A DNA stretch of 64,000 bases, from positions 26,114 through 90,113 of the IMG/VR virus record IMGVR_UViG_2795386110_000001. One strand, given 5' to 3'. The DNA comes from a virus. Its lineage: Duplodnaviria; Caudoviricetes. Shown here piece by piece: positions 1 through 64,000 of the stretch. Numbering within the stretch: the first letter of the stretch is position 1; each line of letters opens with the position of its first letter. Under the pieces are notes generated by a model. The model saw only the letters and a list, made by a program, of their open reading frames with translations, did not search any database and was not told the DNA's origin. The position numbers were made by a program, and so were the translations under genes.

Positions 1-40
1 CGAGTGCCGGGCCGGCCTCATCTCTGAAGGGCTGATCGAT

Positions 41-766
41 ATGACCGCTATCCGCGCCTACATCACCGCCGGACTTCGCTTCCCGGCCGACGAGATCCTG
101 TGCAAGGGTGACCGCTGGCAGCGAGGATGCGCCGCCGTCGACGGAGAGGCCGCGTACGCGATCCACACCTTCGAGGGCAAGCACTTCTGCGGCTACCACT
201 CGCCGTTCGACAACAAGTACGTGCCCTGCGCCAACTGCGGCGAGAAGCTGGTGCTCATGGCCATGGAGGGCGACGCGGTCTGCGACGACTGCCTGATCGC
301 CATCAACCGGGTGACGGAGTACGACTACTACCTGGCCATGACCGGCGCGCACGACCTGCGCCACCCGCACCGGCCCGCTCCGGTCGACCTCCCGGTGAGC
401 GACTACGTCGACCACCACACCAGGGAGGAGATCGGCGCGGAGGAGGCGGCCGGCCACGTCTGCGACGAGGTCGAGGAGCGCGCCACGTACGGCCGGTACG
501 TGTCCGACGGCCTGGCCGACACCGACGGCCACTACGCGCCCGAGCCCTTCGAGGCCTGGCAGGCGCACTACCACCGGGCGATCGGCTACAAGGAGCCGCG
601 CACGGAGGAGTGCACCGAGACGGAGTGCAAGGCCCCGAGCCACGAGCGTGTGAAGTGCGTGCAGGACCGGATCCCCGGCAAGGGCCGGAAGGTCCGCACG
701 TACAGCGTCTGCCCCGGCTGCTACGACCGGCGCCTCGCCGAGTACCGCGCCTCCCGCGCCGCCTGA
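41..766 (+). CDS. hypothetical protein with CxxC motifs
   Basis: High-GC3 ORF; CANC, CDDC and CPGC motifs. Confidence 0.7.
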   Translation: MTAIRAYITAGLRFPADEILCKGDRWQRGCAAVDGEAAYAIHTFEGKHFCGYHSPFDNKYVPCANCGEKLVLMAMEGDAVCDDCLIAINRVTEYDYYLAMTGAHDLRHPHRPAPVDLPVSDYVDHHTREEIGAEEAAGHVCDEVEERATYGRYVSDGLADTDGHYAPEPFEAWQAHYHRAIGYKEPRTEECTETECKAPSHERVKCVQDRIPGKGRKVRTYSVCPGCYDRRLAEYRASRAA

Positions 767-836
767 CGCGGCCCCGACCTCCCCAACCATCTGGGCGCGC
801 ACCCCAGTGCGCCCCTGGCCCCCCAAGGGATCTCAC

Positions 837-1628
837 ATGCTCGACGTGACGGCAGGAATCACCGAAGCGCTCATCAAAGCCGCCGTGGAGAAGGACGCGC
901 GGCTCACGAAGTACGTCCACCAGGTCAAGGTCAGTACCCGGCGGAAGACGCTCGGGATGAGCATCAAGCCCGGCGACCCCGGCATCACCCTGCACGTGCC
1001 GGTCGGCACCGCGGCAGACACGGTGGTCGACACCGTCGCGGGGAACATCGACCGCCTGGTCAGCCTCATCAGCAAGGCCCGCCAGCACGCCCCCGACCAC
1101 CCGGCGAAGGAGCTGGTGAACGGCTCCGGGTTCCAGTGGCTCGGCCGCTCGGACCGGCTGAAGATCGTGGACGACGCACGGGTGCCCCTCGAACGCGCCC
1201 ACACGGGGCAGTGGTGGTTCCTGCTGGCCCGGGACGCGAAGCCGCTCGGCGCTCGCCCGTTCATCGACTGGTACGTGCGCGAGGGCACCGCGTGGCTCTC
1301 GCAGGAGACGGCCTCCATGTGGTCGCGGATTGCGGGCGACCGGCCGATACCGACGGTCCGCGCGGCCGACATCGGCCGGCGCCGCTGGGGCGTCTACCAC
1401 AGCGGCAAGCACGAGGTGCGGATCGCGTGGCAGGCGTTCCAGCTGCGGCCGGCCCTCGTGCGGCACGTCCTCGTCCACGAGTTCACCCACGCGCTGGTGC
1501 GCACCGGTAAGCCGCACGGGCCCGAGTTCTGGCGCGCGTTCGAGCGCGGCCACATCGGCGCCCGCCAGGAGGCCCGGCAGCTCGACGAGGAAGGCCGCCG
1601 AGTCTGGATGGGCGACCTCGCCTCCTGA
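837..1628 (+). CDS. YgjP/M48-like zinc metallopeptidase
   Basis: RRWG and HVLVHEFTHA...HGPEFW (HExxH) motifs; AAGGGA before ATG 837. Confidence 0.8.
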   Translation: MLDVTAGITEALIKAAVEKDARLTKYVHQVKVSTRRKTLGMSIKPGDPGITLHVPVGTAADTVVDTVAGNIDRLVSLISKARQHAPDHPAKELVNGSGFQWLGRSDRLKIVDDARVPLERAHTGQWWFLLARDAKPLGARPFIDWYVREGTAWLSQETASMWSRIAGDRPIPTVRAADIGRRRWGVYHSGKHEVRIAWQAFQLRPALVRHVLVHEFTHALVRTGKPHGPEFWRAFERGHIGARQEARQLDEEGRRVWMGDLAS

Positions 1629-1669
1629 CCCCCGAACCGCCCGCAGCGCACGAAGGAAGGACCGAGAAC

Positions 1670-1864
1670 ATGGCGTCGAAGAAGACGGACGAGCTGGTGG
1701 CCAAGCTCCGCCAGAACGGGGCGCAGGTAGTGAAGCGCGGGTCGCGGTGGCGCGTAACCCAGCCGGGCAAGGGCCTGGGCTTCCTGGCGACCTCTGACCC
1801 GAAGGACCGCAAGGGCCTGGAGAACAAGATGGCCGACCTGAGACGGAAGGGTTACGACGTCTGA
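1670..1864 (+). CDS. small basic hypothetical protein
   Basis: RBS GGAAGGA, high-GC3 codon usage. Confidence 0.7.
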   Translation: MASKKTDELVAKLRQNGAQVVKRGSRWRVTQPGKGLGFLATSDPKDRKGLENKMADLRRKGYDV

Positions 1865-1868
1865 GCCC

Positions 1869-1959
1869 CTGACCTGCTTTCTTTGTCGTTCTTTTATGGA
1901 AACAGCTTGTCTAAACTGGCTAGGGCAAGTCATTTCGGAAAGAATGAAAGTAGTTCAAA
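1869..1959 (+). repeat. early AT-rich hairpin/promoter repeat, copy 1
   Basis: CTGACCTG..TTCTTT..AAACTGGCTAGGGCAAG..TTCGGAAAGAATGAAAGTAGTTCAAA; five copies in window. Confidence 0.9.
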
Positions 1960-1991
1960 ACACATCAACCTACACAGAACGGGAGCCAGTT

Positions 1992-2669
1992 ATGACCGCC
2001 ACCGTCCCCCTCGCCCAGGCCTTCGAGTCCCTGTCCGAGATCTACACGAGCCGTGAAGAGGCCGCCCGTACCAAGCTGGCCAAGTGCCTGACGGACCTCG
2101 GCCAGGGCGTCGACACCAGCCTGATCCGGACCGCGATGGAAACCGCCGCGGAGGCCCTCCCGTACAGGCGGGTCCTGATCTACGCCGAGAAGACCGGCGT
2201 CCGCGAGGCCCTGACCGGCGTGCGAAAGGACCTGACCCGCCAGCTGCTGTCGCGGACGCTGGGCTCCAGCACCTGCCAGATCCGCAACGAGGCCGCCCGC
2301 ATGGAGGTGGAGGCCGCCCAGCGCTTCCTGGCGAACACCGAGAACCTCCTGGACCTCTACGGCGACACCCTGAGCGAGGAGACCGCCCAGGAGGCCGAGC
2401 CCGAGCCCGCGCCCGCCCCGGTCGACGTCCCGACGGCGACCCCGGCCCAGAAGCGCACCCTGCTCGCCATCCGCGACAACAACATCAGGCTCCAGGAGTT
2501 CGCGCTCGGCAAGACCAAGGTCATGTCCGAGGCGGCGGAGCGCCCCCGCAAGGACATGGTCGAGTGGGTGATCGGCCAGGGCTGGGCGAAGCAGGACACC
2601 AGCGACTCCCTGTTCAACGGTCAGAAGGTCAGCCTCACGGAGACCGGCGAGGCGATCCTCGCCAGCTGA
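1992..2669 (+). CDS. hypothetical protein, possible C-terminal winged helix
   Basis: RBS GGGAG before ATG 1992; ends ..VSLTETGEAIL. Confidence 0.75.
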   Translation: MTATVPLAQAFESLSEIYTSREEAARTKLAKCLTDLGQGVDTSLIRTAMETAAEALPYRRVLIYAEKTGVREALTGVRKDLTRQLLSRTLGSSTCQIRNEAARMEVEAAQRFLANTENLLDLYGDTLSEETAQEAEPEPAPAPVDVPTATPAQKRTLLAIRDNNIRLQEFALGKTKVMSEAAERPRKDMVEWVIGQGWAKQDTSDSLFNGQKVSLTETGEAILAS

Positions 2670-2758
2670 CCAGCGCGACCCCAACCAGCCGGCCCGGCAC
2701 CGGGCGCCACCGAGCGCCTCGCGTGCCGGGCCGGACCGCACACCAAGGAGACGAGACG

Positions 2759-2818
2759 ATGGCCGACATCACGATCACCCACGCCCGCGCGGAAGGCACG
2801 CTCGCAGATCGCCTCTGA
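2759..2818 (+). pseudogene. truncated gene start (MADITITHARAEGTL)
   Basis: Strong RBS AAGGAG and ATG, but only 19 codons before a TGA inside repeat copy 2. Confidence 0.5.
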
Positions 2819-2907
2819 CCTGGGGTTTCTTAGAAGTTTCTTTGCCGAAACTGGTTGTTAAAACTGGCTAGGGAAAGCTATTTCGGAAAGAATAAAAGTA
2901 GTTCAAA
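2815..2907 (+). repeat. early repeat, copy 2
   Basis: Matches copy 1 consensus. Confidence 0.9.
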
Positions 2908-2940
2908 CCACCCCACCAGTTACGGTCAGAGGAGAGCGCA

Positions 2941-3436
2941 ATGAACGCCGCGAGCATCATCGAGGAGATCGAGTTGATCGCCGAGATCGGCGAGGCGGAA
3001 GACGCGCTCGACCTCTCGAAGCGGCTGATCGGCGACGAGCAGACCGCCTGGGCGATCGACGTCCGCCGGGCCGTGACTCGCGGCGTGCTCGACCGGAACG
3101 TGCTCCGCGCGGTCGCGGGCCGGATCGCCGAAGCCGTGAAGCCGACGGTCGACTGGGGCCTGTTCGCCGGACAGCTCGCCGACATGGAGGCCGGCCTGCG
3201 CGCCGCCCTGGCGGCCGACGCCGCGATGCCGCGCGCGGAGCGTCGCGAGCGCAGCGCCCGGCAGTGGACGGAGAAGCAGCGGTACGAGGAGCGCGTGCGC
3301 ATACAACGAGCAGGTCGAGTTCGTGAACCGCGAGCGCGGCCGTGCGCACAACCGCGCGCAGGCCGCTGCGGTCCGCGAGAAGACCTGTGGCGACTGCTTC
3401 CAGGAGCGCGCCGCGAATGGCGCCTGCGGCTGCTGA
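2941..3436 (+). pseudogene. hypothetical gene with apparent frameshift near 3300
   Basis: High-GC3 frame switches at GTGCGC|A|TAC to YNEQVEF...CGDC...GACGC*, ending at the TGA of repeat copy 3. Confidence 0.65.
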
Positions 3437-3526
3437 CCTGCGGTTTTCTTAGAAGTCCTTTTACCTAATCAGATTGTTAAAACTGATTAGGGCAAGTTGA
3501 TTCGGAAAGAATGAAAGTAGTTCAAA
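3433..3526 (+). repeat. early repeat, copy 3
   Basis: Matches consensus. Confidence 0.9.
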
Positions 3527-3557
3527 CCACCCCATCTCGTCAGTGAAGGGACAAGTT

Positions 3558-4826
3558 GTGACCGCCACCGCCACCGCCACCCCCGAGGCCACCGTCACCG
3601 AGACCGACCGCACGGAGGAGTACGTCGACCCGTCGGCGACCCCGGCCGGCCCCGCCCCGGACGGCCTCGGCGCGCGGGACGACGCCCCGGCCGAGAAGAA
3701 GCCCGCCCGCCGCAGCCCGCGCCGCGCGCCCGCGACGAAGACTGCGGCCGCCGCGAGAAAGGCCCCGGCGAAGAAGGCGACCGCCAAGCAGACCGCCGAC
3801 GGGCAGCGGACGCAGCTCCGCACGATCCCGACGGCGAAGATCGACCGCGACCCGGGCCAGCCCCGCGAGCACTTCGACGAGGCCGCGCTCCAGGAGCTGG
3901 CCAAGTCCATGGCGAAGCTGGGCCAGCTCCAGCCGATCAACGTCCGCTACAACGAGGACACGAAGCGGTTCACGATCATCATGGGCGAGCGCCGCTGGCG
4001 GGCCGCCCAGATCGCCGGCCTCGCGCAGATGAAGGCCGTCGTCATGCACGGCGTCGGCGAGGGCCGCGAGACGTTCGCGATGGCCGTCGCCGAGAACGTC
4101 GGCCGCGCCGACATGACCGCCGTCGAGGAGGCGAAGGCCTTCAAGAAGCTGGTGGACGCCGAGTACACGGTCGATGAGGTGGCCGAACTGGTCGGCAAGA
4201 GCGCCGCCTACGTCCAGTGGCGCATCGACCTGCTGCGCCTGTGCCCGGAGGCGCAGGAGGCCCTCGTCAAGAACCAGCTGCCGGTCGGCCTGGCCTGGTA
4301 CGTCGGCAAGCTGTCCAACGACAACCAGGTGCGGTTCCTCGGCCGCTGGGTGCGCGGCGACTTCAAGAGTGCCCGCGACGCGGAGGCCTTCGCGCAGGCC
4401 CTCCACACCGAGGAGAAGCGCCAGGAGGAGCAGGGCTCGTTCTTCGTCCTCTCCGAGGAGGCGGCAGCCACCCGCAAGGACAACGGGCAGGACGCCCTGC
4501 CGGGCACCCTCGACCTCCCCGAGGAGGAGCGAGAGCGGATCGTCGCCGACCGCAGCAAGCTCGTCGGGAAGATCGAGAAGCTGGGCCAGGCCGGAGAGAT
4601 CCTCTCGCTGCTCGCCGCCACCGACGAGGAAGAGCTGGCCCTGCTGCTCGCCGGTACGCCCGGCGGCATCGGCGGTCACCGCCTCCGTATCAAGCACCTT
4701 CAGGACATCGCGACCAAGGCGATGGCGAACCTCCGCAAGGCGGAGATGGTCGCCGAGGTCCGCGCCAGCGGCCTGACCGTCAACCCCGACGCCGAGGCCG
4801 GCGGCGACGCCGACGCCGCCGCCTGA
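3558..4826 (+). CDS. ParB/RepB/Spo0J family protein
   Basis: QPREHFD, GQLQPI, GERRWRAA and AENVGR motifs followed by an HTH. Confidence 0.9.
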   Translation: MTATATATPEATVTETDRTEEYVDPSATPAGPAPDGLGARDDAPAEKKPARRSPRRAPATKTAAAARKAPAKKATAKQTADGQRTQLRTIPTAKIDRDPGQPREHFDEAALQELAKSMAKLGQLQPINVRYNEDTKRFTIIMGERRWRAAQIAGLAQMKAVVMHGVGEGRETFAMAVAENVGRADMTAVEEAKAFKKLVDAEYTVDEVAELVGKSAAYVQWRIDLLRLCPEAQEALVKNQLPVGLAWYVGKLSNDNQVRFLGRWVRGDFKSARDAEAFAQALHTEEKRQEEQGSFFVLSEEAAATRKDNGQDALPGTLDLPEEERERIVADRSKLVGKIEKLGQAGEILSLLAATDEEELALLLAGTPGGIGGHRLRIKHLQDIATKAMANLRKAEMVAEVRASGLTVNPDAEAGGDADAAA

Positions 4827-4839
4827 CCACCCACCCACC

Positions 4840-4870
4840 GGCGCCCCGCCCAGGCAGCGGGCGGGGCGCC
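4840..4870 (+). repeat. GC hairpin with AGGCAGC loop, copy A
   Basis: GGCGCCCCGCCC-AGGCAGC-GGGCGGGGCGCC. Confidence 0.8.
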
Positions 4871-4899
4871 CCCCTTCACCCCTCCAAGGAGACAGACCC

Positions 4900-5199
4900 A
4901 TGAAGCGACCCGTCAGCTTCCACGACCAGCCCGTGCCGACCTTCACCCCGTACGACGTTGCGAAGGCCGTCCTGGAGCACTGCGGCGACCAGTGGGGCGC
5001 CGAGCCCGGCCCCTGGGCCACCACCGGCCACCTGCGGGCCTGGGACAACACCCCGTTCACGATCGGCGTCAACCCGACCGGCGAGCTGTTCGTCCGCAAC
5101 GACCACCTCGGTGACGCCCTCCCGCTGCCGGTCGAGCCGACCGACGACCTCGACACCATCGCGCGCGCGGTCGCCGAGATCGTCGGCCACCTCTACTGA
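4900..5199 (+). CDS. hypothetical protein
   Basis: RBS AAGGAG, high GC3. Confidence 0.75.
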   Translation: MKRPVSFHDQPVPTFTPYDVAKAVLEHCGDQWGAEPGPWATTGHLRAWDNTPFTIGVNPTGELFVRNDHLGDALPLPVEPTDDLDTIARAVAEIVGHLY

Positions 5200-5250
5200 T
5201 CTAAGCCCCGTTCACGCAGGCCAGAACCCTTTACCCCTCGAAGGACCCCG

Positions 5251-6078
5251 ATGGAGATCCCAAGCGGCGTCTACGACGTCCTCACCGACACCCGCACAGT
5301 CATCGCCGGCGACCGGGTGCAGATCCCGTTCGAGCTGGACCGCGCCCAGTACGAGCAGGTGAACAAGGTCCTGAAGGAGATCGGCGGCCGGTGGGACGGC
5401 CGCAACGCCGTGCGCGCCCACGTCTTCCCCTTCCCGGTGGAGGAGTTCATGCGGGCTTGCCTCGCCACCCGCGAGTTCCCCAGCCGGTACGAGCAGGGCT
5501 GGTACCCGACCCCGCCGCGCGTGGTCCACGACATCCTGGAGCACGCGGCGATCAGAGAGGGCATGAGCGTTCTCGAGCCCTCAGCCGGTACCGGCTCGAT
5601 CACGGGGCCGGCGGTCCGGCGCGGCGCCGTCGTCGACTGCGTGGAGATAGACGAGTGGCGCGTCCGGGTCCTCCGCGAGCAGGGCGCCGCCCGCCGCGTG
5701 GTCCACGCGGACTTCCTCGACCTGGACCCGCTCGACTGCCCCCACGGCTATCGCAGGGTGCTGATGAACCCGCCGTTCGCGGCGGCCGTGCAGCACGTGC
5801 AGCACGCGATGGGCTTCCTCGACGACGACGGCGTGCTGATCTCGGTCCTGCCCGAGTCGGTCATGTGGCACAGCGACCGCGCCACGACCGAGTTCCGCGA
5901 GCTGATCGCCCTCGCCGAGGGCGAGTTCATCCCGCTGTCCGACGAGTCGTTCGCACCGTCCGGGACGAGCGTGCGCACCGTGCTCCTGGTCGTCACCTCC
6001 GAGCCGGGCGGGCCGCTGCCCACCCACGGCTGGTGGCAGAGGCAGCCTCGACAGCTCGGCCTCTTCGCCCTAGCCTGA
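5251..6078 (+). CDS. SAM-dependent amino (N6-adenine type) DNA methyltransferase
   Basis: YPTP, VLEPSAGTG (motif I), MNPPF (motif IV). Confidence 0.85.
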   Translation: MEIPSGVYDVLTDTRTVIAGDRVQIPFELDRAQYEQVNKVLKEIGGRWDGRNAVRAHVFPFPVEEFMRACLATREFPSRYEQGWYPTPPRVVHDILEHAAIREGMSVLEPSAGTGSITGPAVRRGAVVDCVEIDEWRVRVLREQGAARRVVHADFLDLDPLDCPHGYRRVLMNPPFAAAVQHVQHAMGFLDDDGVLISVLPESVMWHSDRATTEFRELIALAEGEFIPLSDESFAPSGTSVRTVLLVVTSEPGGPLPTHGWWQRQPRQLGLFALA

Positions 6079-6154
6079 CCTGCGTTTCTTTGTCTCTTCT
6101 TTACTTAATCAGCTTATTTAAATTGGCTAGGGTGAGCCGATTCGGAAAGGATGA
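6075..6154 (+). repeat. early repeat, copy 4 (3' end diverged)
   Basis: CTGACCTGC..TTCTTT..AAATTGGCTAGGG..TTCGGAAAGGATGA. Confidence 0.85.
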
Positions 6155-6192
6155 GTGAAGCACCACAAACCACCCCAGGAAAGGGCAGAGTC

Positions 6193-6420
6193 ATGGAAAA
6201 GGCGGACATCATCCAGAAGATCAACAACGGGGATCTCTTCGTCCTCACCCGAGAAGAAATGGCCCTGCTCCTCCCCTGGCTCCGGGACACCGTCACCGCC
6301 CAGGAGAGGAAGGACGAAAACGCGGACCTCTGCCAGTTCTTCAGCCGAGTCATGCGGCTTGCGAACCAGCTCTACGGCACCGAGCCGTTCAACCGCGAGA
6401 CCTGCATCTGCAACGGCTGA
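6193..6420 (+). CDS. hypothetical protein
   Basis: Short ORF downstream of the repeat. Confidence 0.6.
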   Translation: MEKADIIQKINNGDLFVLTREEMALLLPWLRDTVTAQERKDENADLCQFFSRVMRLANQLYGTEPFNRETCICNG

Positions 6421-6481
6421 CACCCCACAGGGGGCCGCCCAGGCGGCCCCCGACTCCAACATCCCCCCGGAAAGGACGGGA

Positions 6482-6901
6482 ATGGATCTCGCCACCTGCA
6501 CCTACCAGGAGTTCACGCCCGACATGGGCGCTCCGATCCGCACCACCGCGGGTCACCCGCGCTTCCCCCTCGGCTACGAGTTGGCCGGTCACGCCACGCT
6601 CATCACGCCGACCCGGGAGCTGCTCGCCCAGAACCTGCCCGAGGACGCCTACGAGTTCAGCTACCGGCGCATTCTGAACGGCTACGGCATCCACCGCATC
6701 TGCGCCGAGCTGGCCGGCCTCGCCGCCCGGAACGGCGGCGCCCGCCTGGTCCTGCTCTGCTTCGACCGCCTCGACAAGCTGCGCCCGGCAGACGCCTGGT
6801 GCCACCGGATCCATTTCGCGAAGTGGTACCTGGAGCAGACCGGCGAGGAGATCCCCGAACTCGGCGCCCGGCCGGCGACCCCGCCGCCCTCCCTCTTCTG
6901 A
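6482..6901 (+). CDS. DUF488-like protein
   Basis: LVLLCFD...WCHR motif. Confidence 0.6.
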   Translation: MDLATCTYQEFTPDMGAPIRTTAGHPRFPLGYELAGHATLITPTRELLAQNLPEDAYEFSYRRILNGYGIHRICAELAGLAARNGGARLVLLCFDRLDKLRPADAWCHRIHFAKWYLEQTGEEIPELGARPATPPPSLF

Positions 6902-6983
6902 CCAGCCCCTGACCAGCCCTTTCCGACGGGCGGGACGCACGGCGTCCCGCCCGTCACCCATGCCCGGAAGGAACGAACGCACC

Positions 6984-8702
6984 GTGCCCTACATCGACGC
7001 CACCACCCAGGCATGGGCGGCGAGCAGTCCAGCCCGCCCGTACAAGCACGACGGCAGCGTGCTGACAGCCATGAGCTGGTTCTGCGGCGCCGGAGGGGAC
7101 ACGCAGGGCGGGGACGCGGTCCCCGGCGTGCAAGTCACCCGGGCGGCGAACCACTGGGACGTCGCCCTCGCCACGCACACCTGGAACAACCCGAACTGCG
7201 ACGTGTGGAAGGGCGACATCCGCCGGGCCCCGGTTGAGAAGTGGCCGGTCTGCCAGCTCTTCTGGGCAAGCCCGGAATGCCCGAAGTGGAGCGCGGCCCG
7301 GGGAGTGAAGCGCGACTTCGACCGAACCATGCAGGGCGACTTCGACTTCGAAGAGGAGGAGTTCAAGAGCGAGAAGGAGCGGCGGGCGGCCGAGGAGCGC
7401 TCGCGCGCCCTCATGGAAGAAGTCCCGATGTACCTGCGGGGCGTCATCAACCGCGGCGGCCTGGTCCTCGCCGGAGTGGTCGAGAACGTCATCGACTGCC
7501 GGGACTGGGACCAATGGGACCGCTGGGTCGGCGAGTTCCACAAGATGGGCTACCGCACGAAGCTCCTCGCCATCAACTCGATGCACGTCGCCCCGCGCAC
7601 CATGCCGCGCGTCCCACAAAGCAGGGACAGGCTGTACTTCGTCTACTGGCACGAGAGCATCGGACGCAACCCGGACTTCGACAAATGGGTGCTGCGCCCC
7701 GACGCCTGGTGCTCCGACTGCGACGAACAGGTCCGCACCGTCCAGGTCTTCCGCAAGCCCGGCAAGGACATGGGCCGCTACCGCCAGAGCTACGACTACC
7801 GGTGCCCGAACGCGCACTGCCGCGCGATCGTCGAGCCCTCCGTCCTCCCGGCAGCAGCGGCGATCGACTTCTCGATCCTGGGAACGCCGATCGGCGACCG
7901 GGAGAAGACGGACGACTGCCCCGAGGGCCTCGCCCCGGCCACGATCGCCCGCGTCCGCGCCGGAGGCGCCCAATACTGGGGCTGGGGCATGGACGAGGAA
8001 GACGGCCAGGGCTCGCTGTTCGGCGACATCGACGCCGAGCCCGGCGCCGAGCCCGGCCCGCTCCTCGTCCCGGCCGGCGGGACCTGGCGGAACAATGCGA
8101 TCGGCCTGGACGTGCCGATGCCGACCCGCACAACGGTCGAGACCGACGGCGTCGCGTTCCCGCCCTTCCTCGTGCCCTGCGAGGGCCGCACCGGCAAGAA
8201 GCCGATGCGCCTGGACGAGCCGATGCGCACCCAGACGGCCCGCGCAGAACTCGCCATCGCCCACGCGCCGTTCGTGGTCCCCATGCGCGGCGGCGGCGAC
8301 AAGGAGAAGGCGCGGCACCTCGGCCATCCGCTCCACACGGTCTCGGCGGGCGGTAATCACCACGGGCTGGTGGGCCTGCCTGACCACCTGCTCGTGCCGT
8401 ACTACGGCAACGGCCAGGCCCGGCCGGTCACCGAGCCGGTCGGCGCCCTGCCGACCCGCGACCGGTACGCGCTGGTCAAACGGAACTTCACCATCGACGA
8501 GGTCCTGTTCAGGATGCTCCAGCCGCACGAGATCCACAGGGCGATGGCCTTCCGGCCGAAGTACAAGATCATGGGCTCGAAGCGCCACCAGGTCAGGCAG
8601 CTCGGCAACGCCGTCACCCCGGCGGTCGCCGAGGTTCTGTACTGCGCGCTGGCCGAGTGCATCACCGGCGAGGAGATCAGCCGGTACGAGCTGGCCGCCT
8701 GA
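6984..8702 (+). CDS. C5 cytosine DNA methyltransferase
   Basis: FCGAGG, SPEC, ENV, QSRDR and GNAV motifs. Confidence 0.92.
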   Translation: MPYIDATTQAWAASSPARPYKHDGSVLTAMSWFCGAGGDTQGGDAVPGVQVTRAANHWDVALATHTWNNPNCDVWKGDIRRAPVEKWPVCQLFWASPECPKWSAARGVKRDFDRTMQGDFDFEEEEFKSEKERRAAEERSRALMEEVPMYLRGVINRGGLVLAGVVENVIDCRDWDQWDRWVGEFHKMGYRTKLLAINSMHVAPRTMPRVPQSRDRLYFVYWHESIGRNPDFDKWVLRPDAWCSDCDEQVRTVQVFRKPGKDMGRYRQSYDYRCPNAHCRAIVEPSVLPAAAAIDFSILGTPIGDREKTDDCPEGLAPATIARVRAGGAQYWGWGMDEEDGQGSLFGDIDAEPGAEPGPLLVPAGGTWRNNAIGLDVPMPTRTTVETDGVAFPPFLVPCEGRTGKKPMRLDEPMRTQTARAELAIAHAPFVVPMRGGGDKEKARHLGHPLHTVSAGGNHHGLVGLPDHLLVPYYGNGQARPVTEPVGALPTRDRYALVKRNFTIDEVLFRMLQPHEIHRAMAFRPKYKIMGSKRHQVRQLGNAVTPAVAEVLYCALAECITGEEISRYELAA

Positions 8703-8790
8703 CCTGCGGTTCTTGTAGGTTTCTTTACTGAATCAACTTGTTAAAACTGGCTAGGGCAAGGTGATTCGGGAAGAATGAAAGTAGTTCAAA
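8699..8790 (+). repeat. early repeat, copy 5
   Basis: Matches consensus. Confidence 0.9.
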
Positions 8791-8811
8791 AACACACCAA
8801 CTCCGCAGGGG

Positions 8812-9057
8812 ATGAAGATGCGCGACTACCTGAACAAGACCGAGCTGCTCGCCGCCATGAACAACGGGGAGCGCCTGGAGGCCCACCCGCGCACCCCCTA
8901 CGCGGGAGAACAGGTCGAGTACCTGCCCCGCGTGGACATCGTGGGCGGCAAGCCGACCAGTCACCCGGACTTCTACCCCTGGCGCGTGGTGGGCCGCTCC
9001 GGCGACTACCGCCTGCGTAACAGCGAAGTCGTGGTCATCGAGGCCGCCGCCAACTAG
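8812..9057 (+). CDS. hypothetical protein
   Basis: High-GC3 ORF after the repeat. Confidence 0.7.
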   Translation: MKMRDYLNKTELLAAMNNGERLEAHPRTPYAGEQVEYLPRVDIVGGKPTSHPDFYPWRVVGRSGDYRLRNSEVVVIEAAAN

Positions 9058-9064
9058 CCCGCCC

Positions 9065-9093
9065 GGCCGGGGAGCAGGCAGCGCTCCCCGGCC
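9065..9093 (+). repeat. AGGCAGC-loop hairpin, copy B
   Basis: GGCCGGGGAGC-AGGCAGC-GCTCCCCGGCC. Confidence 0.8.
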
Positions 9094-9130
9094 CGCCCGA
9101 TCAGCCACCACACCACCAAGGAGCACCGGC

Positions 9131-9919
9131 ATGGCCCGCATCACTCGCCCCGCCCGCATCGGCGTCATCAGCGACGGCGTCCTCACCCAGGACGGCAACC
9201 CGTTCAACCTGAAGTACCTGGTCATGGACGCGCAGCCGGACGGCGTCCTCGAGGACGTTGTCACGCCGGACTACGTGACCGGTGAAGCCCTGTACCGGAC
9301 CGGCTTGGTCGTCGGCCACGACGGCAAGGGCCTGGGAGTCGCCTGGCCGGCGAACCCGCTGCCGACACCGCGTGTCCCGATCGCCGCCGACCACTCGGCG
9401 CTGGCCGCACGCCAGTCGGCGGGCACGTACTTCCCCACCCCCGAGGGCTCGGCGCTGATCTCCGCAGACTTCGTGCCCGGAGAGCACTCGCTTTCGATTA
9501 CCGGCCCGAACGCGACGTACGCCCGCGAGACCCGCGACCGCATCCGCGCGGCCATCGCGAACAGCGGCATCCAGTGGCCGCTCGGCGCCATGGGCGTCGT
9601 CGCTCACTGGACCGTCGCTCGCGGAGGCGCGGCCGCCGACCTCGCCCTCGCCTGCACCGCCCTCGCCGCCTCCGGCAACATCCCCGCCAACGCCGTGGAC
9701 GGCGTGACCATGATCGGCCAACTCGGCCTGGATGGCCGGGTCCACGCGGTCCGCGACTTCCACGAGCTGATGCAGCTCGCCATCGACGCCGGCGACCCGA
9801 AGTTCGTGGTCCCCGAGGAGCAAGTCGCCGAGGCCGTCGCCTCGTTCCCCGACGTGGCTGTGCAGGGCGTGCGAACCCTGAACGACGCCCTGACCTTCCT
9901 CACCGAGATGGCCGACTGA
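9131..9919 (+). CDS. protein with ComM/YifB (Mg-chelatase-like) N-terminal domain, no AAA+ part
   Basis: RETRDRIRAAIANSG.WP, DLALA and GQLGLDGRV motifs. Confidence 0.75.
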   Translation: MARITRPARIGVISDGVLTQDGNPFNLKYLVMDAQPDGVLEDVVTPDYVTGEALYRTGLVVGHDGKGLGVAWPANPLPTPRVPIAADHSALAARQSAGTYFPTPEGSALISADFVPGEHSLSITGPNATYARETRDRIRAAIANSGIQWPLGAMGVVAHWTVARGGAAADLALACTALAASGNIPANAVDGVTMIGQLGLDGRVHAVRDFHELMQLAIDAGDPKFVVPEEQVAEAVASFPDVAVQGVRTLNDALTFLTEMAD

Positions 9920-9932
9920 CCTCACCCCGAAC

Positions 9933-9959
9933 GGGCCGGGGCAGGCAGCGCCCCGGCCC
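9933..9959 (+). repeat. AGGCAGC-loop hairpin, copy C
   Basis: GGGCCGGGGC-AGGCAGC-GCCCCGGCCC. Confidence 0.8.
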
Positions 9960-9996
9960 CACCACCCGCCCCCACCAGCGAAAGGAACCGACCCAC

Positions 9997-10593
9997 ATGA
10001 CCAGCAAAGCCTTCTGGACCGAGTACTTCGAGGACGCCTACCGCGACGCCGTCAAGAAACGGGGCGAGGTCCTCGACCATGGCCTGCTCCTCATCGCCCA
10101 CGTGATCCGCGAGGAACTCCCCACGGCCACGGCCGTCAGCGTCACCAGCGGCATCGTGGCAGCCGTACACGACTCCGAAGGCACGATCTGGCGGTTCAAC
10201 GACGAGACCAGCAACCTGAGCCGCCGAGCCCTCAGGGAGATCCGGGACACGCTCCTCGACATGTTCACCTTCACCCGCACCACGTACCCGCTCCTCGCGG
10301 CCAACTGGAAGCCGGTCCCGGACCAGCCCGACACCCTCCGCGTCGAACTGCCCAAGGACCCCGACAAGAAGGACCAGGAGCAGAACACGGCCCCGGCCGG
10401 CAACGACCGGCCGCACGGGACGCCGGGGGAGGACGCGGGGAACTGCGCCCAGTGCAGCCGACCGCTGATCTGGGACGGGACAGGCAAGCGCGTGAACGAC
10501 GAGTGGGGCGAGCACCTCTGCTACGGCCCCCGCTCGGCCGACGCACGGTCCAGGGTCCACGTCCTGGCCGCGCCGCAGACGGCCACCGCATAG
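9997..10593 (+). CDS. hypothetical protein
   Basis: RBS AAAGGA, C-terminal CAQC motif. Confidence 0.7.
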   Translation: MTSKAFWTEYFEDAYRDAVKKRGEVLDHGLLLIAHVIREELPTATAVSVTSGIVAAVHDSEGTIWRFNDETSNLSRRALREIRDTLLDMFTFTRTTYPLLAANWKPVPDQPDTLRVELPKDPDKKDQEQNTAPAGNDRPHGTPGEDAGNCAQCSRPLIWDGTGKRVNDEWGEHLCYGPRSADARSRVHVLAAPQTATA

Positions 10594-10606
10594 CTAAGCA
10601 GCAGAC

Positions 10607-10637
10607 GGGCCGGGGAGCAGGCAGCGCTCCCCGGCCC
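10607..10637 (+). repeat. AGGCAGC-loop hairpin, copy D
   Basis: GGGCCGGGGAGC-AGGCAGC-GCTCCCCGGCCC. Confidence 0.8.
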
Positions 10638-10829
10638 TCACTGCGGATCTAAGCACCTCAACCCCCCGAGCACTCCGCCACCCCAAGCGGCAGCCCCCAG
10701 GCCCTCTACGAGATCCACACGGCCCCCATGGGCCACGCTTCCGCCCCTCCCCACCACCCAGGAGCGCCCCCCGATGGCTACGGCACAGCTGGCGTTCGAC
10801 CTGCCCGGCTTCGGGTCGGACGTCCCCAG

Positions 10830-11684
10830 CTAGGGGTTTTCGAAGACTCCCTGGTGGAGGTACCAGTGGCTGTCGGCCAGTCCGTAGCGCAGGGCGGTGT
10901 CCCACGCATTGAGTCCGTGAGTGTTGGCGTGTTGCTCGGCGTCCTCTTGCAGGTGAGCTGTCAAGGCTGGCACACCGCTCTCGCGGCGTATCTTCTGGTG
11001 CAGCCACTGGTTGGCGGTCACCACGGATATGCAGAACTCGGCATAGCGCTGTGCCAGCTTGAACGTGTGGAAGTGGTACTCGACGCGGGCATGCAGTTCG
11101 GCGTCCCATTCCGGCAGGGCCTGGATGCGGAACTGCACGGGCCAGCTTGTGATGTCCGCGAAAAGATAGCGTCCGGTCTGGCCAGGGCGGTCGTAGTAGG
11201 GGTGGAGGGTGCGCTGACCGGCGGTGGCCCCGATCCGGTCGCCTTTCATCTGGTTGCACTTGCCGCATGCCGGCACCAGATTCACAGGACAGATTGTGTA
11301 GAGCGGGAGTGTGTCCTTGGGCAGGTGATGGTCAAGTGAGCCGATCTCACTGTTGCCGCACAGCAAGCAACGCCCGAACGGCGCGCGGGCCTTGAGTTCG
11401 TCGTACTTCAGCCTGCCATCCTTACGCCCGACCAGCCCCGCACTGTAGAGAGTCCTCAGGTGCGCTCCATCGCGGTCGGGCAGCAGCTCCTCGGCCTTCT
11501 GCGCAGCGATGGCGAGCGTGTAGAGGCCGTTGTGCTCGGCAGCGTCGATGTAAATCTGCTCGGCTGTGGACAGGTCCCTTTCGCGGGCCAGGAGCCGTAT
11601 CTTCAGGACGGAGTTCCGCAGCCTCCTGCAAGCAGCGGTCAGTGTCTCTCTGACCGTCATCACGGGGGGATCGAGCGGAATCAT
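10830..11684 (-). CDS. HNH endonuclease (Septu PtuB-like partner)
   Basis: CLLC..LDHHLPK..NLVPACGKCN; start overlaps the ATPase stop. Confidence 0.85.
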   Translation of the reverse strand: MIPLDPPVMTVRETLTAACRRLRNSVLKIRLLARERDLSTAEQIYIDAAEHNGLYTLAIAAQKAEELLPDRDGAHLRTLYSAGLVGRKDGRLKYDELKARAPFGRCLLCGNSEIGSLDHHLPKDTLPLYTICPVNLVPACGKCNQMKGDRIGATAGQRTLHPYYDRPGQTGRYLFADITSWPVQFRIQALPEWDAELHARVEYHFHTFKLAQRYAEFCISVVTANQWLHQKIRRESGVPALTAHLQEDAEQHANTHGLNAWDTALRYGLADSHWYLHQGVFENP

Positions 11685-13201
11685 GACGTTCTTCCGTCCC
11701 GACGGGAGGTGAGGACACGGAGCAGGCCGCGCGCTTCGCTTCCCAGGGACTCGAAGCCTGCCAGGATCTCTTGGTAGCTGCGTCCCCCGTCGACCTCCTT
11801 GGCCAGGGCCGCGTAGAAACCGGTGGCGGTGGACTCCAGGCCGAACGCCTCGTGAGTGAGCGCGCTGACGTTCTCACCGTAGGTTTCCATCAGCGGCCGC
11901 TCGGCTGTCAAAACATTGCCGTAGCGACGTAGCTTGTAGACGCACGATTTCGGAACCTCCTGCAGGACGACCGGTGAGTGCGTTGCCACGACCGCCATTC
12001 CGTTGACCTCAGATAGAAAGTCGGACAGTGCATGGATGAACGCCGACAACAGAGGCGGCTGAAGGTGTGCCTCGGGTTCATCTATGAAGACGACCGTGCG
12101 TTCGGTCACCTCCTGGACCAGTCGCGTCAGGGCAAGCAAAGCAATCTTGTGGCCAGAACTCAGGGGAGCAAAGAGCCGTACCGCAGCGGCGTTGAACCGG
12201 CGGTCAGAGCCCTCGGACAACAGATCGTCAATATCGCCAGCATAGTCATCCAGGAAACCGGACTCCGGATAACTGAGCGTGGCCAGAATCTGCTCCCACC
12301 GGCTACGGCGGGCACCGATTCGGGCCGTGGCGAGACTCTTTGCGAATTCCTCGGACAGGTCTTCACTCGTCTTCAGTCGCTGTGGCTCCTCACTGTCCCG
12401 CAGCCCGATGTAGGCGAACCTCGCGGGAGCGTCCGGGTGATGGAGCAGGTCATCGAAGGCGCTGAAGGAGACCAGCACCACGTTCGGCGTGAGTTGGGCT
12501 GTGCGGGCAGTGAACTGAGTAACCTCAATAGTCCCAGTCGCCACGCCATCAGCCATCGCACGCATCATGCTGGTCTTGCCCACTCCATTGCGGCCAATCA
12601 GGGCATGTACGTTGCTTGGCGGCAGCGAGGCGGGGCTGGCCCGGAAGCTCAGTGTGGGCGGTTCGTACCCTGAACCCTCAGGAATGGAAGGCGTGTAGTC
12701 CCACTGGAAGTCGACGACCCGAGCGCGGCCGCGAGCAATGAGGTGAAGGCGCTCCAGCTCCGGGCCCGGATGACGGACATCGCGCATCAGGGAATCTGTG
12801 AAGACTCTCATGTGCCATACGCGTTCCACTAAATCCGTGCTGTAGTCGTAAGCCACATCCCGCAACGCTGTCAGAATGCTGATTCTGTCATTATCGCTCA
12901 GTTTGCTCAGCGACTCGTAGTACTTGTCGTCGAGACCCAGGCTGAAGTAGTCTTCACTGAGCCCCTCGAAGCGGCGCGGGAGGCGTTCATCGGTCCGAAA
13001 GAAATCTTCATTTCGGTCTGATCCCATATCGAAATGTCCAATTCGGACACCGCCGATAACCTTCGAGCCTTTCCCGCGGAACTTGATGCTCAGCTTGTAC
13101 AGTGTCACGAAGCCATAGTCATTCCAGTTATCCGGGACTAGGTAGGCTCCGCTGTAGTCCGCAGGCAAATCCCGCGGCCGCTCCACCACGACGAACCGCA
13201 T
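11681..13201 (-). CDS. ABC/AAA_21-type ATPase (Septu PtuA-like)
   Basis: GRNGVGKT, LSSGH, IDEPEAHL, ATHSP; lower GC than flanks. Confidence 0.85.
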   Translation of the reverse strand: MRFVVVERPRDLPADYSGAYLVPDNWNDYGFVTLYKLSIKFRGKGSKVIGGVRIGHFDMGSDRNEDFFRTDERLPRRFEGLSEDYFSLGLDDKYYESLSKLSDNDRISILTALRDVAYDYSTDLVERVWHMRVFTDSLMRDVRHPGPELERLHLIARGRARVVDFQWDYTPSIPEGSGYEPPTLSFRASPASLPPSNVHALIGRNGVGKTSMMRAMADGVATGTIEVTQFTARTAQLTPNVVLVSFSAFDDLLHHPDAPARFAYIGLRDSEEPQRLKTSEDLSEEFAKSLATARIGARRSRWEQILATLSYPESGFLDDYAGDIDDLLSEGSDRRFNAAAVRLFAPLSSGHKIALLALTRLVQEVTERTVVFIDEPEAHLQPPLLSAFIHALSDFLSEVNGMAVVATHSPVVLQEVPKSCVYKLRRYGNVLTAERPLMETYGENVSALTHEAFGLESTATGFYAALAKEVDGGRSYQEILAGFESLGSEARGLLRVLTSRRDGRTS

Positions 13202-13756
13202 GATTCCCCCCATGCAATGAGCTGAAGCCCTCTCTGGCCACAAGTACCACACTGTAGTCGTCGCCCCGCGCTCGTCTCACGGTTACCTGTACGTGAGGTC
13301 CGGGCCGCAGAGAACCAGGGGGCCGACGGTCAGACGCGTCCACACTGGCCTCCATGGACGAGCTGGCAGCAGAGCAGCCTGCTCCTTCAGGTCGCCACGA
13401 CAAGATCAGCACCTACACCGGCAAGCGCTGGCCTGCGCTCCACGAAGTGCCCTCCACCCGGCACAGGGATACCGCTGCGCACTGCTGCGAACTGCGCACT
13501 TGATTGAGCTGAGGTACGATCCGGATCGGCCGGTCGTTTCGAACAGCGGCACGACCGCCACCCGCGCTGGTGCGTGTAAGTAACACGGCCCGACTTCCAG
13601 TCGGGCGTTCCAGGTGCAAGCCCTGGCCAGCGCTCCACACGATGGGCCCTCCCCACAGCCCCCGGGGAGGGCCTTCCGCATTCCACGCGACCGCCGACAA
13701 TGGGCCGACAAACGCGCAGGTGCGCAACCTGCGCAGACGGACTTCAGGAGCGGCCC

Positions 13757-15112
13757 ATGTTCCACGGCTCAATACCCGCCCCCCTCCGCTCGATCATCTA
13801 CGAGCACGCCGGGACCTGGCCCGGCGAAGACATCTACGTCGGCTGCTCCGGGAACTTCACGATCGAACGCGTACTGCACGCCCGCTTCGGCGACAGTCGG
13901 CGCGTCCACGGCAACGACATCCAGGCCTACAGCTGCGCCCTCGGCTGGTACCTCGCCGGAGACGACCTCAACTACACCCTGCGCGAGGAGTACGAGGAGT
14001 CCCTCGGCTGGCTTAAGCCGTACCTGGAGGACCGTACGGACCTCCTCGCCACCCTTATGCTCGGCACCCGCTTCCTCCAGTACGTCGGCAAGGAAGGCGT
14101 CTACTACCGGCGGATGATGGACGCGACCCGCGACCAGTGGGAGCGGATGCACGACAAGACCGCCACCAAGCTGCGGAACCTCGAAACCCGCCTCGGCTCG
14201 TTCTTCCCCGGCGACGTCCGCGACTACCTCGACCACGAGGTGCCCACAGACGCCCCCGTGGTGATGTTCCCCCCGTTCTACGCAGCCGACTATCAGGCCC
14301 AGTTCGCGCCGATCGACGCCGCGTTCAACTGGCCCGAGCCGTCCTTCGACGAGCTCACCGAGGACGGCAAGGAACGCATCATCGAACAGGTCCAGGACCG
14401 GCCGAACTGGGTCCTCGGCCTCCACATCGAGCGCCCCGAGCTGCGAGACAAACTGGCCGGCGTCGTCCAGACAGCGAACCGCGGCCTGCCCATCTACGTG
14501 TACGCGGCGGCCGGCCCGCGCCGCATCGTCCGCCCCCGCCAGCCCGTCGAACCGATCCCCATGCCGAAGATCGGCCGCGACGAGGAACTCGGCGACCGCA
14601 TGACGATGCACATCCTCACCGGCGGACAGTTCGCGGGCATCCGCTCCCAGTTCATGTCGAAGACCATCAAGCCCGGGTCGCCGTTGATCGCGTGCGGCGT
14701 CGCTATCGACGGGAAGCTGATCGGCGCGTTCGCCTACCTGCCGCCGAAGTTCGACCCGAACACCGCCTACCTGATGTCCGACTTCCCCGTCTCCTGGACC
14801 CGCTACCGGCGCCTCGCGAAGCTCATCGTCATGGCCGCCTCCACGAAAGAGGCCCAGATCCTCATCCAGCGCTCGCTGTCCAAGCGGATCGACGGCTGGG
14901 CGACGACCGCGTTCACCGACCGGCCGAACTCGGCGAAGTACGGGCGCGGCATCCCCGGCGTGAAGCTCCAGAAGCGCACCGAAGCCAGCAGCAAAGATCC
15001 CGGCGACGGCATCCACCGTTACCAGCTCCAGTACGGCGGCCCTCTCGGCGCCTACGACCTCGACGAAGCGCTCGCCCTGTGGAAGCGCAAGCACGGCAAG
15101 GACATGCGATGA
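13757..15112 (+). CDS. putative DNA-modification protein (MTase-like N-terminus, possible GNAT/Mom-like C-terminus)
   Basis: YVGCSGNFTIE and FPPFY motifs; C-terminal YLMSDF..SAKY; lies before ParB-like and terminase genes. Confidence 0.65.
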   Translation: MFHGSIPAPLRSIIYEHAGTWPGEDIYVGCSGNFTIERVLHARFGDSRRVHGNDIQAYSCALGWYLAGDDLNYTLREEYEESLGWLKPYLEDRTDLLATLMLGTRFLQYVGKEGVYYRRMMDATRDQWERMHDKTATKLRNLETRLGSFFPGDVRDYLDHEVPTDAPVVMFPPFYAADYQAQFAPIDAAFNWPEPSFDELTEDGKERIIEQVQDRPNWVLGLHIERPELRDKLAGVVQTANRGLPIYVYAAAGPRRIVRPRQPVEPIPMPKIGRDEELGDRMTMHILTGGQFAGIRSQFMSKTIKPGSPLIACGVAIDGKLIGAFAYLPPKFDPNTAYLMSDFPVSWTRYRRLAKLIVMAASTKEAQILIQRSLSKRIDGWATTAFTDRPNSAKYGRGIPGVKLQKRTEASSKDPGDGIHRYQLQYGGPLGAYDLDEALALWKRKHGKDMR

Positions 15113-16047
15113 CGATCGACACGACGACCCCGCTCTTCCGCCCCAAGCTCGTCCGCCGTGACCCGCGCACCCTCGCCTCGCTCGAAGTGAACGCCCGCTT
15201 CATGCGCAAGGAGGAGTGGGACCGGCTGGTGGAGAACATCCGCCGCGACGGTTGCCTCACCTCCACCCCGCTCATCTACGCCGGCGGCGAGTACGCGGAG
15301 GGCGAGGAACTCATCCTGTCCGGCAACCACCGCACCAAGGCGTCGGTGGAAGCCGGACTCGACGAGATCGACTGCATGCTCATCGAGGAGAAGCTGACCC
15401 GGCAGCAACTCGTCGCCATCCAGCTCTCGCACAACGCCATCGCGGGCCAGGACGACCCGGCCACCCTTAAGCAGCTCTACGAAGAACTCGACGACGTCGA
15501 CTGGCGGGCCTACTCCGGTCTCGACGACGAACAGCTCAGCCTCCTCGCCGAAGTCAGCCCCGAAGGCCTCTCCGAGGCGAACCTCGACTTCGCCACCGTC
15601 TCGCTGATCTTCCTGCCCATGGAGCTCGAGGCCGCCTGCGAAGCCTTCGACCAGGCCCGCCTCGGCCAGAACGAGAGCTGGCTCGCCGCACGCGCCGACT
15701 ACATCCAGACCCTGGACACGCTCGCCTCCACCCACGCCGCTCACAAAGTCGGCAATGTCGCCACCGCCCTCCACGCCATCCTCGCGATCGTTGAACGCCA
15801 CCTGGACGAGCTCCAAGAGGGCTACACCGGCCCCGACGGCACCCCCCTGCACTCCGGGCACGTCGGCCTCGAAACAGTTCTCGGCGCCCGCACCCTCCCC
15901 GCACCGGCCGCCGTCACCATCAACAAGGCCATCGCAGCCGCAGAAGGACGCGGAGAGATCGAGAAGGGGCAGGGCTGGCGCCTCCTCGAACGCCTGGCAG
16001 GTGAATACCTCTCCGGCAGCAACCACGTCCCCAGCGACCCCGCATGA
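15109..16047 (+). CDS. ParB/Srx N-terminal domain protein
   Basis: NARFM, ILSGNHR, LSHNAIAG; ATGA overlap. Confidence 0.8.
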   Translation: MTIDTTTPLFRPKLVRRDPRTLASLEVNARFMRKEEWDRLVENIRRDGCLTSTPLIYAGGEYAEGEELILSGNHRTKASVEAGLDEIDCMLIEEKLTRQQLVAIQLSHNAIAGQDDPATLKQLYEELDDVDWRAYSGLDDEQLSLLAEVSPEGLSEANLDFATVSLIFLPMELEAACEAFDQARLGQNESWLAARADYIQTLDTLASTHAAHKVGNVATALHAILAIVERHLDELQEGYTGPDGTPLHSGHVGLETVLGARTLPAPAAVTINKAIAAAEGRGEIEKGQGWRLLERLAGEYLSGSNHVPSDPA

Positions 16048-16274
16048 GCAGCGTCGGCATCCAGTTCGTAGGCGGCCCCGCCGACGGGCAACTCCTCGTC
16101 ATACCCGCCGACCCCTGGAACCCGCCCCACGTCTACGACCAGATCGCCAACGCCAACGGACGCCTCGTGTACCGGCGCGAGGTGAACCCAGGCGACGACG
16201 GCCCCCTGTGGCACTACCACTACGACCGGCAGGCGAGCGAGGGCACCGCGGGACCGGAGGAACGGCACACATGA
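16044..16274 (+). CDS. hypothetical protein
   Basis: ATGA-coupled at both ends; FVGGPADG motif. Confidence 0.65.
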   Translation: MSSVGIQFVGGPADGQLLVIPADPWNPPHVYDQIANANGRLVYRREVNPGDDGPLWHYHYDRQASEGTAGPEERHT

Positions 16275-16867
16275 GCACCCGCCCACCCATCAACCTCGAC
16301 CTCGACATCGACCCGTGGGAACGTCAGCCCAACGAAACTCCTCACAAATACGGACAGTTCGCCGCGTACCGAGACATCGGCAGGACCCGCACCCTGACCG
16401 AAGCCGCACAGAGGCTGACACTCGCGTACGGGCACGTGAGGAACCTGGCCGCCCAGTACCGGTGGCGTGAGCGCGTCGAGGCGTATGACCGGCACCTGGA
16501 CCGGCAGTACGAGGCGATGTGGCTGGAGGAGCGCAGGAAGGCCGCCGAGACCGACGCGAAGATCCTGGGCGCGGCGATCGGCAAGCTCGCCCAGCGACTC
16601 GGCAGCCTGCGCGCCGACGAGCTGTCGGCCGGCGACTTCATCCGGCTGATGGACGTCGCCATGCGGCACCGACGCGTCCTGTTCGGCGACCCCACCGAGA
16701 CGATCGCCGTCACCGGCGAGGGCTCCAACGCGCTGGCCCAGCAGTTCGCCGAGTTCGCGCAGATGTCCCCGGACCTGCGCCGCTCCCGGCTCGCCGAGCT
16801 TGCCGCCTCGGTGAACCAGCGCATCAAGGCCGTGGACGGCAACGACGACGAGGAGGAGACCACGTGA
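16271..16867 (+). CDS. putative terminase small subunit
   Basis: PWERQPNET..F.AYRD.G..RTL HTH-like region directly before TerL. Confidence 0.65.
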   Translation: MSTRPPINLDLDIDPWERQPNETPHKYGQFAAYRDIGRTRTLTEAAQRLTLAYGHVRNLAAQYRWRERVEAYDRHLDRQYEAMWLEERRKAAETDAKILGAAIGKLAQRLGSLRADELSAGDFIRLMDVAMRHRRVLFGDPTETIAVTGEGSNALAQQFAEFAQMSPDLRRSRLAELAASVNQRIKAVDGNDDEEETT

Positions 16868-18432
16868 CGACGGCCGTGAGCGAGCTGGAGCACCTGGACG
16901 ACGCGGAGGTCTACCGGCGGCTGCACGCGGCGCAGCGGTCCATGAGCGCCGACCTGCTGCGGGATCCGGTGACGCTCGCTCGCGGCCTCGACTCCACGTT
17001 CCGGATGCGCCCGCACCTACGGATCATCGGTGACGCGCTCGCCGAGGTGGGGCGCGGCGAGACCGACCGGCTGCTCATCCTGACCCCGCCCCAGGTCGGC
17101 AAGTCCACGACGGTCGCCGAGTGGTTCCCCTTCTGGTGGCTGTGCACCTACCCGATGGACCGGATCGCGGCCACCTCCTACTCGGACGACCTGGCGCTGA
17201 AGCGCGGCAAGACGATCCGCTCCTACGTCGAGGAGTACGGCGACGAGTGGGAGCTGTACCTGCGGGCCGGCTCCGGGGCCATGCAGGACTGGGAGCTGAC
17301 CCGCAGCGGCGGCGTCCGCTCCGTGTCCGTCGGCAAGGGTCTGACCGGCTACCCGGTGAACCTGCTGATCGTCGACGACCCGCACAAGGACCGCGCGGAC
17401 GCCGAGTCGGAGGCCTCCCGTAGAGCACTGCACGACTGGTACTCGTCGACCGCCCTCAAGCGCCTCCAGCCGGACCGCAACGCCGTGGTGGCGATCCAGA
17501 CCCGCTGGCACCCGGACGACTTCGCCGGGCGCCGCCTCCAGGAGGAGGGCCGCAGCGAGGACGGCGGCCGGTGGAAGGTGATCCACCTCCCGGCGATCGC
17601 CGACCCGAAGTTCGGCCCCGACCCGCTCGGCCGCGAACCCGGCGACCCGCTGCCGCACCCGAAGATCCCTACCCGCGACCGGAAGGCACTCCTGGCCTGG
17701 TGGGCGGACATGAAGAAGACCTCGATCGTGCGGGACTGGCACGCCCTCGCCCAGGGCGACCCGCAGCCTGCAGAAGGAGCGCTCGTGTCCGAGGAACTGC
17801 TGCGCCTGCTGCGGGACACCACCACGCCCGTGGAGCCGCAGAAGATCGCCGTCGCCATCGACCCCTCGGGCGGCGGCCGGGACGTCGCCGGCGTCATCGG
17901 CGGCTTCCTCGGCGACGACGGCCGCGTATGGATCACCGACGACGTCTCCGCAGCCATGTCCTCGGCCGAGTGGTCCACCGCCGCGTGCCGGCTCGCGCAC
18001 CGCACGGACGCGGCGATCATCTACGTCGAGTGGAACTTCGGTCGCGACATGTGCGTCCTCGCCATCCAGACGTCGTGGGAGAAGCTCCAGAACGACGGGG
18101 AGATCCCCAAGAGCAAGCTGATGCCGGCCATCGCCCCCGTGCGCGCCAAGCAAGGCAAGCTGCTCCGCGCCGAGCCGATCGCCCAGCAGATGGTGCAGGA
18201 CAAGGTCCGCTTCCGGGGCGTGTTCACCGACATGGAACGCGAGTGGTCGACCTGGCAGTCCAGCGACCCCGACAGCCCCGGCCGGATCGACGCCTCCTGC
18301 ATCCTTGTGTACGGCCTGATCCCCGAGGCCAACCAGGGCGCCATCGTGCACGCCCCGCTCCCGCAGGCGCCACAGTCGGGCGGGCGTGCGAGCAGTGCGG
18401 CGTCGGCATACGGGCGCAGGATCGGAAAGTGA
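16864..18432 (+). CDS. terL: terminase large subunit
   Basis: PPQVGKS Walker A, LLIVDDP Walker B, QTRWH, AIDPS nuclease motif. Confidence 0.92.
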   Translation: MTTAVSELEHLDDAEVYRRLHAAQRSMSADLLRDPVTLARGLDSTFRMRPHLRIIGDALAEVGRGETDRLLILTPPQVGKSTTVAEWFPFWWLCTYPMDRIAATSYSDDLALKRGKTIRSYVEEYGDEWELYLRAGSGAMQDWELTRSGGVRSVSVGKGLTGYPVNLLIVDDPHKDRADAESEASRRALHDWYSSTALKRLQPDRNAVVAIQTRWHPDDFAGRRLQEEGRSEDGGRWKVIHLPAIADPKFGPDPLGREPGDPLPHPKIPTRDRKALLAWWADMKKTSIVRDWHALAQGDPQPAEGALVSEELLRLLRDTTTPVEPQKIAVAIDPSGGGRDVAGVIGGFLGDDGRVWITDDVSAAMSSAEWSTAACRLAHRTDAAIIYVEWNFGRDMCVLAIQTSWEKLQNDGEIPKSKLMPAIAPVRAKQGKLLRAEPIAQQMVQDKVRFRGVFTDMEREWSTWQSSDPDSPGRIDASCILVYGLIPEANQGAIVHAPLPQAPQSGGRASSAASAYGRRIGK

Positions 18433-18434
18433 GA

Positions 18435-18471
18435 CTCGTACTCGATATACGCTTGTTGCTCGTACTCGATA
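18435..18471 (+). promoter_or_regulatory. 13-bp direct repeat CTCGTACTCGATA x2, candidate PadR operator
   Basis: Copies at 18435-18447 and 18459-18471, just upstream of the PadR gene. Confidence 0.55.
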
Positions 18472-18488
18472 CATGGTTTCCTTGGGGC

Positions 18489-18809
18489 ATGACCAATATC
18501 AGGCTCACCAAGCCGACCATGGCGGTCTTGGGTGTGCTCCTTGATGCGAGGCCTGACGCTCCTGCGTGGGGCCTGAGCATCTGCCGCGACGCCGACCTCG
18601 GTCCCGGCACCGTCTACCCGATTCTCGACCGACTCCTTGAGCGCGGCTGGCTCAGGAGCTGGGACGAGGTAGAAGCCCATCCAGGGCGTCCGGCCCGACG
18701 GTTCTACGAGTTCACGGGTTCTGGGCGCACCCACGCCCTGGAAGCGCTGGAAGCCCGCGCCGCACGCCGTGCCCGGTTCAGCCTCCGTCCCGCAGGCGGT
18801 GCAGCGTGA
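18489..18809 (+). CDS. PadR-family transcriptional regulator
   Basis: GTVYPILDRL..GW..RPARRFY..T..G. Confidence 0.85.
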   Translation: MTNIRLTKPTMAVLGVLLDARPDAPAWGLSICRDADLGPGTVYPILDRLLERGWLRSWDEVEAHPGRPARRFYEFTGSGRTHALEALEARAARRARFSLRPAGGAA

Positions 18810-19528
18810 CGGCGTTGGGAAGCGATGGGCCCCCGCTGCCTGAAGGCGGCCGTGGGGGCCACCTCGGCGAAGCCGTGAGCGGCAGGGCGAACGCATGGCT
18901 GGGAGCAGAAACCAGAAAGCGCGTACTCGGGCACATTGCGACATGCCCGAAGTGCAAGACCGATCTTGACACGCAGAAGCGGGTCAAAGACCTCGACGAA
19001 GCGCGTATGTGGTTTCGGACCGCTGAGGACCTCTCAACAGAATTGATCTTCCGCCCACTGACGGAAGTGGAACGCGATCACGTCCAACGCCGAGAACCGC
19101 GAGCAGAACGATGGACCTTCCTGGCGGCCAGGATCGCCGGAGGCCGACGCGACATGCTTACTGTATGGCTGGCTGACCTTGACGGCCGACCGGAGGATGG
19201 CTGCTCCCTCACACCGTGGCAGCAGCGACGGTATGCCCTTGGGTTCCTCTTTGCCGCTGTCCGATTCCTTCTTCGAGACGCCGTTGGTCACCTGTGGCGT
19301 CCCGTCGACTGGATGCTGGGCACGCGGAACCGCCGGGAAACGTTCATTGGAGTGCCGCCGGCCCTGCTCGTGCTCTATATCGCGAAGCACGATGGACTTC
19401 ACACCCTCCTGACGGAAGGGTGGGGCTGGGTCGGCGGTTGCGGCGTGGCGATGTTCGCTCTCGTCCGCTGGCTCCAGCGAGTTCGAGGGATTGAGCTGGC
19501 CGAGGGAGCCCCGTCCGGCGAGCACTAG
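18806..19528 (+). CDS. membrane protein with HxxxCxxC (zf-HC2-like) motif
   Basis: HIATCPKC; C-terminal hydrophobic segments; GTGA overlap. Confidence 0.6.
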   Translation: MTALGSDGPPLPEGGRGGHLGEAVSGRANAWLGAETRKRVLGHIATCPKCKTDLDTQKRVKDLDEARMWFRTAEDLSTELIFRPLTEVERDHVQRREPRAERWTFLAARIAGGRRDMLTVWLADLDGRPEDGCSLTPWQQRRYALGFLFAAVRFLLRDAVGHLWRPVDWMLGTRNRRETFIGVPPALLVLYIAKHDGLHTLLTEGWGWVGGCGVAMFALVRWLQRVRGIELAEGAPSGEH

Positions 19529-19741
19529 GTGGACGCATGGCAGGCTCCCGATTCCTAGCGGAACACGGGAGCCTGCTCCTTGTGCTGGAGTCCTGGAGAG
19601 CCGCCGCCCTCCGTCCTTCACCCCTTGCGCCCTACGGCGTCGCAGCTGGGCGGACGACCCGGCGAGGCAGCGTCGCGAGGAGGATCCGCTAGTGAGCAGC
19701 GGAACGGTCACGCGGGGGCGACAACTCCGCCCCCGCCAGGC

Positions 19742-20983
19742 TCAGAAGGGAGGACGGGGGACAGGGGTGTCCAGACGACCGTCTGCGAGGAGCCTCTCCA
19801 TGGTGAGGCGGCCGGTATATAGGCGCTGGAGGTCCATCCACCTCCGCTGGTGGCTGACGAGGTTGGTGTATTCAGCGAGGTCCTGGGAGAGCACGAAGAA
19901 TTGGTCTGCGGACAGCGTGCCGACGCCCTGATCCCGCAGCACAGTGAGCCGGGCGTCGGCGTTCGTCGTGCTCACGAGGACGCGGGTCTCCCAGACACAC
20001 CCGACGCCCTGAATTCGGAGGGTGTCTTTCACGAGGGCAGGCCCGCTCAGGATCCACCGCACGGTAGCCGCGCACCAGACATGGTCCCCGATACGGAAAG
20101 CGGTCAGATCGGTCGCTCGATCGATGAATGCGGTCGGCTGCATGGCCCAGCCCAGCACCCGTACGGTGTCAGTCCCGACCAGCGTGCCTTCGCCCTCGAC
20201 AAAGAAGCCCATCGTGCTCTCGAAGCCCGGCCCTTCCAAGGTCGGCGTCACGAACATCAGACGCATGGCCTCAGACTCGATTGCACTGCGGCTCTCTGGG
20301 GCCTTGAGGATTGAACGCACTGCGTTCTCATCGACATCGGCGGTCCGCTGTGCGAACTTCTCCACGAGCTCGTTCCAGCTTGTGAGGAGCACGAACCGAT
20401 CCTCGATGCCGGCGAGGTCCTCGTTCATCGGGTACCGGAAAGCGGCCCCGTCGCCGAAGTCCTTCGTGTTCTTGCTGACGAAGTAGACCGTCTCGTCAGG
20501 ATGCTCCCGCGCGTACTCGACGGCCGTGAGCCAGATCGCGGCGTCCCGCCCGCCGATCTTCGCCGTGTCGCCGCCCTCGTTGACGGTGACCTGCTTGCAC
20601 GGCGGCAGGAGGTTCGCCTCCCGGATCAGTGCCTGCTTGAGCGCGGTCTCGCTCGTTCGGACGACGTCGACTACGCCGAGCCACTTCTCGCGCCACTCGT
20701 CCTGGAAACGCTGTAGATCCATCTGCGGCAGCGGCACGCTGATCGGCCACGGCGTTCCTTCCGTGAGGCTGCGCAGGGCGGTTTCAGCCGCCTCGTACTT
20801 CCGGCGGTACGGCACCGCCCGATGTGCCGTCAACTCCTCCAGCACCACCCACGGCACGGCCACGCGCTCGATCCCGGACGCCCTGATGATCTTGACCAGA
20901 TCCGTGGTGGCGCTGTCGATGCCGGACTTCGTGAGTATGTTCGTGTCCAGGATGATCAAGGCGAGCGGCTCCGTCTCACGCAT
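19742..20983 (-). CDS. PIN-domain protein
   Basis: IILDTNIL, VLEEL, RDAAIW, SKNTKDF. Confidence 0.82.
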   Translation of the reverse strand: MRETEPLALIILDTNILTKSGIDSATTDLVKIIRASGIERVAVPWVVLEELTAHRAVPYRRKYEAAETALRSLTEGTPWPISVPLPQMDLQRFQDEWREKWLGVVDVVRTSETALKQALIREANLLPPCKQVTVNEGGDTAKIGGRDAAIWLTAVEYAREHPDETVYFVSKNTKDFGDGAAFRYPMNEDLAGIEDRFVLLTSWNELVEKFAQRTADVDENAVRSILKAPESRSAIESEAMRLMFVTPTLEGPGFESTMGFFVEGEGTLVGTDTVRVLGWAMQPTAFIDRATDLTAFRIGDHVWCAATVRWILSGPALVKDTLRIQGVGCVWETRVLVSTTNADARLTVLRDQGVGTLSADQFFVLSQDLAEYTNLVSHQRRWMDLQRLYTGRLTMERLLADGRLDTPVPRPPF

Positions 20984-21221
20984 AGCTGGGTGGTGCGGTC
21001 AGGGTTTCAGGCTCTGTGGTCGCCGGCACCCGGTTTCGCATGCTGCCCACGGCGCCGTCCGTGCAGGCGTTCAGTCGTTCCCGACGTAGTTGTCCTTGAC
21101 GACCTCGATACGGGTGGGCGGATAGATGTCGATTTCGTCGTTGGCGACGTAGCCCATCTCTCAGTTTCCCTGGCAGGGAGGGCCGCCGGGGAGTACGTCG
21201 GGCACTCCCCGGCGGCCCGGT

Positions 21222-21449
21222 TCAGCGGCGTTCGAACCAGTAGACGGCCCAGGCGAGCACGCCGGTCACGGACGCCTTGACGGCCAGGCGTACGAGTTCG
21301 TCGCTCGCCGTGTCCAGCAGTCGGCGGGCCCGCATCCGGGCCGGGCTCAGCCGCCTGCCCTGCGGCTTCGCGCCGAGGGTCGGGCCGTCGAGGTGCTGGT
21401 CAGGCTTGCTCTGACGGTGGGAGCCCGTAGGCTCGTTCTCGGTAGGAAT
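21222..21449 (-). CDS. possible small membrane protein (ATT start) or remnant
   Basis: AAGGAGG followed by ATT; hydrophobic C-terminus. Confidence 0.3.
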   Translation of the reverse strand: MPTENEPTGSHRQSKPDQHLDGPTLGAKPQGRRLSPARMRARRLLDTASDELVRLAVKASVTGVLAWAVYWFERR

Positions 21450-21705
21450 CGTGGCCTCCTTGTGGTGGTCGGTTCTTGCTCTCGAAGTCGGTGGCCTCCT
21501 GCGTGCAACAGGGGGCCGCCGCCGTGTAGGCGACGGCACCGAAAGGCCGCCGAGACCATTGTGTCGGGCAGTGCTGACAACCCAGCCGACCGCTGGAGTT
21601 GCTTACCGCAGCCCCCGAAGTGGGGCATAACGGCAGATTTGCGAGGTCGCGGGCCGTCGGAAGTGGATCGGCGAACACGTCGTCTACTGAGGGCATAGCC
21701 CGCCA

Positions 21706-22138
21706 TCACGTCCGGAGCTTGCCGCCCTTGTCCTTGTGGCCTGCGGCTGCGCGCCTGCTGGCGGTCCGCTGCCTGGGCAGCGCGGCACGCTCACGAACTT
21801 CCACATATGCATGGAGGTCCGGTCGCCAGCCACGCGGGAACTTGCCGTCCGTGAGCAGGATGGTCGCCACCCTGCGCCCGATGGCCTGCCTCTTCCGGGA
21901 TTCCCGGCGCTTGGAGAAGGGGTCCGCCCTCGTCCTGGTTGGTGACGTACAGGTTCTTGCCCAAGTTTCCGATGTTGGCGACGTTCACCTGCTTGCCGAA
22001 CACGGACACGTCGTCGTCCTTGTAGTCGCCCTTGGGGTTGATGAACTCGATGACGCACTTGCTGTTCCGCGTGAAGTCCTCGATCTCGGGCGGGGCATCG
22101 TCCGACTGCCGGTGTGGCTGTCCCAGTCCCGTCCATTC
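21706..22138 (-). pseudogene. frameshifted gene remnant
   Basis: High-GC3 frame EIEDFTRNSKCVIEF..VTNQDE shifts to ADPFSKRR..LLTDGKFPRGW; no start codon. Confidence 0.4.
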
Positions 22139-22174
22139 ACTCTAGCCGCGCACTGCGCACGCAGTGCTGCGCAG

Positions 22175-22224
22175 TATCCTGGCCGCCGTTCCTGACCTGG
22201 GGATCTTGATGGAGGCGGCCTGTG
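22175..22224 (+). promoter_or_regulatory. TATCCT -10-like box and GGCCGCC/GGCGGCC stem covering the head-operon RBS
   Basis: 22181-22187 pairs with 22214-22220, just before GTG 22222; lacks the core leader motif. Confidence 0.45.
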
Positions 22225-22554
22225 ATCTCTCTGCCCGTGCTCGCAGTGCTCGGTGTCGCCGCGTATCGGGCGACCCAGCTCGGCGTCCATGACTCGATCC
22301 TCGACCCCGCCCGGGAGCGCCTCGCCGCCTGGCAGGCGAACAACCTCGACTCCAAAGCGCGTGCCTTCCTGATCCAGCTGATCAGCTGCATCTACTGCCT
22401 CGGCTGGTGGCTGTCCGGCGTGACGCTTCTCGTGTACCTCCTCGCCACCGACAGCTGGGGCGCCGCCCCGTGGATCGTCCACGGCATCGAGTGGTTCGCG
22501 GTGGCCGGCGTGCAGGCTCTCCTCAACCGCCGCGACGACACGTACAGCGGGTGA
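22222..22554 (+). CDS. DUF1360-like membrane protein (CxxC)
   Basis: YRATQL..DSI..P.R and LISCIYCLGWW. Confidence 0.75.
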   Translation: MISLPVLAVLGVAAYRATQLGVHDSILDPARERLAAWQANNLDSKARAFLIQLISCIYCLGWWLSGVTLLVYLLATDSWGAAPWIVHGIEWFAVAGVQALLNRRDDTYSG

Positions 22555-22557
22555 CCT

Positions 22558-24288
22558 GTGGCCCGCCAGCTCACCGCAGCCGCCTCCCGCTACAGCGTCA
22601 AGACCACCAACAGCAGGGCCAGCCGCACCGACAGCTCGTGGCAGCAAGAGGCGTGGCGGTTCTTCAAGGAAGTCCCCGAAGTGCGGTTCGCCGGGACGTG
22701 GGTCGGCAACGCCATGGGCGGCGCCACCCTGTACGCCGGGCGGCGCGCCGACGACGGCACGATCGAACGCGCCCCCGACAACCACCCCGCGGCCGAGATC
22801 GTCCGCGAGATCGCAGGCGGCCCCGACGGGCAGTCCAACCTCCTCGGTGACTTCGGCCCGCACCTGGTCGTCGCGGGAGAGGGGTGGATCGTCGTCCGGC
22901 CCACCGCCGACAAGACGAATATGGTCGACGGCTACGACTGGCGGGTCCTGTCCACCCGTGAGGTGAAGCAGCAGGGCGGCGGGAAGCTGACCGCCGAGAT
23001 CGACGGCGAAGACATACCGATCCCGCCGTACGACCCGGACGCCCCCGCGGACCCCATGGCGCCGATCGCGATACGCGTGTGGAAGCCGTCCCCCGACCGG
23101 CACATCGAAGCCGACAGCCCGGTCCGCTCCAGCCTCGTCCTGCTGGAAGAACTCCAGCTGCTCAACGCGGCCGTCGCCGCCATCGCCCGTTCCCGCATCA
23201 CCGGCCGTGGCGTGCTCCTCGTCCCCAAGGGCACGAGGTTCCCGACCGCGCCCGGCACGGCCGGTGACGCTGAGGATGACCTGCTGGAAGTGTTCCTCGA
23301 GGTCTCCTCCACCGCCATCCGCGAACCGGACTCCGCGGCGGCGACAGTGCCGATCATCCTCGAAGTTCCCGCCGACGTGATCAGCGACATCAAGTGGCTG
23401 TCGTTCGAGTCGAACTTCGACGAGCTCGCGCTGAAGCTCCGCGACGAGGCGATCCGCCGCTTCGCGAACGGTCTCGAAGTCCCGGCCGAGATCCTCCTCG
23501 GTCTGTCGGAGGCGAACCACTGGTCGGCATGGGCGATCTCCGCCGAAGCGGTACGCCTCGGTGTGGAACCGCGTCTCGCGCTCGTCGCGTTCGCGCTCAC
23601 CACCCAGTGGCTGCGCCCCCTCCTGGAGGACGAAGGCGTGGAAGACGCCGACGAGTGGCTCGTCTGGTACGACACCAGCCAGCTCCGCGTCCAGGCCAAC
23701 CGCGCCCAGACCGCCCTTGAGGCGTACCAGGCCGGCCTGATCTCTGGTGCCGCTGCCCGCCGCGAGACCGGCTTTGACGAGTCCGACGCCCCCACAGCGG
23801 CCGAGAAAGCCCAGAACACCGCGGACCAGGCCGCCACCGAAGACGAGGAGACGCCGAGCAACGTGACGACCCTGCCCGTAAGCGAGACGACCAGCATCCC
23901 CGACACCCTGCCCGCCTCTGCCGCCCTGCCGGAACGCGTCCTGGCGGCCGTCGACGGCCTGATCTGGGCCGCCCTCCAAGCCGCTGGTGAACGGCTGCGG
24001 AACAAGCCCGCCTGCCCCCGCTCCGAGCGCGCCCGCGCCCGCGAGATCGTACCCGCCGAGCTCCACACCGTGTTCCCCGTCGAGCAGGACATGATCGACG
24101 CCTGGCACCTCCTCGACGGCGCCTGGGCCCGCGTCCCCGAGATCGCCCGCCGCTACGGCCTTAACCCGGAATGCCTCACCGGGATCCTCGACGACTACGC
24201 GCGGGCCCTGATCGCCGCTCGGCACCCGCACACGTACGAGGACACCGCGCGCGTGCTGCGCGCCCCGTGCATCGCAGAGGCCGCGTGA
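22558..24288 (+). CDS. portal protein
   Basis: Position; WQQEAW..VPEVRF, LR.EAIRR.A.GL..P.E.LLG, NHWSAW as in actinophage portals. Confidence 0.8.
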   Translation: MARQLTAAASRYSVKTTNSRASRTDSSWQQEAWRFFKEVPEVRFAGTWVGNAMGGATLYAGRRADDGTIERAPDNHPAAEIVREIAGGPDGQSNLLGDFGPHLVVAGEGWIVVRPTADKTNMVDGYDWRVLSTREVKQQGGGKLTAEIDGEDIPIPPYDPDAPADPMAPIAIRVWKPSPDRHIEADSPVRSSLVLLEELQLLNAAVAAIARSRITGRGVLLVPKGTRFPTAPGTAGDAEDDLLEVFLEVSSTAIREPDSAAATVPIILEVPADVISDIKWLSFESNFDELALKLRDEAIRRFANGLEVPAEILLGLSEANHWSAWAISAEAVRLGVEPRLALVAFALTTQWLRPLLEDEGVEDADEWLVWYDTSQLRVQANRAQTALEAYQAGLISGAAARRETGFDESDAPTAAEKAQNTADQAATEDEETPSNVTTLPVSETTSIPDTLPASAALPERVLAAVDGLIWAALQAAGERLRNKPACPRSERARAREIVPAELHTVFPVEQDMIDAWHLLDGAWARVPEIARRYGLNPECLTGILDDYARALIAARHPHTYEDTARVLRAPCIAEAA

Positions 24289-24485
24289 CCAGCCGGGAAG
24301 CGCGCCTCACCGTCGCCGTGGTCACCAGCCAGCCACGGCCCAAGTGGTGCCCCGACTGCAAGGCGAACACAGGCCTCGCCGTCGACGTGCACGCGCTCTT
24401 CCCGACCGGCGTGACGTACGTGACCACCGTCGCCGTCTGCGAGATCTGCGACGACCCCGACGACCCGGAGGTGAACCGTGGCTGA
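24285..24485 (+). CDS. small Cys4 zinc-ribbon protein
   Basis: CPDC...CEIC, 66 aa, GTGA overlap. Confidence 0.65.
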   Translation: MTSREARLTVAVVTSQPRPKWCPDCKANTGLAVDVHALFPTGVTYVTTVAVCEICDDPDDPEVNRG

Positions 24486-27400
24486 CCCGCCCGACGCGCT
24501 CACGGCGGCCGAACAGACCGTCGCTGAAGAGGTGCGCGCCGTCCTGGACGACGTCGCCGCAGAGATAGCGGGGGAACTCGCCGACGCGACAGAGATCGTC
24601 GCCGCCCGGTTCTCCCTCGCCCGTATCGGCCGCATGTGGACACAGCGTGTGCCCCGCATCGTGCGCCGTCTCCTCGGCGTCGCCGAGACCGCCGCCGGCC
24701 AGGCCGCTGGCGACGTGGACGCCGAACTTCCCGACGGCTGGGACGACCTCCCCGGCCGCCACGACCACGGGGAAGACCTGCCCGCCTCGCTCGGCTCGTA
24801 CGTCACCGACACTGAGCACCTGCTGCGCGCGGTCGGGGACCGGCTCACCCAGGCCGCCGTCGCCGAGCTCGCGGCAGGCCTCGACGCGGGCGAGGACATC
24901 GCCCAGCTCCGCGCCCGGCTGCGCGCCCTGTTCTCCCAGGACGGTGTCCAGCTCGGCGAGACCCGCGAGGAACGCATCGCCCGCACTGAGTCCACCCGGG
25001 CGTGGAACGCCGCCACCCTGGCCGCCGCCGAGGACCTCACCGGCGAGGGCCGCCCGCTCGTCAAGCAGTGGCAGACCCGCCGCGACACACGCGTGCGTGA
25101 CGCCCATGACGACGTCGACGGGCAGCTCCGGCTCCTCAACGAGGCGTTCACCGTCGTCGGCGTGGCCATGGCCTACCCCGGCGACCCGGCAGCGCCGCCC
25201 GAGCTCACCGTCAACTGCCGGTGCGTCCTGCGCTTGGCGCCCGAACAGCAGGCAGCAGCCTACGAATCGAAAGAAGGATCGCGCTCTGAGGTCTTCGAAT
25301 CCCAGGAAGAGACGGCCGCAGCGGAGGGGAGTCACCTCATGGGCGGCATGATCGCGCTTCTGCCGCGCGACGAAGACGCACGGTTCCTTGCCCTCCCGGA
25401 CGGCGAGGAACCCGGCGAGCTGCACTGCACGCTGTGGTTCCTCGGCGACGAGGCCGCCCAGTGGACGGAAGACCAGCGCCAGGAGCTCGTCGTCAACGTC
25501 CGCGCCCGCGCCGCCGATCTGCCCGGACCCATCACCGCCCGCGCGTTCGGCGTGAACCACTGGAACCCCGACTCCGAGAACCCTGCCTGGGTGTGGCCTG
25601 TCGGCGACGACCGCGACGCCGACGGGCCCGGCCTCCTCGACGCCCGCTCCCTGGCCTTCTGGGCGCTGGAGGACACCCACGACCGCCCCGACACGCCCGC
25701 CCAGCACTCTCCCTGGGTCGCCCACGTCACCGGCGCCTACGCCGCCGACACGTGGCCGTTCGACCCGATGTGTGAGCGGCTCGGCGCGATCACCTTCGAC
25801 CGCATCCGCGTCGCGTTCGCCGGCGACCACCACGACATCCCGCTCGGCCCCGCAGAGGAGGAGCCCCCCATGGCCACACCCACGCAAGTGGAGGAAGCGC
25901 CACCGCCGCCGCCCGTCCGTACCTGGTCCACCCCCGACGGTGCCGCGCTCGCCTTCGAGAATGAGCAGACCGGCGACGGCCGTGTGTTCGCGCCCAGCGC
26001 CCTCTACTGGGACGGCTCCGGGCCGTGGCCGCTCCAGTACGCCGAAGCCATGGGGGAGGGCCACCACGGCGCCGAACTCGCAGGCGCCATCCATGGCCTC
26101 GGCCGGGAAGGCAACCGCATCACCGGCAGCGGCGTCCTGTACCTGACGCAGCCCGCCGGATACGACGCCTGCCTGCTCCTCGAACAGGAAGCACCGCTCG
26201 GCGTGTCCGTCGACCTGGACGACGTCGACGTGCAGCTCGTCGACACCACCGCCAGCCCCGACGAGGAACCCGACGTCCCGTTCCTGGAGGCGTCGTTCGC
26301 GTCCGCCAGCGTCATGCGCCTCGACGACGGCACGTGGATGATCACCGGCCGCAGCCGCGCCGAGTGGACCGCCTCCGGTGTGGAGATGGCGCACAGCGCC
26401 CGCTCGGTGATGCTGTTCACCAGCCCCGGCGGCCGGATCTCCGCCGCGACCGCCCGCCGTGTCTTCGCCGACCAGATCAGCGCGGCCGCCGGCGACTCCG
26501 ACCCCGGCGAGGGCGTCGTCTTCCACGAGGAGAAGTCCGGCGACTACCTCGTACGGATCACCCGGGCCCGGCTGCGCGGCGCGACACTCGTATCGATGCC
26601 CGCCTACGACAAGGCCCGCATCGTCCTCGACCCGCCCGACGAGCAGACCGCGTCCGCCCCCGTGGTGGTGGCGTCCTCGGGCGACGGCCATGAGCGGGTC
26701 GTCACCTATGTGCGCACCTCACCGACGCCGGTCGGCCCGCGCCACCTGTCCCAGAAGCTCGGCATGAGCCTCGACCAGGTCCACGCCCACCTCAGCCGCG
26801 CCCTGGAGGCGGGCAGCGTCGTACGGATCGCCCGAGGCCTGTACGTCGGCGCGTCCACCCTCCCCGAGGGTGTGAGCGCCGAGCCGCCCTGGTCGGACGA
26901 GGCGACGGCCGCCGCAGCCCTCGACGCCCTGTACGACGAGCGCGGCGCTGAACTCGTCGCCTCCGCCTGGCAGGTGATGCAGTCCGAGAAGCCGATGCCC
27001 GCCGCATGGTTCCGTGAGCCCACTCCCGAGGAACTGCCGCCGGGCAGCGGCGGCGTCCACATCGTCGACGGCCGCGTCTACGGCTGGGTGGCGCAGCGCG
27101 GTGTACCGCATGCCGCGCACGGCCGGAAGGTCACCATCGACAAGCTCGCCAAGCGCGGCCTGGACCTGTCCCACTTCCTTCGGAGCAGGTTCCGTCTCGA
27201 CGACGGCAGCGAGGTTCGCGCGGGCGCGATGACGATGAACGTCGGCCACCACCGCGACGGCTACGAGTGCGAAACGTCGGTCTGCCAGTTCGACGACACC
27301 CGCACCGTCGCCGCGGTGGTCACGGTCGGCATGAACGAAGGCGGCCTCTGGTTCTCCGGTGCCGCCGCGCCCTGGCTGTCCCCCTGGGACCGCACCGTGT

Positions 27401-27843
27401 TCCAGGCGTGCCAGCCCTCGTATCACATGACGCAGGGCTCCGACGGGCGCTGGCAGCTCCGCGCCGTGCTCTCCGTGCCGGTACCCGGGCACTCCTCCCC
27501 GCTCACCGCCGCCGCGGTCATCGACCGGTCGAACCTCGCGCTCACCGCCGCCGCAGCCGCCATCGACGAGGTCACCGTCACCGCCAGCGAGCCCCCGGCC
27601 AGGGAACCCGAGCCCGAGCACGGCCGCAGGGCCGAAGTGGCCCCGGCCGCCAGCGTCGTCGACCAGGTGACCGCCGCACTCCTGGAGCCCGGATTCCTCG
27701 ACCAGTTCGCCGACGCCCTCAAGGCCCGCGAAGAGGCGCGTACCGCCGCCGCACGGGCCGAACTCGCCGAACTCACCGCCCGGCTCGCGCCCGTCCGCGC
27801 CGAGCTCGCCGCAAGCGCTGCCCTGCAGCAAGAAGGGAACTGA
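24478..27843 (+). CDS. fusion of MuF-like head protein, 2H phosphoesterase and putative maturation protease
   Basis: KQW..RDTRVRDAH..PGDP..NCRC (MuF); HCTL and HVT (2H); TGDGR.F protease-like region; wHTH insert. Confidence 0.8.
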   Translation: MADPPDALTAAEQTVAEEVRAVLDDVAAEIAGELADATEIVAARFSLARIGRMWTQRVPRIVRRLLGVAETAAGQAAGDVDAELPDGWDDLPGRHDHGEDLPASLGSYVTDTEHLLRAVGDRLTQAAVAELAAGLDAGEDIAQLRARLRALFSQDGVQLGETREERIARTESTRAWNAATLAAAEDLTGEGRPLVKQWQTRRDTRVRDAHDDVDGQLRLLNEAFTVVGVAMAYPGDPAAPPELTVNCRCVLRLAPEQQAAAYESKEGSRSEVFESQEETAAAEGSHLMGGMIALLPRDEDARFLALPDGEEPGELHCTLWFLGDEAAQWTEDQRQELVVNVRARAADLPGPITARAFGVNHWNPDSENPAWVWPVGDDRDADGPGLLDARSLAFWALEDTHDRPDTPAQHSPWVAHVTGAYAADTWPFDPMCERLGAITFDRIRVAFAGDHHDIPLGPAEEEPPMATPTQVEEAPPPPPVRTWSTPDGAALAFENEQTGDGRVFAPSALYWDGSGPWPLQYAEAMGEGHHGAELAGAIHGLGREGNRITGSGVLYLTQPAGYDACLLLEQEAPLGVSVDLDDVDVQLVDTTASPDEEPDVPFLEASFASASVMRLDDGTWMITGRSRAEWTASGVEMAHSARSVMLFTSPGGRISAATARRVFADQISAAAGDSDPGEGVVFHEEKSGDYLVRITRARLRGATLVSMPAYDKARIVLDPPDEQTASAPVVVASSGDGHERVVTYVRTSPTPVGPRHLSQKLGMSLDQVHAHLSRALEAGSVVRIARGLYVGASTLPEGVSAEPPWSDEATAAAALDALYDERGAELVASAWQVMQSEKPMPAAWFREPTPEELPPGSGGVHIVDGRVYGWVAQRGVPHAAHGRKVTIDKLAKRGLDLSHFLRSRFRLDDGSEVRAGAMTMNVGHHRDGYECETSVCQFDDTRTVAAVVTVGMNEGGLWFSGAAAPWLSPWDRTVFQACQPSYHMTQGSDGRWQLRAVLSVPVPGHSSPLTAAAVIDRSNLALTAAAAAIDEVTVTASEPPAREPEPEHGRRAEVAPAASVVDQVTAALLEPGFLDQFADALKAREEARTAAARAELAELTARLAPVRAELAASAALQQEGN

Positions 27844-27845
27844 CC

Positions 27846-27998
27846 ATGCCGTGCGCCTGCCAGAAGAACAAGACGCAGTACGAGGTCGTCGACGCCGGAG
27901 GTAAGCGGGTCTTCGGGCCCACCCCGTACAAGACCACGGCGGACGCCATGGCCGCGCGCGGCGAGGGCCGCACCGTCCGCGAAGTCGCCAAGAAGTAG
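27846..27998 (+). CDS. small protein with N-terminal CxC
   Basis: MPCACQK; RBS GAAGGG. Confidence 0.7.
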   Translation: MPCACQKNKTQYEVVDAGGKRVFGPTPYKTTADAMAARGEGRTVREVAKK

Positions 27999-28010
27999 AG
28001 GGAGGCCCCT

Positions 28011-28235
28011 GTGGGATGTGGCTGCGGCGGCAACCGCAAGCGGACCATTGGCATACAGAACGCCGCCCGCCCGAGCAGAACGACCTACGAGGTCGTTCTG
28101 GACGGTGGGAAGGGCCGCGTCGCCTTCACGACCAGCAACAAGCCCCTCGCAGACAAGGTGTCGGGGAACTACCCCGGCAGCGTCGTCCGCCCGCTCGGTG
28201 CCACTGATGCCGCTGACGCACCCGCGGAGGCGTAA
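28011..28235 (+). CDS. small protein with N-terminal CxC
   Basis: MGCGCGG; RBS GGAGG; shares YEVV.G.G.RV.F with the preceding ORF. Confidence 0.7.
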   Translation: MGCGCGGNRKRTIGIQNAARPSRTTYEVVLDGGKGRVAFTTSNKPLADKVSGNYPGSVVRPLGATDAADAPAEA

Positions 28236-28373
28236 GCCAACGCGCGGGCGGCCAGCTTTCAGCCCGACCTGGTCTGGGCGACCGAGCACGTAGCGATGGG
28301 CTGCACAGCTGTCTGTGCAGCCCATCGCGTTTCGACGCCCCTATGCAGCGGCGTTACCTCCGGAGAACCCAGG

Positions 28374-29765
28374 TCATACAGACCGAAGCAGTCTGCCGAA
28401 GAAGTCGGTCAGTATCGGACGCGCACTCTCCCGGTCTTCCAGCTCGGCGTGGCCGAAGCGGTACACGTGGTAGCCGAGGAGCTTCAGGTCGCGGTCTGCG
28501 GCCATGGTGGCCGCGTACTTGCGAGGGCTCGGCACCGTGCCCTCGCTGTCGGTGAAGTGCTGGCTTCCGTCGACCTCGAGTACGACGCGTTTGCGGCCAG
28601 GCAGCAGCAGCAAGAAGTCCATCCGGATGTGCTGCTGCGCGCGTTCACGGCGCTGGCGAATGGTCTGGTGATCCCAGTGCAGCCATACCTCGGGCAGCAG
28701 GGCGGGCAGCTCGTCGGGCTCATGTTGGTGGATGTTGTAGTACAGGAAGTACAAGTTGTCCTGGCCCGGTGATTCCTTGGGCAGGCTGTCCCGCATACGG
28801 CGGAATAGCAACGATCGGGCCTCTTCGCTGTCCGCGATGCCGTGCTTTTCCTGCCACCAGTTCACGAGGTCACGCCAGGAGAGCCCATCGTTACCGATGA
28901 CGCGGTCATAGACGAGGACCTTGTCGGCGCGCTCGGCTTGGTCGATGACCTCCAAGTCGCCGTCCAGAACGCTGCTGACCCTGATGTCCGGCTTGCCGAG
29001 GGTGGCGAAGATGACGTGTCGCGGCCGTCGTGATGGCGTCTCGCCGACCTGGATCAGTTGGAAGAGCGGGTAGCCGTCCTCTTCGCCGACCACTTGCAGT
29101 TGAGCACCTACGCGCTGGAGGTGCACGTTTACTGCTTCGACAAAGCGCCGCTGCGCTGGCTCGTCGGGGATCGTCGAGGGTGCTGCCAACGCCTCCAGGA
29201 AACGCGCGAAGCGTGGATGCGGCGCATCGAAGCAACCGAGCCGTTCGAAGAGGTACTCGGTGTCCCAGTCGTCGTTGTTCACCACGTGCCGGGTGACCTG
29301 CGCGCGCAGGCTGTTGTCTCGCCCGCCCCATCCGCTTAGTGGATCGTCGTCCAAGACCCACAGCGAATCGAGCATCCCGAGAAGGCGATCCCGGTGACGA
29401 ACATAGTCATCGAGATGGAATGAGGCAGCGAGCTCACGTCTGGCCCGTCCAGGGATCTCGACACAGTTGCTGTCTTGCCACAAGACGTCCTGCAGAGCGT
29501 TGCGATGAACTGCGCTGACGCTAAGCGACTTGTGAGCCAGAACTGCGTGTGCGATCACCGGCAGGTCTGCGTCGCTGCATGCGCTCAGGCTGGCTGTCAG
29601 GCGGTTGTGCTTGGAGACTTCTTGGGCGGTGCGAGGATCCGTGCGTGGCGGAGGGGCAGGCATGTTGAGGCTCTTGCACAGCTCTGCGATGTCGTCGTGG
29701 CGGAAGTTCGCATATTGAGAGACGACCGTCTCATCGATCAGTCTCCTTAGGCTCGCGACGTCCAT
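28374..29765 (-). CDS. AbiJ-N-like domain plus PD-(D/E)xK (Vsr/DUF559-like) nuclease
   Basis: RHVVNNDDW..YLF..LG; RMDFLL..VVLEVDGSQH..DRDLKL.GY.VYRF. Confidence 0.75.
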   Translation of the reverse strand: MDVASLRRLIDETVVSQYANFRHDDIAELCKSLNMPAPPPRTDPRTAQEVSKHNRLTASLSACSDADLPVIAHAVLAHKSLSVSAVHRNALQDVLWQDSNCVEIPGRARRELAASFHLDDYVRHRDRLLGMLDSLWVLDDDPLSGWGGRDNSLRAQVTRHVVNNDDWDTEYLFERLGCFDAPHPRFARFLEALAAPSTIPDEPAQRRFVEAVNVHLQRVGAQLQVVGEEDGYPLFQLIQVGETPSRRPRHVIFATLGKPDIRVSSVLDGDLEVIDQAERADKVLVYDRVIGNDGLSWRDLVNWWQEKHGIADSEEARSLLFRRMRDSLPKESPGQDNLYFLYYNIHQHEPDELPALLPEVWLHWDHQTIRQRRERAQQHIRMDFLLLLPGRKRVVLEVDGSQHFTDSEGTVPSPRKYAATMAADRDLKLLGYHVYRFGHAELEDRESARPILTDFFGRLLRSV

Positions 29766-29921
29766 CTGGGGATTCTCGTACTACCGGGACAGAAAGCACC
29801 ACCCTGCTGGTCGGAGGCCATCCTCAGCGAAAGGGGCCGGAGGACTGTGCTCGACGCCGCACCGCGCCCCAGGGTGTACGCGCTGCCGCAGGTCACGCCC
29901 AGATCAGGTCGTCCATGCAGC

Positions 29922-29987
29922 TAAGATGCCTTTTCAGTCGCTGGTTTAGGGCCGGACTCCTGCGAAGCATCAGGAGTCCCGTTCATG
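29922..29987 (+). promoter_or_regulatory. late promoter and conserved leader, copy 1
   Basis: TAAGAT; GTCGCTGGTTTAGGGCCGG; GGACTCCTG/CAGGAGTCC stem over the RBS. Confidence 0.85.
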
Positions 29988-31631
29988 CCCGAGCCGTTCG
30001 AGCTCCCAGACGACTTCAGCGCCCTGGACGACGAGCAGCTTGCCGACGCCCTTGCCGGCGCCGTCCAGGCCTTCGACGCCAAGGCCAAGTCCAGTCTCGT
30101 CACCCCCACCGACATCGAGGACCTGCGCTCCCTCGCCTCCGGCGTCGAGTCCATGCGCAAGGAGCAGCAGGACCGCATCGACGCCGCCAAGCAGGCCGCA
30201 GCGGAGATCGAGCAGCTCGCCGCGCAGGTTCGTGGCGACGACCCGTCCGCGACGGCCCCCGAGGTGGAAGAGCCCTCGGCGCAGGAGACTGCGGCGGCCG
30301 AGCCGGAGACCGCCCCGCAGCCCGAGCCGCAGGTATCCGCGTCCTCGACGCTGGTGAAGCGGCCGGTTCTCAACCTGGCCTCGGTGCGCGCCTCCCAGCC
30401 GCGCGTCCTGCCCGAGCCGCCCGCCCCGGGTACGCACATCACCGCGGCCGTAGACGTCCCCGGCTACACCCCGGGCGCCCCGCTCGACTTCGGGCAGGTC
30501 GTCACCGGCATCATCAGCCGCGCCAACGCCCTCAAGACGGCCGGCGGCGGCACGGGCCAGGTCATCAGCTACCGGCACCCGTTCCAGCAGGAGCTGATCG
30601 TCACCGACTCCAGCAGTGCGCCGGAGGGCACCACGGTGGCGATCGCCGCGCAGAACCAGGGGCGGCTCCCGCAGGGTGACCTCGTCGCCTCCGGTGGCTG
30701 GTGTGCGCCCTCGGAGACGCTGTACGACATCACCGGCGTGGCCTGCCCGGACATGCTGTGGGACGCCCCGGAGATCCAGCTCGCGCGCGGTGGCCTGCGC
30801 TACTACAAGCCGCTGTCCCTGGACGTCGGCAGCCTCACGTGGGTCCACACCGAAGCAGACGACATCTCCGGTGCGACGAAGCCGTGCTTCAAGATCCCCT
30901 GCCCGGACCCGGTGGAGGTCCGCTGTGACGCCGTCGGTGTCTGCCTGGAGGCAGGCATCCTGACTCAGCGGCACTTCCCGGAGCTGGTGGCCTGGTACCT
31001 GCGTAACAGCATGGTGGCGCACGAGATCCGCCTCAAGCAGGTCCTGTTCCAGCAGGCCCTCAACACCGCGACTCCGGTCGTGCTCGCGCCGAGCTTCGGC
31101 GCCCTGTCGGCGATCTACAACGCCGTGGCGCTCCAGGCTGCGGACATGATCGAGCGGCACAGCCTGTGTGACACGGTCGCGCTGGAGGTCGTGTTCCCGT
31201 GGTGGAGCCGCAACCTGTTCCTGGGTGACCTGGCCCGCCAGAACGGCGTCAACATCTGCGACCTGTCCCCGACCTGCATCCAGGACGTGTTCTCGACGCT
31301 CGGTGTGCGGGTGCAGTTCGCTCGCGGCCTGTCCCCGGCCGTCCCGGCGGACATCGGCGGCGCCAACGCGGCCACCGAGTGGCCGGCCACGGTCCAGTTC
31401 CTCGTCTACCCGTCGGGCTCCCTCCAGATCGGGCGCGGCGAGGAAGTCAACCTCGGTGTGGTTCACGATTCAACGAAGTTCGTGACCAACGACTACACCG
31501 CCCTCTTCGCGGAGGAGTGCGTCGCACTGGTCGACCGCTCCGTGGACACCCGCATCGTCACCGTCCCGGTCTGCCCGGACGGCGCCACCGGCGCGCAGCT
31601 GGAACTCGTCTGCGCCGCTGGCAGCAGCTGA
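29985..31631 (+). CDS. major capsid protein with N-terminal scaffold-like region
   Basis: Coiled-coil N-terminus; LVASGGWCAPSETLYD as in cluster-B-like capsids. Confidence 0.85.
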   Translation: MPEPFELPDDFSALDDEQLADALAGAVQAFDAKAKSSLVTPTDIEDLRSLASGVESMRKEQQDRIDAAKQAAAEIEQLAAQVRGDDPSATAPEVEEPSAQETAAAEPETAPQPEPQVSASSTLVKRPVLNLASVRASQPRVLPEPPAPGTHITAAVDVPGYTPGAPLDFGQVVTGIISRANALKTAGGGTGQVISYRHPFQQELIVTDSSSAPEGTTVAIAAQNQGRLPQGDLVASGGWCAPSETLYDITGVACPDMLWDAPEIQLARGGLRYYKPLSLDVGSLTWVHTEADDISGATKPCFKIPCPDPVEVRCDAVGVCLEAGILTQRHFPELVAWYLRNSMVAHEIRLKQVLFQQALNTATPVVLAPSFGALSAIYNAVALQAADMIERHSLCDTVALEVVFPWWSRNLFLGDLARQNGVNICDLSPTCIQDVFSTLGVRVQFARGLSPAVPADIGGANAATEWPATVQFLVYPSGSLQIGRGEEVNLGVVHDSTKFVTNDYTALFAEECVALVDRSVDTRIVTVPVCPDGATGAQLELVCAAGSS

Positions 31632-31703
31632 CCCACTTCACCCGACGCGTAACCCCGGCCCACTGCCCGGCCGGGGCTGCCCGGATGAGAGGAGGTGAGG
31701 CAG

Positions 31704-32531
31704 ATGCCAGCAGCCGGACTCGCTCGGCGCGTTGAGGCCATCCCCGGTACGCCGTTGCCGCACGGCATCCTCGGCGGCTGCGTCGACATCATCGACGTAG
31801 AGGACGTCCACGAACTCCTCGGCACCGAATGGATGCCGCTCTCGTGCGCCGCCGCACACGACTGGGACTGGTGCCCCGAGGACAGCACCACCCCCGGCCC
31901 GACCAGCAAGATCTTCGAACGGCCCGGCGTATGCTCCGCCTCGCCGATCACGATCTACGCCGGGGCCACCTGCGGCACCATCGGCTGGCCGTACGAGGAG
32001 GCCGTCCAGCACGCCCGCGAAACCCTCCGCATGGGCGAACAGCGCGCCCTGGAGGAATGGTTCGCCCGGGACGTGCTGTGTCCCATGGCCTCCGACCTCA
32101 CCCCCGCGGCCGGCGCCGTGTCCATCGCCCAGGGCGTCGCCGCACTCGAAGGGTGGCTCGCTGAGACGTACGGCGGACAGGGCATCCTGCACGTCCCCGC
32201 CGGAGCCGCCGCGCTGCTGGGCTGCTGCAACGTCGTCCACCTGGAGGACGGCGTCCCGCGCACCCTCATGGGCAACTGCGTGGTCATGGGCAGCGGCTAC
32301 GCCGTGAACGTCGGCCCGCCCGACTGCACCCAGGCCCCCGCCGGTGAAGCCTGGCTCTACATCACCGGCCCGATACGGGTCCGCCGCGAAGCCCCCGTCG
32401 TCGTCCCGGACACCGACGCCGAGAGCTTCCGCATCACGACCAACGACCGCTTCGTGCTGGCCGAGCGGTCGTTCGTCGTCGAGGTCGCCTGCTGCGAGGC
32501 CGCAGCGATCCGGGTGGTGCTGTGCCCGTGA
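31704..32531 (+). CDS. second capsid protein (pentamer-like)
   Basis: Follows the MCP; L..GEQRALE, GVAALE..L, G.LHVP, T..GN.VV.G.GY. Confidence 0.6.
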   Translation: MPAAGLARRVEAIPGTPLPHGILGGCVDIIDVEDVHELLGTEWMPLSCAAAHDWDWCPEDSTTPGPTSKIFERPGVCSASPITIYAGATCGTIGWPYEEAVQHARETLRMGEQRALEEWFARDVLCPMASDLTPAAGAVSIAQGVAALEGWLAETYGGQGILHVPAGAAALLGCCNVVHLEDGVPRTLMGNCVVMGSGYAVNVGPPDCTQAPAGEAWLYITGPIRVRREAPVVVPDTDAESFRITTNDRFVLAERSFVVEVACCEAAAIRVVLCP

Positions 32532-33040
32532 ACACGATCAAGGTTCAGCCGGTGCGGGACCTCCGCGTCGACTTCGCTCGCTGGGCGGTCGCTCAGACCC
32601 CGAAGGTCCGCACCTGCTCCACGTCCGAATTCGCGGTGCCCCCGCAACTGTTCACGCACATGCCGGAACGGCTCCTCGTCGGCTCGGTTGTCGACGGACA
32701 CCCGTACGTCTCCCCGGCCGGGGACGAGACACCGGAGCCGCTCACGACCATCCCCGGCGAGCCCCTGCCGCCCGTACCCGACTTCGCGTACCCGCCGGGC
32801 GCGGTCCCCCTGCCTGAGCAGGAACGGCAGTTGGCCACCACGAGCCCGGCAACTGTGGACGCCGCGAGGACGGCCGTCCTGGTCGCCGCCGACCTCGCGG
32901 CCACCAACCACGAGCAGCCGGCCGGGGCCGCGCCCTTGGAGGGGGAGGGCGCGGCCATCACCTGCGACGTCTGCGGGCGCCCCTTCGGCACTCCGCGCGG
33001 CAGGGACACCCACCGCCGCCAGGCACACCCGGAGGCATGA
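32528..33040 (+). CDS. hypothetical protein with C-terminal C2H2 zinc finger
   Basis: CDVCGRPF..RDTHRRQAH. Confidence 0.7.
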   Translation: MNTIKVQPVRDLRVDFARWAVAQTPKVRTCSTSEFAVPPQLFTHMPERLLVGSVVDGHPYVSPAGDETPEPLTTIPGEPLPPVPDFAYPPGAVPLPEQERQLATTSPATVDAARTAVLVAADLAATNHEQPAGAAPLEGEGAAITCDVCGRPFGTPRGRDTHRRQAHPEA

Positions 33041-33043
33041 CCG

Positions 33044-34666
33044 ATGGCCGTTGAGCCCATTCCGTGCGCACCCGGAGGCGACAGCACCCCGGTTGAGGTC
33101 AACGTCACCACGTGCTGCGCGCCCTCGATCGCCTCGGCAGCCCTGTGCCGCGAGGACGGCAGCACGATCCTCCTCGTCGTCCGGTCCGGGTGCGTCGAGT
33201 GCGGTGAGACAGCGCAGGACCCGGAAGTCGTCGGCTGGATCGACCCAGCCACCGGCGTCTTCACCCCGGGCGCGTCCCCGGCCGACGCAGGCCCCTGCGA
33301 CACGGGCTGTGCCGACACCATCTGCGTCCAGCGGTGTGACGACGTCGACGGGGACGGCAAGGCCGACACGACGTACAACGAGCTGTGGTGCGTCCGCCTC
33401 GACGGCAGCACGGAACTCGTCCTCACCTACCAGGGCGACCCCTCGCAGCCGTACGGGCCCGTCTCGCCCGTGGACTGCGAGTACAGGTGCGTCGAGACGC
33501 AGACGTACGTGCTGTGCGACGACAGCGGCGGCTTCCTGCGCCGCATCACCATCGGCGCCGGCCAGCACATCGTCGAGAACCTCGAACTGGACGGGCTCAC
33601 CCCGCACACCATCGTGGGCACGGTCCGGGTCTGCGGGGACAGCCCGGACACGACGAGCTGTGTCGACACCATCTGCGTGCAGCGCTGCGACGACACCGAC
33701 GGCGACGGCAAGGCCGACACGACGTACAACGAGCTGTGGTGCGTCCACGCCGACGGCACGACCGAGCTGATCCTGACCTACCAGGACGACCCGGCCGAGC
33801 CGTACGGGCCAGCCTCGCCCGTGGACTGCGAGTACGGGTGCGTCGAGACACAGACGTACATGCTGTGCGACGCCTCCGGGGCGTTCCTGCGCCGGATCAC
33901 CATTGGCGCCGGACAGCACATCGTGGAAGACCTCGCGCTGGACGGACTGACCCCGCACACCGTCACGGGCACCGTCGGCGCGTGCGCCGGCGCCACCAGC
34001 GTGACCGCGACGCCGGGCCAGGACCTGACAGTCCTGTGCGACACCGCCGCCGACGGCACGGTCACCGAGTTCGTACGGGACTACCAACGCGACGCGGCCG
34101 GGAAGATCACCGGACACAGCGACTACACCCTCGACGGCCAGCCGTACACCCCGACCGGCACCGTCGGCGTGTGCGGGCCCACCCCCGACTGCCCGGTGCA
34201 GTCAGTGCTCCAGGAGTGCCGGTGCGACGACACCAACGGCGACGGCACCCCCGACGTCGGGTACGTGGAGCTCCTCGCCGTCGACTGCACCGGCACGGTC
34301 ACCACCATCGGCACCTACACCGACGACCTCGGCGCTCCGTACACGCCGGTCTCGCCCGTCGACTGCGACGCCGGAGACGACGAGGGCGCTGACCCCGCGT
34401 TCGGTGTGCAGGCCCGCCGCGCCCAGCTCAACCCGGGCGACACCTGGTCTGCCGACCGCTTCCCGACGCTGCAAGCCGTCACCGCTACCGCGTTCGGCGG
34501 CACCGGCACGATCACCACCGCAGACGGCGCCAGCACCTTGCACGACGGCGAGGCCGCCACCTGGAGCGTCATCCGGGACTCCGACGCCTCGCTCACCGGG
34601 CCGCTCACCATCCACGCGGACACCGGAACCCTCTCCGTCACCTACACCCTGGGAGTCCAGCTATGA
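33044..34666 (+). CDS. Cys-rich modular virion/decoration protein with DxDGDG motifs
   Basis: Two 117-aa repeats; DVDGDG, DTDGDG, DTNGDG. Confidence 0.75.
   Translation: MAVEPIPCAPGGDSTPVEVNVTTCCAPSIASAALCREDGSTILLVVRSGCVECGETAQDPEVVGWIDPATGVFTPGASPADAGPCDTGCADTICVQRCDDVDGDGKADTTYNELWCVRLDGSTELVLTYQGDPSQPYGPVSPVDCEYRCVETQTYVLCDDSGGFLRRITIGAGQHIVENLELDGLTPHTIVGTVRVCGDSPDTTSCVDTICVQRCDDTDGDGKADTTYNELWCVHADGTTELILTYQDDPAEPYGPASPVDCEYGCVETQTYMLCDASGAFLRRITIGAGQHIVEDLALDGLTPHTVTGTVGACAGATSVTATPGQDLTVLCDTAADGTVTEFVRDYQRDAAGKITGHSDYTLDGQPYTPTGTVGVCGPTPDCPVQSVLQECRCDDTNGDGTPDVGYVELLAVDCTGTVTTIGTYTDDLGAPYTPVSPVDCDAGDDEGADPAFGVQARRAQLNPGDTWSADRFPTLQAVTATAFGGTGTITTADGASTLHDGEAATWSVIRDSDASLTGPLTIHADTGTLSVTYTLGVQL
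33308..33985 (+). repeat. intragenic tandem duplication, period 351 bp
   Basis: Units start at 33308 and 33659 (CxDTICVQRCDD..). Confidence 0.85.
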
Positions 34667-35214
34667 GCGGATGCTGCGGGCCGATCCTCACCAGCAGCGG
34701 CACCGGAACCGGCAACACCGACCCGATCACGGACGTCGAGTACGTGACCCTGTGCGACGTCGCCGCCGACGGCACCGCCACCGCCTTCCTCCGCCGCTTC
34801 ACGCACGCACAGGACGGCACCCTGTCCAGCACGGCGGACCTGGCGCTCGACGGCCGTACGGCCTACACCCCGGCCGGCACCGTCGGTGTCTGCTCGGGCA
34901 GCACGAGCACTCAGCCGGTCACGACTCAGACGGCTTCGACGCACCGGCAGGTCCTCAGCACCGCGGGCACGTTCGACGTGTTCGGGGCCGCGACCGGCAC
35001 CGTCGAGTCGGTCACCGTGACCGTCATCTCCACCGGCACCGCGGGCCCCTCGGTGACGACCGCCTCGGGGACCTCCCGCCTCTACGGCGGCGAATCCGTC
35101 ACCTGGTCCGCGCTGCCCGACGTCGCGGCCGGGTCGGACGAGCTCACCGGCCCGCTGTCCGTGACGACCACTGCCGGGGACGTCGTCGCCGTGTCGTGGA
35201 CCGAACGCCCCTGA
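34663..35214 (+). CDS. modular virion protein paralog
   Basis: LCDVAADGT..FLRR..ALDG..YTPAGTVGVC module. Confidence 0.75.
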   Translation: MSGCCGPILTSSGTGTGNTDPITDVEYVTLCDVAADGTATAFLRRFTHAQDGTLSSTADLALDGRTAYTPAGTVGVCSGSTSTQPVTTQTASTHRQVLSTAGTFDVFGAATGTVESVTVTVISTGTAGPSVTTASGTSRLYGGESVTWSALPDVAAGSDELTGPLSVTTTAGDVVAVSWTERP

Positions 35215-35261
35215 CCACCCCTCCCAACCGCCCTGCTTCACCAACCCTGTGAGGAGCCCCC

Positions 35262-35912
35262 ATGTCTGGAACCGGTGGATCGATCTCGACCAGCGCCCCG
35301 GATCGCGAGTACGAGGTCTTCTGTGACGTCGCAGCCGACGGGACGGTCACGCCGTTCCTGCGGCGCGTCTCCGTCGACGGCTCGGGCAACACGACCGTCA
35401 CGGACACCGCCCTGGACGGTGTCACCGCCTACACCCCGGCTGGCACGGTCGGCGTGTGCCCCGAGTCGGTCACCGACTACGAGGTCATCGAGCTGTGCGA
35501 CGTCGCGGCGGACGGTACGGCGACCCCGTTCCTGCGCCGCCTGGCGATCGCCGAGGACGGCACGGTCACCGTCACGGACACCGCCCTGGACGGTGCCACC
35601 GCCTACACCCCGGCCGGCACCGTCGGCCAGTGCCCCGTCACCACCCTGCAGAAGACCGTGACTCCGCACGGCACGCAGAACACCGACTGGGACCTGGCCG
35701 CCAACGCGGGCACCCAGTCCGTGACCCTGCTCGTCTACTCCGGCTCGGTCACCGTGACGACCGCCGAGGGCACCCTCACCGTCCCGGCCGGCGCCACGCT
35801 CACGTGGGGCGTTGACGGCGACGCGGTCGACTCCGGGCTCACCGGCACGCTCACCATCGACGGCACCGCGCCTGGGGCGACGTGGCAGGTCCTCTGGACC
35901 ACGAACCCGTAA
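35262..35912 (+). CDS. modular virion protein paralog with two tandem modules
   Basis: Two CDVAADGT..YTPAGTVG.CP modules. Confidence 0.75.
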   Translation: MSGTGGSISTSAPDREYEVFCDVAADGTVTPFLRRVSVDGSGNTTVTDTALDGVTAYTPAGTVGVCPESVTDYEVIELCDVAADGTATPFLRRLAIAEDGTVTVTDTALDGATAYTPAGTVGQCPVTTLQKTVTPHGTQNTDWDLAANAGTQSVTLLVYSGSVTVTTAEGTLTVPAGATLTWGVDGDAVDSGLTGTLTIDGTAPGATWQVLWTTNP

Positions 35913-35999
35913 GCAGCCGCAGCCTCCCGCAGGCGACCACCCCGTGGTCCCCGCGGGAGGCCGACGCTCGCCTCACCTTCGACCCATGACGGAGAACCG

Positions 36000-36464
36000 A
36001 TGAGCGGAACCGACGGCTCACTGAGGCTTGTCGGCCACGGCCTGGCCGAGCTGCCCGCCGCCGTGGACCTACAGCCGACCGCTTCCGGCGCCTGGACCAC
36101 CACCGGCCTCAAGATCACGCTGCCCGAGGCGGGGACATACCAGCTCGACGCGATGGTGCGCGCCTATCTCCAGGGCACTTCCCCGGTCACCGCGTCAATT
36201 TCCGCCCGCCTCTGGGATGAGACGGCCGGGGCCGTGGTGCCCCGTAGTGAGCTGTGGGTGAACCAGATCGGTATCAGCGCCCCCGCCGGGATCGTGACCG
36301 GCGCCCAGAACACCGCATCCCTGCATGCCGAGTACGCCGTCCCCGCCGCGCGCGTGCTGCGCCTGGAGGCGGCCCGTACGAACTTCCTTGGCTCGACCAC
36401 CACGGCCGGAGTCGCCAGCAACACGGACGGCCGCACGATGCTCCGCTTCAGCCGGATCGCCTGA
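36000..36464 (+). CDS. beta-rich virion protein, paralog group 2
   Basis: LPEAGTY.LDA..ARLWD.TAGAVVP. Confidence 0.7.
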   Translation: MSGTDGSLRLVGHGLAELPAAVDLQPTASGAWTTTGLKITLPEAGTYQLDAMVRAYLQGTSPVTASISARLWDETAGAVVPRSELWVNQIGISAPAGIVTGAQNTASLHAEYAVPAARVLRLEAARTNFLGSTTTAGVASNTDGRTMLRFSRIA

Positions 36465-36482
36465 CCCCTCGGAGAGTGAGCA

Positions 36483-36959
36483 GTGAACGGAACCGCTGGC
36501 AGTATCGAGATCCGTGGCAGCGGCTTTGCCGTCCTCCCGGCGCCCGTGGACCTGATGCGCTCCGCGTCAGGGGTGTTCGTCGACACCGGGCTTTCGCTGG
36601 CGCTTCCGGCCGCCGGCAGTTACCACCTCGACGCCGTCGTGCGCGGAACCATCGGGTGGATGACGCAGGGGGAGAACGCCTTCGTCGGTGCCCGCCTGTT
36701 CGACGTCACAGCGGGGGCCGTCGTCCCCGACAGCGGAGCCATCGTCGTACAGATAGCCGAGTATCCCGGTACGGCGGCTACGGGCCTGGGCTGGAACAGC
36801 TCCGGCGCCATCAGCATCGAGTACGCGGTCACTTCCCCGCGGACGATCCGCCTCGAAGCCGCTCGGCACGACATCAACTCATCCGGCACCACGGACTTCG
36901 CCGGCGTGAGTTCCGACGACAACGCACGAACCACGCTGCGATACAGGCGAGTTGCCTGA
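36483..36959 (+). CDS. beta-rich virion protein, paralog group 2
   Basis: LPAAGSY.LDA..ARLFDVTAGAVVP. Confidence 0.7.
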   Translation: MNGTAGSIEIRGSGFAVLPAPVDLMRSASGVFVDTGLSLALPAAGSYHLDAVVRGTIGWMTQGENAFVGARLFDVTAGAVVPDSGAIVVQIAEYPGTAATGLGWNSSGAISIEYAVTSPRTIRLEAARHDINSSGTTDFAGVSSDDNARTTLRYRRVA

Positions 36960-37025
36960 CGAGCAGCACGGCCCGGGAGCCTCCACCACCCGCAGCCCTA
37001 CCGACCCCCACGTAACGGAGAACCG

Positions 37026-37949
37026 ATGAGCGGAACCGCCGGGCAACTGAGTGCGGACTGCCCAACAGACATCGCCGTCGAGTGTTTCAAGATCCCCGGC
37101 TACCGGTACGCCTCGTACGACAACTCGGCGGCAACACCGTGCGGCACCTCCGCGATCAACGGGACCGTCACCGGGATCTGCAACCAGCCGAACGTACGGA
37201 TCACGTCCTGGCTGATCAACGGCCGCAACGTGCTCGCCGACCCCGTCCCCGACGGCTGGGACAGCTGCGCCATCCCGTTCCTGAACGACTTCGCGACCAC
37301 CCTCAACTCCTGGGACCCGTTCGCCGGGAACTGGTCCGTCGTCGTGAGCGACGCGTGCGCCTACTTCGTTCGCTCCCGGGCGCTCCCGCCCACGGGAATC
37401 GAGTACGGCACGCTCACCGCCACCGACCTGGACACCGGCAACACGCTGACGTTCCAGCCGGTGCAGACCGTCGTGGCGGACGTGTACTACCGGCGGATCG
37501 TGCAGATCAACTGCGATGGCTCGACGTCGGAAAGGTGGACCGGCGCGTCCGGGGCGATCGTCCCGGCACCCGCCCTGGACCGGCTGATCCCCTGCACGTC
37601 GGATATCACCCCCGTCGCCCGGCCGGTACCCACCCAACGTCTCCGCCCCCGCCTCCAGCGCTACACGGGCGCGGTGGCATCGCCGAACTTCGACGGACAG
37701 AACAACGTGCAGACGCTCACCCTGCGCGTGCTCACAGGACCCGTGCGGGTACGCGCGGCCGGGGCTGGCAGCCCCACGCCGACAACATGGACAGACGACT
37801 ACCAGGTCCCGACCGGAACGGTCCTCACCTGGGGCGTCACCAACGACAGCCACGCCCAGCTCGACGGCTCGCTCCTCTTCAACGGTGTCGCAGCCGCCTC
37901 GGACTTCCTCGTGAACTGGACCGAGACCACGCACACCGACAGCGACTGA
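37026..37949 (+). CDS. Cys-containing virion protein
   Basis: C-terminal VQTLTL..VP.G..LTWGV..L.G.L module shared with 33044-35912. Confidence 0.7.
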   Translation: MSGTAGQLSADCPTDIAVECFKIPGYRYASYDNSAATPCGTSAINGTVTGICNQPNVRITSWLINGRNVLADPVPDGWDSCAIPFLNDFATTLNSWDPFAGNWSVVVSDACAYFVRSRALPPTGIEYGTLTATDLDTGNTLTFQPVQTVVADVYYRRIVQINCDGSTSERWTGASGAIVPAPALDRLIPCTSDITPVARPVPTQRLRPRLQRYTGAVASPNFDGQNNVQTLTLRVLTGPVRVRAAGAGSPTPTTWTDDYQVPTGTVLTWGVTNDSHAQLDGSLLFNGVAAASDFLVNWTETTHTDSD

Positions 37950-37991
37950 ACCAGCAGCCGAACCGCAGACATTCCACGAGACGGAGAACCG

Positions 37992-38633
37992 ATGAGCACT
38001 GCCGGCCAGGTCACGGGCATTGCCCCGGTCGATCCCGCCACCTGCAACGCCCTCACGACGACCGCGGCCGGACTGCTGGTGCCGCACACCGAAGTTGAGG
38101 GCATCGCTCCGGGCGGGAGCGTCGGCCAGGGGCGGTCAGTCGACATCGACATCACCCCGCCCGCTGACGGCGCGTGCCCGGAGGTATGGCAGGTTGGCGC
38201 TCGGCTCACGCCAGTGAGCGGGCAGATATCGGGATCCGTTGGCCTTCATACGGCCGCCTTCGACGCGTGGACGGCCGTGACCGGGGCGCAGTTGACGCTT
38301 CCGGAGGCGGGCGTCTACGAAGTGACCGCTGACGTCCAAGCGGGCCTGATCACGGTCGGAACCGTCAGTAACGCGTACATACAGACCCGGCACTTCGACG
38401 TCACCGCGGGCGCCGTGGTCCCGCTCAGCGTGCGGACCGTGATCTTCTTCTCCGCTACACCCGCGATCGGCGTGACGCACACCCTCCAGGCCACCGCCTC
38501 AGCGTCGGCGTTCTACCAGGTGGCGGGCCAGACAACGATCCGAGTCGAGGGCCTGAAGCACGTCGACAGCGGAACCCTGGCCGGCGAAGCCATGTGGGCG
38601 CAGAACTTCCGGTTCAAGAAGATCGCCGACTGA
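37992..38633 (+). CDS. beta-rich virion protein, paralog group 2
   Basis: LPEAGVY..FDVTAGAVVP. Confidence 0.7.
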   Translation: MSTAGQVTGIAPVDPATCNALTTTAAGLLVPHTEVEGIAPGGSVGQGRSVDIDITPPADGACPEVWQVGARLTPVSGQISGSVGLHTAAFDAWTAVTGAQLTLPEAGVYEVTADVQAGLITVGTVSNAYIQTRHFDVTAGAVVPLSVRTVIFFSATPAIGVTHTLQATASASAFYQVAGQTTIRVEGLKHVDSGTLAGEAMWAQNFRFKKIAD

Positions 38634-38663
38634 CCGACGCGGCACGAAGGAGCAGCCACCAGC

Positions 38664-40025
38664 ATGCGCATTCTGGCAATCCTGCCGACGTACGAGCAGC
38701 CCGAACACCTGCGTGCCATGGCGGCGTCGGGGCATGAGGTGCACGTGGTCACCACCATCCGCACGCGTGACAGCCCGCGCGGTGTGGACGGTGTACGGGT
38801 GTGGCCGCTCGGCTACTGGTGGCGGGCCTGGAAGGCGGCCCAACCGGACGTCATCGTGTCCCAGGCTGGTGACCGGCAGGCGGAGCGGTTGGTGGCGCGC
38901 TGGAGGCGCGTGCCGCGCCTGGTCATGAGCCAGAGCGACGCGGACATAGGGGAGTTCGAGGAGGCATTGATCCGGCTCCTCCCCGCGCACCGCCAGGCGG
39001 CGGCCCGCACCCCCGTGCCGGACGACCCGCTGACCGGGCAGCCGGTCAAGGTGGTGGCGTGGATCCACTACGGGGTGCCGTACCGGCGCGCCGGGTCGGA
39101 GACGATGCTCCACACGATGATTCGGTCCCTCAAGGACGCCGGCATGGGTGTGCTGGTGGTGTCCTCGTCGATGCCGGAGGCGCCCGCAGCGTGGGATGTG
39201 GACGGCGTCCCCTACATGCACTTGCCGCCGCGGTCGGCCGAGGCCCTCATCCGGACCATGCGGCCGAACGTGATGGTCACGCACCACAACTACGCTGCGC
39301 GAGCCACGGCGCTGGCCAAGGACATCGGGGTGCCGTCGGTGCTGCTCATGCACTCCGACCACGACTTCTCCGCCCGCTCCCTGTGGGCCGGGCCCGATCT
39401 CGTCGTCTACAACACCGACTGGGTACGGGCCTCCCTCGCCGCCCGCTACCTGGAGGTGGACCGCACCCGGTCCCTGATCGTGCACCCGCCAGTCGTCGCC
39501 GAAGAACACCGGGCGCCGACGACGGGGGACCGGGTGACGCTCGTCAACCTCAGCTCGAACAAGGGCGTATACACGTGGCGAGACGCCGCCCGAGCGCTGC
39601 CGGAGCTGCCGTTCCTCGGCGTGACCGGCGCCCACGGCTTGCAGGTGAAGCAGCCGCTCCTGCCCAACATGCGGGTCATCCCGCAGACCTCGGACATGCG
39701 CGGCGACGTGTGGGCGCACACCCGAGTGCTGCTGGTGCCCAGCGTGTACGAGTCGTACGGCATGGCGGCCGTCGAAGGCCTCGCCTCCGGGATCCCCGTT
39801 ATCGCCCACTCGACCCTGGGCCTGCGCGAGGCCCTCGGCGACGGGGCGACGTTCATCGACCGGTCAGACGCCCGCTCTTGGGCGGAGACGGTCCGGGAGC
39901 TGTACCGCGACGGCGGCCGCCGTGACGAGGCGACCGCCGCCGCCCTCGCCCGCAGCGCGCTCCTGGCCGACAGGATGAGCGCGGAGCTGAAGCAGTGGGT
40001 GGAAGCCGTGCTCGACCTGGTCTGA
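38664..40025 (+). CDS. GT4-like (GT-B) glycosyltransferase
   Basis: AGSE, NKG, PSVYESYGMAAVEGLASGIPVI. Confidence 0.85.
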   Translation: MRILAILPTYEQPEHLRAMAASGHEVHVVTTIRTRDSPRGVDGVRVWPLGYWWRAWKAAQPDVIVSQAGDRQAERLVARWRRVPRLVMSQSDADIGEFEEALIRLLPAHRQAAARTPVPDDPLTGQPVKVVAWIHYGVPYRRAGSETMLHTMIRSLKDAGMGVLVVSSSMPEAPAAWDVDGVPYMHLPPRSAEALIRTMRPNVMVTHHNYAARATALAKDIGVPSVLLMHSDHDFSARSLWAGPDLVVYNTDWVRASLAARYLEVDRTRSLIVHPPVVAEEHRAPTTGDRVTLVNLSSNKGVYTWRDAARALPELPFLGVTGAHGLQVKQPLLPNMRVIPQTSDMRGDVWAHTRVLLVPSVYESYGMAAVEGLASGIPVIAHSTLGLREALGDGATFIDRSDARSWAETVRELYRDGGRRDEATAAALARSALLADRMSAELKQWVEAVLDLV

Positions 40026-40100
40026 CGGTGGAGACGAACCGTTGACAGCCGCATGCAAGGGGCCCCACCTGCACACGTACGGGGGCCCGGTGATGGTGGC

Positions 40101-41081
40101 TCAGTCCTTGTCGGCCCGGCCGGGAGGGATCAGGACGTCCGCCGAGTTGGTCAACCCCGTGTTGTACTCATTGACGATGAGCCGTGCGAGGGGGGCAGAG
40201 CGGGAGGACGAGCCGCCGCCGCCGACCGTGTTCGCGATGGACGACTCCTTCCACTGCGCGACCGTGATCGGCTTGCGCGTGCCGTGACCGGCAAGCTTCG
40301 CGCTGAGCCGGTCGAGCCGGGCACCGGGGTTGCGGTCGAGGACCATCGCGACGGCGCGCAGCATGATCCCCTCCCACGTCGCGGGGTTGCGGCCCCACGC
40401 GTCCTCGACGACCCGCAGCACCTGTGGGATCAGCGGGGACCGCTCCTCCGGGAGGACAAGGGGGTAGATCAGGCTCCCGCTCTCGTCCCGGTCGGCGTGT
40501 TTCTCGTCCATCACCGCGATGGAGGTGAGCGCCTGGACGGCGCCGATCTTGTTCGCCGAGGTGCTGCCCGAGATGCCGAGAGCGCAGCTCTCGACCTCGG
40601 TGAGGATCCGGGTATTACGCGGGTCGCCAGCGGTGATCGAGACGCGGAAGATGTCGAACGGCTTCACGGCCTTGCGGTCGCGGTTCGCGGCGAGGAACAA
40701 CTTCGCCTCCTGCTCGTCGGTGAGCCCTTCGTAGACCATGCAGTCCCGGAGGAAGTCCGGGCCCTCCTTCGCGACCGCCACCTCCGTGGAGTGCTGACCG
40801 TCGAGGAGGTAGTACCGGCCGTCCTCCCTGAGGGAGACGATCGCCGGGAGTAGCGCGAAGGGATCCCACATCTTCGTGAGCCGTGCCGTCCACGCGGCGT
40901 CCTTCTTCCGCTGCGTGGCCGGGCCGGCGTCCTCGCTGGTGATAGTGCCGAACAGGCGGGCTGAGTCGAGGGTCTGATCGACGTGCAGGTCCCCAACGGG
41001 GATCTCGTCGTAGAACTTCCGGACGGTCTTCGTCGCTCCGGCCTGTGCCGGAACGGTGACCTTCTCGTCGGCGCGTGCCAC
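40101..41081 (-). CDS. ParB/Srx-like protein (DUF6551-like)
   Basis: IVSLREDGRYYLLDGQH..EAKLF..N; RBS GGGGGA before GTG 41081 (alternative ATG 41123). Confidence 0.7.
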   Translation of the reverse strand: MARADEKVTVPAQAGATKTVRKFYDEIPVGDLHVDQTLDSARLFGTITSEDAGPATQRKKDAAWTARLTKMWDPFALLPAIVSLREDGRYYLLDGQHSTEVAVAKEGPDFLRDCMVYEGLTDEQEAKLFLAANRDRKAVKPFDIFRVSITAGDPRNTRILTEVESCALGISGSTSANKIGAVQALTSIAVMDEKHADRDESGSLIYPLVLPEERSPLIPQVLRVVEDAWGRNPATWEGIMLRAVAMVLDRNPGARLDRLSAKLAGHGTRKPITVAQWKESSIANTVGGGGSSSRSAPLARLIVNEYNTGLTNSADVLIPPGRADKD

Positions 41082-41217
41082 GCGTCCCCCTTGGTAGTGG
41101 TCAGGTGACACACAGTCAACCATGGGGATTTCTCGCGCGTCAAATTCTCTGACGCTTTGGGATTTCTCGCGTTCCCGGCGCGGTCTCATGGCTCCCTGCG
41201 GCGGCGGGTCACCTGGC

Positions 41218-41282
41218 TAGACTGGTGCCAAGTCGCTGGTTATGGGCCGGACTCCTGCGAGACACCAGGAGTCCAGGGCATG
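41218..41282 (+). promoter_or_regulatory. late promoter and conserved leader, copy 2
   Basis: TAGACT; GTCGCTGGTTATGGGCCGG; GGACTCCTG/CAGGAGTCC stem. Confidence 0.85.
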
Positions 41283-41978
41283 TCCTGTCCGCTGATTGCC
41301 AACGCCGACGTCATGCGCATCACCAGGGTCGACCAGTGCGGTAACCCGGTCTGCGGAGACGACAACGGCTACGTGTTCGAGTGCTTCAGCTCCCTCGCCA
41401 TGAACGTCAACTCCGACGACGGCGACGACATCCAGTACAAGGCCGCGAACGGCCGTGTCTGCGGCTTCAAGAAGGGCTGCCCGACGTTCAACGGGCTCGA
41501 TCTGGAGCTCAACGTGTTCTCCGTGTCCCCGGAGATGATCGAGATCCTCACCGGCAACCCCGTGTACCTCGGCTACGACGGGCAGCCCATCGGCTTCGAC
41601 ACCTGCTCCATCCAGTGCAACACCGGCTTCGCCCTGGAACTCTGGGCGGAGGTGCTGGGCGAGGAGTGCGCGGACGGCGCCCAGGGCCAGTGGCTGTACT
41701 GGCTGATGCCGTGGGTCACCAACGGGATCATCGGCGACCTGGAGATCGGGTCGGAGGCGGTCACCCTCCAGATCACCGGCTCCACCCGCGCGGGCGGCTC
41801 CTGGGGCGTGGGCCCGTACGACGTGCAGCCGCTCGACGCGGCCGGCACCCCCGGCCCGATGCTCACCCCGCTCGACGCGTCCTGCCACCGGCGCACGTTC
41901 ATCACCACCATCGCCCCGCCCGAGCCGTCGTGTGACTACACGCCGGTGACCTGCGACTCCATGTCCCTCGCCTCGTAA
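41280..41978 (+). CDS. major tail protein (Cys-rich)
   Basis: MRITRVDQCG, KAANG.VC, GFALELW, Y.L.PWV as in cluster-B-like tail tube proteins. Confidence 0.8.
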   Translation: MSCPLIANADVMRITRVDQCGNPVCGDDNGYVFECFSSLAMNVNSDDGDDIQYKAANGRVCGFKKGCPTFNGLDLELNVFSVSPEMIEILTGNPVYLGYDGQPIGFDTCSIQCNTGFALELWAEVLGEECADGAQGQWLYWLMPWVTNGIIGDLEIGSEAVTLQITGSTRAGGSWGVGPYDVQPLDAAGTPGPMLTPLDASCHRRTFITTIAPPEPSCDYTPVTCDSMSLAS

Positions 41979-42685
41979 TGGAGCTGCCGGACATCGTCGT
42001 TCCGGTGCGGGAGGGAGCCCAAAACGAGCAGCTCAGGTTCGCGCTGCGCTCGTGGACGGCTCACCTCCCGCACCGGCATGTGTGGATCGTCGGCTACCGG
42101 CCGTGGTGGGCTGCCGGTGCCCGCCACATCCCCACCCACCAGTGCGGGTTCCCCGCGTACGTCAACACCACCACCGCGGTGCGTGCCGCGTGCGAGCACC
42201 CGGAGGTGTCCGACCCGTTCCTGTGGGCCAACGACGACTTCTTCGTCATGGCCCCGCAGCCGTCTTTGTTCCCGGTGCTCCACCGCGGCCCGGTGCGGGA
42301 GGTGTTCGGCCAGTACGGTTCCCGCTCCACCGGGTACGTGGCCGCGATGCGGGAAACGCACGCCTTCCTCGTCGGCCTGGGCTACGAGGCCCCGACGTCC
42401 TTCGAGCTGCACGTGCCGCTGCCCGTCCACAAAGACGGCATGCTGCGCGCCCTGGAGGTAGGGCAGGGCCACGACGTCCACAAGCGGACCGTGTACGGAG
42501 TGATCAACGGCATCGCCGGTACGGCGATGACGGACGTCAAGGTCGCCCGGCGCGGCCCCCAGTTCGACCCGGAGTCGCCATTCCTGTCGACGATGCCGGA
42601 CAGCTTCCACAACGGGGCCGTCGGCCGGCACATCCGCGGCGCGTTCCCGCAGCCGTGCCCGTACGAGGTACGGAGGCCACGCTGA
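41978..42685 (+). CDS. Stealth-like sugar-1-phosphate transferase
   Basis: EQLRFALRSW..WIVG.RP.W and SDPFLWANDDFF resemble Stealth CR2. Confidence 0.6.
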   Translation: MELPDIVVPVREGAQNEQLRFALRSWTAHLPHRHVWIVGYRPWWAAGARHIPTHQCGFPAYVNTTTAVRAACEHPEVSDPFLWANDDFFVMAPQPSLFPVLHRGPVREVFGQYGSRSTGYVAAMRETHAFLVGLGYEAPTSFELHVPLPVHKDGMLRALEVGQGHDVHKRTVYGVINGIAGTAMTDVKVARRGPQFDPESPFLSTMPDSFHNGAVGRHIRGAFPQPCPYEVRRPR

Positions 42686-43491
42686 TGCTGCGGATAGGCC
42701 CGTGCGAGCCGTGGCCGTTCGAACCCGACTGCTGCCAACTCCCAGAAGGCGTCGAGCAGGAGACCATCGACCGCCAGCGTGCCGTCGCCACGTTCATCCT
42801 GTGGGCGTTGTCCGGCCGACGCTGGGGCCCGTCCTGCCCATACACGGTGCGGCCGTGCCGGAAGCGCTGCCTCGACTCCTACCCGCTCACCGTGGGCAGG
42901 GCCACAGCCGGGCCGTGGATCCCGTACCTCGGCCGCGACGGGGCCTGGCGCAACGCCAGCGTGTGCGGGTGCGCCAGCGACTGCTCGTGCGGCGAGCTCT
43001 GCGAAGTGCGCCTCGAAGGACCGGTGCACGACGTCCTGGCGGTGGAGCTCGACGGCGAGACGCTGCCGACGGACGCGTACCGCGTCGACGCCTCCGGGCT
43101 CCTCGTCCGTACGGACGGCGGCTGCTGGCCGGACTGCCAGGACATGGCCGCACCGTGCGGCGACCCGAACACCTTCTGCGTCACCTACCGGATCGGCCTG
43201 CCCCTCGACGAGGCAGCGATCGCAGCGGTCAGCGCACTGGTCTGCCACCTCGTCAAGGACTGCTCGGGCGGCTGCGGCTGCAAGGTCGCCACGAACAAGA
43301 ACCTGAGCCGGATCTCGCGGCAGGGAGTCGACCTCGAGTTCGCCGACCCGACGGTCATCTACTCGGAGATGCGGACCGGTATCGCGGCCGTCGACATGTG
43401 GCTGACCGCCGTGAACCCCTACCGGCAGACGTCGCCGAGCCGGGTCTACAGCCCGGACTTCAAGCGCCCCCGCCTCCAGATCTGGCCGTAG
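42685..43491 (+). CDS. head-to-tail adaptor (Cys-rich)
   Basis: LWALSGRR, WPDCQD, ISRQGV, TGI..VD.W..VNP. Confidence 0.75.
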   Translation: MLRIGPCEPWPFEPDCCQLPEGVEQETIDRQRAVATFILWALSGRRWGPSCPYTVRPCRKRCLDSYPLTVGRATAGPWIPYLGRDGAWRNASVCGCASDCSCGELCEVRLEGPVHDVLAVELDGETLPTDAYRVDASGLLVRTDGGCWPDCQDMAAPCGDPNTFCVTYRIGLPLDEAAIAAVSALVCHLVKDCSGGCGCKVATNKNLSRISRQGVDLEFADPTVIYSEMRTGIAAVDMWLTAVNPYRQTSPSRVYSPDFKRPRLQIWP

Positions 43492-43505
43492 AAGGGGAAA
43501 CCACT

Positions 43506-44105
43506 GTGCCGCTCCTACCGCTCGCCATCCATGAGGCCGCCTCGGACCTCCTGGCCTGCGTCTGCGCCACCCTCGACGATCTGGCGACGAAGGTCGAGGA
43601 CTACCCGGGCTGCCCGACCTGCCGGCCCTGCCTCGTGCCTGGCCTGCCTGCGTGGGACGAGTGCGCCGACCCGTGCACCGGCGACGTTGGCGGGCAGTTG
43701 ACGGTGAACCTGTCCCGCATGTACGCCTCGACGAACTTCCCCGCCGAGGACACCAGCCCGCAGAACGTACGCGGCTGCACGCCGCCCCTGTCGACGGCCG
43801 TCGAACTCGTCGTGACCCTGCTGCGGTGCGCGCCCGGCCCGACCGAGGAGGGCTGCCCGCCATCGTGCGAGGACCTCGAAGCGGCGGCCCGGGTCACCCA
43901 CATCGACGCGGTCGCCGTCTTCAACGCGATCACCTGCTGTCTGGCCACCACCGGAGGACGAGGACGACGGCGCGGCCGGCCGTACATCCTCGGCCGTCAG
44001 CAGACCCTCGGCCCGCAGGGCGGCTGCGTCGGCGTCGAGCAGCGCGTCACGATCGCCCTGCCCGGATGCAAATGCACGGAGGAGGTACCCAGCTGTGAGT
44101 GTTGA
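43506..44105 (+). CDS. head-tail joining or tail terminator-like protein (Cys-rich)
   Basis: Position; GQLTV, LLRC, GPQGGCVG. Confidence 0.6.
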   Translation: MPLLPLAIHEAASDLLACVCATLDDLATKVEDYPGCPTCRPCLVPGLPAWDECADPCTGDVGGQLTVNLSRMYASTNFPAEDTSPQNVRGCTPPLSTAVELVVTLLRCAPGPTEEGCPPSCEDLEAAARVTHIDAVAVFNAITCCLATTGGRGRRRGRPYILGRQQTLGPQGGCVGVEQRVTIALPGCKCTEEVPSCEC

Positions 44106-44472
44106 GGTACGAGTCGAGCCCGGCCGAATCGCCCGACTGCTCCGCGCCCGGGGCGGCATCGCCTACCGGCGGATCAGCCAGCGCACCGAGCGCGTCGCTC
44201 AGATCGCGGAGAAGGAGGCGCCCGGGTCCATGGGCTCCTACATCTCCTGGAAGGTCCAGGAAGGCCCGCGCGGCTTGGAGGGCGTCATCGTGTGCGACCA
44301 CCCCGCGGTCCGGTTCGTGCTCGACGGCACGAGGCCGCACATCATCCGCCCACGCCGAGCGAGGGCGCTGCGCTTCGAGGTGGACGGACGGGTCGTGTTC
44401 TCCGCGTTCGTCCGGCACCCCGGGACCCGGCCCAACAACTTCCTGGCGCGGGCTCTGCGGTTGGGCAGGTAG
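44095..44472 (+). CDS. neck/tail completion protein (HK97 gp10-like)
   Basis: GTRPHIIRP..ALRF..V.HPGT.PN.FL.RAL. Confidence 0.7.
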   Translation: MSVEVRVEPGRIARLLRARGGIAYRRISQRTERVAQIAEKEAPGSMGSYISWKVQEGPRGLEGVIVCDHPAVRFVLDGTRPHIIRPRRARALRFEVDGRVVFSAFVRHPGTRPNNFLARALRLGR

Positions 44473-44483
44473 AAGGGCGGCCC

Positions 44484-44517
44484 CGGAGGGCCGCAGCCGT
44501 CGGACTGCGGCCCTCCG
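44484..44517. terminator. GC-rich hairpin between convergent genes
   Basis: CGGAGGGCCGCAG / CTGCGGCCCTCCG. Confidence 0.65.
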
Positions 44518-44521
44518 TGAT

Positions 44522-44746
44522 TCACCGGCGGATGATCTGGATGGTGATGGCGGGGGCCGCAGCCACAGCCAGCACGGCCAGTCCGACCGGCGCGGAGACC
44601 GCGAGAGCGATCACCGTTCCTCCCACGGCGCAGGTTGCCGTGAGACCGAAGGTCGCCCACCCCAGAGCCTTGCTGGGCTTCGTACGGTCGGCCTCCGACC
44701 CAGCCTGCGGGCTGGGCTCCATCTGCTGTTCTGTTGTACGTTCCAT
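44522..44746 (-). CDS. small two-TM membrane protein
   Basis: AAGGAGG upstream of ATG 44746; hydrophobic C-terminal half. Confidence 0.5.
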   Translation of the reverse strand: MERTTEQQMEPSPQAGSEADRTKPSKALGWATFGLTATCAVGGTVIALAVSAPVGLAVLAVAAAPAITIQIIRR

Positions 44747-45040
44747 TGAGTGAGGTACCGCCTCCTTGAGATTGGGAGGCCTGGAGCACCAGGTGCTGGC
44801 CGGCGTCGATGCTCCGAGGCCTCCCGTTTCGGATGCGGCCGGAGAAGCCCTCCAGGCCGCCTGCGGGGGCCTGTTCAGCTCCCACTCCGTAAGTCTGTGG
44901 CCTGTTTCAGGGGTCGTCGGGTACGCTGAACTACGCATTGATCCGCATGAGCGACCCATTTAGATATCGAGAAAATTGGAGAAATTAGTGGATCTAGTCG
45001 CCATACGGATCAATCCGTAGCGGACAATAGGTAGATCAAC

Positions 45041-46114
45041 ATGAAGCCCAAGGACGGCAAGGTCGAGACGCGCCTCGCCCATCTCCAGACCCTCCGCAGC
45101 CGCATGCTGAGCGGCGTCAACGGCGTCATGCGCCAGATCTGGGCGAGTGGGCAGAAGCCCAGCTCCGTCCGCGTACGCCGCGCCTTCTACCGGCTCGACG
45201 AGATGAAGTTCGTGGAGGACGAACGCAAGCCACTGCCGACGGAGGAGCAGCCGTTCGCGGCCCGTATGGTCACCCCGAAGGGACTCCACCTCCGGCTCAT
45301 GCTGACGATGCTGTACGCCGCGCAGTGCGCCGTGGGGCCTGGGAAGCAGTGGAACGCCCCCTACCCGGTGCAGTCGACGGCGAAGCAGCCCCTGTCGTGG
45401 ATGAGCCTGTCCGCTTCCATCAGCCAGTACGCCGGCCCCGGCATCCAGCTGGCATCCGAGGACGTGAACCGCCGACGCCAGATCATGGCCGCTCTCAAGA
45501 CACTGGAGTCGATGGCCCTCGTACGGGCCAACACCAAGCCAGGCCGCTTTACCTCCGGGTTCCAGCTCCTCTGCGAGAACGGCACGAGCACCGTCAGCTC
45601 GGCCATCCCGTACACGGTGCCCGATGACACCGAGCCGTACGTGGAGATCCCGACCGAGTTCTTCACCTGCGGCTGGGTGCATGTGCTCACGAACAGTGAG
45701 ATCGTCGCTCTGCTGATGTGGTTCGACCGCCTCAGGTACAACGGCTGGGTCGTCGGCGCCGACGGGGGCGACCCCTTCATCGTCACCTACGTCACGGGCG
45801 ATGTGCGGCACGGCTCCTACGGGCTGGGGCGTGAAGCCTACGAGACCCATCAGGCCCTCGACGCGTACCAACTCCTCGACGTCATCCGGCCCGACAAGCG
45901 CTACGACTCAGGCAAGTGGGAGGGGTACTCGAAGGATGAGTCCGACCTGCTGTGCCACCGCGTCTCGCTCTCCCCAGCTGGCTTCGACCGTGACGCGGGA
46001 GAAGTCGTGGAGGATGTGCTGAGGCGCCGAGACACCGGCGGCTTCTGGGGGCGCCCCATGTTCAGCACTCCGAAGCGCGTCGACCGCTTCCCCACGGTCT
46101 CCGCAGACGAGTAG
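45041..46114 (+). CDS. hypothetical cargo protein with its own AT-rich upstream region
   Basis: 357-aa high-GC3 ORF; AT-rich 44958-45040. Confidence 0.75.
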   Translation: MKPKDGKVETRLAHLQTLRSRMLSGVNGVMRQIWASGQKPSSVRVRRAFYRLDEMKFVEDERKPLPTEEQPFAARMVTPKGLHLRLMLTMLYAAQCAVGPGKQWNAPYPVQSTAKQPLSWMSLSASISQYAGPGIQLASEDVNRRRQIMAALKTLESMALVRANTKPGRFTSGFQLLCENGTSTVSSAIPYTVPDDTEPYVEIPTEFFTCGWVHVLTNSEIVALLMWFDRLRYNGWVVGADGGDPFIVTYVTGDVRHGSYGLGREAYETHQALDAYQLLDVIRPDKRYDSGKWEGYSKDESDLLCHRVSLSPAGFDRDAGEVVEDVLRRRDTGGFWGRPMFSTPKRVDRFPTVSADE

Positions 46115-46164
46115 GGCGAACATCCGGGCCGTCTCCGGCGCCCCGGCCGTCGCCGTGCTCCCGC

Positions 46165-46244
46165 TACCCTTCGGGATACGCCGCTGGTTGTGGGCCGGGC
46201 GAGGAGCGGACCCAGGGGAAGACCCGTGCGTAAGTCCTTTGCCC
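46165..46244 (+). promoter_or_regulatory. late promoter and conserved leader, copy 3
   Basis: TACCCT; GCCGCTGGTTGTGGGCCGGGC; GGGCGAGGA/TCCTTTGCCC stem enclosing GTG 46226. Confidence 0.8.
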
Positions 46245-46765
46245 TTCACACCGAACCGCACGTCGCCGACATCGGCGGGACCGAGCTGGAGTTCCAACCG
46301 GAAGTTATGGGCGACGAGTTCATGGACGCCTACGCCGAGCTGCGCGATGCGCAGAAGGCGAAGGGGGTCGACCTGGACAACCTTGCCGACGCGGACCCGA
46401 AGGACGTCCGCCGTACCGCCCGCGCGCTGCGCCTCTTCCTGGCGCGGCAGATGCTGGAGGAGTCGGCGGACCTCTTCCTGCGGCTGAACGCCGTCAAGGA
46501 CGGCGCGACGCTGGAGACGTTCCATGACCTGGACCAGGCCGAGGAGTTCGCCGCCCAGCACGAGGGCGCCCGCGTCGCCGACGCGCTCCGTCTGCCCACC
46601 CGCGTCATCGTCGAGCTCCTCGAATGGGTCGTCGAGCTGTACGGGGGTGGTGGTAACCGCCCTACTACGTCGTCTTCCGCCTCCTCGACTCCATCGCGGC
46701 AGGCTGGGAGGCGTGGGACGGGAGTCTCGCCCTCCAGGGGGTCGACCCCCACACGTGGCCGCTGA
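46226..46765 (+). CDS. tail assembly chaperone (G)
   Basis: Precedes the tape measure gene; LLEWVVELYG..RPT. Confidence 0.75.
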   Translation: MRKSFALHTEPHVADIGGTELEFQPEVMGDEFMDAYAELRDAQKAKGVDLDNLADADPKDVRRTARALRLFLARQMLEESADLFLRLNAVKDGATLETFHDLDQAEEFAAQHEGARVADALRLPTRVIVELLEWVVELYGGGGNRPTTSSSASSTPSRQAGRRGTGVSPSRGSTPTRGR

Positions 46766-46989
46766 GACGCCTCCTGAACGCCGCCGAGGTGGCCATGGAC
46801 GCGGCGGCGGAGGACGATGCGGCCCGCGCCCGGAACCGGGCCCAGCTGTACGCCCCGCCGAAGGGGGCCCGTCGACGGCCGGCCGAAGGGGCGAGGCCGC
46901 GCACCGCGGCGCGCATGGACGCAAGCCAGGCACGGGCGCTGATGTCGCAGGCGGCGGCCGAGGACGCCCGCCTACAGAGCCGCAGGTAG
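46660..46989 (+). CDS. tail assembly chaperone -1 frame extension (T)
   Basis: High-GC3 -1 frame PYYVVFRLLD..W..WDG.L..GVDP..LYAPP overlapping the G ORF. Confidence 0.7.
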   Translation, partial: PYYVVFRLLDSIAAGWEAWDGSLALQGVDPHTWPLRRLLNAAEVAMDAAAEDDAARARNRAQLYAPPKGARRRPAEGARPRTAARMDASQARALMSQAAAEDARLQSRR

Positions 46990-46994
46990 GCGGA

Positions 46995-47084
46995 TAGTCT
47001 GGAGACCACGGCAGGCGCTCACGCGCGGCCGTAGCCGCTGGTTTTGGGCCGGGCAACCACACGCGAAAGCGGGGTTGCCCGGTG
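46995..47084 (+). promoter_or_regulatory. late leader, copy 4
   Basis: TAGTCT lies further upstream; GCCGCTGGTTTTGGGCCGGGC; CCGGGCAACC/GGTTGCCCGG stem ends on the G of GTG. Confidence 0.8.
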
Positions 47085-50000
47085 GCCGGCGAGGACGAGG
47101 ACTACGGGTCCGCCCGGATCACGATCACGCTGGACGACAGCGGGATCGTCCGGGACGCACGCGACCTCGGCATCCGCATTCAGCGGGCGCTCGACCGCGC
47201 GACGCGCAACGTCGGCGACCAGATCCGGCGGAACATCCAGCGCGGCCTCAACGCCGCCTCGGTCACCGTCCGAGTCGACCCCGATCTCCGGCGGTTCGAC
47301 GCGCAGCTCCTCAACGGGCTCCGCTCGCTCGACTCGATCAATGTCCCGGTCGCCCCCGACCTGACCGGGTTCGTCGAGCGGATCCGCGCCCTGCTCGCCG
47401 GCGAAGAGGTGAGCATCCGGGTCGTCCCGGACCTGGACGATTTCGACGCGCGGATCCGCGCGCACAACGTCCCCGACGTCACCGTTCACGCGAACGTCGA
47501 CGTCGACAGCGACCGGTTCACCCGGGCGCTCGCCGGGCTTTCCGGCATCGCCGGGCGTACCGGTGCCGCGCTCACGTCCGCGCTGCGGTTCGGCGTCCTC
47601 GGCGTCGCGGCGGCCGGCGCCGCCCAGGGCGTCATCACGCTGACGGCGGCTCTCGCACCGGCCGCCGGGATCGTCGCCGCCTTCCCCGCAGTGCTCGCCG
47701 GGGCCAAGGTGGCGCTGGGTACCCTCCGGCTCGCCGTCCTCGGCGTCAGCGACGCGCTGTCGGCCGCGCTCGCGGGTGACGCGGCGAAGTTCCAGGAGTC
47801 GCTGGAGAAGCTCGCCCCGGCCGCGCAACAGGCCGTCATCGCCGTCCGCGACCTGGCGCCGGAGCTGACGCGGGTCCAGCAGTCCATCCAGCAGGCGTTC
47901 TTCGCCCAGTTCGCCGGTGACGTCAAGGCAGCGATCACCAACCTGCTGCCGCTGCGGACGGAGCTCGCTGGCCTCGCGACCGAGTTCGGGAAGGCCGCCG
48001 ACGAGGGCCTGAAGTTCGCGGCGTCGCAGCAGGCCGTCGGGCCGCTGCGCTCGATCATCCAGGGCACCACGCAGGCCGCCTCCGGGCTGCAAGCCGTCGT
48101 CGCCCCCCTGGCGAAAGGCTTCCTCGACGTCGCCGCGGCGGTCTCGCAGGCCTTCGGGTCGCAAGTCGCCAGCGTCATCGCTCAGGTAGGCGCGCAGGTC
48201 GGGACGTTCCTGTCGGAGTTCGCCGCCTCGGGCCGGGCGGTCGAAGCGGTACGGGGTGCGGTCGGCGTCTTCCAGCAGCTCGGCGCGATCGCCTCGAACG
48301 TCGGGCAGATCCTGTCCAGCGTCTTCTCCGCCGCGAGCGGTGCGGGCGGCGGGCTGCTCAACAACCTCCAGACGATCACGGGGGCGTTCCGTGGCTTCGT
48401 CCAGAGCGCGGCCGGTCAGGAGGCGATCGGGAACGTCTTCAAGACGATCGGGACGGTTGCCGCCCAGCTCGGGCCGATCCTGTCCGCGCTCGTCACACAG
48501 CTCGGGCAGATCGCGCCCGCGCTCGCCCCGGTCTTCTCGACCTTGGGCCCGGCGATCACCGGGGTCATCAACGCGCTCGGGCCCGCCCTGGCGGCGATCG
48601 CCCCCAGTCTTCAGACCGTCGCGTCCGCGCTCGCGGAGGCCTTCGCCGCCATAGGGCCGTCCCTCCGCCCCGTCGGCGAGGCTATCGGCTCCATCGTCCA
48701 GGCGATTGCCCTGCTGCTGCCGCTCGCCGGGCAACTCGTCGCGACGTTGGCGCAGATGCTCGCGCCGGTTCTGCAGAACCTCGCGACGCTGTTCACGCCG
48801 ATCATCCAGGCCCTGGTCGGCGCGCTCATGCCGGTCCTGCCGCAGATCGCCCAGGCGTTCTCGCTGCTGGCTACGGCGATGCAACCGCTCGCGGCCGGCG
48901 TCGGGCAGGCGATAGCTCAGCTCTTCCAGAGCCTCGCCCCGGTCCTGTCGACGCTGGCCGGCGCCCTGGTGCAGGTGGCGACCGCGCTCGTCCCGGTCTA
49001 CCAGGCCCTCGCGGACGCGCTGCTGCCCGTCCTGCCGGCGATCGTTCAGGCTTTCGACGCGATCCTTCAGGCGCTCATGCCGCTGGTCCCATCGCTCGTC
49101 GGGCTCGTCGAAGCGCTGGCGCCGCTGGTGGTGCAGATCCTCCAGCTCCTGGGGCCGGTCTTGCAGATCGCGGTCGCGTTCGCGGGGTGGACCGTGATCA
49201 ACGTCGTCGTCCCGATCATTCAGGGTGTCGTCGGGGCGATCACCGGGCTCGTCTCCATCCTGACGGGAGCCGTCACGTTCATCACGAACCTGCCGACCTT
49301 CATCGTCACCGCGCTCACCACGCTGGGGACGACGATCTCCACGTTCTTCACGACGCTCGTCACCACCGTCACGACGTGGTTCACGACTGGGTTCCAGGCG
49401 GTCGTCGGGTTCTTCACCTCACTGCCCGGCATGATCATGTCGGCGCTGGCCGCGCTGCCAGGGCTGCTCGTCAACCTGTTCGTCCAGGCGGTCGCCGCCG
49501 TCGGTATCGCGCTGCTGACCGCGATCGCCGGGATCGTGTTCATCTTCACCGAGCTGCCCGGCCGCATCCTCACCGCGCTGTCCACGCTCGGGTCGGTGAT
49601 CCTGTCCACGTTCACGTCCGCCTTCAACACGGCACGCGCCGCGATCTCCTCGTTCATCTCCTCGGCGGCCTCATTCTTCGCGCAGCTGCCGGGCCGGATC
49701 GTCAGCGTGCTCGCCGCGCTGCCCGGCCGGCTGGCGTCGGTGTTCCGCTCGGCCGGCTCCAGCGCGCTGTCCGCTGCCCGCTCCGTCGGCTCGTCCATCG
49801 TGTCGTTCTTCTCGGGCCTGCCCGGCCGCATCGTCTCTGCCCTGTCGGGGCTCGGGTCGCGGCTCGCGGGCGTCTTCCGGTCGGCGCTGGGCAGCGTGAC
49901 CGGCGCGGTGAGTTCGATGATCTCCGGGATCGTCAGCATGTTCTCCGGCCTGCCCGGAAGGATTGTCGGCGCTCTCGGCAACATCGGCTCGCGGATCATG

Positions 50001-50321
50001 TCGAGCATCAAGAGCGGCCTCCCTTCGGCCGTACGCAAGTACCTGCCGTTCGCGGAGGGCGGCATCGTGCTCGGGCCGACGCACGCCCTCGTCGGCGAGG
50101 CAGGCCCCGAGGTGATCATCCCGCTGACGAAGCCGAAGCGGGCGCGGCAACTCGCCGCCCAGTCAGGTCTGAGCGAGATGCTCGCCGGTGACGGCTCCGC
50201 CTCGTCCGGCGGCGACAGCGCGGTCACCATCGCGCCCGTGTTCAACATCTCCCAGGTCGGCGACGCCGAGACGACAGCCACCCGGGTCATGCATCGCATG
50301 GCGCTGACGTACAGCATGTGA
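47082..50321 (+). CDS. tape measure protein
   Basis: 1079 aa, Ala/Leu-rich amphipathic repeats, C-terminal FAEGG..GEAGPE..IPL. Confidence 0.93.
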   Translation: MAGEDEDYGSARITITLDDSGIVRDARDLGIRIQRALDRATRNVGDQIRRNIQRGLNAASVTVRVDPDLRRFDAQLLNGLRSLDSINVPVAPDLTGFVERIRALLAGEEVSIRVVPDLDDFDARIRAHNVPDVTVHANVDVDSDRFTRALAGLSGIAGRTGAALTSALRFGVLGVAAAGAAQGVITLTAALAPAAGIVAAFPAVLAGAKVALGTLRLAVLGVSDALSAALAGDAAKFQESLEKLAPAAQQAVIAVRDLAPELTRVQQSIQQAFFAQFAGDVKAAITNLLPLRTELAGLATEFGKAADEGLKFAASQQAVGPLRSIIQGTTQAASGLQAVVAPLAKGFLDVAAAVSQAFGSQVASVIAQVGAQVGTFLSEFAASGRAVEAVRGAVGVFQQLGAIASNVGQILSSVFSAASGAGGGLLNNLQTITGAFRGFVQSAAGQEAIGNVFKTIGTVAAQLGPILSALVTQLGQIAPALAPVFSTLGPAITGVINALGPALAAIAPSLQTVASALAEAFAAIGPSLRPVGEAIGSIVQAIALLLPLAGQLVATLAQMLAPVLQNLATLFTPIIQALVGALMPVLPQIAQAFSLLATAMQPLAAGVGQAIAQLFQSLAPVLSTLAGALVQVATALVPVYQALADALLPVLPAIVQAFDAILQALMPLVPSLVGLVEALAPLVVQILQLLGPVLQIAVAFAGWTVINVVVPIIQGVVGAITGLVSILTGAVTFITNLPTFIVTALTTLGTTISTFFTTLVTTVTTWFTTGFQAVVGFFTSLPGMIMSALAALPGLLVNLFVQAVAAVGIALLTAIAGIVFIFTELPGRILTALSTLGSVILSTFTSAFNTARAAISSFISSAASFFAQLPGRIVSVLAALPGRLASVFRSAGSSALSAARSVGSSIVSFFSGLPGRIVSALSGLGSRLAGVFRSALGSVTGAVSSMISGIVSMFSGLPGRIVGALGNIGSRIMSSIKSGLPSAVRKYLPFAEGGIVLGPTHALVGEAGPEVIIPLTKPKRARQLAAQSGLSEMLAGDGSASSGGDSAVTIAPVFNISQVGDAETTATRVMHRMALTYSM

Positions 50322-50337
50322 CCTGGTGGGGCGGCCG

Positions 50338-50398
50338 TAAGCTGAGGGGCGCCGCTGGTTGTGGGCCGGGCACCTTTCCGAACTAGGGGTGTCACGTG
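50338..50398 (+). promoter_or_regulatory. late promoter and conserved leader, copy 5
   Basis: TAAGCT; GCCGCTGGTTGTGGGCCGGGC; GGCACCTTT/AGGGGTGTC stem. Confidence 0.85.
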
Positions 50399-51736
50399 CT
50401 GACCGACTTCCTCCAGGTAGGCGGTATCGAGGTCATCAACACGGCCCGCCTGCGCGCCTACCTCGAGACCGTCGGTTCCCCGCTGGACTCTGGCTCGGAC
50501 ATCTGCGGCTGCGACAACCTCACCCCGGACGTCCTCGACCAAGACGGCCAGCCGTACACGACACCCGACGACCCGGACAACCCGGCGCCCTGGTACGACC
50601 CTGACGTCCCCGAGAGCGCTGACTTCGCCGGCTTCCTGCCGCTCTCCTTCGACGGGATCGACGACTATCCGGTGAAACGGGCGGTCACGAACGCCGTCAT
50701 CGGCGGCGGCGCGCTCGGCCCCGCCCGGGTGCAGCCGCGCACCATCACCGTGACCGGCATCCTCCTCGGCGCCACCTGCTGCGCGGTGGAGTACGGGCTG
50801 CACTTCCTGGCAGAGGCGTTGCAGGGCTGCACCGGCAGCGCGTGCGGCGGCGACTGCGTGACCATGTTCAACTGCTGTCCCGGCGAAGAGGAGACAGCGC
50901 AGGAGTTCAACGAGCGGCACCGCCGCACCTACCGGCGGGTGGCGCTCGTGGAGGGGCCGACGGTCACGGCCCGGCACGGCGACGGCTCGTGCAGCTCCGG
51001 CCGGTGCTCCATCGGAGCGGACGTCATCACCGTGGAGTTCGTTCTCGTTGCCGCCACCCCGTGGGCGTGGACGGACGAGATCCCGCTGCTGGACGTCCAC
51101 CTGCCGACCGACGACGGCACCGAGTGCATCACGTGGTGTCTGCACACCGGCACTGGAGCATCCGGTGAGTGCGCCGACGGCGGGTGCAGGCTCGCGGGCT
51201 GCCCGGACGTGGCGGCCGCGTGCGCGGATCCGGCGTGCACACCGCCGTCGCCCCCGCAACCGGCCGTGCCCTCTTCCTGCTTCTGCGAGGCGCTCGCCAC
51301 CAACCGGGAGTGCTACGAGCTCGACCTGTCCAACCGTCCCGCGTGGGGCACGGACGTGCCGGTGATCTCGGTCTTCGCCGGGAGCGAGGACCTGCGACGC
51401 CTGACGATCTCCTTCTACGAGCGCGCAGAGCAGGACGGCGACGCGTCGTGCGCGGAGATCGCGGACCGCAAGCGCTGTGATCCGCTGGCAGTGTTCGAGG
51501 TCAGTTTCATCCCCGCAGGGGGGACGCTCCTCCTGGACGGGCAGATCGGCCGCGCCACCGTGGAGTGCGGCGGAGAGTGCGAGACGAGCACCAGTGTGTG
51601 GGGAGCCGACGGCGCCCCGCCCACATGGCCGGCCTTCGACTGCGCCTCGATCTGCGTCTGCCTGGAAACGGACGCGATACACCCGCCCGCCGACGACGCA
51701 CGGCTGACGATCGGGGTCACCGGCCGAGGTTACTGA
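50396..51736 (+). CDS. minor tail protein (distal-tail-like), very Cys-rich
   Basis: Directly after the TMP; E.IN.AR..Y, APWYD..PES..F.G. Confidence 0.75.
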   Translation: MLTDFLQVGGIEVINTARLRAYLETVGSPLDSGSDICGCDNLTPDVLDQDGQPYTTPDDPDNPAPWYDPDVPESADFAGFLPLSFDGIDDYPVKRAVTNAVIGGGALGPARVQPRTITVTGILLGATCCAVEYGLHFLAEALQGCTGSACGGDCVTMFNCCPGEEETAQEFNERHRRTYRRVALVEGPTVTARHGDGSCSSGRCSIGADVITVEFVLVAATPWAWTDEIPLLDVHLPTDDGTECITWCLHTGTGASGECADGGCRLAGCPDVAAACADPACTPPSPPQPAVPSSCFCEALATNRECYELDLSNRPAWGTDVPVISVFAGSEDLRRLTISFYERAEQDGDASCAEIADRKRCDPLAVFEVSFIPAGGTLLLDGQIGRATVECGGECETSTSVWGADGAPPTWPAFDCASICVCLETDAIHPPADDARLTIGVTGRGY

Positions 51737-51936
51737 CTGGCTGAGGAACGCCTCGCTCACAAAGCCGTGCCGCTGCCCGATCCGTCGACAGGGTCGCACG
51801 ACCCTCACGGCCGTGGAGGGGAGGATCTCGTGACGCGCCACTCATGATCACGATACAGCAACGGCACTTCCATGGAAGGTCCACAATCGCCACACTCTTC
51901 ATACTTTCTGTTGATGTTTAGCCGCAGAGGAGTCAA

Positions 51937-52251
51937 GTGGCAATCCGTAAGAGCGTGGAGGAGACCCTGGTCGTCGCTGGAGAACGCGACGAGTGGCTCA
52001 CCCGCTGCGCCAAGGGCCTCATGACCGCCGGATTCAAGGACGTACGGACGAGTACGGTCCTTGGGCAGGTGACTGGCGCATACAAGACGTTTTCGACCAA
52101 TGGCGAGTTGATCATCACCGTGGTGCCGAGTGGACATTCAGGGCACACCCAACTCACGCTCCGCTCGACTGCGGCGGTTGACAACCTCTATGCCTTGTTC
52201 GCCAGCCCGAACAAGAAGATCCTCGCGACCGCGAAGGCTAGCTTCGAATGA
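51937..52251 (+). CDS. hypothetical cargo protein
   Basis: RBS GAGGAG, lower GC. Confidence 0.6.
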   Translation: MAIRKSVEETLVVAGERDEWLTRCAKGLMTAGFKDVRTSTVLGQVTGAYKTFSTNGELIITVVPSGHSGHTQLTLRSTAAVDNLYALFASPNKKILATAKASFE

Positions 52252-52574
52252 GCGCGGCACCGGTTGAACAGTCCCCAACCAAGCTCTGCTCCGCTTGTGG
52301 AACTCTCACGCAAACAGTCAAGACCTTCTGCCCTGAGTGCGGCACCGCATATGGTGAGCCAGGCGGCGGCAGATCGGCAAGCTTCGTCTGGGGCGCCTTT
52401 GCTTGCGCAGCAGTATCCCTGCTCTTCTTTCCCATCGTTCTCGGGCCTCTCGCCATAGTGCTGTCGGTACTCGCAATGAAGCGGAAGGAGTCGCACGCCG
52501 CCCTGGCCCTGGGCCTTTCCGTTGCAGGCATGGTGTTCGGCTTCATCCTCGGCGCCTTGGCCTTCAGTTCCTAG
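52248..52574 (+). CDS. zinc-ribbon plus DUF4190-like membrane protein
   Basis: CSACG..FCPECG; PIVLGPLAIVL; several TM segments. Confidence 0.7.
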   Translation: MSAAPVEQSPTKLCSACGTLTQTVKTFCPECGTAYGEPGGGRSASFVWGAFACAAVSLLFFPIVLGPLAIVLSVLAMKRKESHAALALGLSVAGMVFGFILGALAFSS

Positions 52575-52726
52575 GAATCTGTCGCGAAAGTACTGGGCGC
52601 AGCTATTCGTTGAGGGCTGCGGTAAGTACGGTTGCGTCGTAGCGGATGGCGAGTTTGTCGTGCCTCGCGGCCACGGCCCGGTGCCGCTTGAGGTGAATGA
52701 TCCTGTACTTGGGGGACGGAACGGAC

Positions 52727-53434
52727 ATGGCTGGCAAGAAGGCGATCGTTGGCGTTGTCATTGCGCTGGCGACGGTAGGGGCCTGCATGGCTCACGGGTC
52801 CACCCCCGCCAGCAGCAAGGATCCCGTCAACAGCAAGGGCCCGTCCGCGAGTAAGCACCCGGCCGCAAAAAAGAGACCGAAGGCAAGTGATTCGCCGAGC
52901 ACACCGCCGGCTGGAACCGACTTGCGTTTCAGCGGAGACATTAAGGGAAGCACTCGCGGGGCGCTGAAGGTACTCCACGGCAAGAGCGGGGCCCACTACG
53001 ATTACATCGTGCCCGATGGTGCCACGCAGTGCGTGATGCCCGCTGATGACGGCGCCTGGGAAGCACAGTTCACGGTGCGCATGAACGGCATCGGCTGGGA
53101 GATCTCCATCGGAAATGGCGCCTCCTTCGGTTCTCCGAAGCCAGGCAGGCACTTTGCGGTGTACGACGCCGATACGAACGGCGAGTCGGGCGTGCTGACC
53201 TTCGACATTGCCTCGGACAAGGCTCCAAGTAGCGTCGTGCTTGGTAACGGGATTGGGAAGTTCCAGTACGTCTACTACCTCCCTGAAGATCACAATAAGG
53301 GCAGAGCATTGGTCACGATCGACCACGGACTGACCTCCGGCACTCTGGACGCCTGGCTTGCCCCTTGGGAGCAGGAGAACGACCAGGAGAAGCCGCTGTT
53401 CCACATCACTGGCCGCTGGGCCTGTAACGGTTAA
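52727..53434 (+). CDS. putative lipoprotein
   Basis: MAGKKAIVGVVIALATVGA-C signal/lipobox, Pro/Ser/Lys linker. Confidence 0.65.
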   Translation: MAGKKAIVGVVIALATVGACMAHGSTPASSKDPVNSKGPSASKHPAAKKRPKASDSPSTPPAGTDLRFSGDIKGSTRGALKVLHGKSGAHYDYIVPDGATQCVMPADDGAWEAQFTVRMNGIGWEISIGNGASFGSPKPGRHFAVYDADTNGESGVLTFDIASDKAPSSVVLGNGIGKFQYVYYLPEDHNKGRALVTIDHGLTSGTLDAWLAPWEQENDQEKPLFHITGRWACNG

Positions 53435-53527
53435 GCACCGCGTAGTCCGAGCGTCTTTGCCGGGAGCTGTTTCGGGGCGAGTGATCGCCGCCGTGTAAGC
53501 GGGTCGGGCGGTCTGCGGACCACGCCT

Positions 53528-53588
53528 TAGCCTGGTGTGGCGCCGCTGGTTTTGGGCCGGGCCTCCTTCTCCCACAGGGGGCCCGTTG
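53528..53588 (+). promoter_or_regulatory. late promoter and conserved leader, copy 6
   Basis: TAGCCT; GCCGCTGGTTTTGGGCCGGGC; CGGGCCTCCT/AGGGGGCCCG stem abutting TTG. Confidence 0.85.
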
Positions 53589-54611
53589 TCTTCAGCAGGG
53601 TGTGGCGTCCACTCGGCCTACATCGTTGACCGCGGCGGCTCGGTCGTGACGCCGGCGAACATGCTGGTGTCCGTCGACTGGACGAGGATCTTGGACGACG
53701 TGAGCACGGCGCACGTCGTGGTCATCCCGGACGGCGACTGCTGCGCCCAACTCGGCAACGTCCGCACCTGGCGACACAAGCTGGTCCTCGCCCGCGATGG
53801 TGTCACCGTGTGGGAGGGGCCGATCATCCAAGCCGAGTGGTCCTTCGGGAAGGTGGAGCTGTGGGCCTCCGACATCCTGGTCTGGCTTGACCGGCGAGTC
53901 CCTCACCAGTCGATCGTCTTCGACGGCTCCGACCTCACCGACATCGCGAACTGGCTGATTGAGGACGCGTTCGCGCCGGACGACCCCGGCCACACGGTGG
54001 ACATCCTCAACCCTTCCGGTGTGGAGGGAGGACGGCAGTACACCGAGGACATCGGGCAGACCGGCGATCACCTCCGCGATCTCGCGGACACCGGCCTTGA
54101 CTACACGGCCATCGGCTCCACGATCGTCCTCATGCCGGAGGACTGGGACGCGAGCGTCGGCATGCTGACGGACGTCGACTTTCCCGAGGGCCTGGTCGTC
54201 GCCGAGGACGGCTCCGCCCTCGCGACCCGCTACATCGTGCACGGCGACGACGACAGCGGCGTCAAGGGCGTCTCGGGCGGCACGGACTCCTACTACGGGC
54301 TCCTCGAACGCAGCGTCGAGGAGACCTCGGTGACGACGAACGCCTCGGCGGCATCGGCGGCGCGGTCGAAGCGGGCGGCGGCCTACCCGGTGCCGGTGTT
54401 CCTCAGCTCCGACGAGGTGACCTTGTCGCCGGAGGCCGCGGTGGACGTGGCCAAGCTCGTGCCGGGCTGGTGCGTGGACGTCGCCACCGCGGCGACCTGC
54501 CGGCCACTGCGGCAGCGGCTCAAGATCGGCGGCGTGAAGGTCTCGGAAGACGGCGACGGCGAGAGCGTCCAAGTCACGCTGGCGCCCTTGAGTAGCGATC
54601 TGGGGGACTGA
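53586..54611 (+). CDS. minor tail protein (hub/Tal-like)
   Basis: W.R.LDDVS.A, RDG..VWEGPI, GLDYT.IG, LVPG. Confidence 0.75.
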
Positions 54612-55279
54612 TGGCGGCGAGAGGATCCGCGGCACGGCGCACGATGGACAACCCCATGGGCGGCGCCCTGCGCGACCTGAACCGCAAGTCCCGGACGCTG
54701 TCCAGGAAGCCGGGAAGACGCGGGCCCCAGGGGGAGCAGGGCGTACCGGGACCGGAGGGTGAGCGAGGTGTGCCGGGGCCCCGGGGTGAGCCAGGTCCCC
54801 GAGGTGAGCAAGGGGTACCGGGCTCGCTTGGCCCGCCCGGAGAGCGAGGTGTGCCGGGGCCGGCGGGTGTGCCGGGACTGCCTGGCCCGCCTGGTGAGCG
54901 GGGCCCGCAGGGCGAGCAAGGCGTGCCGGGACAAGGTGTGCCCGGTCCGCCTGGTGAGCGGGGCGAGCAGGGGCCGCCCGGACCACGCGGTGCGGCGCCT
55001 GCTGCCGCAGTCATCACGACGGCTGCGGACGGCCGCGTGACCTGGACGTACGCCAAGCCGTTCGCGGCGGCCCCGGTGATCAGTGCGCTACCTGTCGACC
55101 CCAACCCGGGCGATGACCGCGCGGTGACGGTGACCTTGGAACAGGTCACTGTCTCGAGCGCGACGGTCCGCGTGTGGCGGACGCAGCCGCTCCTCGGCTT
55201 GGGCCTGTTGCCGCTGCTGCCTGCCGGGGCCGGGGTGCAGGTGCACGTCACCGCGAGCGGCGAGCCAGCCGATATCTGA
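54611..55279 (+). CDS. collagen-like (Gly-X-Y) fibre protein
   Basis: About 30 GXY triplets. Confidence 0.85.
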
Positions 55280-55287
55280 CTGGCACG

Positions 55288-55357
55288 TACCCTTTCGGTG
55301 CCGCTGGTTTTGGGCCGGGCACCGAGTCGGATTCATGGGGTGATTTCGGGTGGCCCG
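55288..55357 (+). promoter_or_regulatory. late promoter and conserved leader, copy 7
   Basis: TACCCT; GCCGCTGGTTTTGGGCCGGGC; stem pairs with GGGTGGCCCG over GTG 55350. Confidence 0.85.
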
Positions 55358-56069
55358 CGCGTGCGTGTGTGACGACTACTTCACTGTCTCTGAGAGCGGT
55401 GAACTGTGCCTGAAGCCGGGGACGATGGGCCTGCGGCAGATCCTCTACTACAGCACTCCGGGGACGTACACCTTCCGCAAGGCGTCGTATCCGTGGCTCG
55501 CTCGTGTCCGGGTGAAGGTCCAGGGCGCTGGTGGTGGTTCGGCTGGCGCGAACGCGGACAGCGGCGAGGCGATCGCACGGCCGGGCGGGACCGGGGGCGC
55601 CTACGGCGAGTCGCTCATCAACGCGTCGGCGCTCGGCACGAGCGAGACGATCATCGTCGGTGCGGGCGGCGACGCGGGCGGCGCGAGCTCCGACGGCGAT
55701 GACGGCGGCGCGTCGCAGTTCGGCGGCTTCATCAACGCACCTGGCGGGTACGGCGGTACGTCGAACATGCCGTCAGGCACAACCGCGAACACTTCGGCGG
55801 GCATCAACGGGCCGAACGCGGGGACCGGCAACTTCCGTGCCGGTGGTGGCGCCTCGGGCGCCTCGATCCGGTTGACCGGCGGTTTCGCGGTGGCAGGGGA
55901 GGGCGGCGACAGCATGCTCGGCACGGGTGGCCGTGGCCGTACGACAGAGGGTAACGGAGACTCCCCCCGCGGCAGCGGAGGCGGCGCTGGCGGGGGCCTC
56001 TCCTTCGGCGGCGACATCGACGGTGGCACGGGCGGCAACGGCATCGTCATCATCGAGCTCTACGGGTGA
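55350..56069 (+). CDS. glycine-rich tail fibre domain protein
   Basis: PGTYTF..V.VQGAGGG..GG.GGNGIVIIE. Confidence 0.8.
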   Translation: MARACVCDDYFTVSESGELCLKPGTMGLRQILYYSTPGTYTFRKASYPWLARVRVKVQGAGGGSAGANADSGEAIARPGGTGGAYGESLINASALGTSETIIVGAGGDAGGASSDGDDGGASQFGGFINAPGGYGGTSNMPSGTTANTSAGINGPNAGTGNFRAGGGASGASIRLTGGFAVAGEGGDSMLGTGGRGRTTEGNGDSPRGSGGGAGGGLSFGGDIDGGTGGNGIVIIELYG

Positions 56070-56101
56070 TGAGCAGCCGAGGCTGGCACAAGGGGCCCCC
56101 G

Positions 56102-56168
56102 TAGACTGACGTTCAGCCGCTGGTTCTGGGCCGGGCCGGATCACCTCGAAAGGGTGGGCATCTTGGCC
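56102..56168 (+). promoter_or_regulatory. late promoter and conserved leader, copy 8
   Basis: TAGACT; GCCGCTGGTTCTGGGCCGGGC; GGCCGGAT/ATCTTGGCC stem. Confidence 0.85.
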
Positions 56169-57005
56169 AGGTGTCAGTGCGGCGGTGACGGCTGCAACTG
56201 CGTTGTCATCGCCGGTGAGAACGCCGAGGTGACGGGTGCTGGAAGCACCCTGAACCCCTATGTGGTGTCGGCCGTCATCGACTGTGAGGACGTCCGGCCG
56301 TGCCTGTCCGCCGGGGACGGCATCGCCTACGACTCCTCGACGGGCATCATCACAGCCTGCCCATCGGCCGACACGGGCAACAACCTCACGTACGGGTCGG
56401 ACGGCTGCCTGTTCGTGCCCACGGGCGCGGCGACCGTATCCGTCGGCTGCGGCCTCCAGGGCGATGGTTCCGGAAGCGCCCCCGTGGAGACCAACGTTGC
56501 CGCCTGGCCGTTCAGCTGCGGCATCTCGGCGAACGGCGGCGGTGTCTACTGCGACCCGAGCACCGGTCAGCTGAAGACCGACCCGCCGTTTCGGGCCCGC
56601 TACCGCGAGGTGGGTATCAACGACGCGTTCGCCGCGCGCACGGTACCGAGCGCTGAGACGACGGTGGACACGATCAGCGTCAGCCTGGCCAACCCGGACC
56701 CGTGCCGGGCCGCGTTCGTGATCGTGCACCGGACGGTTGATGTGGACTTCAACCTCCCGGCCAACGGAGGCGCGGCAGCGTCAGGCATCAACGGTGACGA
56801 CGTCAACTACATGAGGAACTCCGGCAGCACGGCCATCACGGCATGGCACGGGCAGCACAGCGTGATGCACAACGTCACCATCCCGGCCGGCGGCACTCAG
56901 GCGATCCCCCTGAACATCACGGTCGGGCGGGGTGCCGGTGGCGCCACCTATACCCGCATTCAGGCCACCATCCGAGCCTGGCTGTTCTCCATCCCTCTGA
57001 GCTGA
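56163..57005 (+). CDS. Cys-rich tail fibre/receptor-binding protein (start TTG 56163 or GTG 56154)
   Basis: ARCQCGGDGCNC, G.GS..NPYVVS, GCGL.GDGS. Confidence 0.7.
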   Translation: MARCQCGGDGCNCVVIAGENAEVTGAGSTLNPYVVSAVIDCEDVRPCLSAGDGIAYDSSTGIITACPSADTGNNLTYGSDGCLFVPTGAATVSVGCGLQGDGSGSAPVETNVAAWPFSCGISANGGGVYCDPSTGQLKTDPPFRARYREVGINDAFAARTVPSAETTVDTISVSLANPDPCRAAFVIVHRTVDVDFNLPANGGAAASGINGDDVNYMRNSGSTAITAWHGQHSVMHNVTIPAGGTQAIPLNITVGRGAGGATYTRIQATIRAWLFSIPLS

Positions 57006-57019
57006 TCGGGGCCCGTGCT

Positions 57020-57334
57020 GTGGACGAGACCACGACGACGACGCGCTACTACCAGTTCGATGACGGGCGTCTGCGTGAAGTGACGCTGTTGGACGGTGTG
57101 AGCGTGTCCGTCCCCGACGGCGCGGTCAGGCTTAGCGCCGAGGAGTACGCGGCCGCGCTCGGCGTGATCGAGCAGGAGCGCGCCGCGGCAGAGGCGGCGG
57201 TCCAGGAGGAACAGGAGGCCGAGGCCAGGAGTGCGTACCTTGCGCTCGTCGCGATCCTGCCGGAAGCAGTGGCCCGTCGCCTGTCCGGCTACCAGGGGAC
57301 CGGCGTAGATCCTGTGCAGGTGCTGGAAAGCTAG
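57020..57334 (+). CDS. putative fibre chaperone
   Basis: YYQFDDG..EEY..AY.ALV..LSGY; paralog of 58091-58381. Confidence 0.6.
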   Translation: MDETTTTTRYYQFDDGRLREVTLLDGVSVSVPDGAVRLSAEEYAAALGVIEQERAAAEAAVQEEQEAEARSAYLALVAILPEAVARRLSGYQGTGVDPVQVLES

Positions 57335-57400
57335 ACTCCTGGTAGCCGCTGGTTCTGGGCCGGGCGAGGCGCTCTGATAGGGAGTGGTCCCCTTGGCCTG
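57332..57400 (+). promoter_or_regulatory. late promoter and conserved leader, copy 9
   Basis: TAGACT; GCCGCTGGTTCTGGGCCGGGC; GGGCGAGG pairs with CCTTGGCCT over TTG 57393. Confidence 0.85.
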
Positions 57401-58079
57401 TTGCGGTGGTGCCCGAGGGTGCACCTGCACCGTCACTGCGGGGTCGGGTGTCGAGGTCGACGGCAGCGGCAGCACCTCGAACCCCTACGTCGTCAGCTCA
57501 ACCGGTGCCGTCGCCGCGACGGGGTGCGGGCTCACGGGCGACGGTTCTACTGGTACGCCTCTCTCTGCGGCGGTTGGGACCTGGCCGTACGCGTGCGACG
57601 TCGACGACCAGGGCGGCGGCGTCTACTGCGATAGCTCGGGCGTCCTGCGTACCGACCCGCCGGTGCGCCAGGACAACTTCTCGAACGCCATCAACCAGGT
57701 CCAGAGCCCGGCGCTGGCAGTTCCGACAGTGGCCGAGCGGACCATCCGGCAGCTGACGTTGACCGTGACCAACCCGGACCCGTGCCGTGTCGCGCAGGGG
57801 ATTCTGTTCCGGGAGGTCGATCTCGACTTCAACCTGCCTCCCGGTGCGGGCGCCATGGCCGGCATCGACGGCGACGACATGAACTACCTCGCCAACGGCG
57901 GTGACACCACGGTCTTCGCGGTCCACTCGCAGGACAACAAGATCACCCCGTTCACGCTGAACCCCGGCGAGACGCGGACGATCACGATGGACATCGACGC
58001 CGGCCGTGGATCCAACGGCGCCACGATCCCCCGCATTCAGGCCACGCTCCGCGCGTGGGTGTTCTCCAACCCGCAGTAA
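57393..58079 (+). CDS. Cys-rich tail fibre paralog
   Basis: ACCGGARGCTC; shares GGGVYCD, TDPP, NPDPCR, DFNLP and RIQAT.RAW with 56163-57005. Confidence 0.75.
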   Translation: MACCGGARGCTCTVTAGSGVEVDGSGSTSNPYVVSSTGAVAATGCGLTGDGSTGTPLSAAVGTWPYACDVDDQGGGVYCDSSGVLRTDPPVRQDNFSNAINQVQSPALAVPTVAERTIRQLTLTVTNPDPCRVAQGILFREVDLDFNLPPGAGAMAGIDGDDMNYLANGGDTTVFAVHSQDNKITPFTLNPGETRTITMDIDAGRGSNGATIPRIQATLRAWVFSNPQ

Positions 58080-58090
58080 GGGGCCGAGCC

Positions 58091-58381
58091 ATGGCAGCAG
58101 AGCAGACGTTCTACTACGAGTTCCCCGACGGCGCCGTTCAGGAGCGCGTCACCAGCGAGGCCAGCCCGCAGCACCCTGCGGACGCCACGCTGCTGACCGA
58201 GGACGAGTACAACAGCAAGCGGCAGGCGGTCGAGGCAGCCCTAGAGCAGAACCAGGCCGACATCCAGGCGCAGGAGACCGCGCGGAAGAAGGCGGCGTAC
58301 AACGCACTGGTGGCGGGCGGATTCGACACGGGCGTCGCGCAGACCCTCTCTGGCTACACCCCGCCTCAGCCGATGCGCTGA
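58091..58381 (+). CDS. putative fibre chaperone paralog
   Basis: YYEFPDG..DEY..AY.ALV..LSGY. Confidence 0.65.
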   Translation: MAAEQTFYYEFPDGAVQERVTSEASPQHPADATLLTEDEYNSKRQAVEAALEQNQADIQAQETARKKAAYNALVAGGFDTGVAQTLSGYTPPQPMR

Positions 58382-58402
58382 GACAACGACTTGGGGAGCG
58401 CT

Positions 58403-58467
58403 TACACTCCCGTTCTGAGCTGCTGGTTTTGGGCCGGGCCTCCTCACCCGAAGGGGGTCTGACCGTG
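58403..58467 (+). promoter_or_regulatory. late promoter and conserved leader, copy 10
   Basis: TACACT; GCTGCTGGTTTTGGGCCGGGC; GGGCCTCCT/AGGGGGTCT stem. Confidence 0.85.
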
Positions 58468-59277
58468 GCATGGTGCCCGTTCGCCAAGAAGATGGAGCTG
58501 CAACCGGAGTCGGACAGCCAACCGGCGATCCGGCCGACCCAGTTCATCGTGCACAGCATCGTCGCCCCGTGGACGCCGGAGCGGACGTACGAATACTGGC
58601 GCGACTCGACCAACCTCGAATCGCACTTCGGGCTCGGCTATGACGGCTCGCTCGGCCAGTTCATCGGCACGCAGACCAGAGCGGACGCGAACGCCGCCGC
58701 GAACCGTCGTGCGGACGGGACCGGCGCGGTGTCGCTGGAGTCGGCATCGAACCTCGAAGCGAGCGACCCGTGGACGGACGAGCAGGTCGAGACGCTCATC
58801 CGGCTCGGCGTGTGGCTGCACCAGGAGCACGGCATCCCCCTGCGGCTGTGCCGGTCGGCCGACGACCCTGGGTACGGCTATCACCGAATGTTCTCGGCGT
58901 GGAACCCCGACGCCCACGCCTGCCCCGGCGGCGCTCGCGTCAAGCAGTTCCGCGAGGTGGTGTTCCCGGGGGTCGTCGCCCGCGCCACCGGCAAGGCCCC
59001 GGCCAAGCCGGCGTACGAGCCGTTCCCGGGTGAAGCGTTCTTCATGAACGGGGACGAGCCGGCGCTCGGCAAGAGTTCGCCGATCTTCACCGCGATGGGG
59101 AAGCGGCTCGTCGAGGAGGGGTGCGGCCGGTACAAGGTCGGCCCCGGGCCCAAGCTCGGCCAGGCCGACGTCGACTCGTACGAGGCGTGGCAGCGCAAGT
59201 GCGGGTACAGCGGGGCCGCCGCGAAGTGGCCGCCCGGCCCGACCACGTGGAACAAGCTCCGGGTGCCCAACGTCTGA
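58465..59277 (+). CDS. endolysin: amidase_2-like with C-terminal PG-binding domain
   Basis: IVHS, ESHF, GYH, ACPG; C-terminal WQRK.GYSG..A..PG..TW. Confidence 0.85.
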   Translation: MAWCPFAKKMELQPESDSQPAIRPTQFIVHSIVAPWTPERTYEYWRDSTNLESHFGLGYDGSLGQFIGTQTRADANAAANRRADGTGAVSLESASNLEASDPWTDEQVETLIRLGVWLHQEHGIPLRLCRSADDPGYGYHRMFSAWNPDAHACPGGARVKQFREVVFPGVVARATGKAPAKPAYEPFPGEAFFMNGDEPALGKSSPIFTAMGKRLVEEGCGRYKVGPGPKLGQADVDSYEAWQRKCGYSGAAAKWPPGPTTWNKLRVPNV

Positions 59278-59289
59278 AAGGGAGTCGTC

Positions 59290-59583
59290 ATGCTGATGCC
59301 CTCCGTACTGCGCACGCTGGTGCCGCTGTTCGCCGGTTGGGTGATCGTCGTCGTGTCCAGGCTGGGCTTCTCCGTCGACTCCCACACGGTGCAGACGGCG
59401 ATCACGCTCGGCGTCGCCGCCGCGTACTACGTCGTGTTCCGGCTCGTCGAGCGGCTCGCGGAGAAGTACCACGGCCCGGCCTGGCTCAAGGGCGCGGCTG
59501 GTGCGCTGCTCGGCTACGCGAAGCCTCCGCGGTACGAGGCGACGGACGACGTCGCCGAGCTGCTCAGGCAGAGCCGCTTGTGA
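59290..59583 (+). CDS. holin-like membrane protein
   Basis: RTLVP..GW, two to three TM segments, follows the lysin. Confidence 0.75.
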   Translation: MLMPSVLRTLVPLFAGWVIVVVSRLGFSVDSHTVQTAITLGVAAAYYVVFRLVERLAEKYHGPAWLKGAAGALLGYAKPPRYEATDDVAELLRQSRL

Positions 59584-59876
59584 GCGGCGCCCCGGAGCCG
59601 GAGGCGTCTGCCGTTGCGATCGAGCTGGAGCGGCTGCGAGGCACGGTTACCACGGGGTTTGCTGAGGTCAAGGGCAGCTTGGCTGTCCTCGTCGAGCGAT
59701 CCACCCGTAACGAGCAGGATCTCGTCAGGCTCCGCGACGACACGCAGAAGGCCCTCGATGCGCTCGGGACCGAAGTCGAAGCGCTCAAGGCGCGGCGCTG
59801 GCCTCTCGGTGTCCTGGGCGCCCTGTCTGGTGTTGCGGGCGCGGCAACAGGCGCGATTGCCCTCTTCGTGCGCTGA
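59580..59876 (+). CDS. coiled-coil protein with C-terminal TM (lysis accessory)
   Basis: ELERLRGTV..GF..RRWPL..; GTGA overlap. Confidence 0.7.
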   Translation: MSGAPEPEASAVAIELERLRGTVTTGFAEVKGSLAVLVERSTRNEQDLVRLRDDTQKALDALGTEVEALKARRWPLGVLGALSGVAGAATGAIALFVR

Positions 59877-59893
59877 CGCCAGCACCTGTGACT

Positions 59894-59928
59894 GAGCACC
59901 CGCCCTCCCCACTCCGGGGCGGGTGCTC
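59894..59928 (+). terminator. hairpin ending the lysis cassette
   Basis: GAGCACCCGCCCT / GGGGCGGGTGCTC. Confidence 0.65.
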
Positions 59929-60155
59929 TCAGTAGTCCGTTGACAGCGCCAAGTTGGTGATCCGCTGGTGTTCCATCCGGAAGTGCAGCGTCCAACCGAA
60001 GCCCCCACACTGGAAGTACGGCTGCTGAGCAGGTGCCTTCGGACGCTCCGGCGGCCTGACTCGGGAAGCGTGCACCTGCAACAAAATCCCCACACCTCTC
60101 GGACTCCATCCCACGAAAGGATGCTCTCCGGAAGCGCAAAAGGAGGAGAGAGAGT

Positions 60156-61307
60156 ATGCCCGCCCGCCGCTCCTCTGTTTACTTGTCTGGCTGGGAGTAC
60201 AACCGATTGCTGCAAGCAGACCCCTCGAGGCCACGCATCTCAGCCCTACCGGCCTCCATTCTCTGGAACGGCAGTCACCAGCTGTGGATGTTTGAGCACG
60301 TGTACTGCGCGAGGGAATCATTCGAGAATGAGATAGAGGCGACAGATCGTCTGGGCTGGGTAAATGGGACGGTACTGCGCGATCTGCAGCGCGAAGGAAT
60401 CCTCAAAACCATAGACTGGAAAACTCTTCCTGTAGAGCTGAAGGATCGCCTTCGCAGGACTCGAGCAGAAGCACTGCAAAGACTGCCAGAGGCCCGGATA
60501 AGAGCAGCCATAAGTAACGGCGAAGCGCCTACGCTCGAACTTGCCAAGATACTCATACTGGAGCCCATTCTTGACCATTTCGGCTGCTTTGAGTCTGGTG
60601 CACCGAACTCCATATCAAATTGGTCTTTGAGTCGAACGGCGGCGACAAACTCACCTCGAGTGTCCAGTACCCTAGCCCACCTGCTTACCGATGGACTACA
60701 GGTCTGCCGTCCACCGGGTACAGGAATTTCAGAAGAGGCTAACCGGAGGCAGCGCCACGTACAGGAAACAGTAGAGAGCCCAATGATCCCTCACCTTCTG
60801 GCCGGGGAGGGAGAATTTAAAGGCGCGAGAGGATTTGTGCCGTACTTCCGGAAGCTGGAAAGATACAGGGACGCCTATGAAGCCACAAATAGCCAGCTAA
60901 CTAGCGACTGGCATCAGAATAAGCAGCAGCTGTTTGCCCTCCGTGAGGCTGCGGGTAGGTATTTGTGGCCCGACCTGCACGGCTACTGGCTACCCTTGAT
61001 CAAGAATGTCAATTCGAATGAAGAGATGGATCGAGCCGCTCAAGAATTCAGCAGGTGGATTCGCGGGGCCCTCACGCTTGCCCCCATCGTGAAGTATTTG
61101 ACAAATCGCCCCATGAGCATTGCTGTTGGCCAATTCGGCCCCGTAGGCCTTTCGGCCGCGCTAGCCTGCGCTGGAGTCCCTCTGTCGGACGCGGCGGCGG
61201 CAGGACTCATTACATATGCTGCGGGAACGGCTGCCGGTAATTATCTAAACCGAGTCACCGACTTGGCTCTCTTTTACCAGGAAGCGCACAAAGTCCTCGC
61301 TCCGTAG
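60156..61307 (+). CDS. low-GC hypothetical cargo protein
   Basis: RBS AAGGAGG; 383 aa; atypical codon usage; hydrophobic C-terminus. Confidence 0.75.
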   Translation: MPARRSSVYLSGWEYNRLLQADPSRPRISALPASILWNGSHQLWMFEHVYCARESFENEIEATDRLGWVNGTVLRDLQREGILKTIDWKTLPVELKDRLRRTRAEALQRLPEARIRAAISNGEAPTLELAKILILEPILDHFGCFESGAPNSISNWSLSRTAATNSPRVSSTLAHLLTDGLQVCRPPGTGISEEANRRQRHVQETVESPMIPHLLAGEGEFKGARGFVPYFRKLERYRDAYEATNSQLTSDWHQNKQQLFALREAAGRYLWPDLHGYWLPLIKNVNSNEEMDRAAQEFSRWIRGALTLAPIVKYLTNRPMSIAVGQFGPVGLSAALACAGVPLSDAAAAGLITYAAGTAAGNYLNRVTDLALFYQEAHKVLAP

Positions 61308-61499
61308 GCTTTTAGGGCCACCAATTGGTGCAGAGAAGGTACGTCAAGTGCAAGCGGTAAGGCACCGGCGCGAAACCGCTGTGCCGTAGCTGCTTCGTCG
61401 AGGTCGCGGCGAAGTGGGGGCCCAGCGTCAAGCTCTTTGAACGCGGTCGGCGACCCGCCCCCGGGCGGCGCGAGGGGAGCGGGCCGCAGCGGTGCGGGG

Positions 61500-62027
61500 T
61501 CAAGCTGCGGGCTTCAGTTCCTTGAGCATCACGGCGTACAGCGGGGAGTCCGGGAACGGCTGACGCTCGCCGACCTTCCGGTATCCCCAGCTCTCGTACA
61601 GTGCCTGCAAGCGTGGCCGCTTGGTGTCGACGGTGAGCACGGCAAGGGCCTCCGGCCGGTCCGCGAGCAGTGCGGCATGCAGCTGCTCCCCGAGGCCCTG
61701 CTTGCGCCACTTCGGCCTGAGCATCAGTTCCGACACCGAGAACGTGGACGGATCGGCCGGTTCCTCGTCCAGGTACTCGCGCCACCACTCGCGGCCAGGT
61801 TCGCCCGGCGCCCCGTAGGTGAACCCGACGGGTTCGCCGTCCTCGTAGGCGACCACGCACGCCCACGCTTCTCGGCCGCCCCAGTGGTCCACGAACCAGG
61901 GGAACCGTTGCACGAACTCCTCATGGCGCCTGTCGGCGTAGGCGTCGGCGTGAACGTCGAGCAGGGTTTGCCGGACGTCGGGAAGGTCGGCATGGCCGTA
62001 GTGGCGTAGCTGCACTGCCGTGCTCAA
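61500..62027 (-). CDS. GNAT acetyltransferase
   Basis: ELMLRPKWRKQGLG..LYESWGY; TTGA overlap with the upstream gene. Confidence 0.85.
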   Translation of the reverse strand: MSTAVQLRHYGHADLPDVRQTLLDVHADAYADRRHEEFVQRFPWFVDHWGGREAWACVVAYEDGEPVGFTYGAPGEPGREWWREYLDEEPADPSTFSVSELMLRPKWRKQGLGEQLHAALLADRPEALAVLTVDTKRPRLQALYESWGYRKVGERQPFPDSPLYAVMLKELKPAA

Positions 62028-63283
62028 CGGGTGCTCCATTCGGATCGGTAACGGTCGGCCCACTCTCGCACCACCTGGGCAGACGGCGCATGGGTGAGAA
62101 GGTCACGGTAGAAGTCGCCGAGCAGGACCCGCAGGCGCCCGGGGAGCGGGCTGCCGGACATCAGGTCGAACACGCCCTCGGTGGATGCACACGCTTGGTC
62201 GGCGTCGCCCTGATGGAGTTGGGCGACGGCAAGGTGGACCGTGGTCATCGCCCGGTTGCGTCGGTACTCCTTGGGCAAGGCGGCAAGAGCCCTGTATGAA
62301 GCGGCCTCAGCATCGGCCGGTTGTCCCAGGTGCTCGCGGACAATCGCGGCCAGGGCGTGAAGCTCCGCCGGCCCGTAGAACGCCACCCAGCCTGGCCGCG
62401 GCTGCTGCTGGGCCTTGCTCAAGGCATCCTCGGCGTATCCGAGAGAGCGGATGGCAGCTTGCCCGTCGCCGCGGTTGGCGTGGCCGACGGCGGCGCGGGC
62501 GTGAGCGAGGGAGCCGAACAGCGGATCATGGCGGGTGATCGCGGTGGACTGTGCGGCCTGAGCGGCGGCGAGGCCCTCTCCGCTGTCGCCGCGCTGGTGG
62601 GCGAGGATGGCGGTGGAGTTCCACACCCGCATCTGTGCCACGGGGTCCTGTGCCATCCCGGCGAGCCGGAGTGCTTCGTTGAGGTGGGTCTGTGCGCGGT
62701 CGAGCTGGCGGGCGTCGATGCAGGACCAGGCGGCCATGGCGGTGTAGTCGGCGGCGACGCTGAACAGGCGCTGTCTGATCCGTTGCGTTGCGGCCTTGCT
62801 TTGAAGTGCGACGGCTTCGGCCGCGCCGGCGAGAGCGTCGCGTTCGAGGCCGGCGTGTCCGCCGCGTTTCTGGTCGAGGGCGGTCAGGCCGTCCATGCCC
62901 TTGCGGAGCCGGATCACGTCCGAGGTGCCGACCGCGGACGGGCGGGCGGACACGACAGGTATGGCGACGGCGGCAGCTGTACCTCCGGCGCCGGTAAGGA
63001 AGCGGCGGCGGATCACGTCCGGGTCCTCCTGCGGCGGTGCGGGCGCCCCTGGCGGGTAGAACCCGAGGGCCTCGATGGTGCACCGAAATACTGCCTCCAA
63101 GGCGTTGCGCTTGGCACGGTGAGGCCACGTGGATTTTCCGGTCAGCCACGTCCGTACGGTGCGGTCCCCCACACTGTCCCGCTCGCCTGCGGCCAGTAGC
63201 TCAGCATTGACGGCCTCGGCTAACTCGGCTTGCTGAAAGCCCCGTTCGGCCATGGCGATCTTGAGGCGGAAATTTCCGGTCAC
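62024..63283 (-). CDS. XRE-HTH/TPR-like transcriptional regulator
   Basis: QAELAEAVN..RTVRTWLTG..WP; RRRFL; helical repeats; one TTA codon. Confidence 0.8.
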   Translation of the reverse strand: MTGNFRLKIAMAERGFQQAELAEAVNAELLAAGERDSVGDRTVRTWLTGKSTWPHRAKRNALEAVFRCTIEALGFYPPGAPAPPQEDPDVIRRRFLTGAGGTAAAVAIPVVSARPSAVGTSDVIRLRKGMDGLTALDQKRGGHAGLERDALAGAAEAVALQSKAATQRIRQRLFSVAADYTAMAAWSCIDARQLDRAQTHLNEALRLAGMAQDPVAQMRVWNSTAILAHQRGDSGEGLAAAQAAQSTAITRHDPLFGSLAHARAAVGHANRGDGQAAIRSLGYAEDALSKAQQQPRPGWVAFYGPAELHALAAIVREHLGQPADAEAASYRALAALPKEYRRNRAMTTVHLAVAQLHQGDADQACASTEGVFDLMSGSPLPGRLRVLLGDFYRDLLTHAPSAQVVREWADRYRSEWSTR

Positions 63284-63508
63284 CTACTCACCGTAGCCCT
63301 GTGCTGATGGCCGGTGAACGCGGAGACCGGAAATTTCCGGTCGGCTGCGACCACCACCCCCGCCGTTTTTCCTGCCCCTTGCAGGCTCCTGCCCGTTGAA
63401 CTGAACACGCATCGCGTCGGGCTCCACCGCCGGCCGGTGTCGCGGGCTCGTCCCCCCGCCCCCGTGGGGGATGGGCCTGCCTTGGCAGACAACCACCGAG
63501 GGGCAGCG

Positions 63509-64000
63509 ATGACGACGACAGCTGTACGCGCGTTCCGCGCGTTCCCCCGCCGTTGCGGCGACGTGCTGAACGAGACCGTCCGCGTTGCCCCCCGCCGCGG
63601 CAACGAGCCGCCCCGCACCGAGGACGCCGTCCGCATCGGCATCATGCGCCGGATCGCGGCTGACCGGCTCAGATCCTGCGGCTTCGAAGCGCTGTGCGAG
63701 GACGTGATGTTGATCGTCACGGAGCTGCTCACGAATGCGCTCCTGCACAGCGGCACCACGCAGATCACCCTCACCATCACCGTTGAGAAGGTGGAGGAGG
63801 ACGAGACCCTGTGCATCGCTGTCAGCGACGGCATGCCGGGCGTGGCCGCCCCCAAGCAGGCGGACGCCGACGCCGAGTCAGGGCGGGGCCTGCTGCTTGT
63901 CAAGCACCTGATGGAGGCCAACGGCGGGAGCTGGGGAACCAGCGACGCCGGCGCGACCACTTGGTGCTGCCTCAACGTTCCAGCGATGGGGGCATCGTGA
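63509..64000 (+). CDS. HATPase_c (RsbW-like) ATP-binding protein
   Basis: TELLTNALLH, VSDG, ESGRGL.LV, WG. Confidence 0.85.
   Translation: MTTTAVRAFRAFPRRCGDVLNETVRVAPRRGNEPPRTEDAVRIGIMRRIAADRLRSCGFEALCEDVMLIVTELLTNALLHSGTTQITLTITVEKVEEDETLCIAVSDGMPGVAAPKQADADAESGRGLLLVKHLMEANGGSWGTSDAGATTWCCLNVPAMGAS

Follow-up and report, generated by a model that had tools for sequence, protein, structure and literature searches.

A covarying RNA hairpin precedes ten late genes of a Streptomyces-type prophage and may govern their translation

Ten late units share a leader motif

The DNA analysed here is a 64,000-nucleotide (nt) window of the virus record IMGVR_UViG_2795386110_000001 (positions 26,114 to 90,113 of a 90,113-bp record), and the element that carries the ten leaders described below is a Streptomyces-type prophage. 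The 19-mer GYYGCTGGTTNNGGGCCGG, searched with a tolerance of up to two mismatches, matched the window ten times, each time with zero mismatches, at positions 29937, 41232, 46180, 47034, 50351, 53542, 55300, 56116, 57345 and 58419, all on the + strand; the chance expectation is 0.16 matches, and none of 100 shuffled sequences reached ten. The 16-nt core occurs ten times in the forward and zero times in the reverse orientation in the whole record, and its copies are confined to the late region. A covariance model built on relatives scores the ten window sites at 33–42 bits and the next match at 14.6 bits. All ten copies sit in gaps before genes and are oriented with transcription, with 44–50 nt between the motif start and the gene start and, if TTG is taken as the start codon at 56163 and 57393, 25–31 nt between the motif end and the start codon. 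The genes that follow encode the major head protein, the major tail protein, a protein at the tail assembly chaperone position, the tape measure protein, a phrog_838 protein, a minor tail protein, a Gly-rich fibre, two proteins of unknown function and an amidase endolysin, and all ten copies precede virion or lysis genes. An earlier reading made from sequence only had described ten plus-strand copies ahead of late genes, and the exact search returned the same ten, with the downstream genes as described.

Each unit lies on the + strand and contains the motif, which we refer to as hairpin P1, and a second, gene-specific hairpin, P2, whose predicted pairing over the Shine–Dalgarno (SD) sequence is given below as a probability. 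The unit of the major head protein (29922–29987) has a −10 box TAAGAT (29922–29927), P1 at 29937–29957 in a GUC...GAC variant, P2 formed by GGACUCCUG and CAGGAGUCC over the SD (SD pairing 0.90) and an ATG at 29985 (33.1 bits). The major tail protein unit (41218–41282) is similarly arranged, with TAGACT (41218–41223), the GUC...GAC variant of P1 at 41232–41252, P2 over the SD (0.91) and an ATG at 41280 (35.0 bits). Ahead of the phrog_12617 gene at the tail assembly chaperone position (46165–46228), TACCCT (46165–46170) and P1 (46180–46200) are followed by a weak P2 (0.49) and a GTG at 46226 (35.2 bits). The tape measure unit (46995–47084) differs in that its nearest TAnnnT box, TAGTCT (46995–47000), lies 33 nt upstream of P1 (47034–47054); it has a strong P2 (CCGGGCAACC/GGUUGCCCGG, −28.8 kcal/mol; SD pairing 0.89) and a GTG at 47082, and its copy, absent from the training set of the covariance model, nevertheless scores 40.3 bits.

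The fifth unit (50338–50398), before a 446-residue tail protein (phrog_838), comprises TAAGCT (50338–50343), P1 (50351–50371), P2 (GGCACCUUU/AGGGGUGUC; SD pairing 0.65) and a GTG at 50396 (41.2 bits), and the minor tail protein unit (phrog_837; 53528–53588) comprises TAGCCT (53528–53533), P1 (53542–53562), P2 (CGGGCCUCCU/AGGGGGCCCG; 0.60) and a TTG at 53586 (41.9 bits). In the unit of the Gly-rich tail fibre (PF21722; 55288–55352), TACCCT (55288–55293) and P1 (55300–55320) precede a weak P2 (0.49) and a GTG at 55350 (38.2 bits). The two proteins of unknown function follow. The first, which is Cys-rich and has 21 P1-led homologues in other phages, is preceded (56102–56165) by TAGACT (56102–56107), P1 (56116–56136) and a short P2, CACCU/AGGGUG (0.69), and starts at TTG 56163 or GTG 56154 (35.1 bits); the second (57332–57395) is preceded by TAGACT (57332–57337), P1 (57345–57365) and P2 over the SD (0.65), and starts at TTG 57393 or GTG 57384 (37.5 bits). 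The endolysin unit (58403–58467) has TACACT (58403–58408), P1 at 58419–58439 with the closing strands GCU...GGC and a U·G pair, P2 (GGCCUCCU/AGGGGGUC; 0.90) and a GTG at 58465 (38.5 bits).

P1 covaries as an RNA hairpin

A gap-free alignment of 125 distinct copies from related phages indicates that the motif is a 21-nt RNA hairpin. The outermost part of P1 is a covarying 3-bp closing helix; going inwards, this is followed by a bulged G, a single C:G pair and a bulged U, and then by a GGUU/GGCC helix that contains two G·U pairs and is capped by an NNG loop. Among the 125 copies, 98.5% of the cells are paired, as compared with 94.6% after shuffling, and 41 cells are altered on both sides where 6.6 are expected; none of 500 shuffles reached 41, in a control that ignores relatedness, and the covariation may partly be inherited rather than independent. 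Compensatory changes occur at four of the eight pairs, and 15 of the 17 haplotypes at these four variable pairs are fully paired, the inner pair changing from C:G to both A:U and U:A. When the alignment was slid as a control, only 20–60% of the cells paired. The two G·U pairs are present in 112 and 111 of the 125 copies, with C:G substituted in 13 and 2 copies, respectively, and the inner G·U position is unpaired in 12 further copies with a class II loop form. These positions would be mismatches in duplex DNA or on the opposite strand. Furthermore, RNAalifold returned P1 unaided from 42 capsid leaders found by protein homology, of which 21 have GC and 20 have AU as the outermost pair (1–21), and the GUC/GAC and GCC/GGC closing forms both occur inside this single window. 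The fold CUGGUU-NNG-GGCCGG, proposed previously from the letters of the window, is supported by this covariation, which extends it by three closing pairs and one C:G pair, all of them covarying.

A search of Rfam 15 with the whole window at the gathering score gave a single match, to Guanidine-II, elsewhere and on the minus strand, and the region 55200–58520, which holds four copies, gave zero matches at E values up to 5. Literature searches by the motif letters likewise matched no described family, in agreement with the initial impression that the motif does not belong to one. These results bear on a group of readings that we consider extremely unlikely, in which P1 serves as a small-RNA target, a ligand riboswitch or a neutral repeat kept by recombination between modules. 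The first two had been raised at the outset, and conserved sequences at gene boundaries can promote phage mosaicism, as the third would have it. A small-RNA or ligand partner is, however, unlikely because P1, at 21 nt and with a loop of 3 nt, lacks the size needed for known ligand pockets and because the core has no antisense counterpart in the record (zero reverse matches); a riboswitch would also be at odds with the lack of a matching Rfam family, and the compensatory changes indicate selection on the RNA fold rather than neutrality.

P1 directly follows a −10-only promoter

In the window, a TAnnnT box ends 6–10 nt ahead of the motif in nine of the ten copies, as first noted by eye, the exception being the tape measure copy. 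Across the family, 136 of 176 copies have such a box ending 6–15 nt ahead of the core, as compared with 0.65% of 20,000 random positions. The G of an extended −10 element (position −14, two bases upstream of TAnnnT) is found in 71% of the family and in five of the ten window copies, and no −35 signal was found among the 176 family copies examined. The promoter is therefore −35-less and −10-only, with the consensus G-n-TAnnnT, and fits the extended −10 type; it would be read by the housekeeping sigma factor. The usual spacing between a −10 box and the transcription start puts P1 within about 0–4 nt of the expected start. Because the shared −10 box lies directly upstream, the motif is likely to stand at or near the 5′ end of the transcript, as had been suggested, a placement that we infer from the spacing. 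P1 is not an intrinsic terminator or attenuator of the kind made of a GC-rich hairpin and a U tract: a run of T never follows it, and a terminator scan flags only the P2 of copy 6 among the leaders.

The position of P1 would also fit an action on the transcribing RNA polymerase. The put RNA of phage HK022 is a structured RNA made right after the transcription start that acts on elongation. Nascent P1 could similarly bind the polymerase or recruit a factor to it, so that elongation through long units resists pausing and termination. P1 immediately follows the promoter in the same 136 of 176 copies, the same core occurs in hosts of different orders, as expected if it addresses a conserved host machine, and no universal phage regulator was found outside the structural module. 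We nevertheless regard this reading as distinctly improbable, in that terminator-like sites between the units do not exceed chance (12 found versus 6.4 ± 2.7 expected, none of them convincingly at a gene end), the spacing of P1 is tied to the start codon and not to the promoter alone, and an effect on polymerase has no need of the interplay between P1 and the SD hairpin described below. Like put and the HIV TAR element, a comparison with the latter being given in PMC6483171, P1 would be a structured RNA right after the start that affects its own transcript, but put and TAR both act on elongation, whereas P1 is much smaller, it stands before about ten genes, and its spacing and pairing are tied to the RBS.

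P1 overlaps a hairpin that carries the SD

The 5′ base of P2 is the 3′ strand of P1, and its 3′ arm carries the SD. Because the 3′ strand of P1 also forms the base of P2, the full P1 and the full P2 are mutually exclusive. P2 is predicted to be the more stable of the two: an average of about 7 kcal/mol is lost when P1 is forced, a cost that a factor would have to pay. In the minimum free energy folds of 67 of 111 leaders, at least three of the four nucleotides of the P1 3′ strand find partners downstream, which supports the proposal that P1 competes with an anti-SD stem. The region after P1 folds to a mean of −14.2 kcal/mol, as compared with −10.8 kcal/mol for windows drawn at random from the same loci (p = 8.6e-13), and the paired P2 arms reach −13.3 in their native combination but −10.5 when the arms are swapped between leaders (p = 7.6e-9).

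Predicted SD occlusion exceeds the background only moderately. The mean SD pairing probability is 0.70 for native leaders; it drops to 0.61 when the 5′ arm is shuffled and to 0.53 when P1 is forced, and values above 0.7 occur in 50%, 19% and 5% of the leaders, respectively. In the window, the predicted probability is 0.89–0.91 in four of the ten leaders, 0.60–0.69 in four and 0.49 in two. SD pairing does not rise above shuffled controls in two of the ten window leaders and in roughly half of all leaders; only about one leader in two has a clear P2, and some lack SD occlusion. The sequence-only reading had claimed an anti-RBS stem in every copy; the four stems it quoted are present, but its "always" was too strong, given this spread of probabilities.

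Together, these features are most readily read as a translational switch of the Com/mom kind acting on the ten late units, a reading that we put forward tentatively and rate at somewhat below an even chance; that P1 controls the translation of the ten genes in some manner is probable. Each unit would begin at its own −10-only promoter, with the transcript starting at or within a few nucleotides of P1. A factor would then recognise the sequence-invariant core of P1 and hold the hairpin closed. P2 would then be shortened and the SD freed, as happens when Com acts on the mom leader of Mu, and the switch would act on every abundant virion and lysis mRNA simultaneously. We infer activation as the direction of the effect, as opposed to repression or stabilisation.

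Stabilisation is the basis of an alternative that we judge fairly unlikely. Here P1 would be a 5′-terminal stabiliser or processing signal against 5′-end-dependent decay (by RNase J and RNase E in actinobacteria), a hairpin at the 5′ end, or cut to it, shielding the abundant late mRNAs, and P2 would be an ordinary structured RBS. This agrees with the start of P1 6–10 nt past the −10 box, about 0–4 nt from the expected start, and with its marking only the most abundantly needed proteins, to the exclusion of portal, terminase and protease. A processing site would also account for P1 copies in tandem, which some phages carry, and for the tape measure copy with no near −10 box; for the translational switch, the distance of 33 nt at that gene and the tandem copies are a difficulty, as they imply that P1 sometimes acts away from the 5′ end and from P2. 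However, a stabiliser needs only a stem, whereas the core of bulge, G·U pairs and loop G is invariant across prophages of several actinobacterial orders, and both the tight spacing of 25–35 nt to the start codon and the systematic sharing of the P1 3′ strand with P2 are left unexplained.

P1 is specific to phages

The P1 element is phage-specific. Besides Streptomyces, at least eight further genera of actinobacteria harbour prophages that carry it, and the motif occurs in 20 of 22 related virus records, nearly always with its copies on one strand. In three complete host genomes, all matches of at least 33 bits fall in one 17–25-kb stretch on one strand. Lytic relatives such as YDN12 also bear the motif, lytic-type Woodruffvirus phages included, and two motif classes coexist within single phages. 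Of the 164 distinct proteins encoded downstream of P1, 61 match the capsid protein, 21 the type encoded at 56163, 18 the tail tube protein, 15 the Gly-rich fibre, 13 the chaperone, 10 the tape measure protein and 10 the products of three other tail genes, and 16 match no late protein of the window; portal, MuF-protease and terminase have no match among the 164.

This distribution bears on whether the motif is a duplex DNA operator, at which a phage repressor or late regulator would occupy positions +1 to +20 and block or license the ten promoters. Cluster A stoperators are many asymmetric copies that lie in short intergenic gaps, oriented with transcription; they are repressor-bound duplex DNA spread over both arms of the genome. 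P1 resembles them in being asymmetric, in gaps and oriented with transcription (10 of 10 on the + strand), its sites overlap the predicted transcription start, and the module encodes a C2H2 finger of the classical type, which usually binds DNA. It differs in that it precedes late genes only and evolves in the manner of an RNA helix, and lytic relatives such as YDN12 have retained it. Pairing maintained through G·U and compensatory changes is not selected by duplex-DNA recognition, closing-pair variants coexist in one phage, and the spacing to the −10 box, which varies by 9–15 nt, is loose for an operator embedded in a promoter. We therefore consider an operator very unlikely. Stoperators of cluster A are mentioned in passing in PMC3203893.

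The same source describes the cluster K start-associated SAS, GGGATAGGAGCCC, as a 13-bp sequence lying 3–7 bp before the start, including the SD and found at non-structural genes only, and the ESAS as inverted repeats without RNA-type compensation, for which its authors favour DNA binding (PMC3203893). P1 shares with SAS/ESAS a short, asymmetric, one-orientation repeat at a fixed distance from the start codon of a gene subset, which is not found in the host genome. However, P1 has another sequence and lies 25–31 nt from the start, outside the SD, which sets it apart from the SAS; moreover, the genes that it marks are structural or lysis genes, a −10 box precedes it, and its pairs show compensation.

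A candidate partner in the capsid unit

A factor that recognises P1 would probably be phage-encoded. One candidate, as a lead only, is a 172-residue protein (phrog_30321; 32522–33040, + strand), translationally coupled within the capsid unit. Its N-terminal domain is conserved, and a disordered linker joins this domain to a classical C2H2 zinc finger at the C terminus. Homologues are present in all nine other P1-bearing phage and provirus genomes examined whole or nearly whole, and none was found in two distant relatives that lack P1; in class II phages, a basic tail replaces the zinc finger. The link between this protein and P1 is phylogenetically confounded, because both travel in one structural module. 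The comparison of P1-bearing phages revealed no other universal non-structural protein and no universal regulator outside the structural module, and a host partner (RNA polymerase, ribosome or RNase) is therefore equally possible. That the single C2H2-finger protein binds P1 on about ten late mRNAs, flips the P1/P2 balance and frees the RBSs is a rather unlikely proposition in our estimate.

Discussion

The closest precedent is the com/mom system of phage Mu, in which a small zinc-finger protein, Com, a C4 finger of about 62 residues, binds a short hairpin and an inhibitory structure opens (PMC6483171). The likeness lies in a hairpin directly 5′ of a structure that hides the SD (here, P1 abuts and overlaps P2 in silico) and in a zinc-finger protein that is also encoded near the P1 units. 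In contrast to the single gene of Mu, ten units are involved per phage, P1 apparently stands at the transcript 5′ end beside its own promoter, and the candidate, whose binding is putative, is an unrelated 172-residue C2H2 protein and not a Com homologue: the Com family had no Pfam match among 50 open reading frames scanned from the record, and the only finger protein found was the C2H2 protein.

The coat–replicase hairpin of MS2 and the RegA sites of T4 are repressor targets over the start site itself. Like these translational operators of phage structural or replication proteins, P1 would be a small target, hairpin or otherwise, near the point where translation begins, through which a phage protein sets the translation of several mRNAs. 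It is located ahead of the SD, however, and the prediction is that the SD becomes accessible, not covered, when P1 closes.

If the C2H2 protein were the partner, production of every abundant virion and lysis protein would be tied to one phage-made RNA-binding protein. This would be the first Com-like activator for a whole late regulon and the first role of a eukaryote-type C2H2 finger in phage RNA control, and the protein would represent a new class of phage RNA-binding regulator. The cassette of promoter and leader is short and drives the most abundant phage proteins, which would make it useful as an expression part for Streptomyces. For the study of late gene control in actinobacteriophages, P1 provides a sharply defined cis element with covariation support, new to Rfam and present in about ten copies per genome in many records, from temperate proviruses to isolated phages.

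A repeated motif leads ten late genes

A pattern search that allowed up to two mismatches returned GYYGCTGGTTNNGGGCCGG at exactly ten positions in the window, all without a mismatch and all on the + strand, against a chance expectation of 0.16; none of 100 shuffled sequences reached ten. The window spans bases 26114–90113 of an IMG/VR provirus record. Across the whole of this 90,113-bp record, the 16-nt core GCTGGTTNNGGGCCGG occurs ten times in the forward and zero times in the reverse orientation, and a reversed control gave no match. Every copy is followed, 25–31 nt downstream, by the start codon of a long reading frame (10 of 10). The genes led in this way encode, in turn, the major head protein (phrog_777), the major tail protein, a chaperone-position protein, the tape measure protein, a phrog_838 protein, a minor tail protein, the Gly-rich fibre, two proteins of unknown function and the amidase endolysin. 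The terminase, portal and MuF-protease fusion genes lie upstream of this set and carry no copy. A TAnnnT hexamer ends 6–10 nt before the motif in nine of the ten copies, the closest one to the tape-measure copy being 33 nt away. The sequence-only reading was thus accurate in its description of a ten-copy, + strand motif, of the late genes that follow it and of a TAnnnT box shortly before nine copies.

The hexamer is a feature of the wider family. Among 176 family copies defined independently of the −10 box, TAnnnT ends 6–15 nt before the core in 136, compared with 0.65% of random positions, and a G stands two bases upstream of the hexamer in 71%, an arrangement that we take to be an extended −10 promoter. 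No −35 signal was seen among the family copies, a scan with the sigma-70 consensus found nothing, and a terminator scan yielded nothing useful. The usual distance from hexamer to transcription start is 6–8 nt, which would place the 5′ end of the transcript 0–5 nt before the 21-nt hairpin described below (P1). A phiC31 late promoter was reportedly described by Howe and Smith in 1996 (cited in PMC13722658); that paper aside, literature searches covering the late promoters and motifs of Streptomyces phages, the motif letters and TurkishDelight gave no description of the element.

P1 is conserved as an RNA hairpin

Folded alone, the motif with two further bases adopts the structure (((.(.((((...)))))))). 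at about −7 kcal/mol. The three bases before the core covary with the last core base and the two bases that follow it: position −2/+1 is C:G in 104 copies, U:A in 12, U.G in 1 and G.U in 1, and position −3/+2 is G:C in 107, A:U in 7 and G.U in 2, with other combinations in 2. For a set independent of the search pattern, we collected the regions upstream of 78 capsid homologues picked by protein similarity. The motif or a variant of it is present in all of the 62 distinct upstream sequences except those of the two most distant relatives (28–29% capsid identity), and the variants bear on pairing: C2:G15 is replaced by A:U in two lineages and by U:A in another, U:A also replaces the last closing pair, and C:G replaces both U.G pairs. 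A second form of the motif (class II), GCUGGCGNUAGGCCGG, follows a TATCAT box in YDN12-like Woodruffvirus phages; no integrase or immunity repressor is annotated in the stretches read from these phages, phiSAJS1 and Xkcd426 included.

A relaxed pattern with seven free core positions, filtered solely by the presence of a −10 box and of a frame downstream, collected 155 copies in which the bases at positions 2 and 15 can always pair (C/G, A/U or U/A). The 125 distinct sequences align without gaps, and the eight-pair structure is paired in 98.5% of their cells, as compared with 94.6% after shuffling and 20–60% with slid partners. Changes on both sides of a pair occupy 41 cells against 6.6 expected, a number reached by none of 500 shuffles in a control that ignores relatedness. 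Compensatory changes occur in four of the eight pairs, the GG/CC pairs being fixed by the search pattern and hence uninformative on pairing, and all four of the variable pairs are intact in 15 of their 17 haplotypes. Given 42 capsid leaders, RNAalifold returned the same hairpin unaided. The folding of the core as a hairpin, proposed from the window alone, is therefore upheld by both the compensatory changes and the unaided prediction, and P1 is very probably a functional RNA hairpin.

The alternative that the motif is an operator recognized as duplex DNA was also weighed. The helix contains two conserved G.U pairs, which become C:G wherever pairing is kept; on the opposite strand these are C.A mismatches, unable to pair in duplex DNA, which indicates that the sense-strand RNA is under selection. 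Moreover, the GUC/GAC and GCC/GGC closing forms coexist within the window phage, as would not be expected from recognition by a symmetric DNA-binding protein. We consequently regard the duplex operator as highly improbable.

The sequence-only reading had proposed a covariance model and an Rfam search. With a model based on the alignment, the ten window sites reach 33–42 bits and the next site 14.6, and no Rfam family matches P1 in the window or in region 55200–58520, which holds four copies.

The element is widespread in actinobacterial phages and prophages

The closest isolated phage is TurkishDelight, a temperate Streptomyces phage with 71.5% capsid identity, whose DNA similarity covers only 9% of the late region. 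It carries the motif before its capsid, tail tube, chaperone and tape-measure genes and three minor-tail/fibre genes, with tandem copies at two sites. The annotated start of its gene 33 (30557) falls inside the motif at 30550–30573; because the leader pattern puts an ATG about 24 nt after the motif, the deposited start is likely too far upstream, and this ATG is probably the true start.

An exact-pattern scan of viral contigs matched at least 118 stretches. These loci and the window together hold 167 distinct copies: 89 accompanied by both a −10 box and a frame downstream, 29 more that are family-like and 49 that are chance-like. In bacterial genomes, a longer, 20-base version of the motif matched at least 120 stretches, mostly of Streptomyces; other hosts among the matches listed are Kitasatospora, Embleya, Actinacidiphila, Nonomuraea, Planomonospora, Planotetraspora, Sphaerisporangium and Micromonospora. 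Of 22 related virus records, 20 contain the motif or a variant, with strand counts such as 9/0, 10/0 and 0/10 that nearly always confine it to one strand, whereas a control pattern gave 0–3 matches per strand. Of the 150 first-look candidates scored in each of three complete host chromosomes, all those of at least 33 bits fall within a single 17–25-kb, one-strand stretch per chromosome, and only two weak hits (about 28–29 bits) lie elsewhere. Judged from this single-strand, clustered distribution, P1 is a phage-specific element rather than a host regulatory motif.

In one related record (G020), all seven sites share the variant core GCTGGCCAGGGGCCGG, in which both G.U pairs have become C:G, which suggests a concerted change of the copies inside one genome. 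In the two distant relatives without P1 (L206 and L207), the capsid gene is instead preceded by two tandem copies of another hairpin-like motif, GGAC-GGCUGGGGCC-GC-GUC, about 100 nt before position 1501. We considered GGGCTGGRGCCG as a second repeated element in these two relatives and rejected it, as it forms only the capsid tandem pair and elsewhere occurs at chance level.

In many leaders, a predicted gene-specific stem buries the Shine–Dalgarno sequence and competes with P1

The sequence after P1 is gene-specific and typically contains a CUCC-like stretch that pairs with the GGAG-like Shine–Dalgarno (SD) sequence, forming a second hairpin (P2). Alignment with MAFFT followed by RNAalifold did not recover P2, because its arms vary in sequence and length, and it was therefore tested through energies and arm swaps. 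A 36-nt segment, comprising the last four bases of the P1 core and the following 32 nt, folds to a mean of −14.2 kcal/mol, compared with −10.8 for random windows of the same loci (p = 8.6e-13). Native arms pair at −13.3, compared with −10.5 when arms are swapped between leaders (p = 7.6e-9), and 48% of native but 18% of swapped arm pairs lie at or below −14. The pairing probability of the SD window is 0.70 in native leaders and 0.61 after a shuffle confined to the 5′ arm and loop. On these energy, arm-swap and SD-pairing comparisons, P2 is real in a large subset of leaders and not in all. Accordingly, the proposal of an anti-RBS stem in every leader held in part: in the window, SD pairing is strong in four leaders, intermediate in four and at background in two.

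P2 and P1 draw on a common strand, as anticipated in the idea that the core hairpin competes with the anti-RBS stem. The minimum-energy P2 takes at least three of the four nucleotides of the P1 3′ strand in 67 of 111 leaders; forcing P1 to form costs about 7 kcal/mol, and the SD is then well buried in 5% of leaders instead of 50%. The preservation of P1 by selection, although predicted to be the thermodynamic loser, is the signature of a hairpin that would form first during transcription or be held by a partner.

A zinc-finger protein is a candidate partner

We compared all ORFs of the record with seven related genomes using tblastn. Only structural-module genes are present in all seven, and no universal regulator was found outside this module; a Pfam search of the early-region ORFs returned just HTH proteins, methylases and similar. 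One of these shared genes, at 32522–33040, is translationally coupled and lies two genes after the capsid gene. It encodes a 172-residue protein (phrog_30321) annotated as hypothetical in all 14 matching phage records, consisting of a conserved 65-residue N-terminal domain, a disordered acidic, proline-rich linker and a C-terminal CxxC-x12-H-x4-H motif. The structure was predicted with a mean pLDDT of 82.5; its tail can be overlaid on Zif268-type fingers at 0.5–0.9 Å over 23–25 residues, a size at which the E-values are not significant, and a fold search with the N-terminal domain gave no solved relative (0 matches at E up to 0.001).

The finger is found by pattern in 26 of 28 complete capsid-adjacent homologues beside the class I motif; of the remaining two, one shows a CxxxxC spacing. 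Homologues adjacent to class II motifs lack the finger (0 of 11) and have a basic PRKRAARK-like stretch instead. phiSAJS1 and Xkcd426 conform to this, pairing class II motifs with homologues that lack the finger. No homologue was detectable in the two distant relatives without P1. We dropped the idea that the two motif classes represent two specificities, since two related phages (G005 and G010) each carry both. Comparison by eye revealed no match between finger residues and P1 variants. We regard the 172-residue protein as a lead to the putative P1 partner, not as evidence for one: its gene and the motif are transmitted as parts of one module, the division into classes reflects essentially a single evolutionary event, and single phages can contain both classes.

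Other genes in and around the late region

Between the MuF-protease gene and the capsid promoter, a 2-kb insert of lower GC content (0.64) contains a gene (28374–29765, − strand) for a 463-residue protein with AbiJ N-terminal domain 3 (PF18860, E = 5e-38), likely a prophage-borne abortive-infection (defence) gene. A 362-residue ParB-like/DUF6551 protein (40101–41189, − strand), whose gene ends just before the tail-tube promoter, looks like another insertion in the late region. A small zinc-ribbon/DUF4190 membrane-type protein (52248–52574, + strand) is encoded in a lower-GC stretch between tail genes, and the gene after that of the minor tail protein encodes a collagen-repeat protein (54611–55279, + strand; PF01391, E = 1.3e-15). 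Upstream of the terminase gene, a protein with phage DAM-like domain 1 and a phage GNAT-like domain (13700–15112, + strand; PF22555 and PF22559) is preceded by a ParB-like protein and two DNA methyltransferase-like genes (3543–4826, 5251–6078 and 6960–8702), which together resemble an island of DNA-modification genes. A 413-residue PIN_12-domain protein encoded between terminase and portal (19742–20983, − strand), conserved in TurkishDelight gp5 (39% identity), may be an RNase. An Rfam Guanidine-II (mini-ykkC) hit antisense within the tape-measure gene (47417–47463, − strand) scores 33.5 bits, where the gathering score is 32; the model is small, and the hit most likely arose by chance.

A leader switch as the best-supported reading

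In phage Mu, a small zinc-finger protein binds a short hairpin beside a translation-inhibition structure and thereby opens the latter (PMC6483171). A leader switch of this Com/mom type would act at P1 and P2 in the late mRNAs, with a partner or co-transcriptional folding holding P1 against the more stable P2. This full model is the best-supported reading of the leaders, and we put it forward tentatively. The long gap between the tape-measure copy and its −10 box, like the occurrence of tandem copies, would be explained at least as well if P1 were a 5′ stabiliser, a processing signal or a platform. The invariant bulges, G.U pairs and loop G of P1, its fixed distance from the start codon and the strand common to P1 and P2 argue for an effect on translation rather than only on transcription or stability. 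A stabiliser or processing signal is unlikely, an action on RNA polymerase, as by put or TAR, is less probable still, and the remaining readings, the duplex operator aside, jointly have only a slight chance.

The nearest described actinophage phenomenon is the SAS/ESAS repeats of Cluster K, which differ from the P1 element in sequence, position, gene class and evolutionary signature (PMC3203893). Stoperators, put, TAR and the coat-protein or RegA operators each have just one feature in common with it. A leader hairpin coupled to SD sequestration is of a known kind; what is new here is that it is promoter-linked, regulon-wide and widely conserved.
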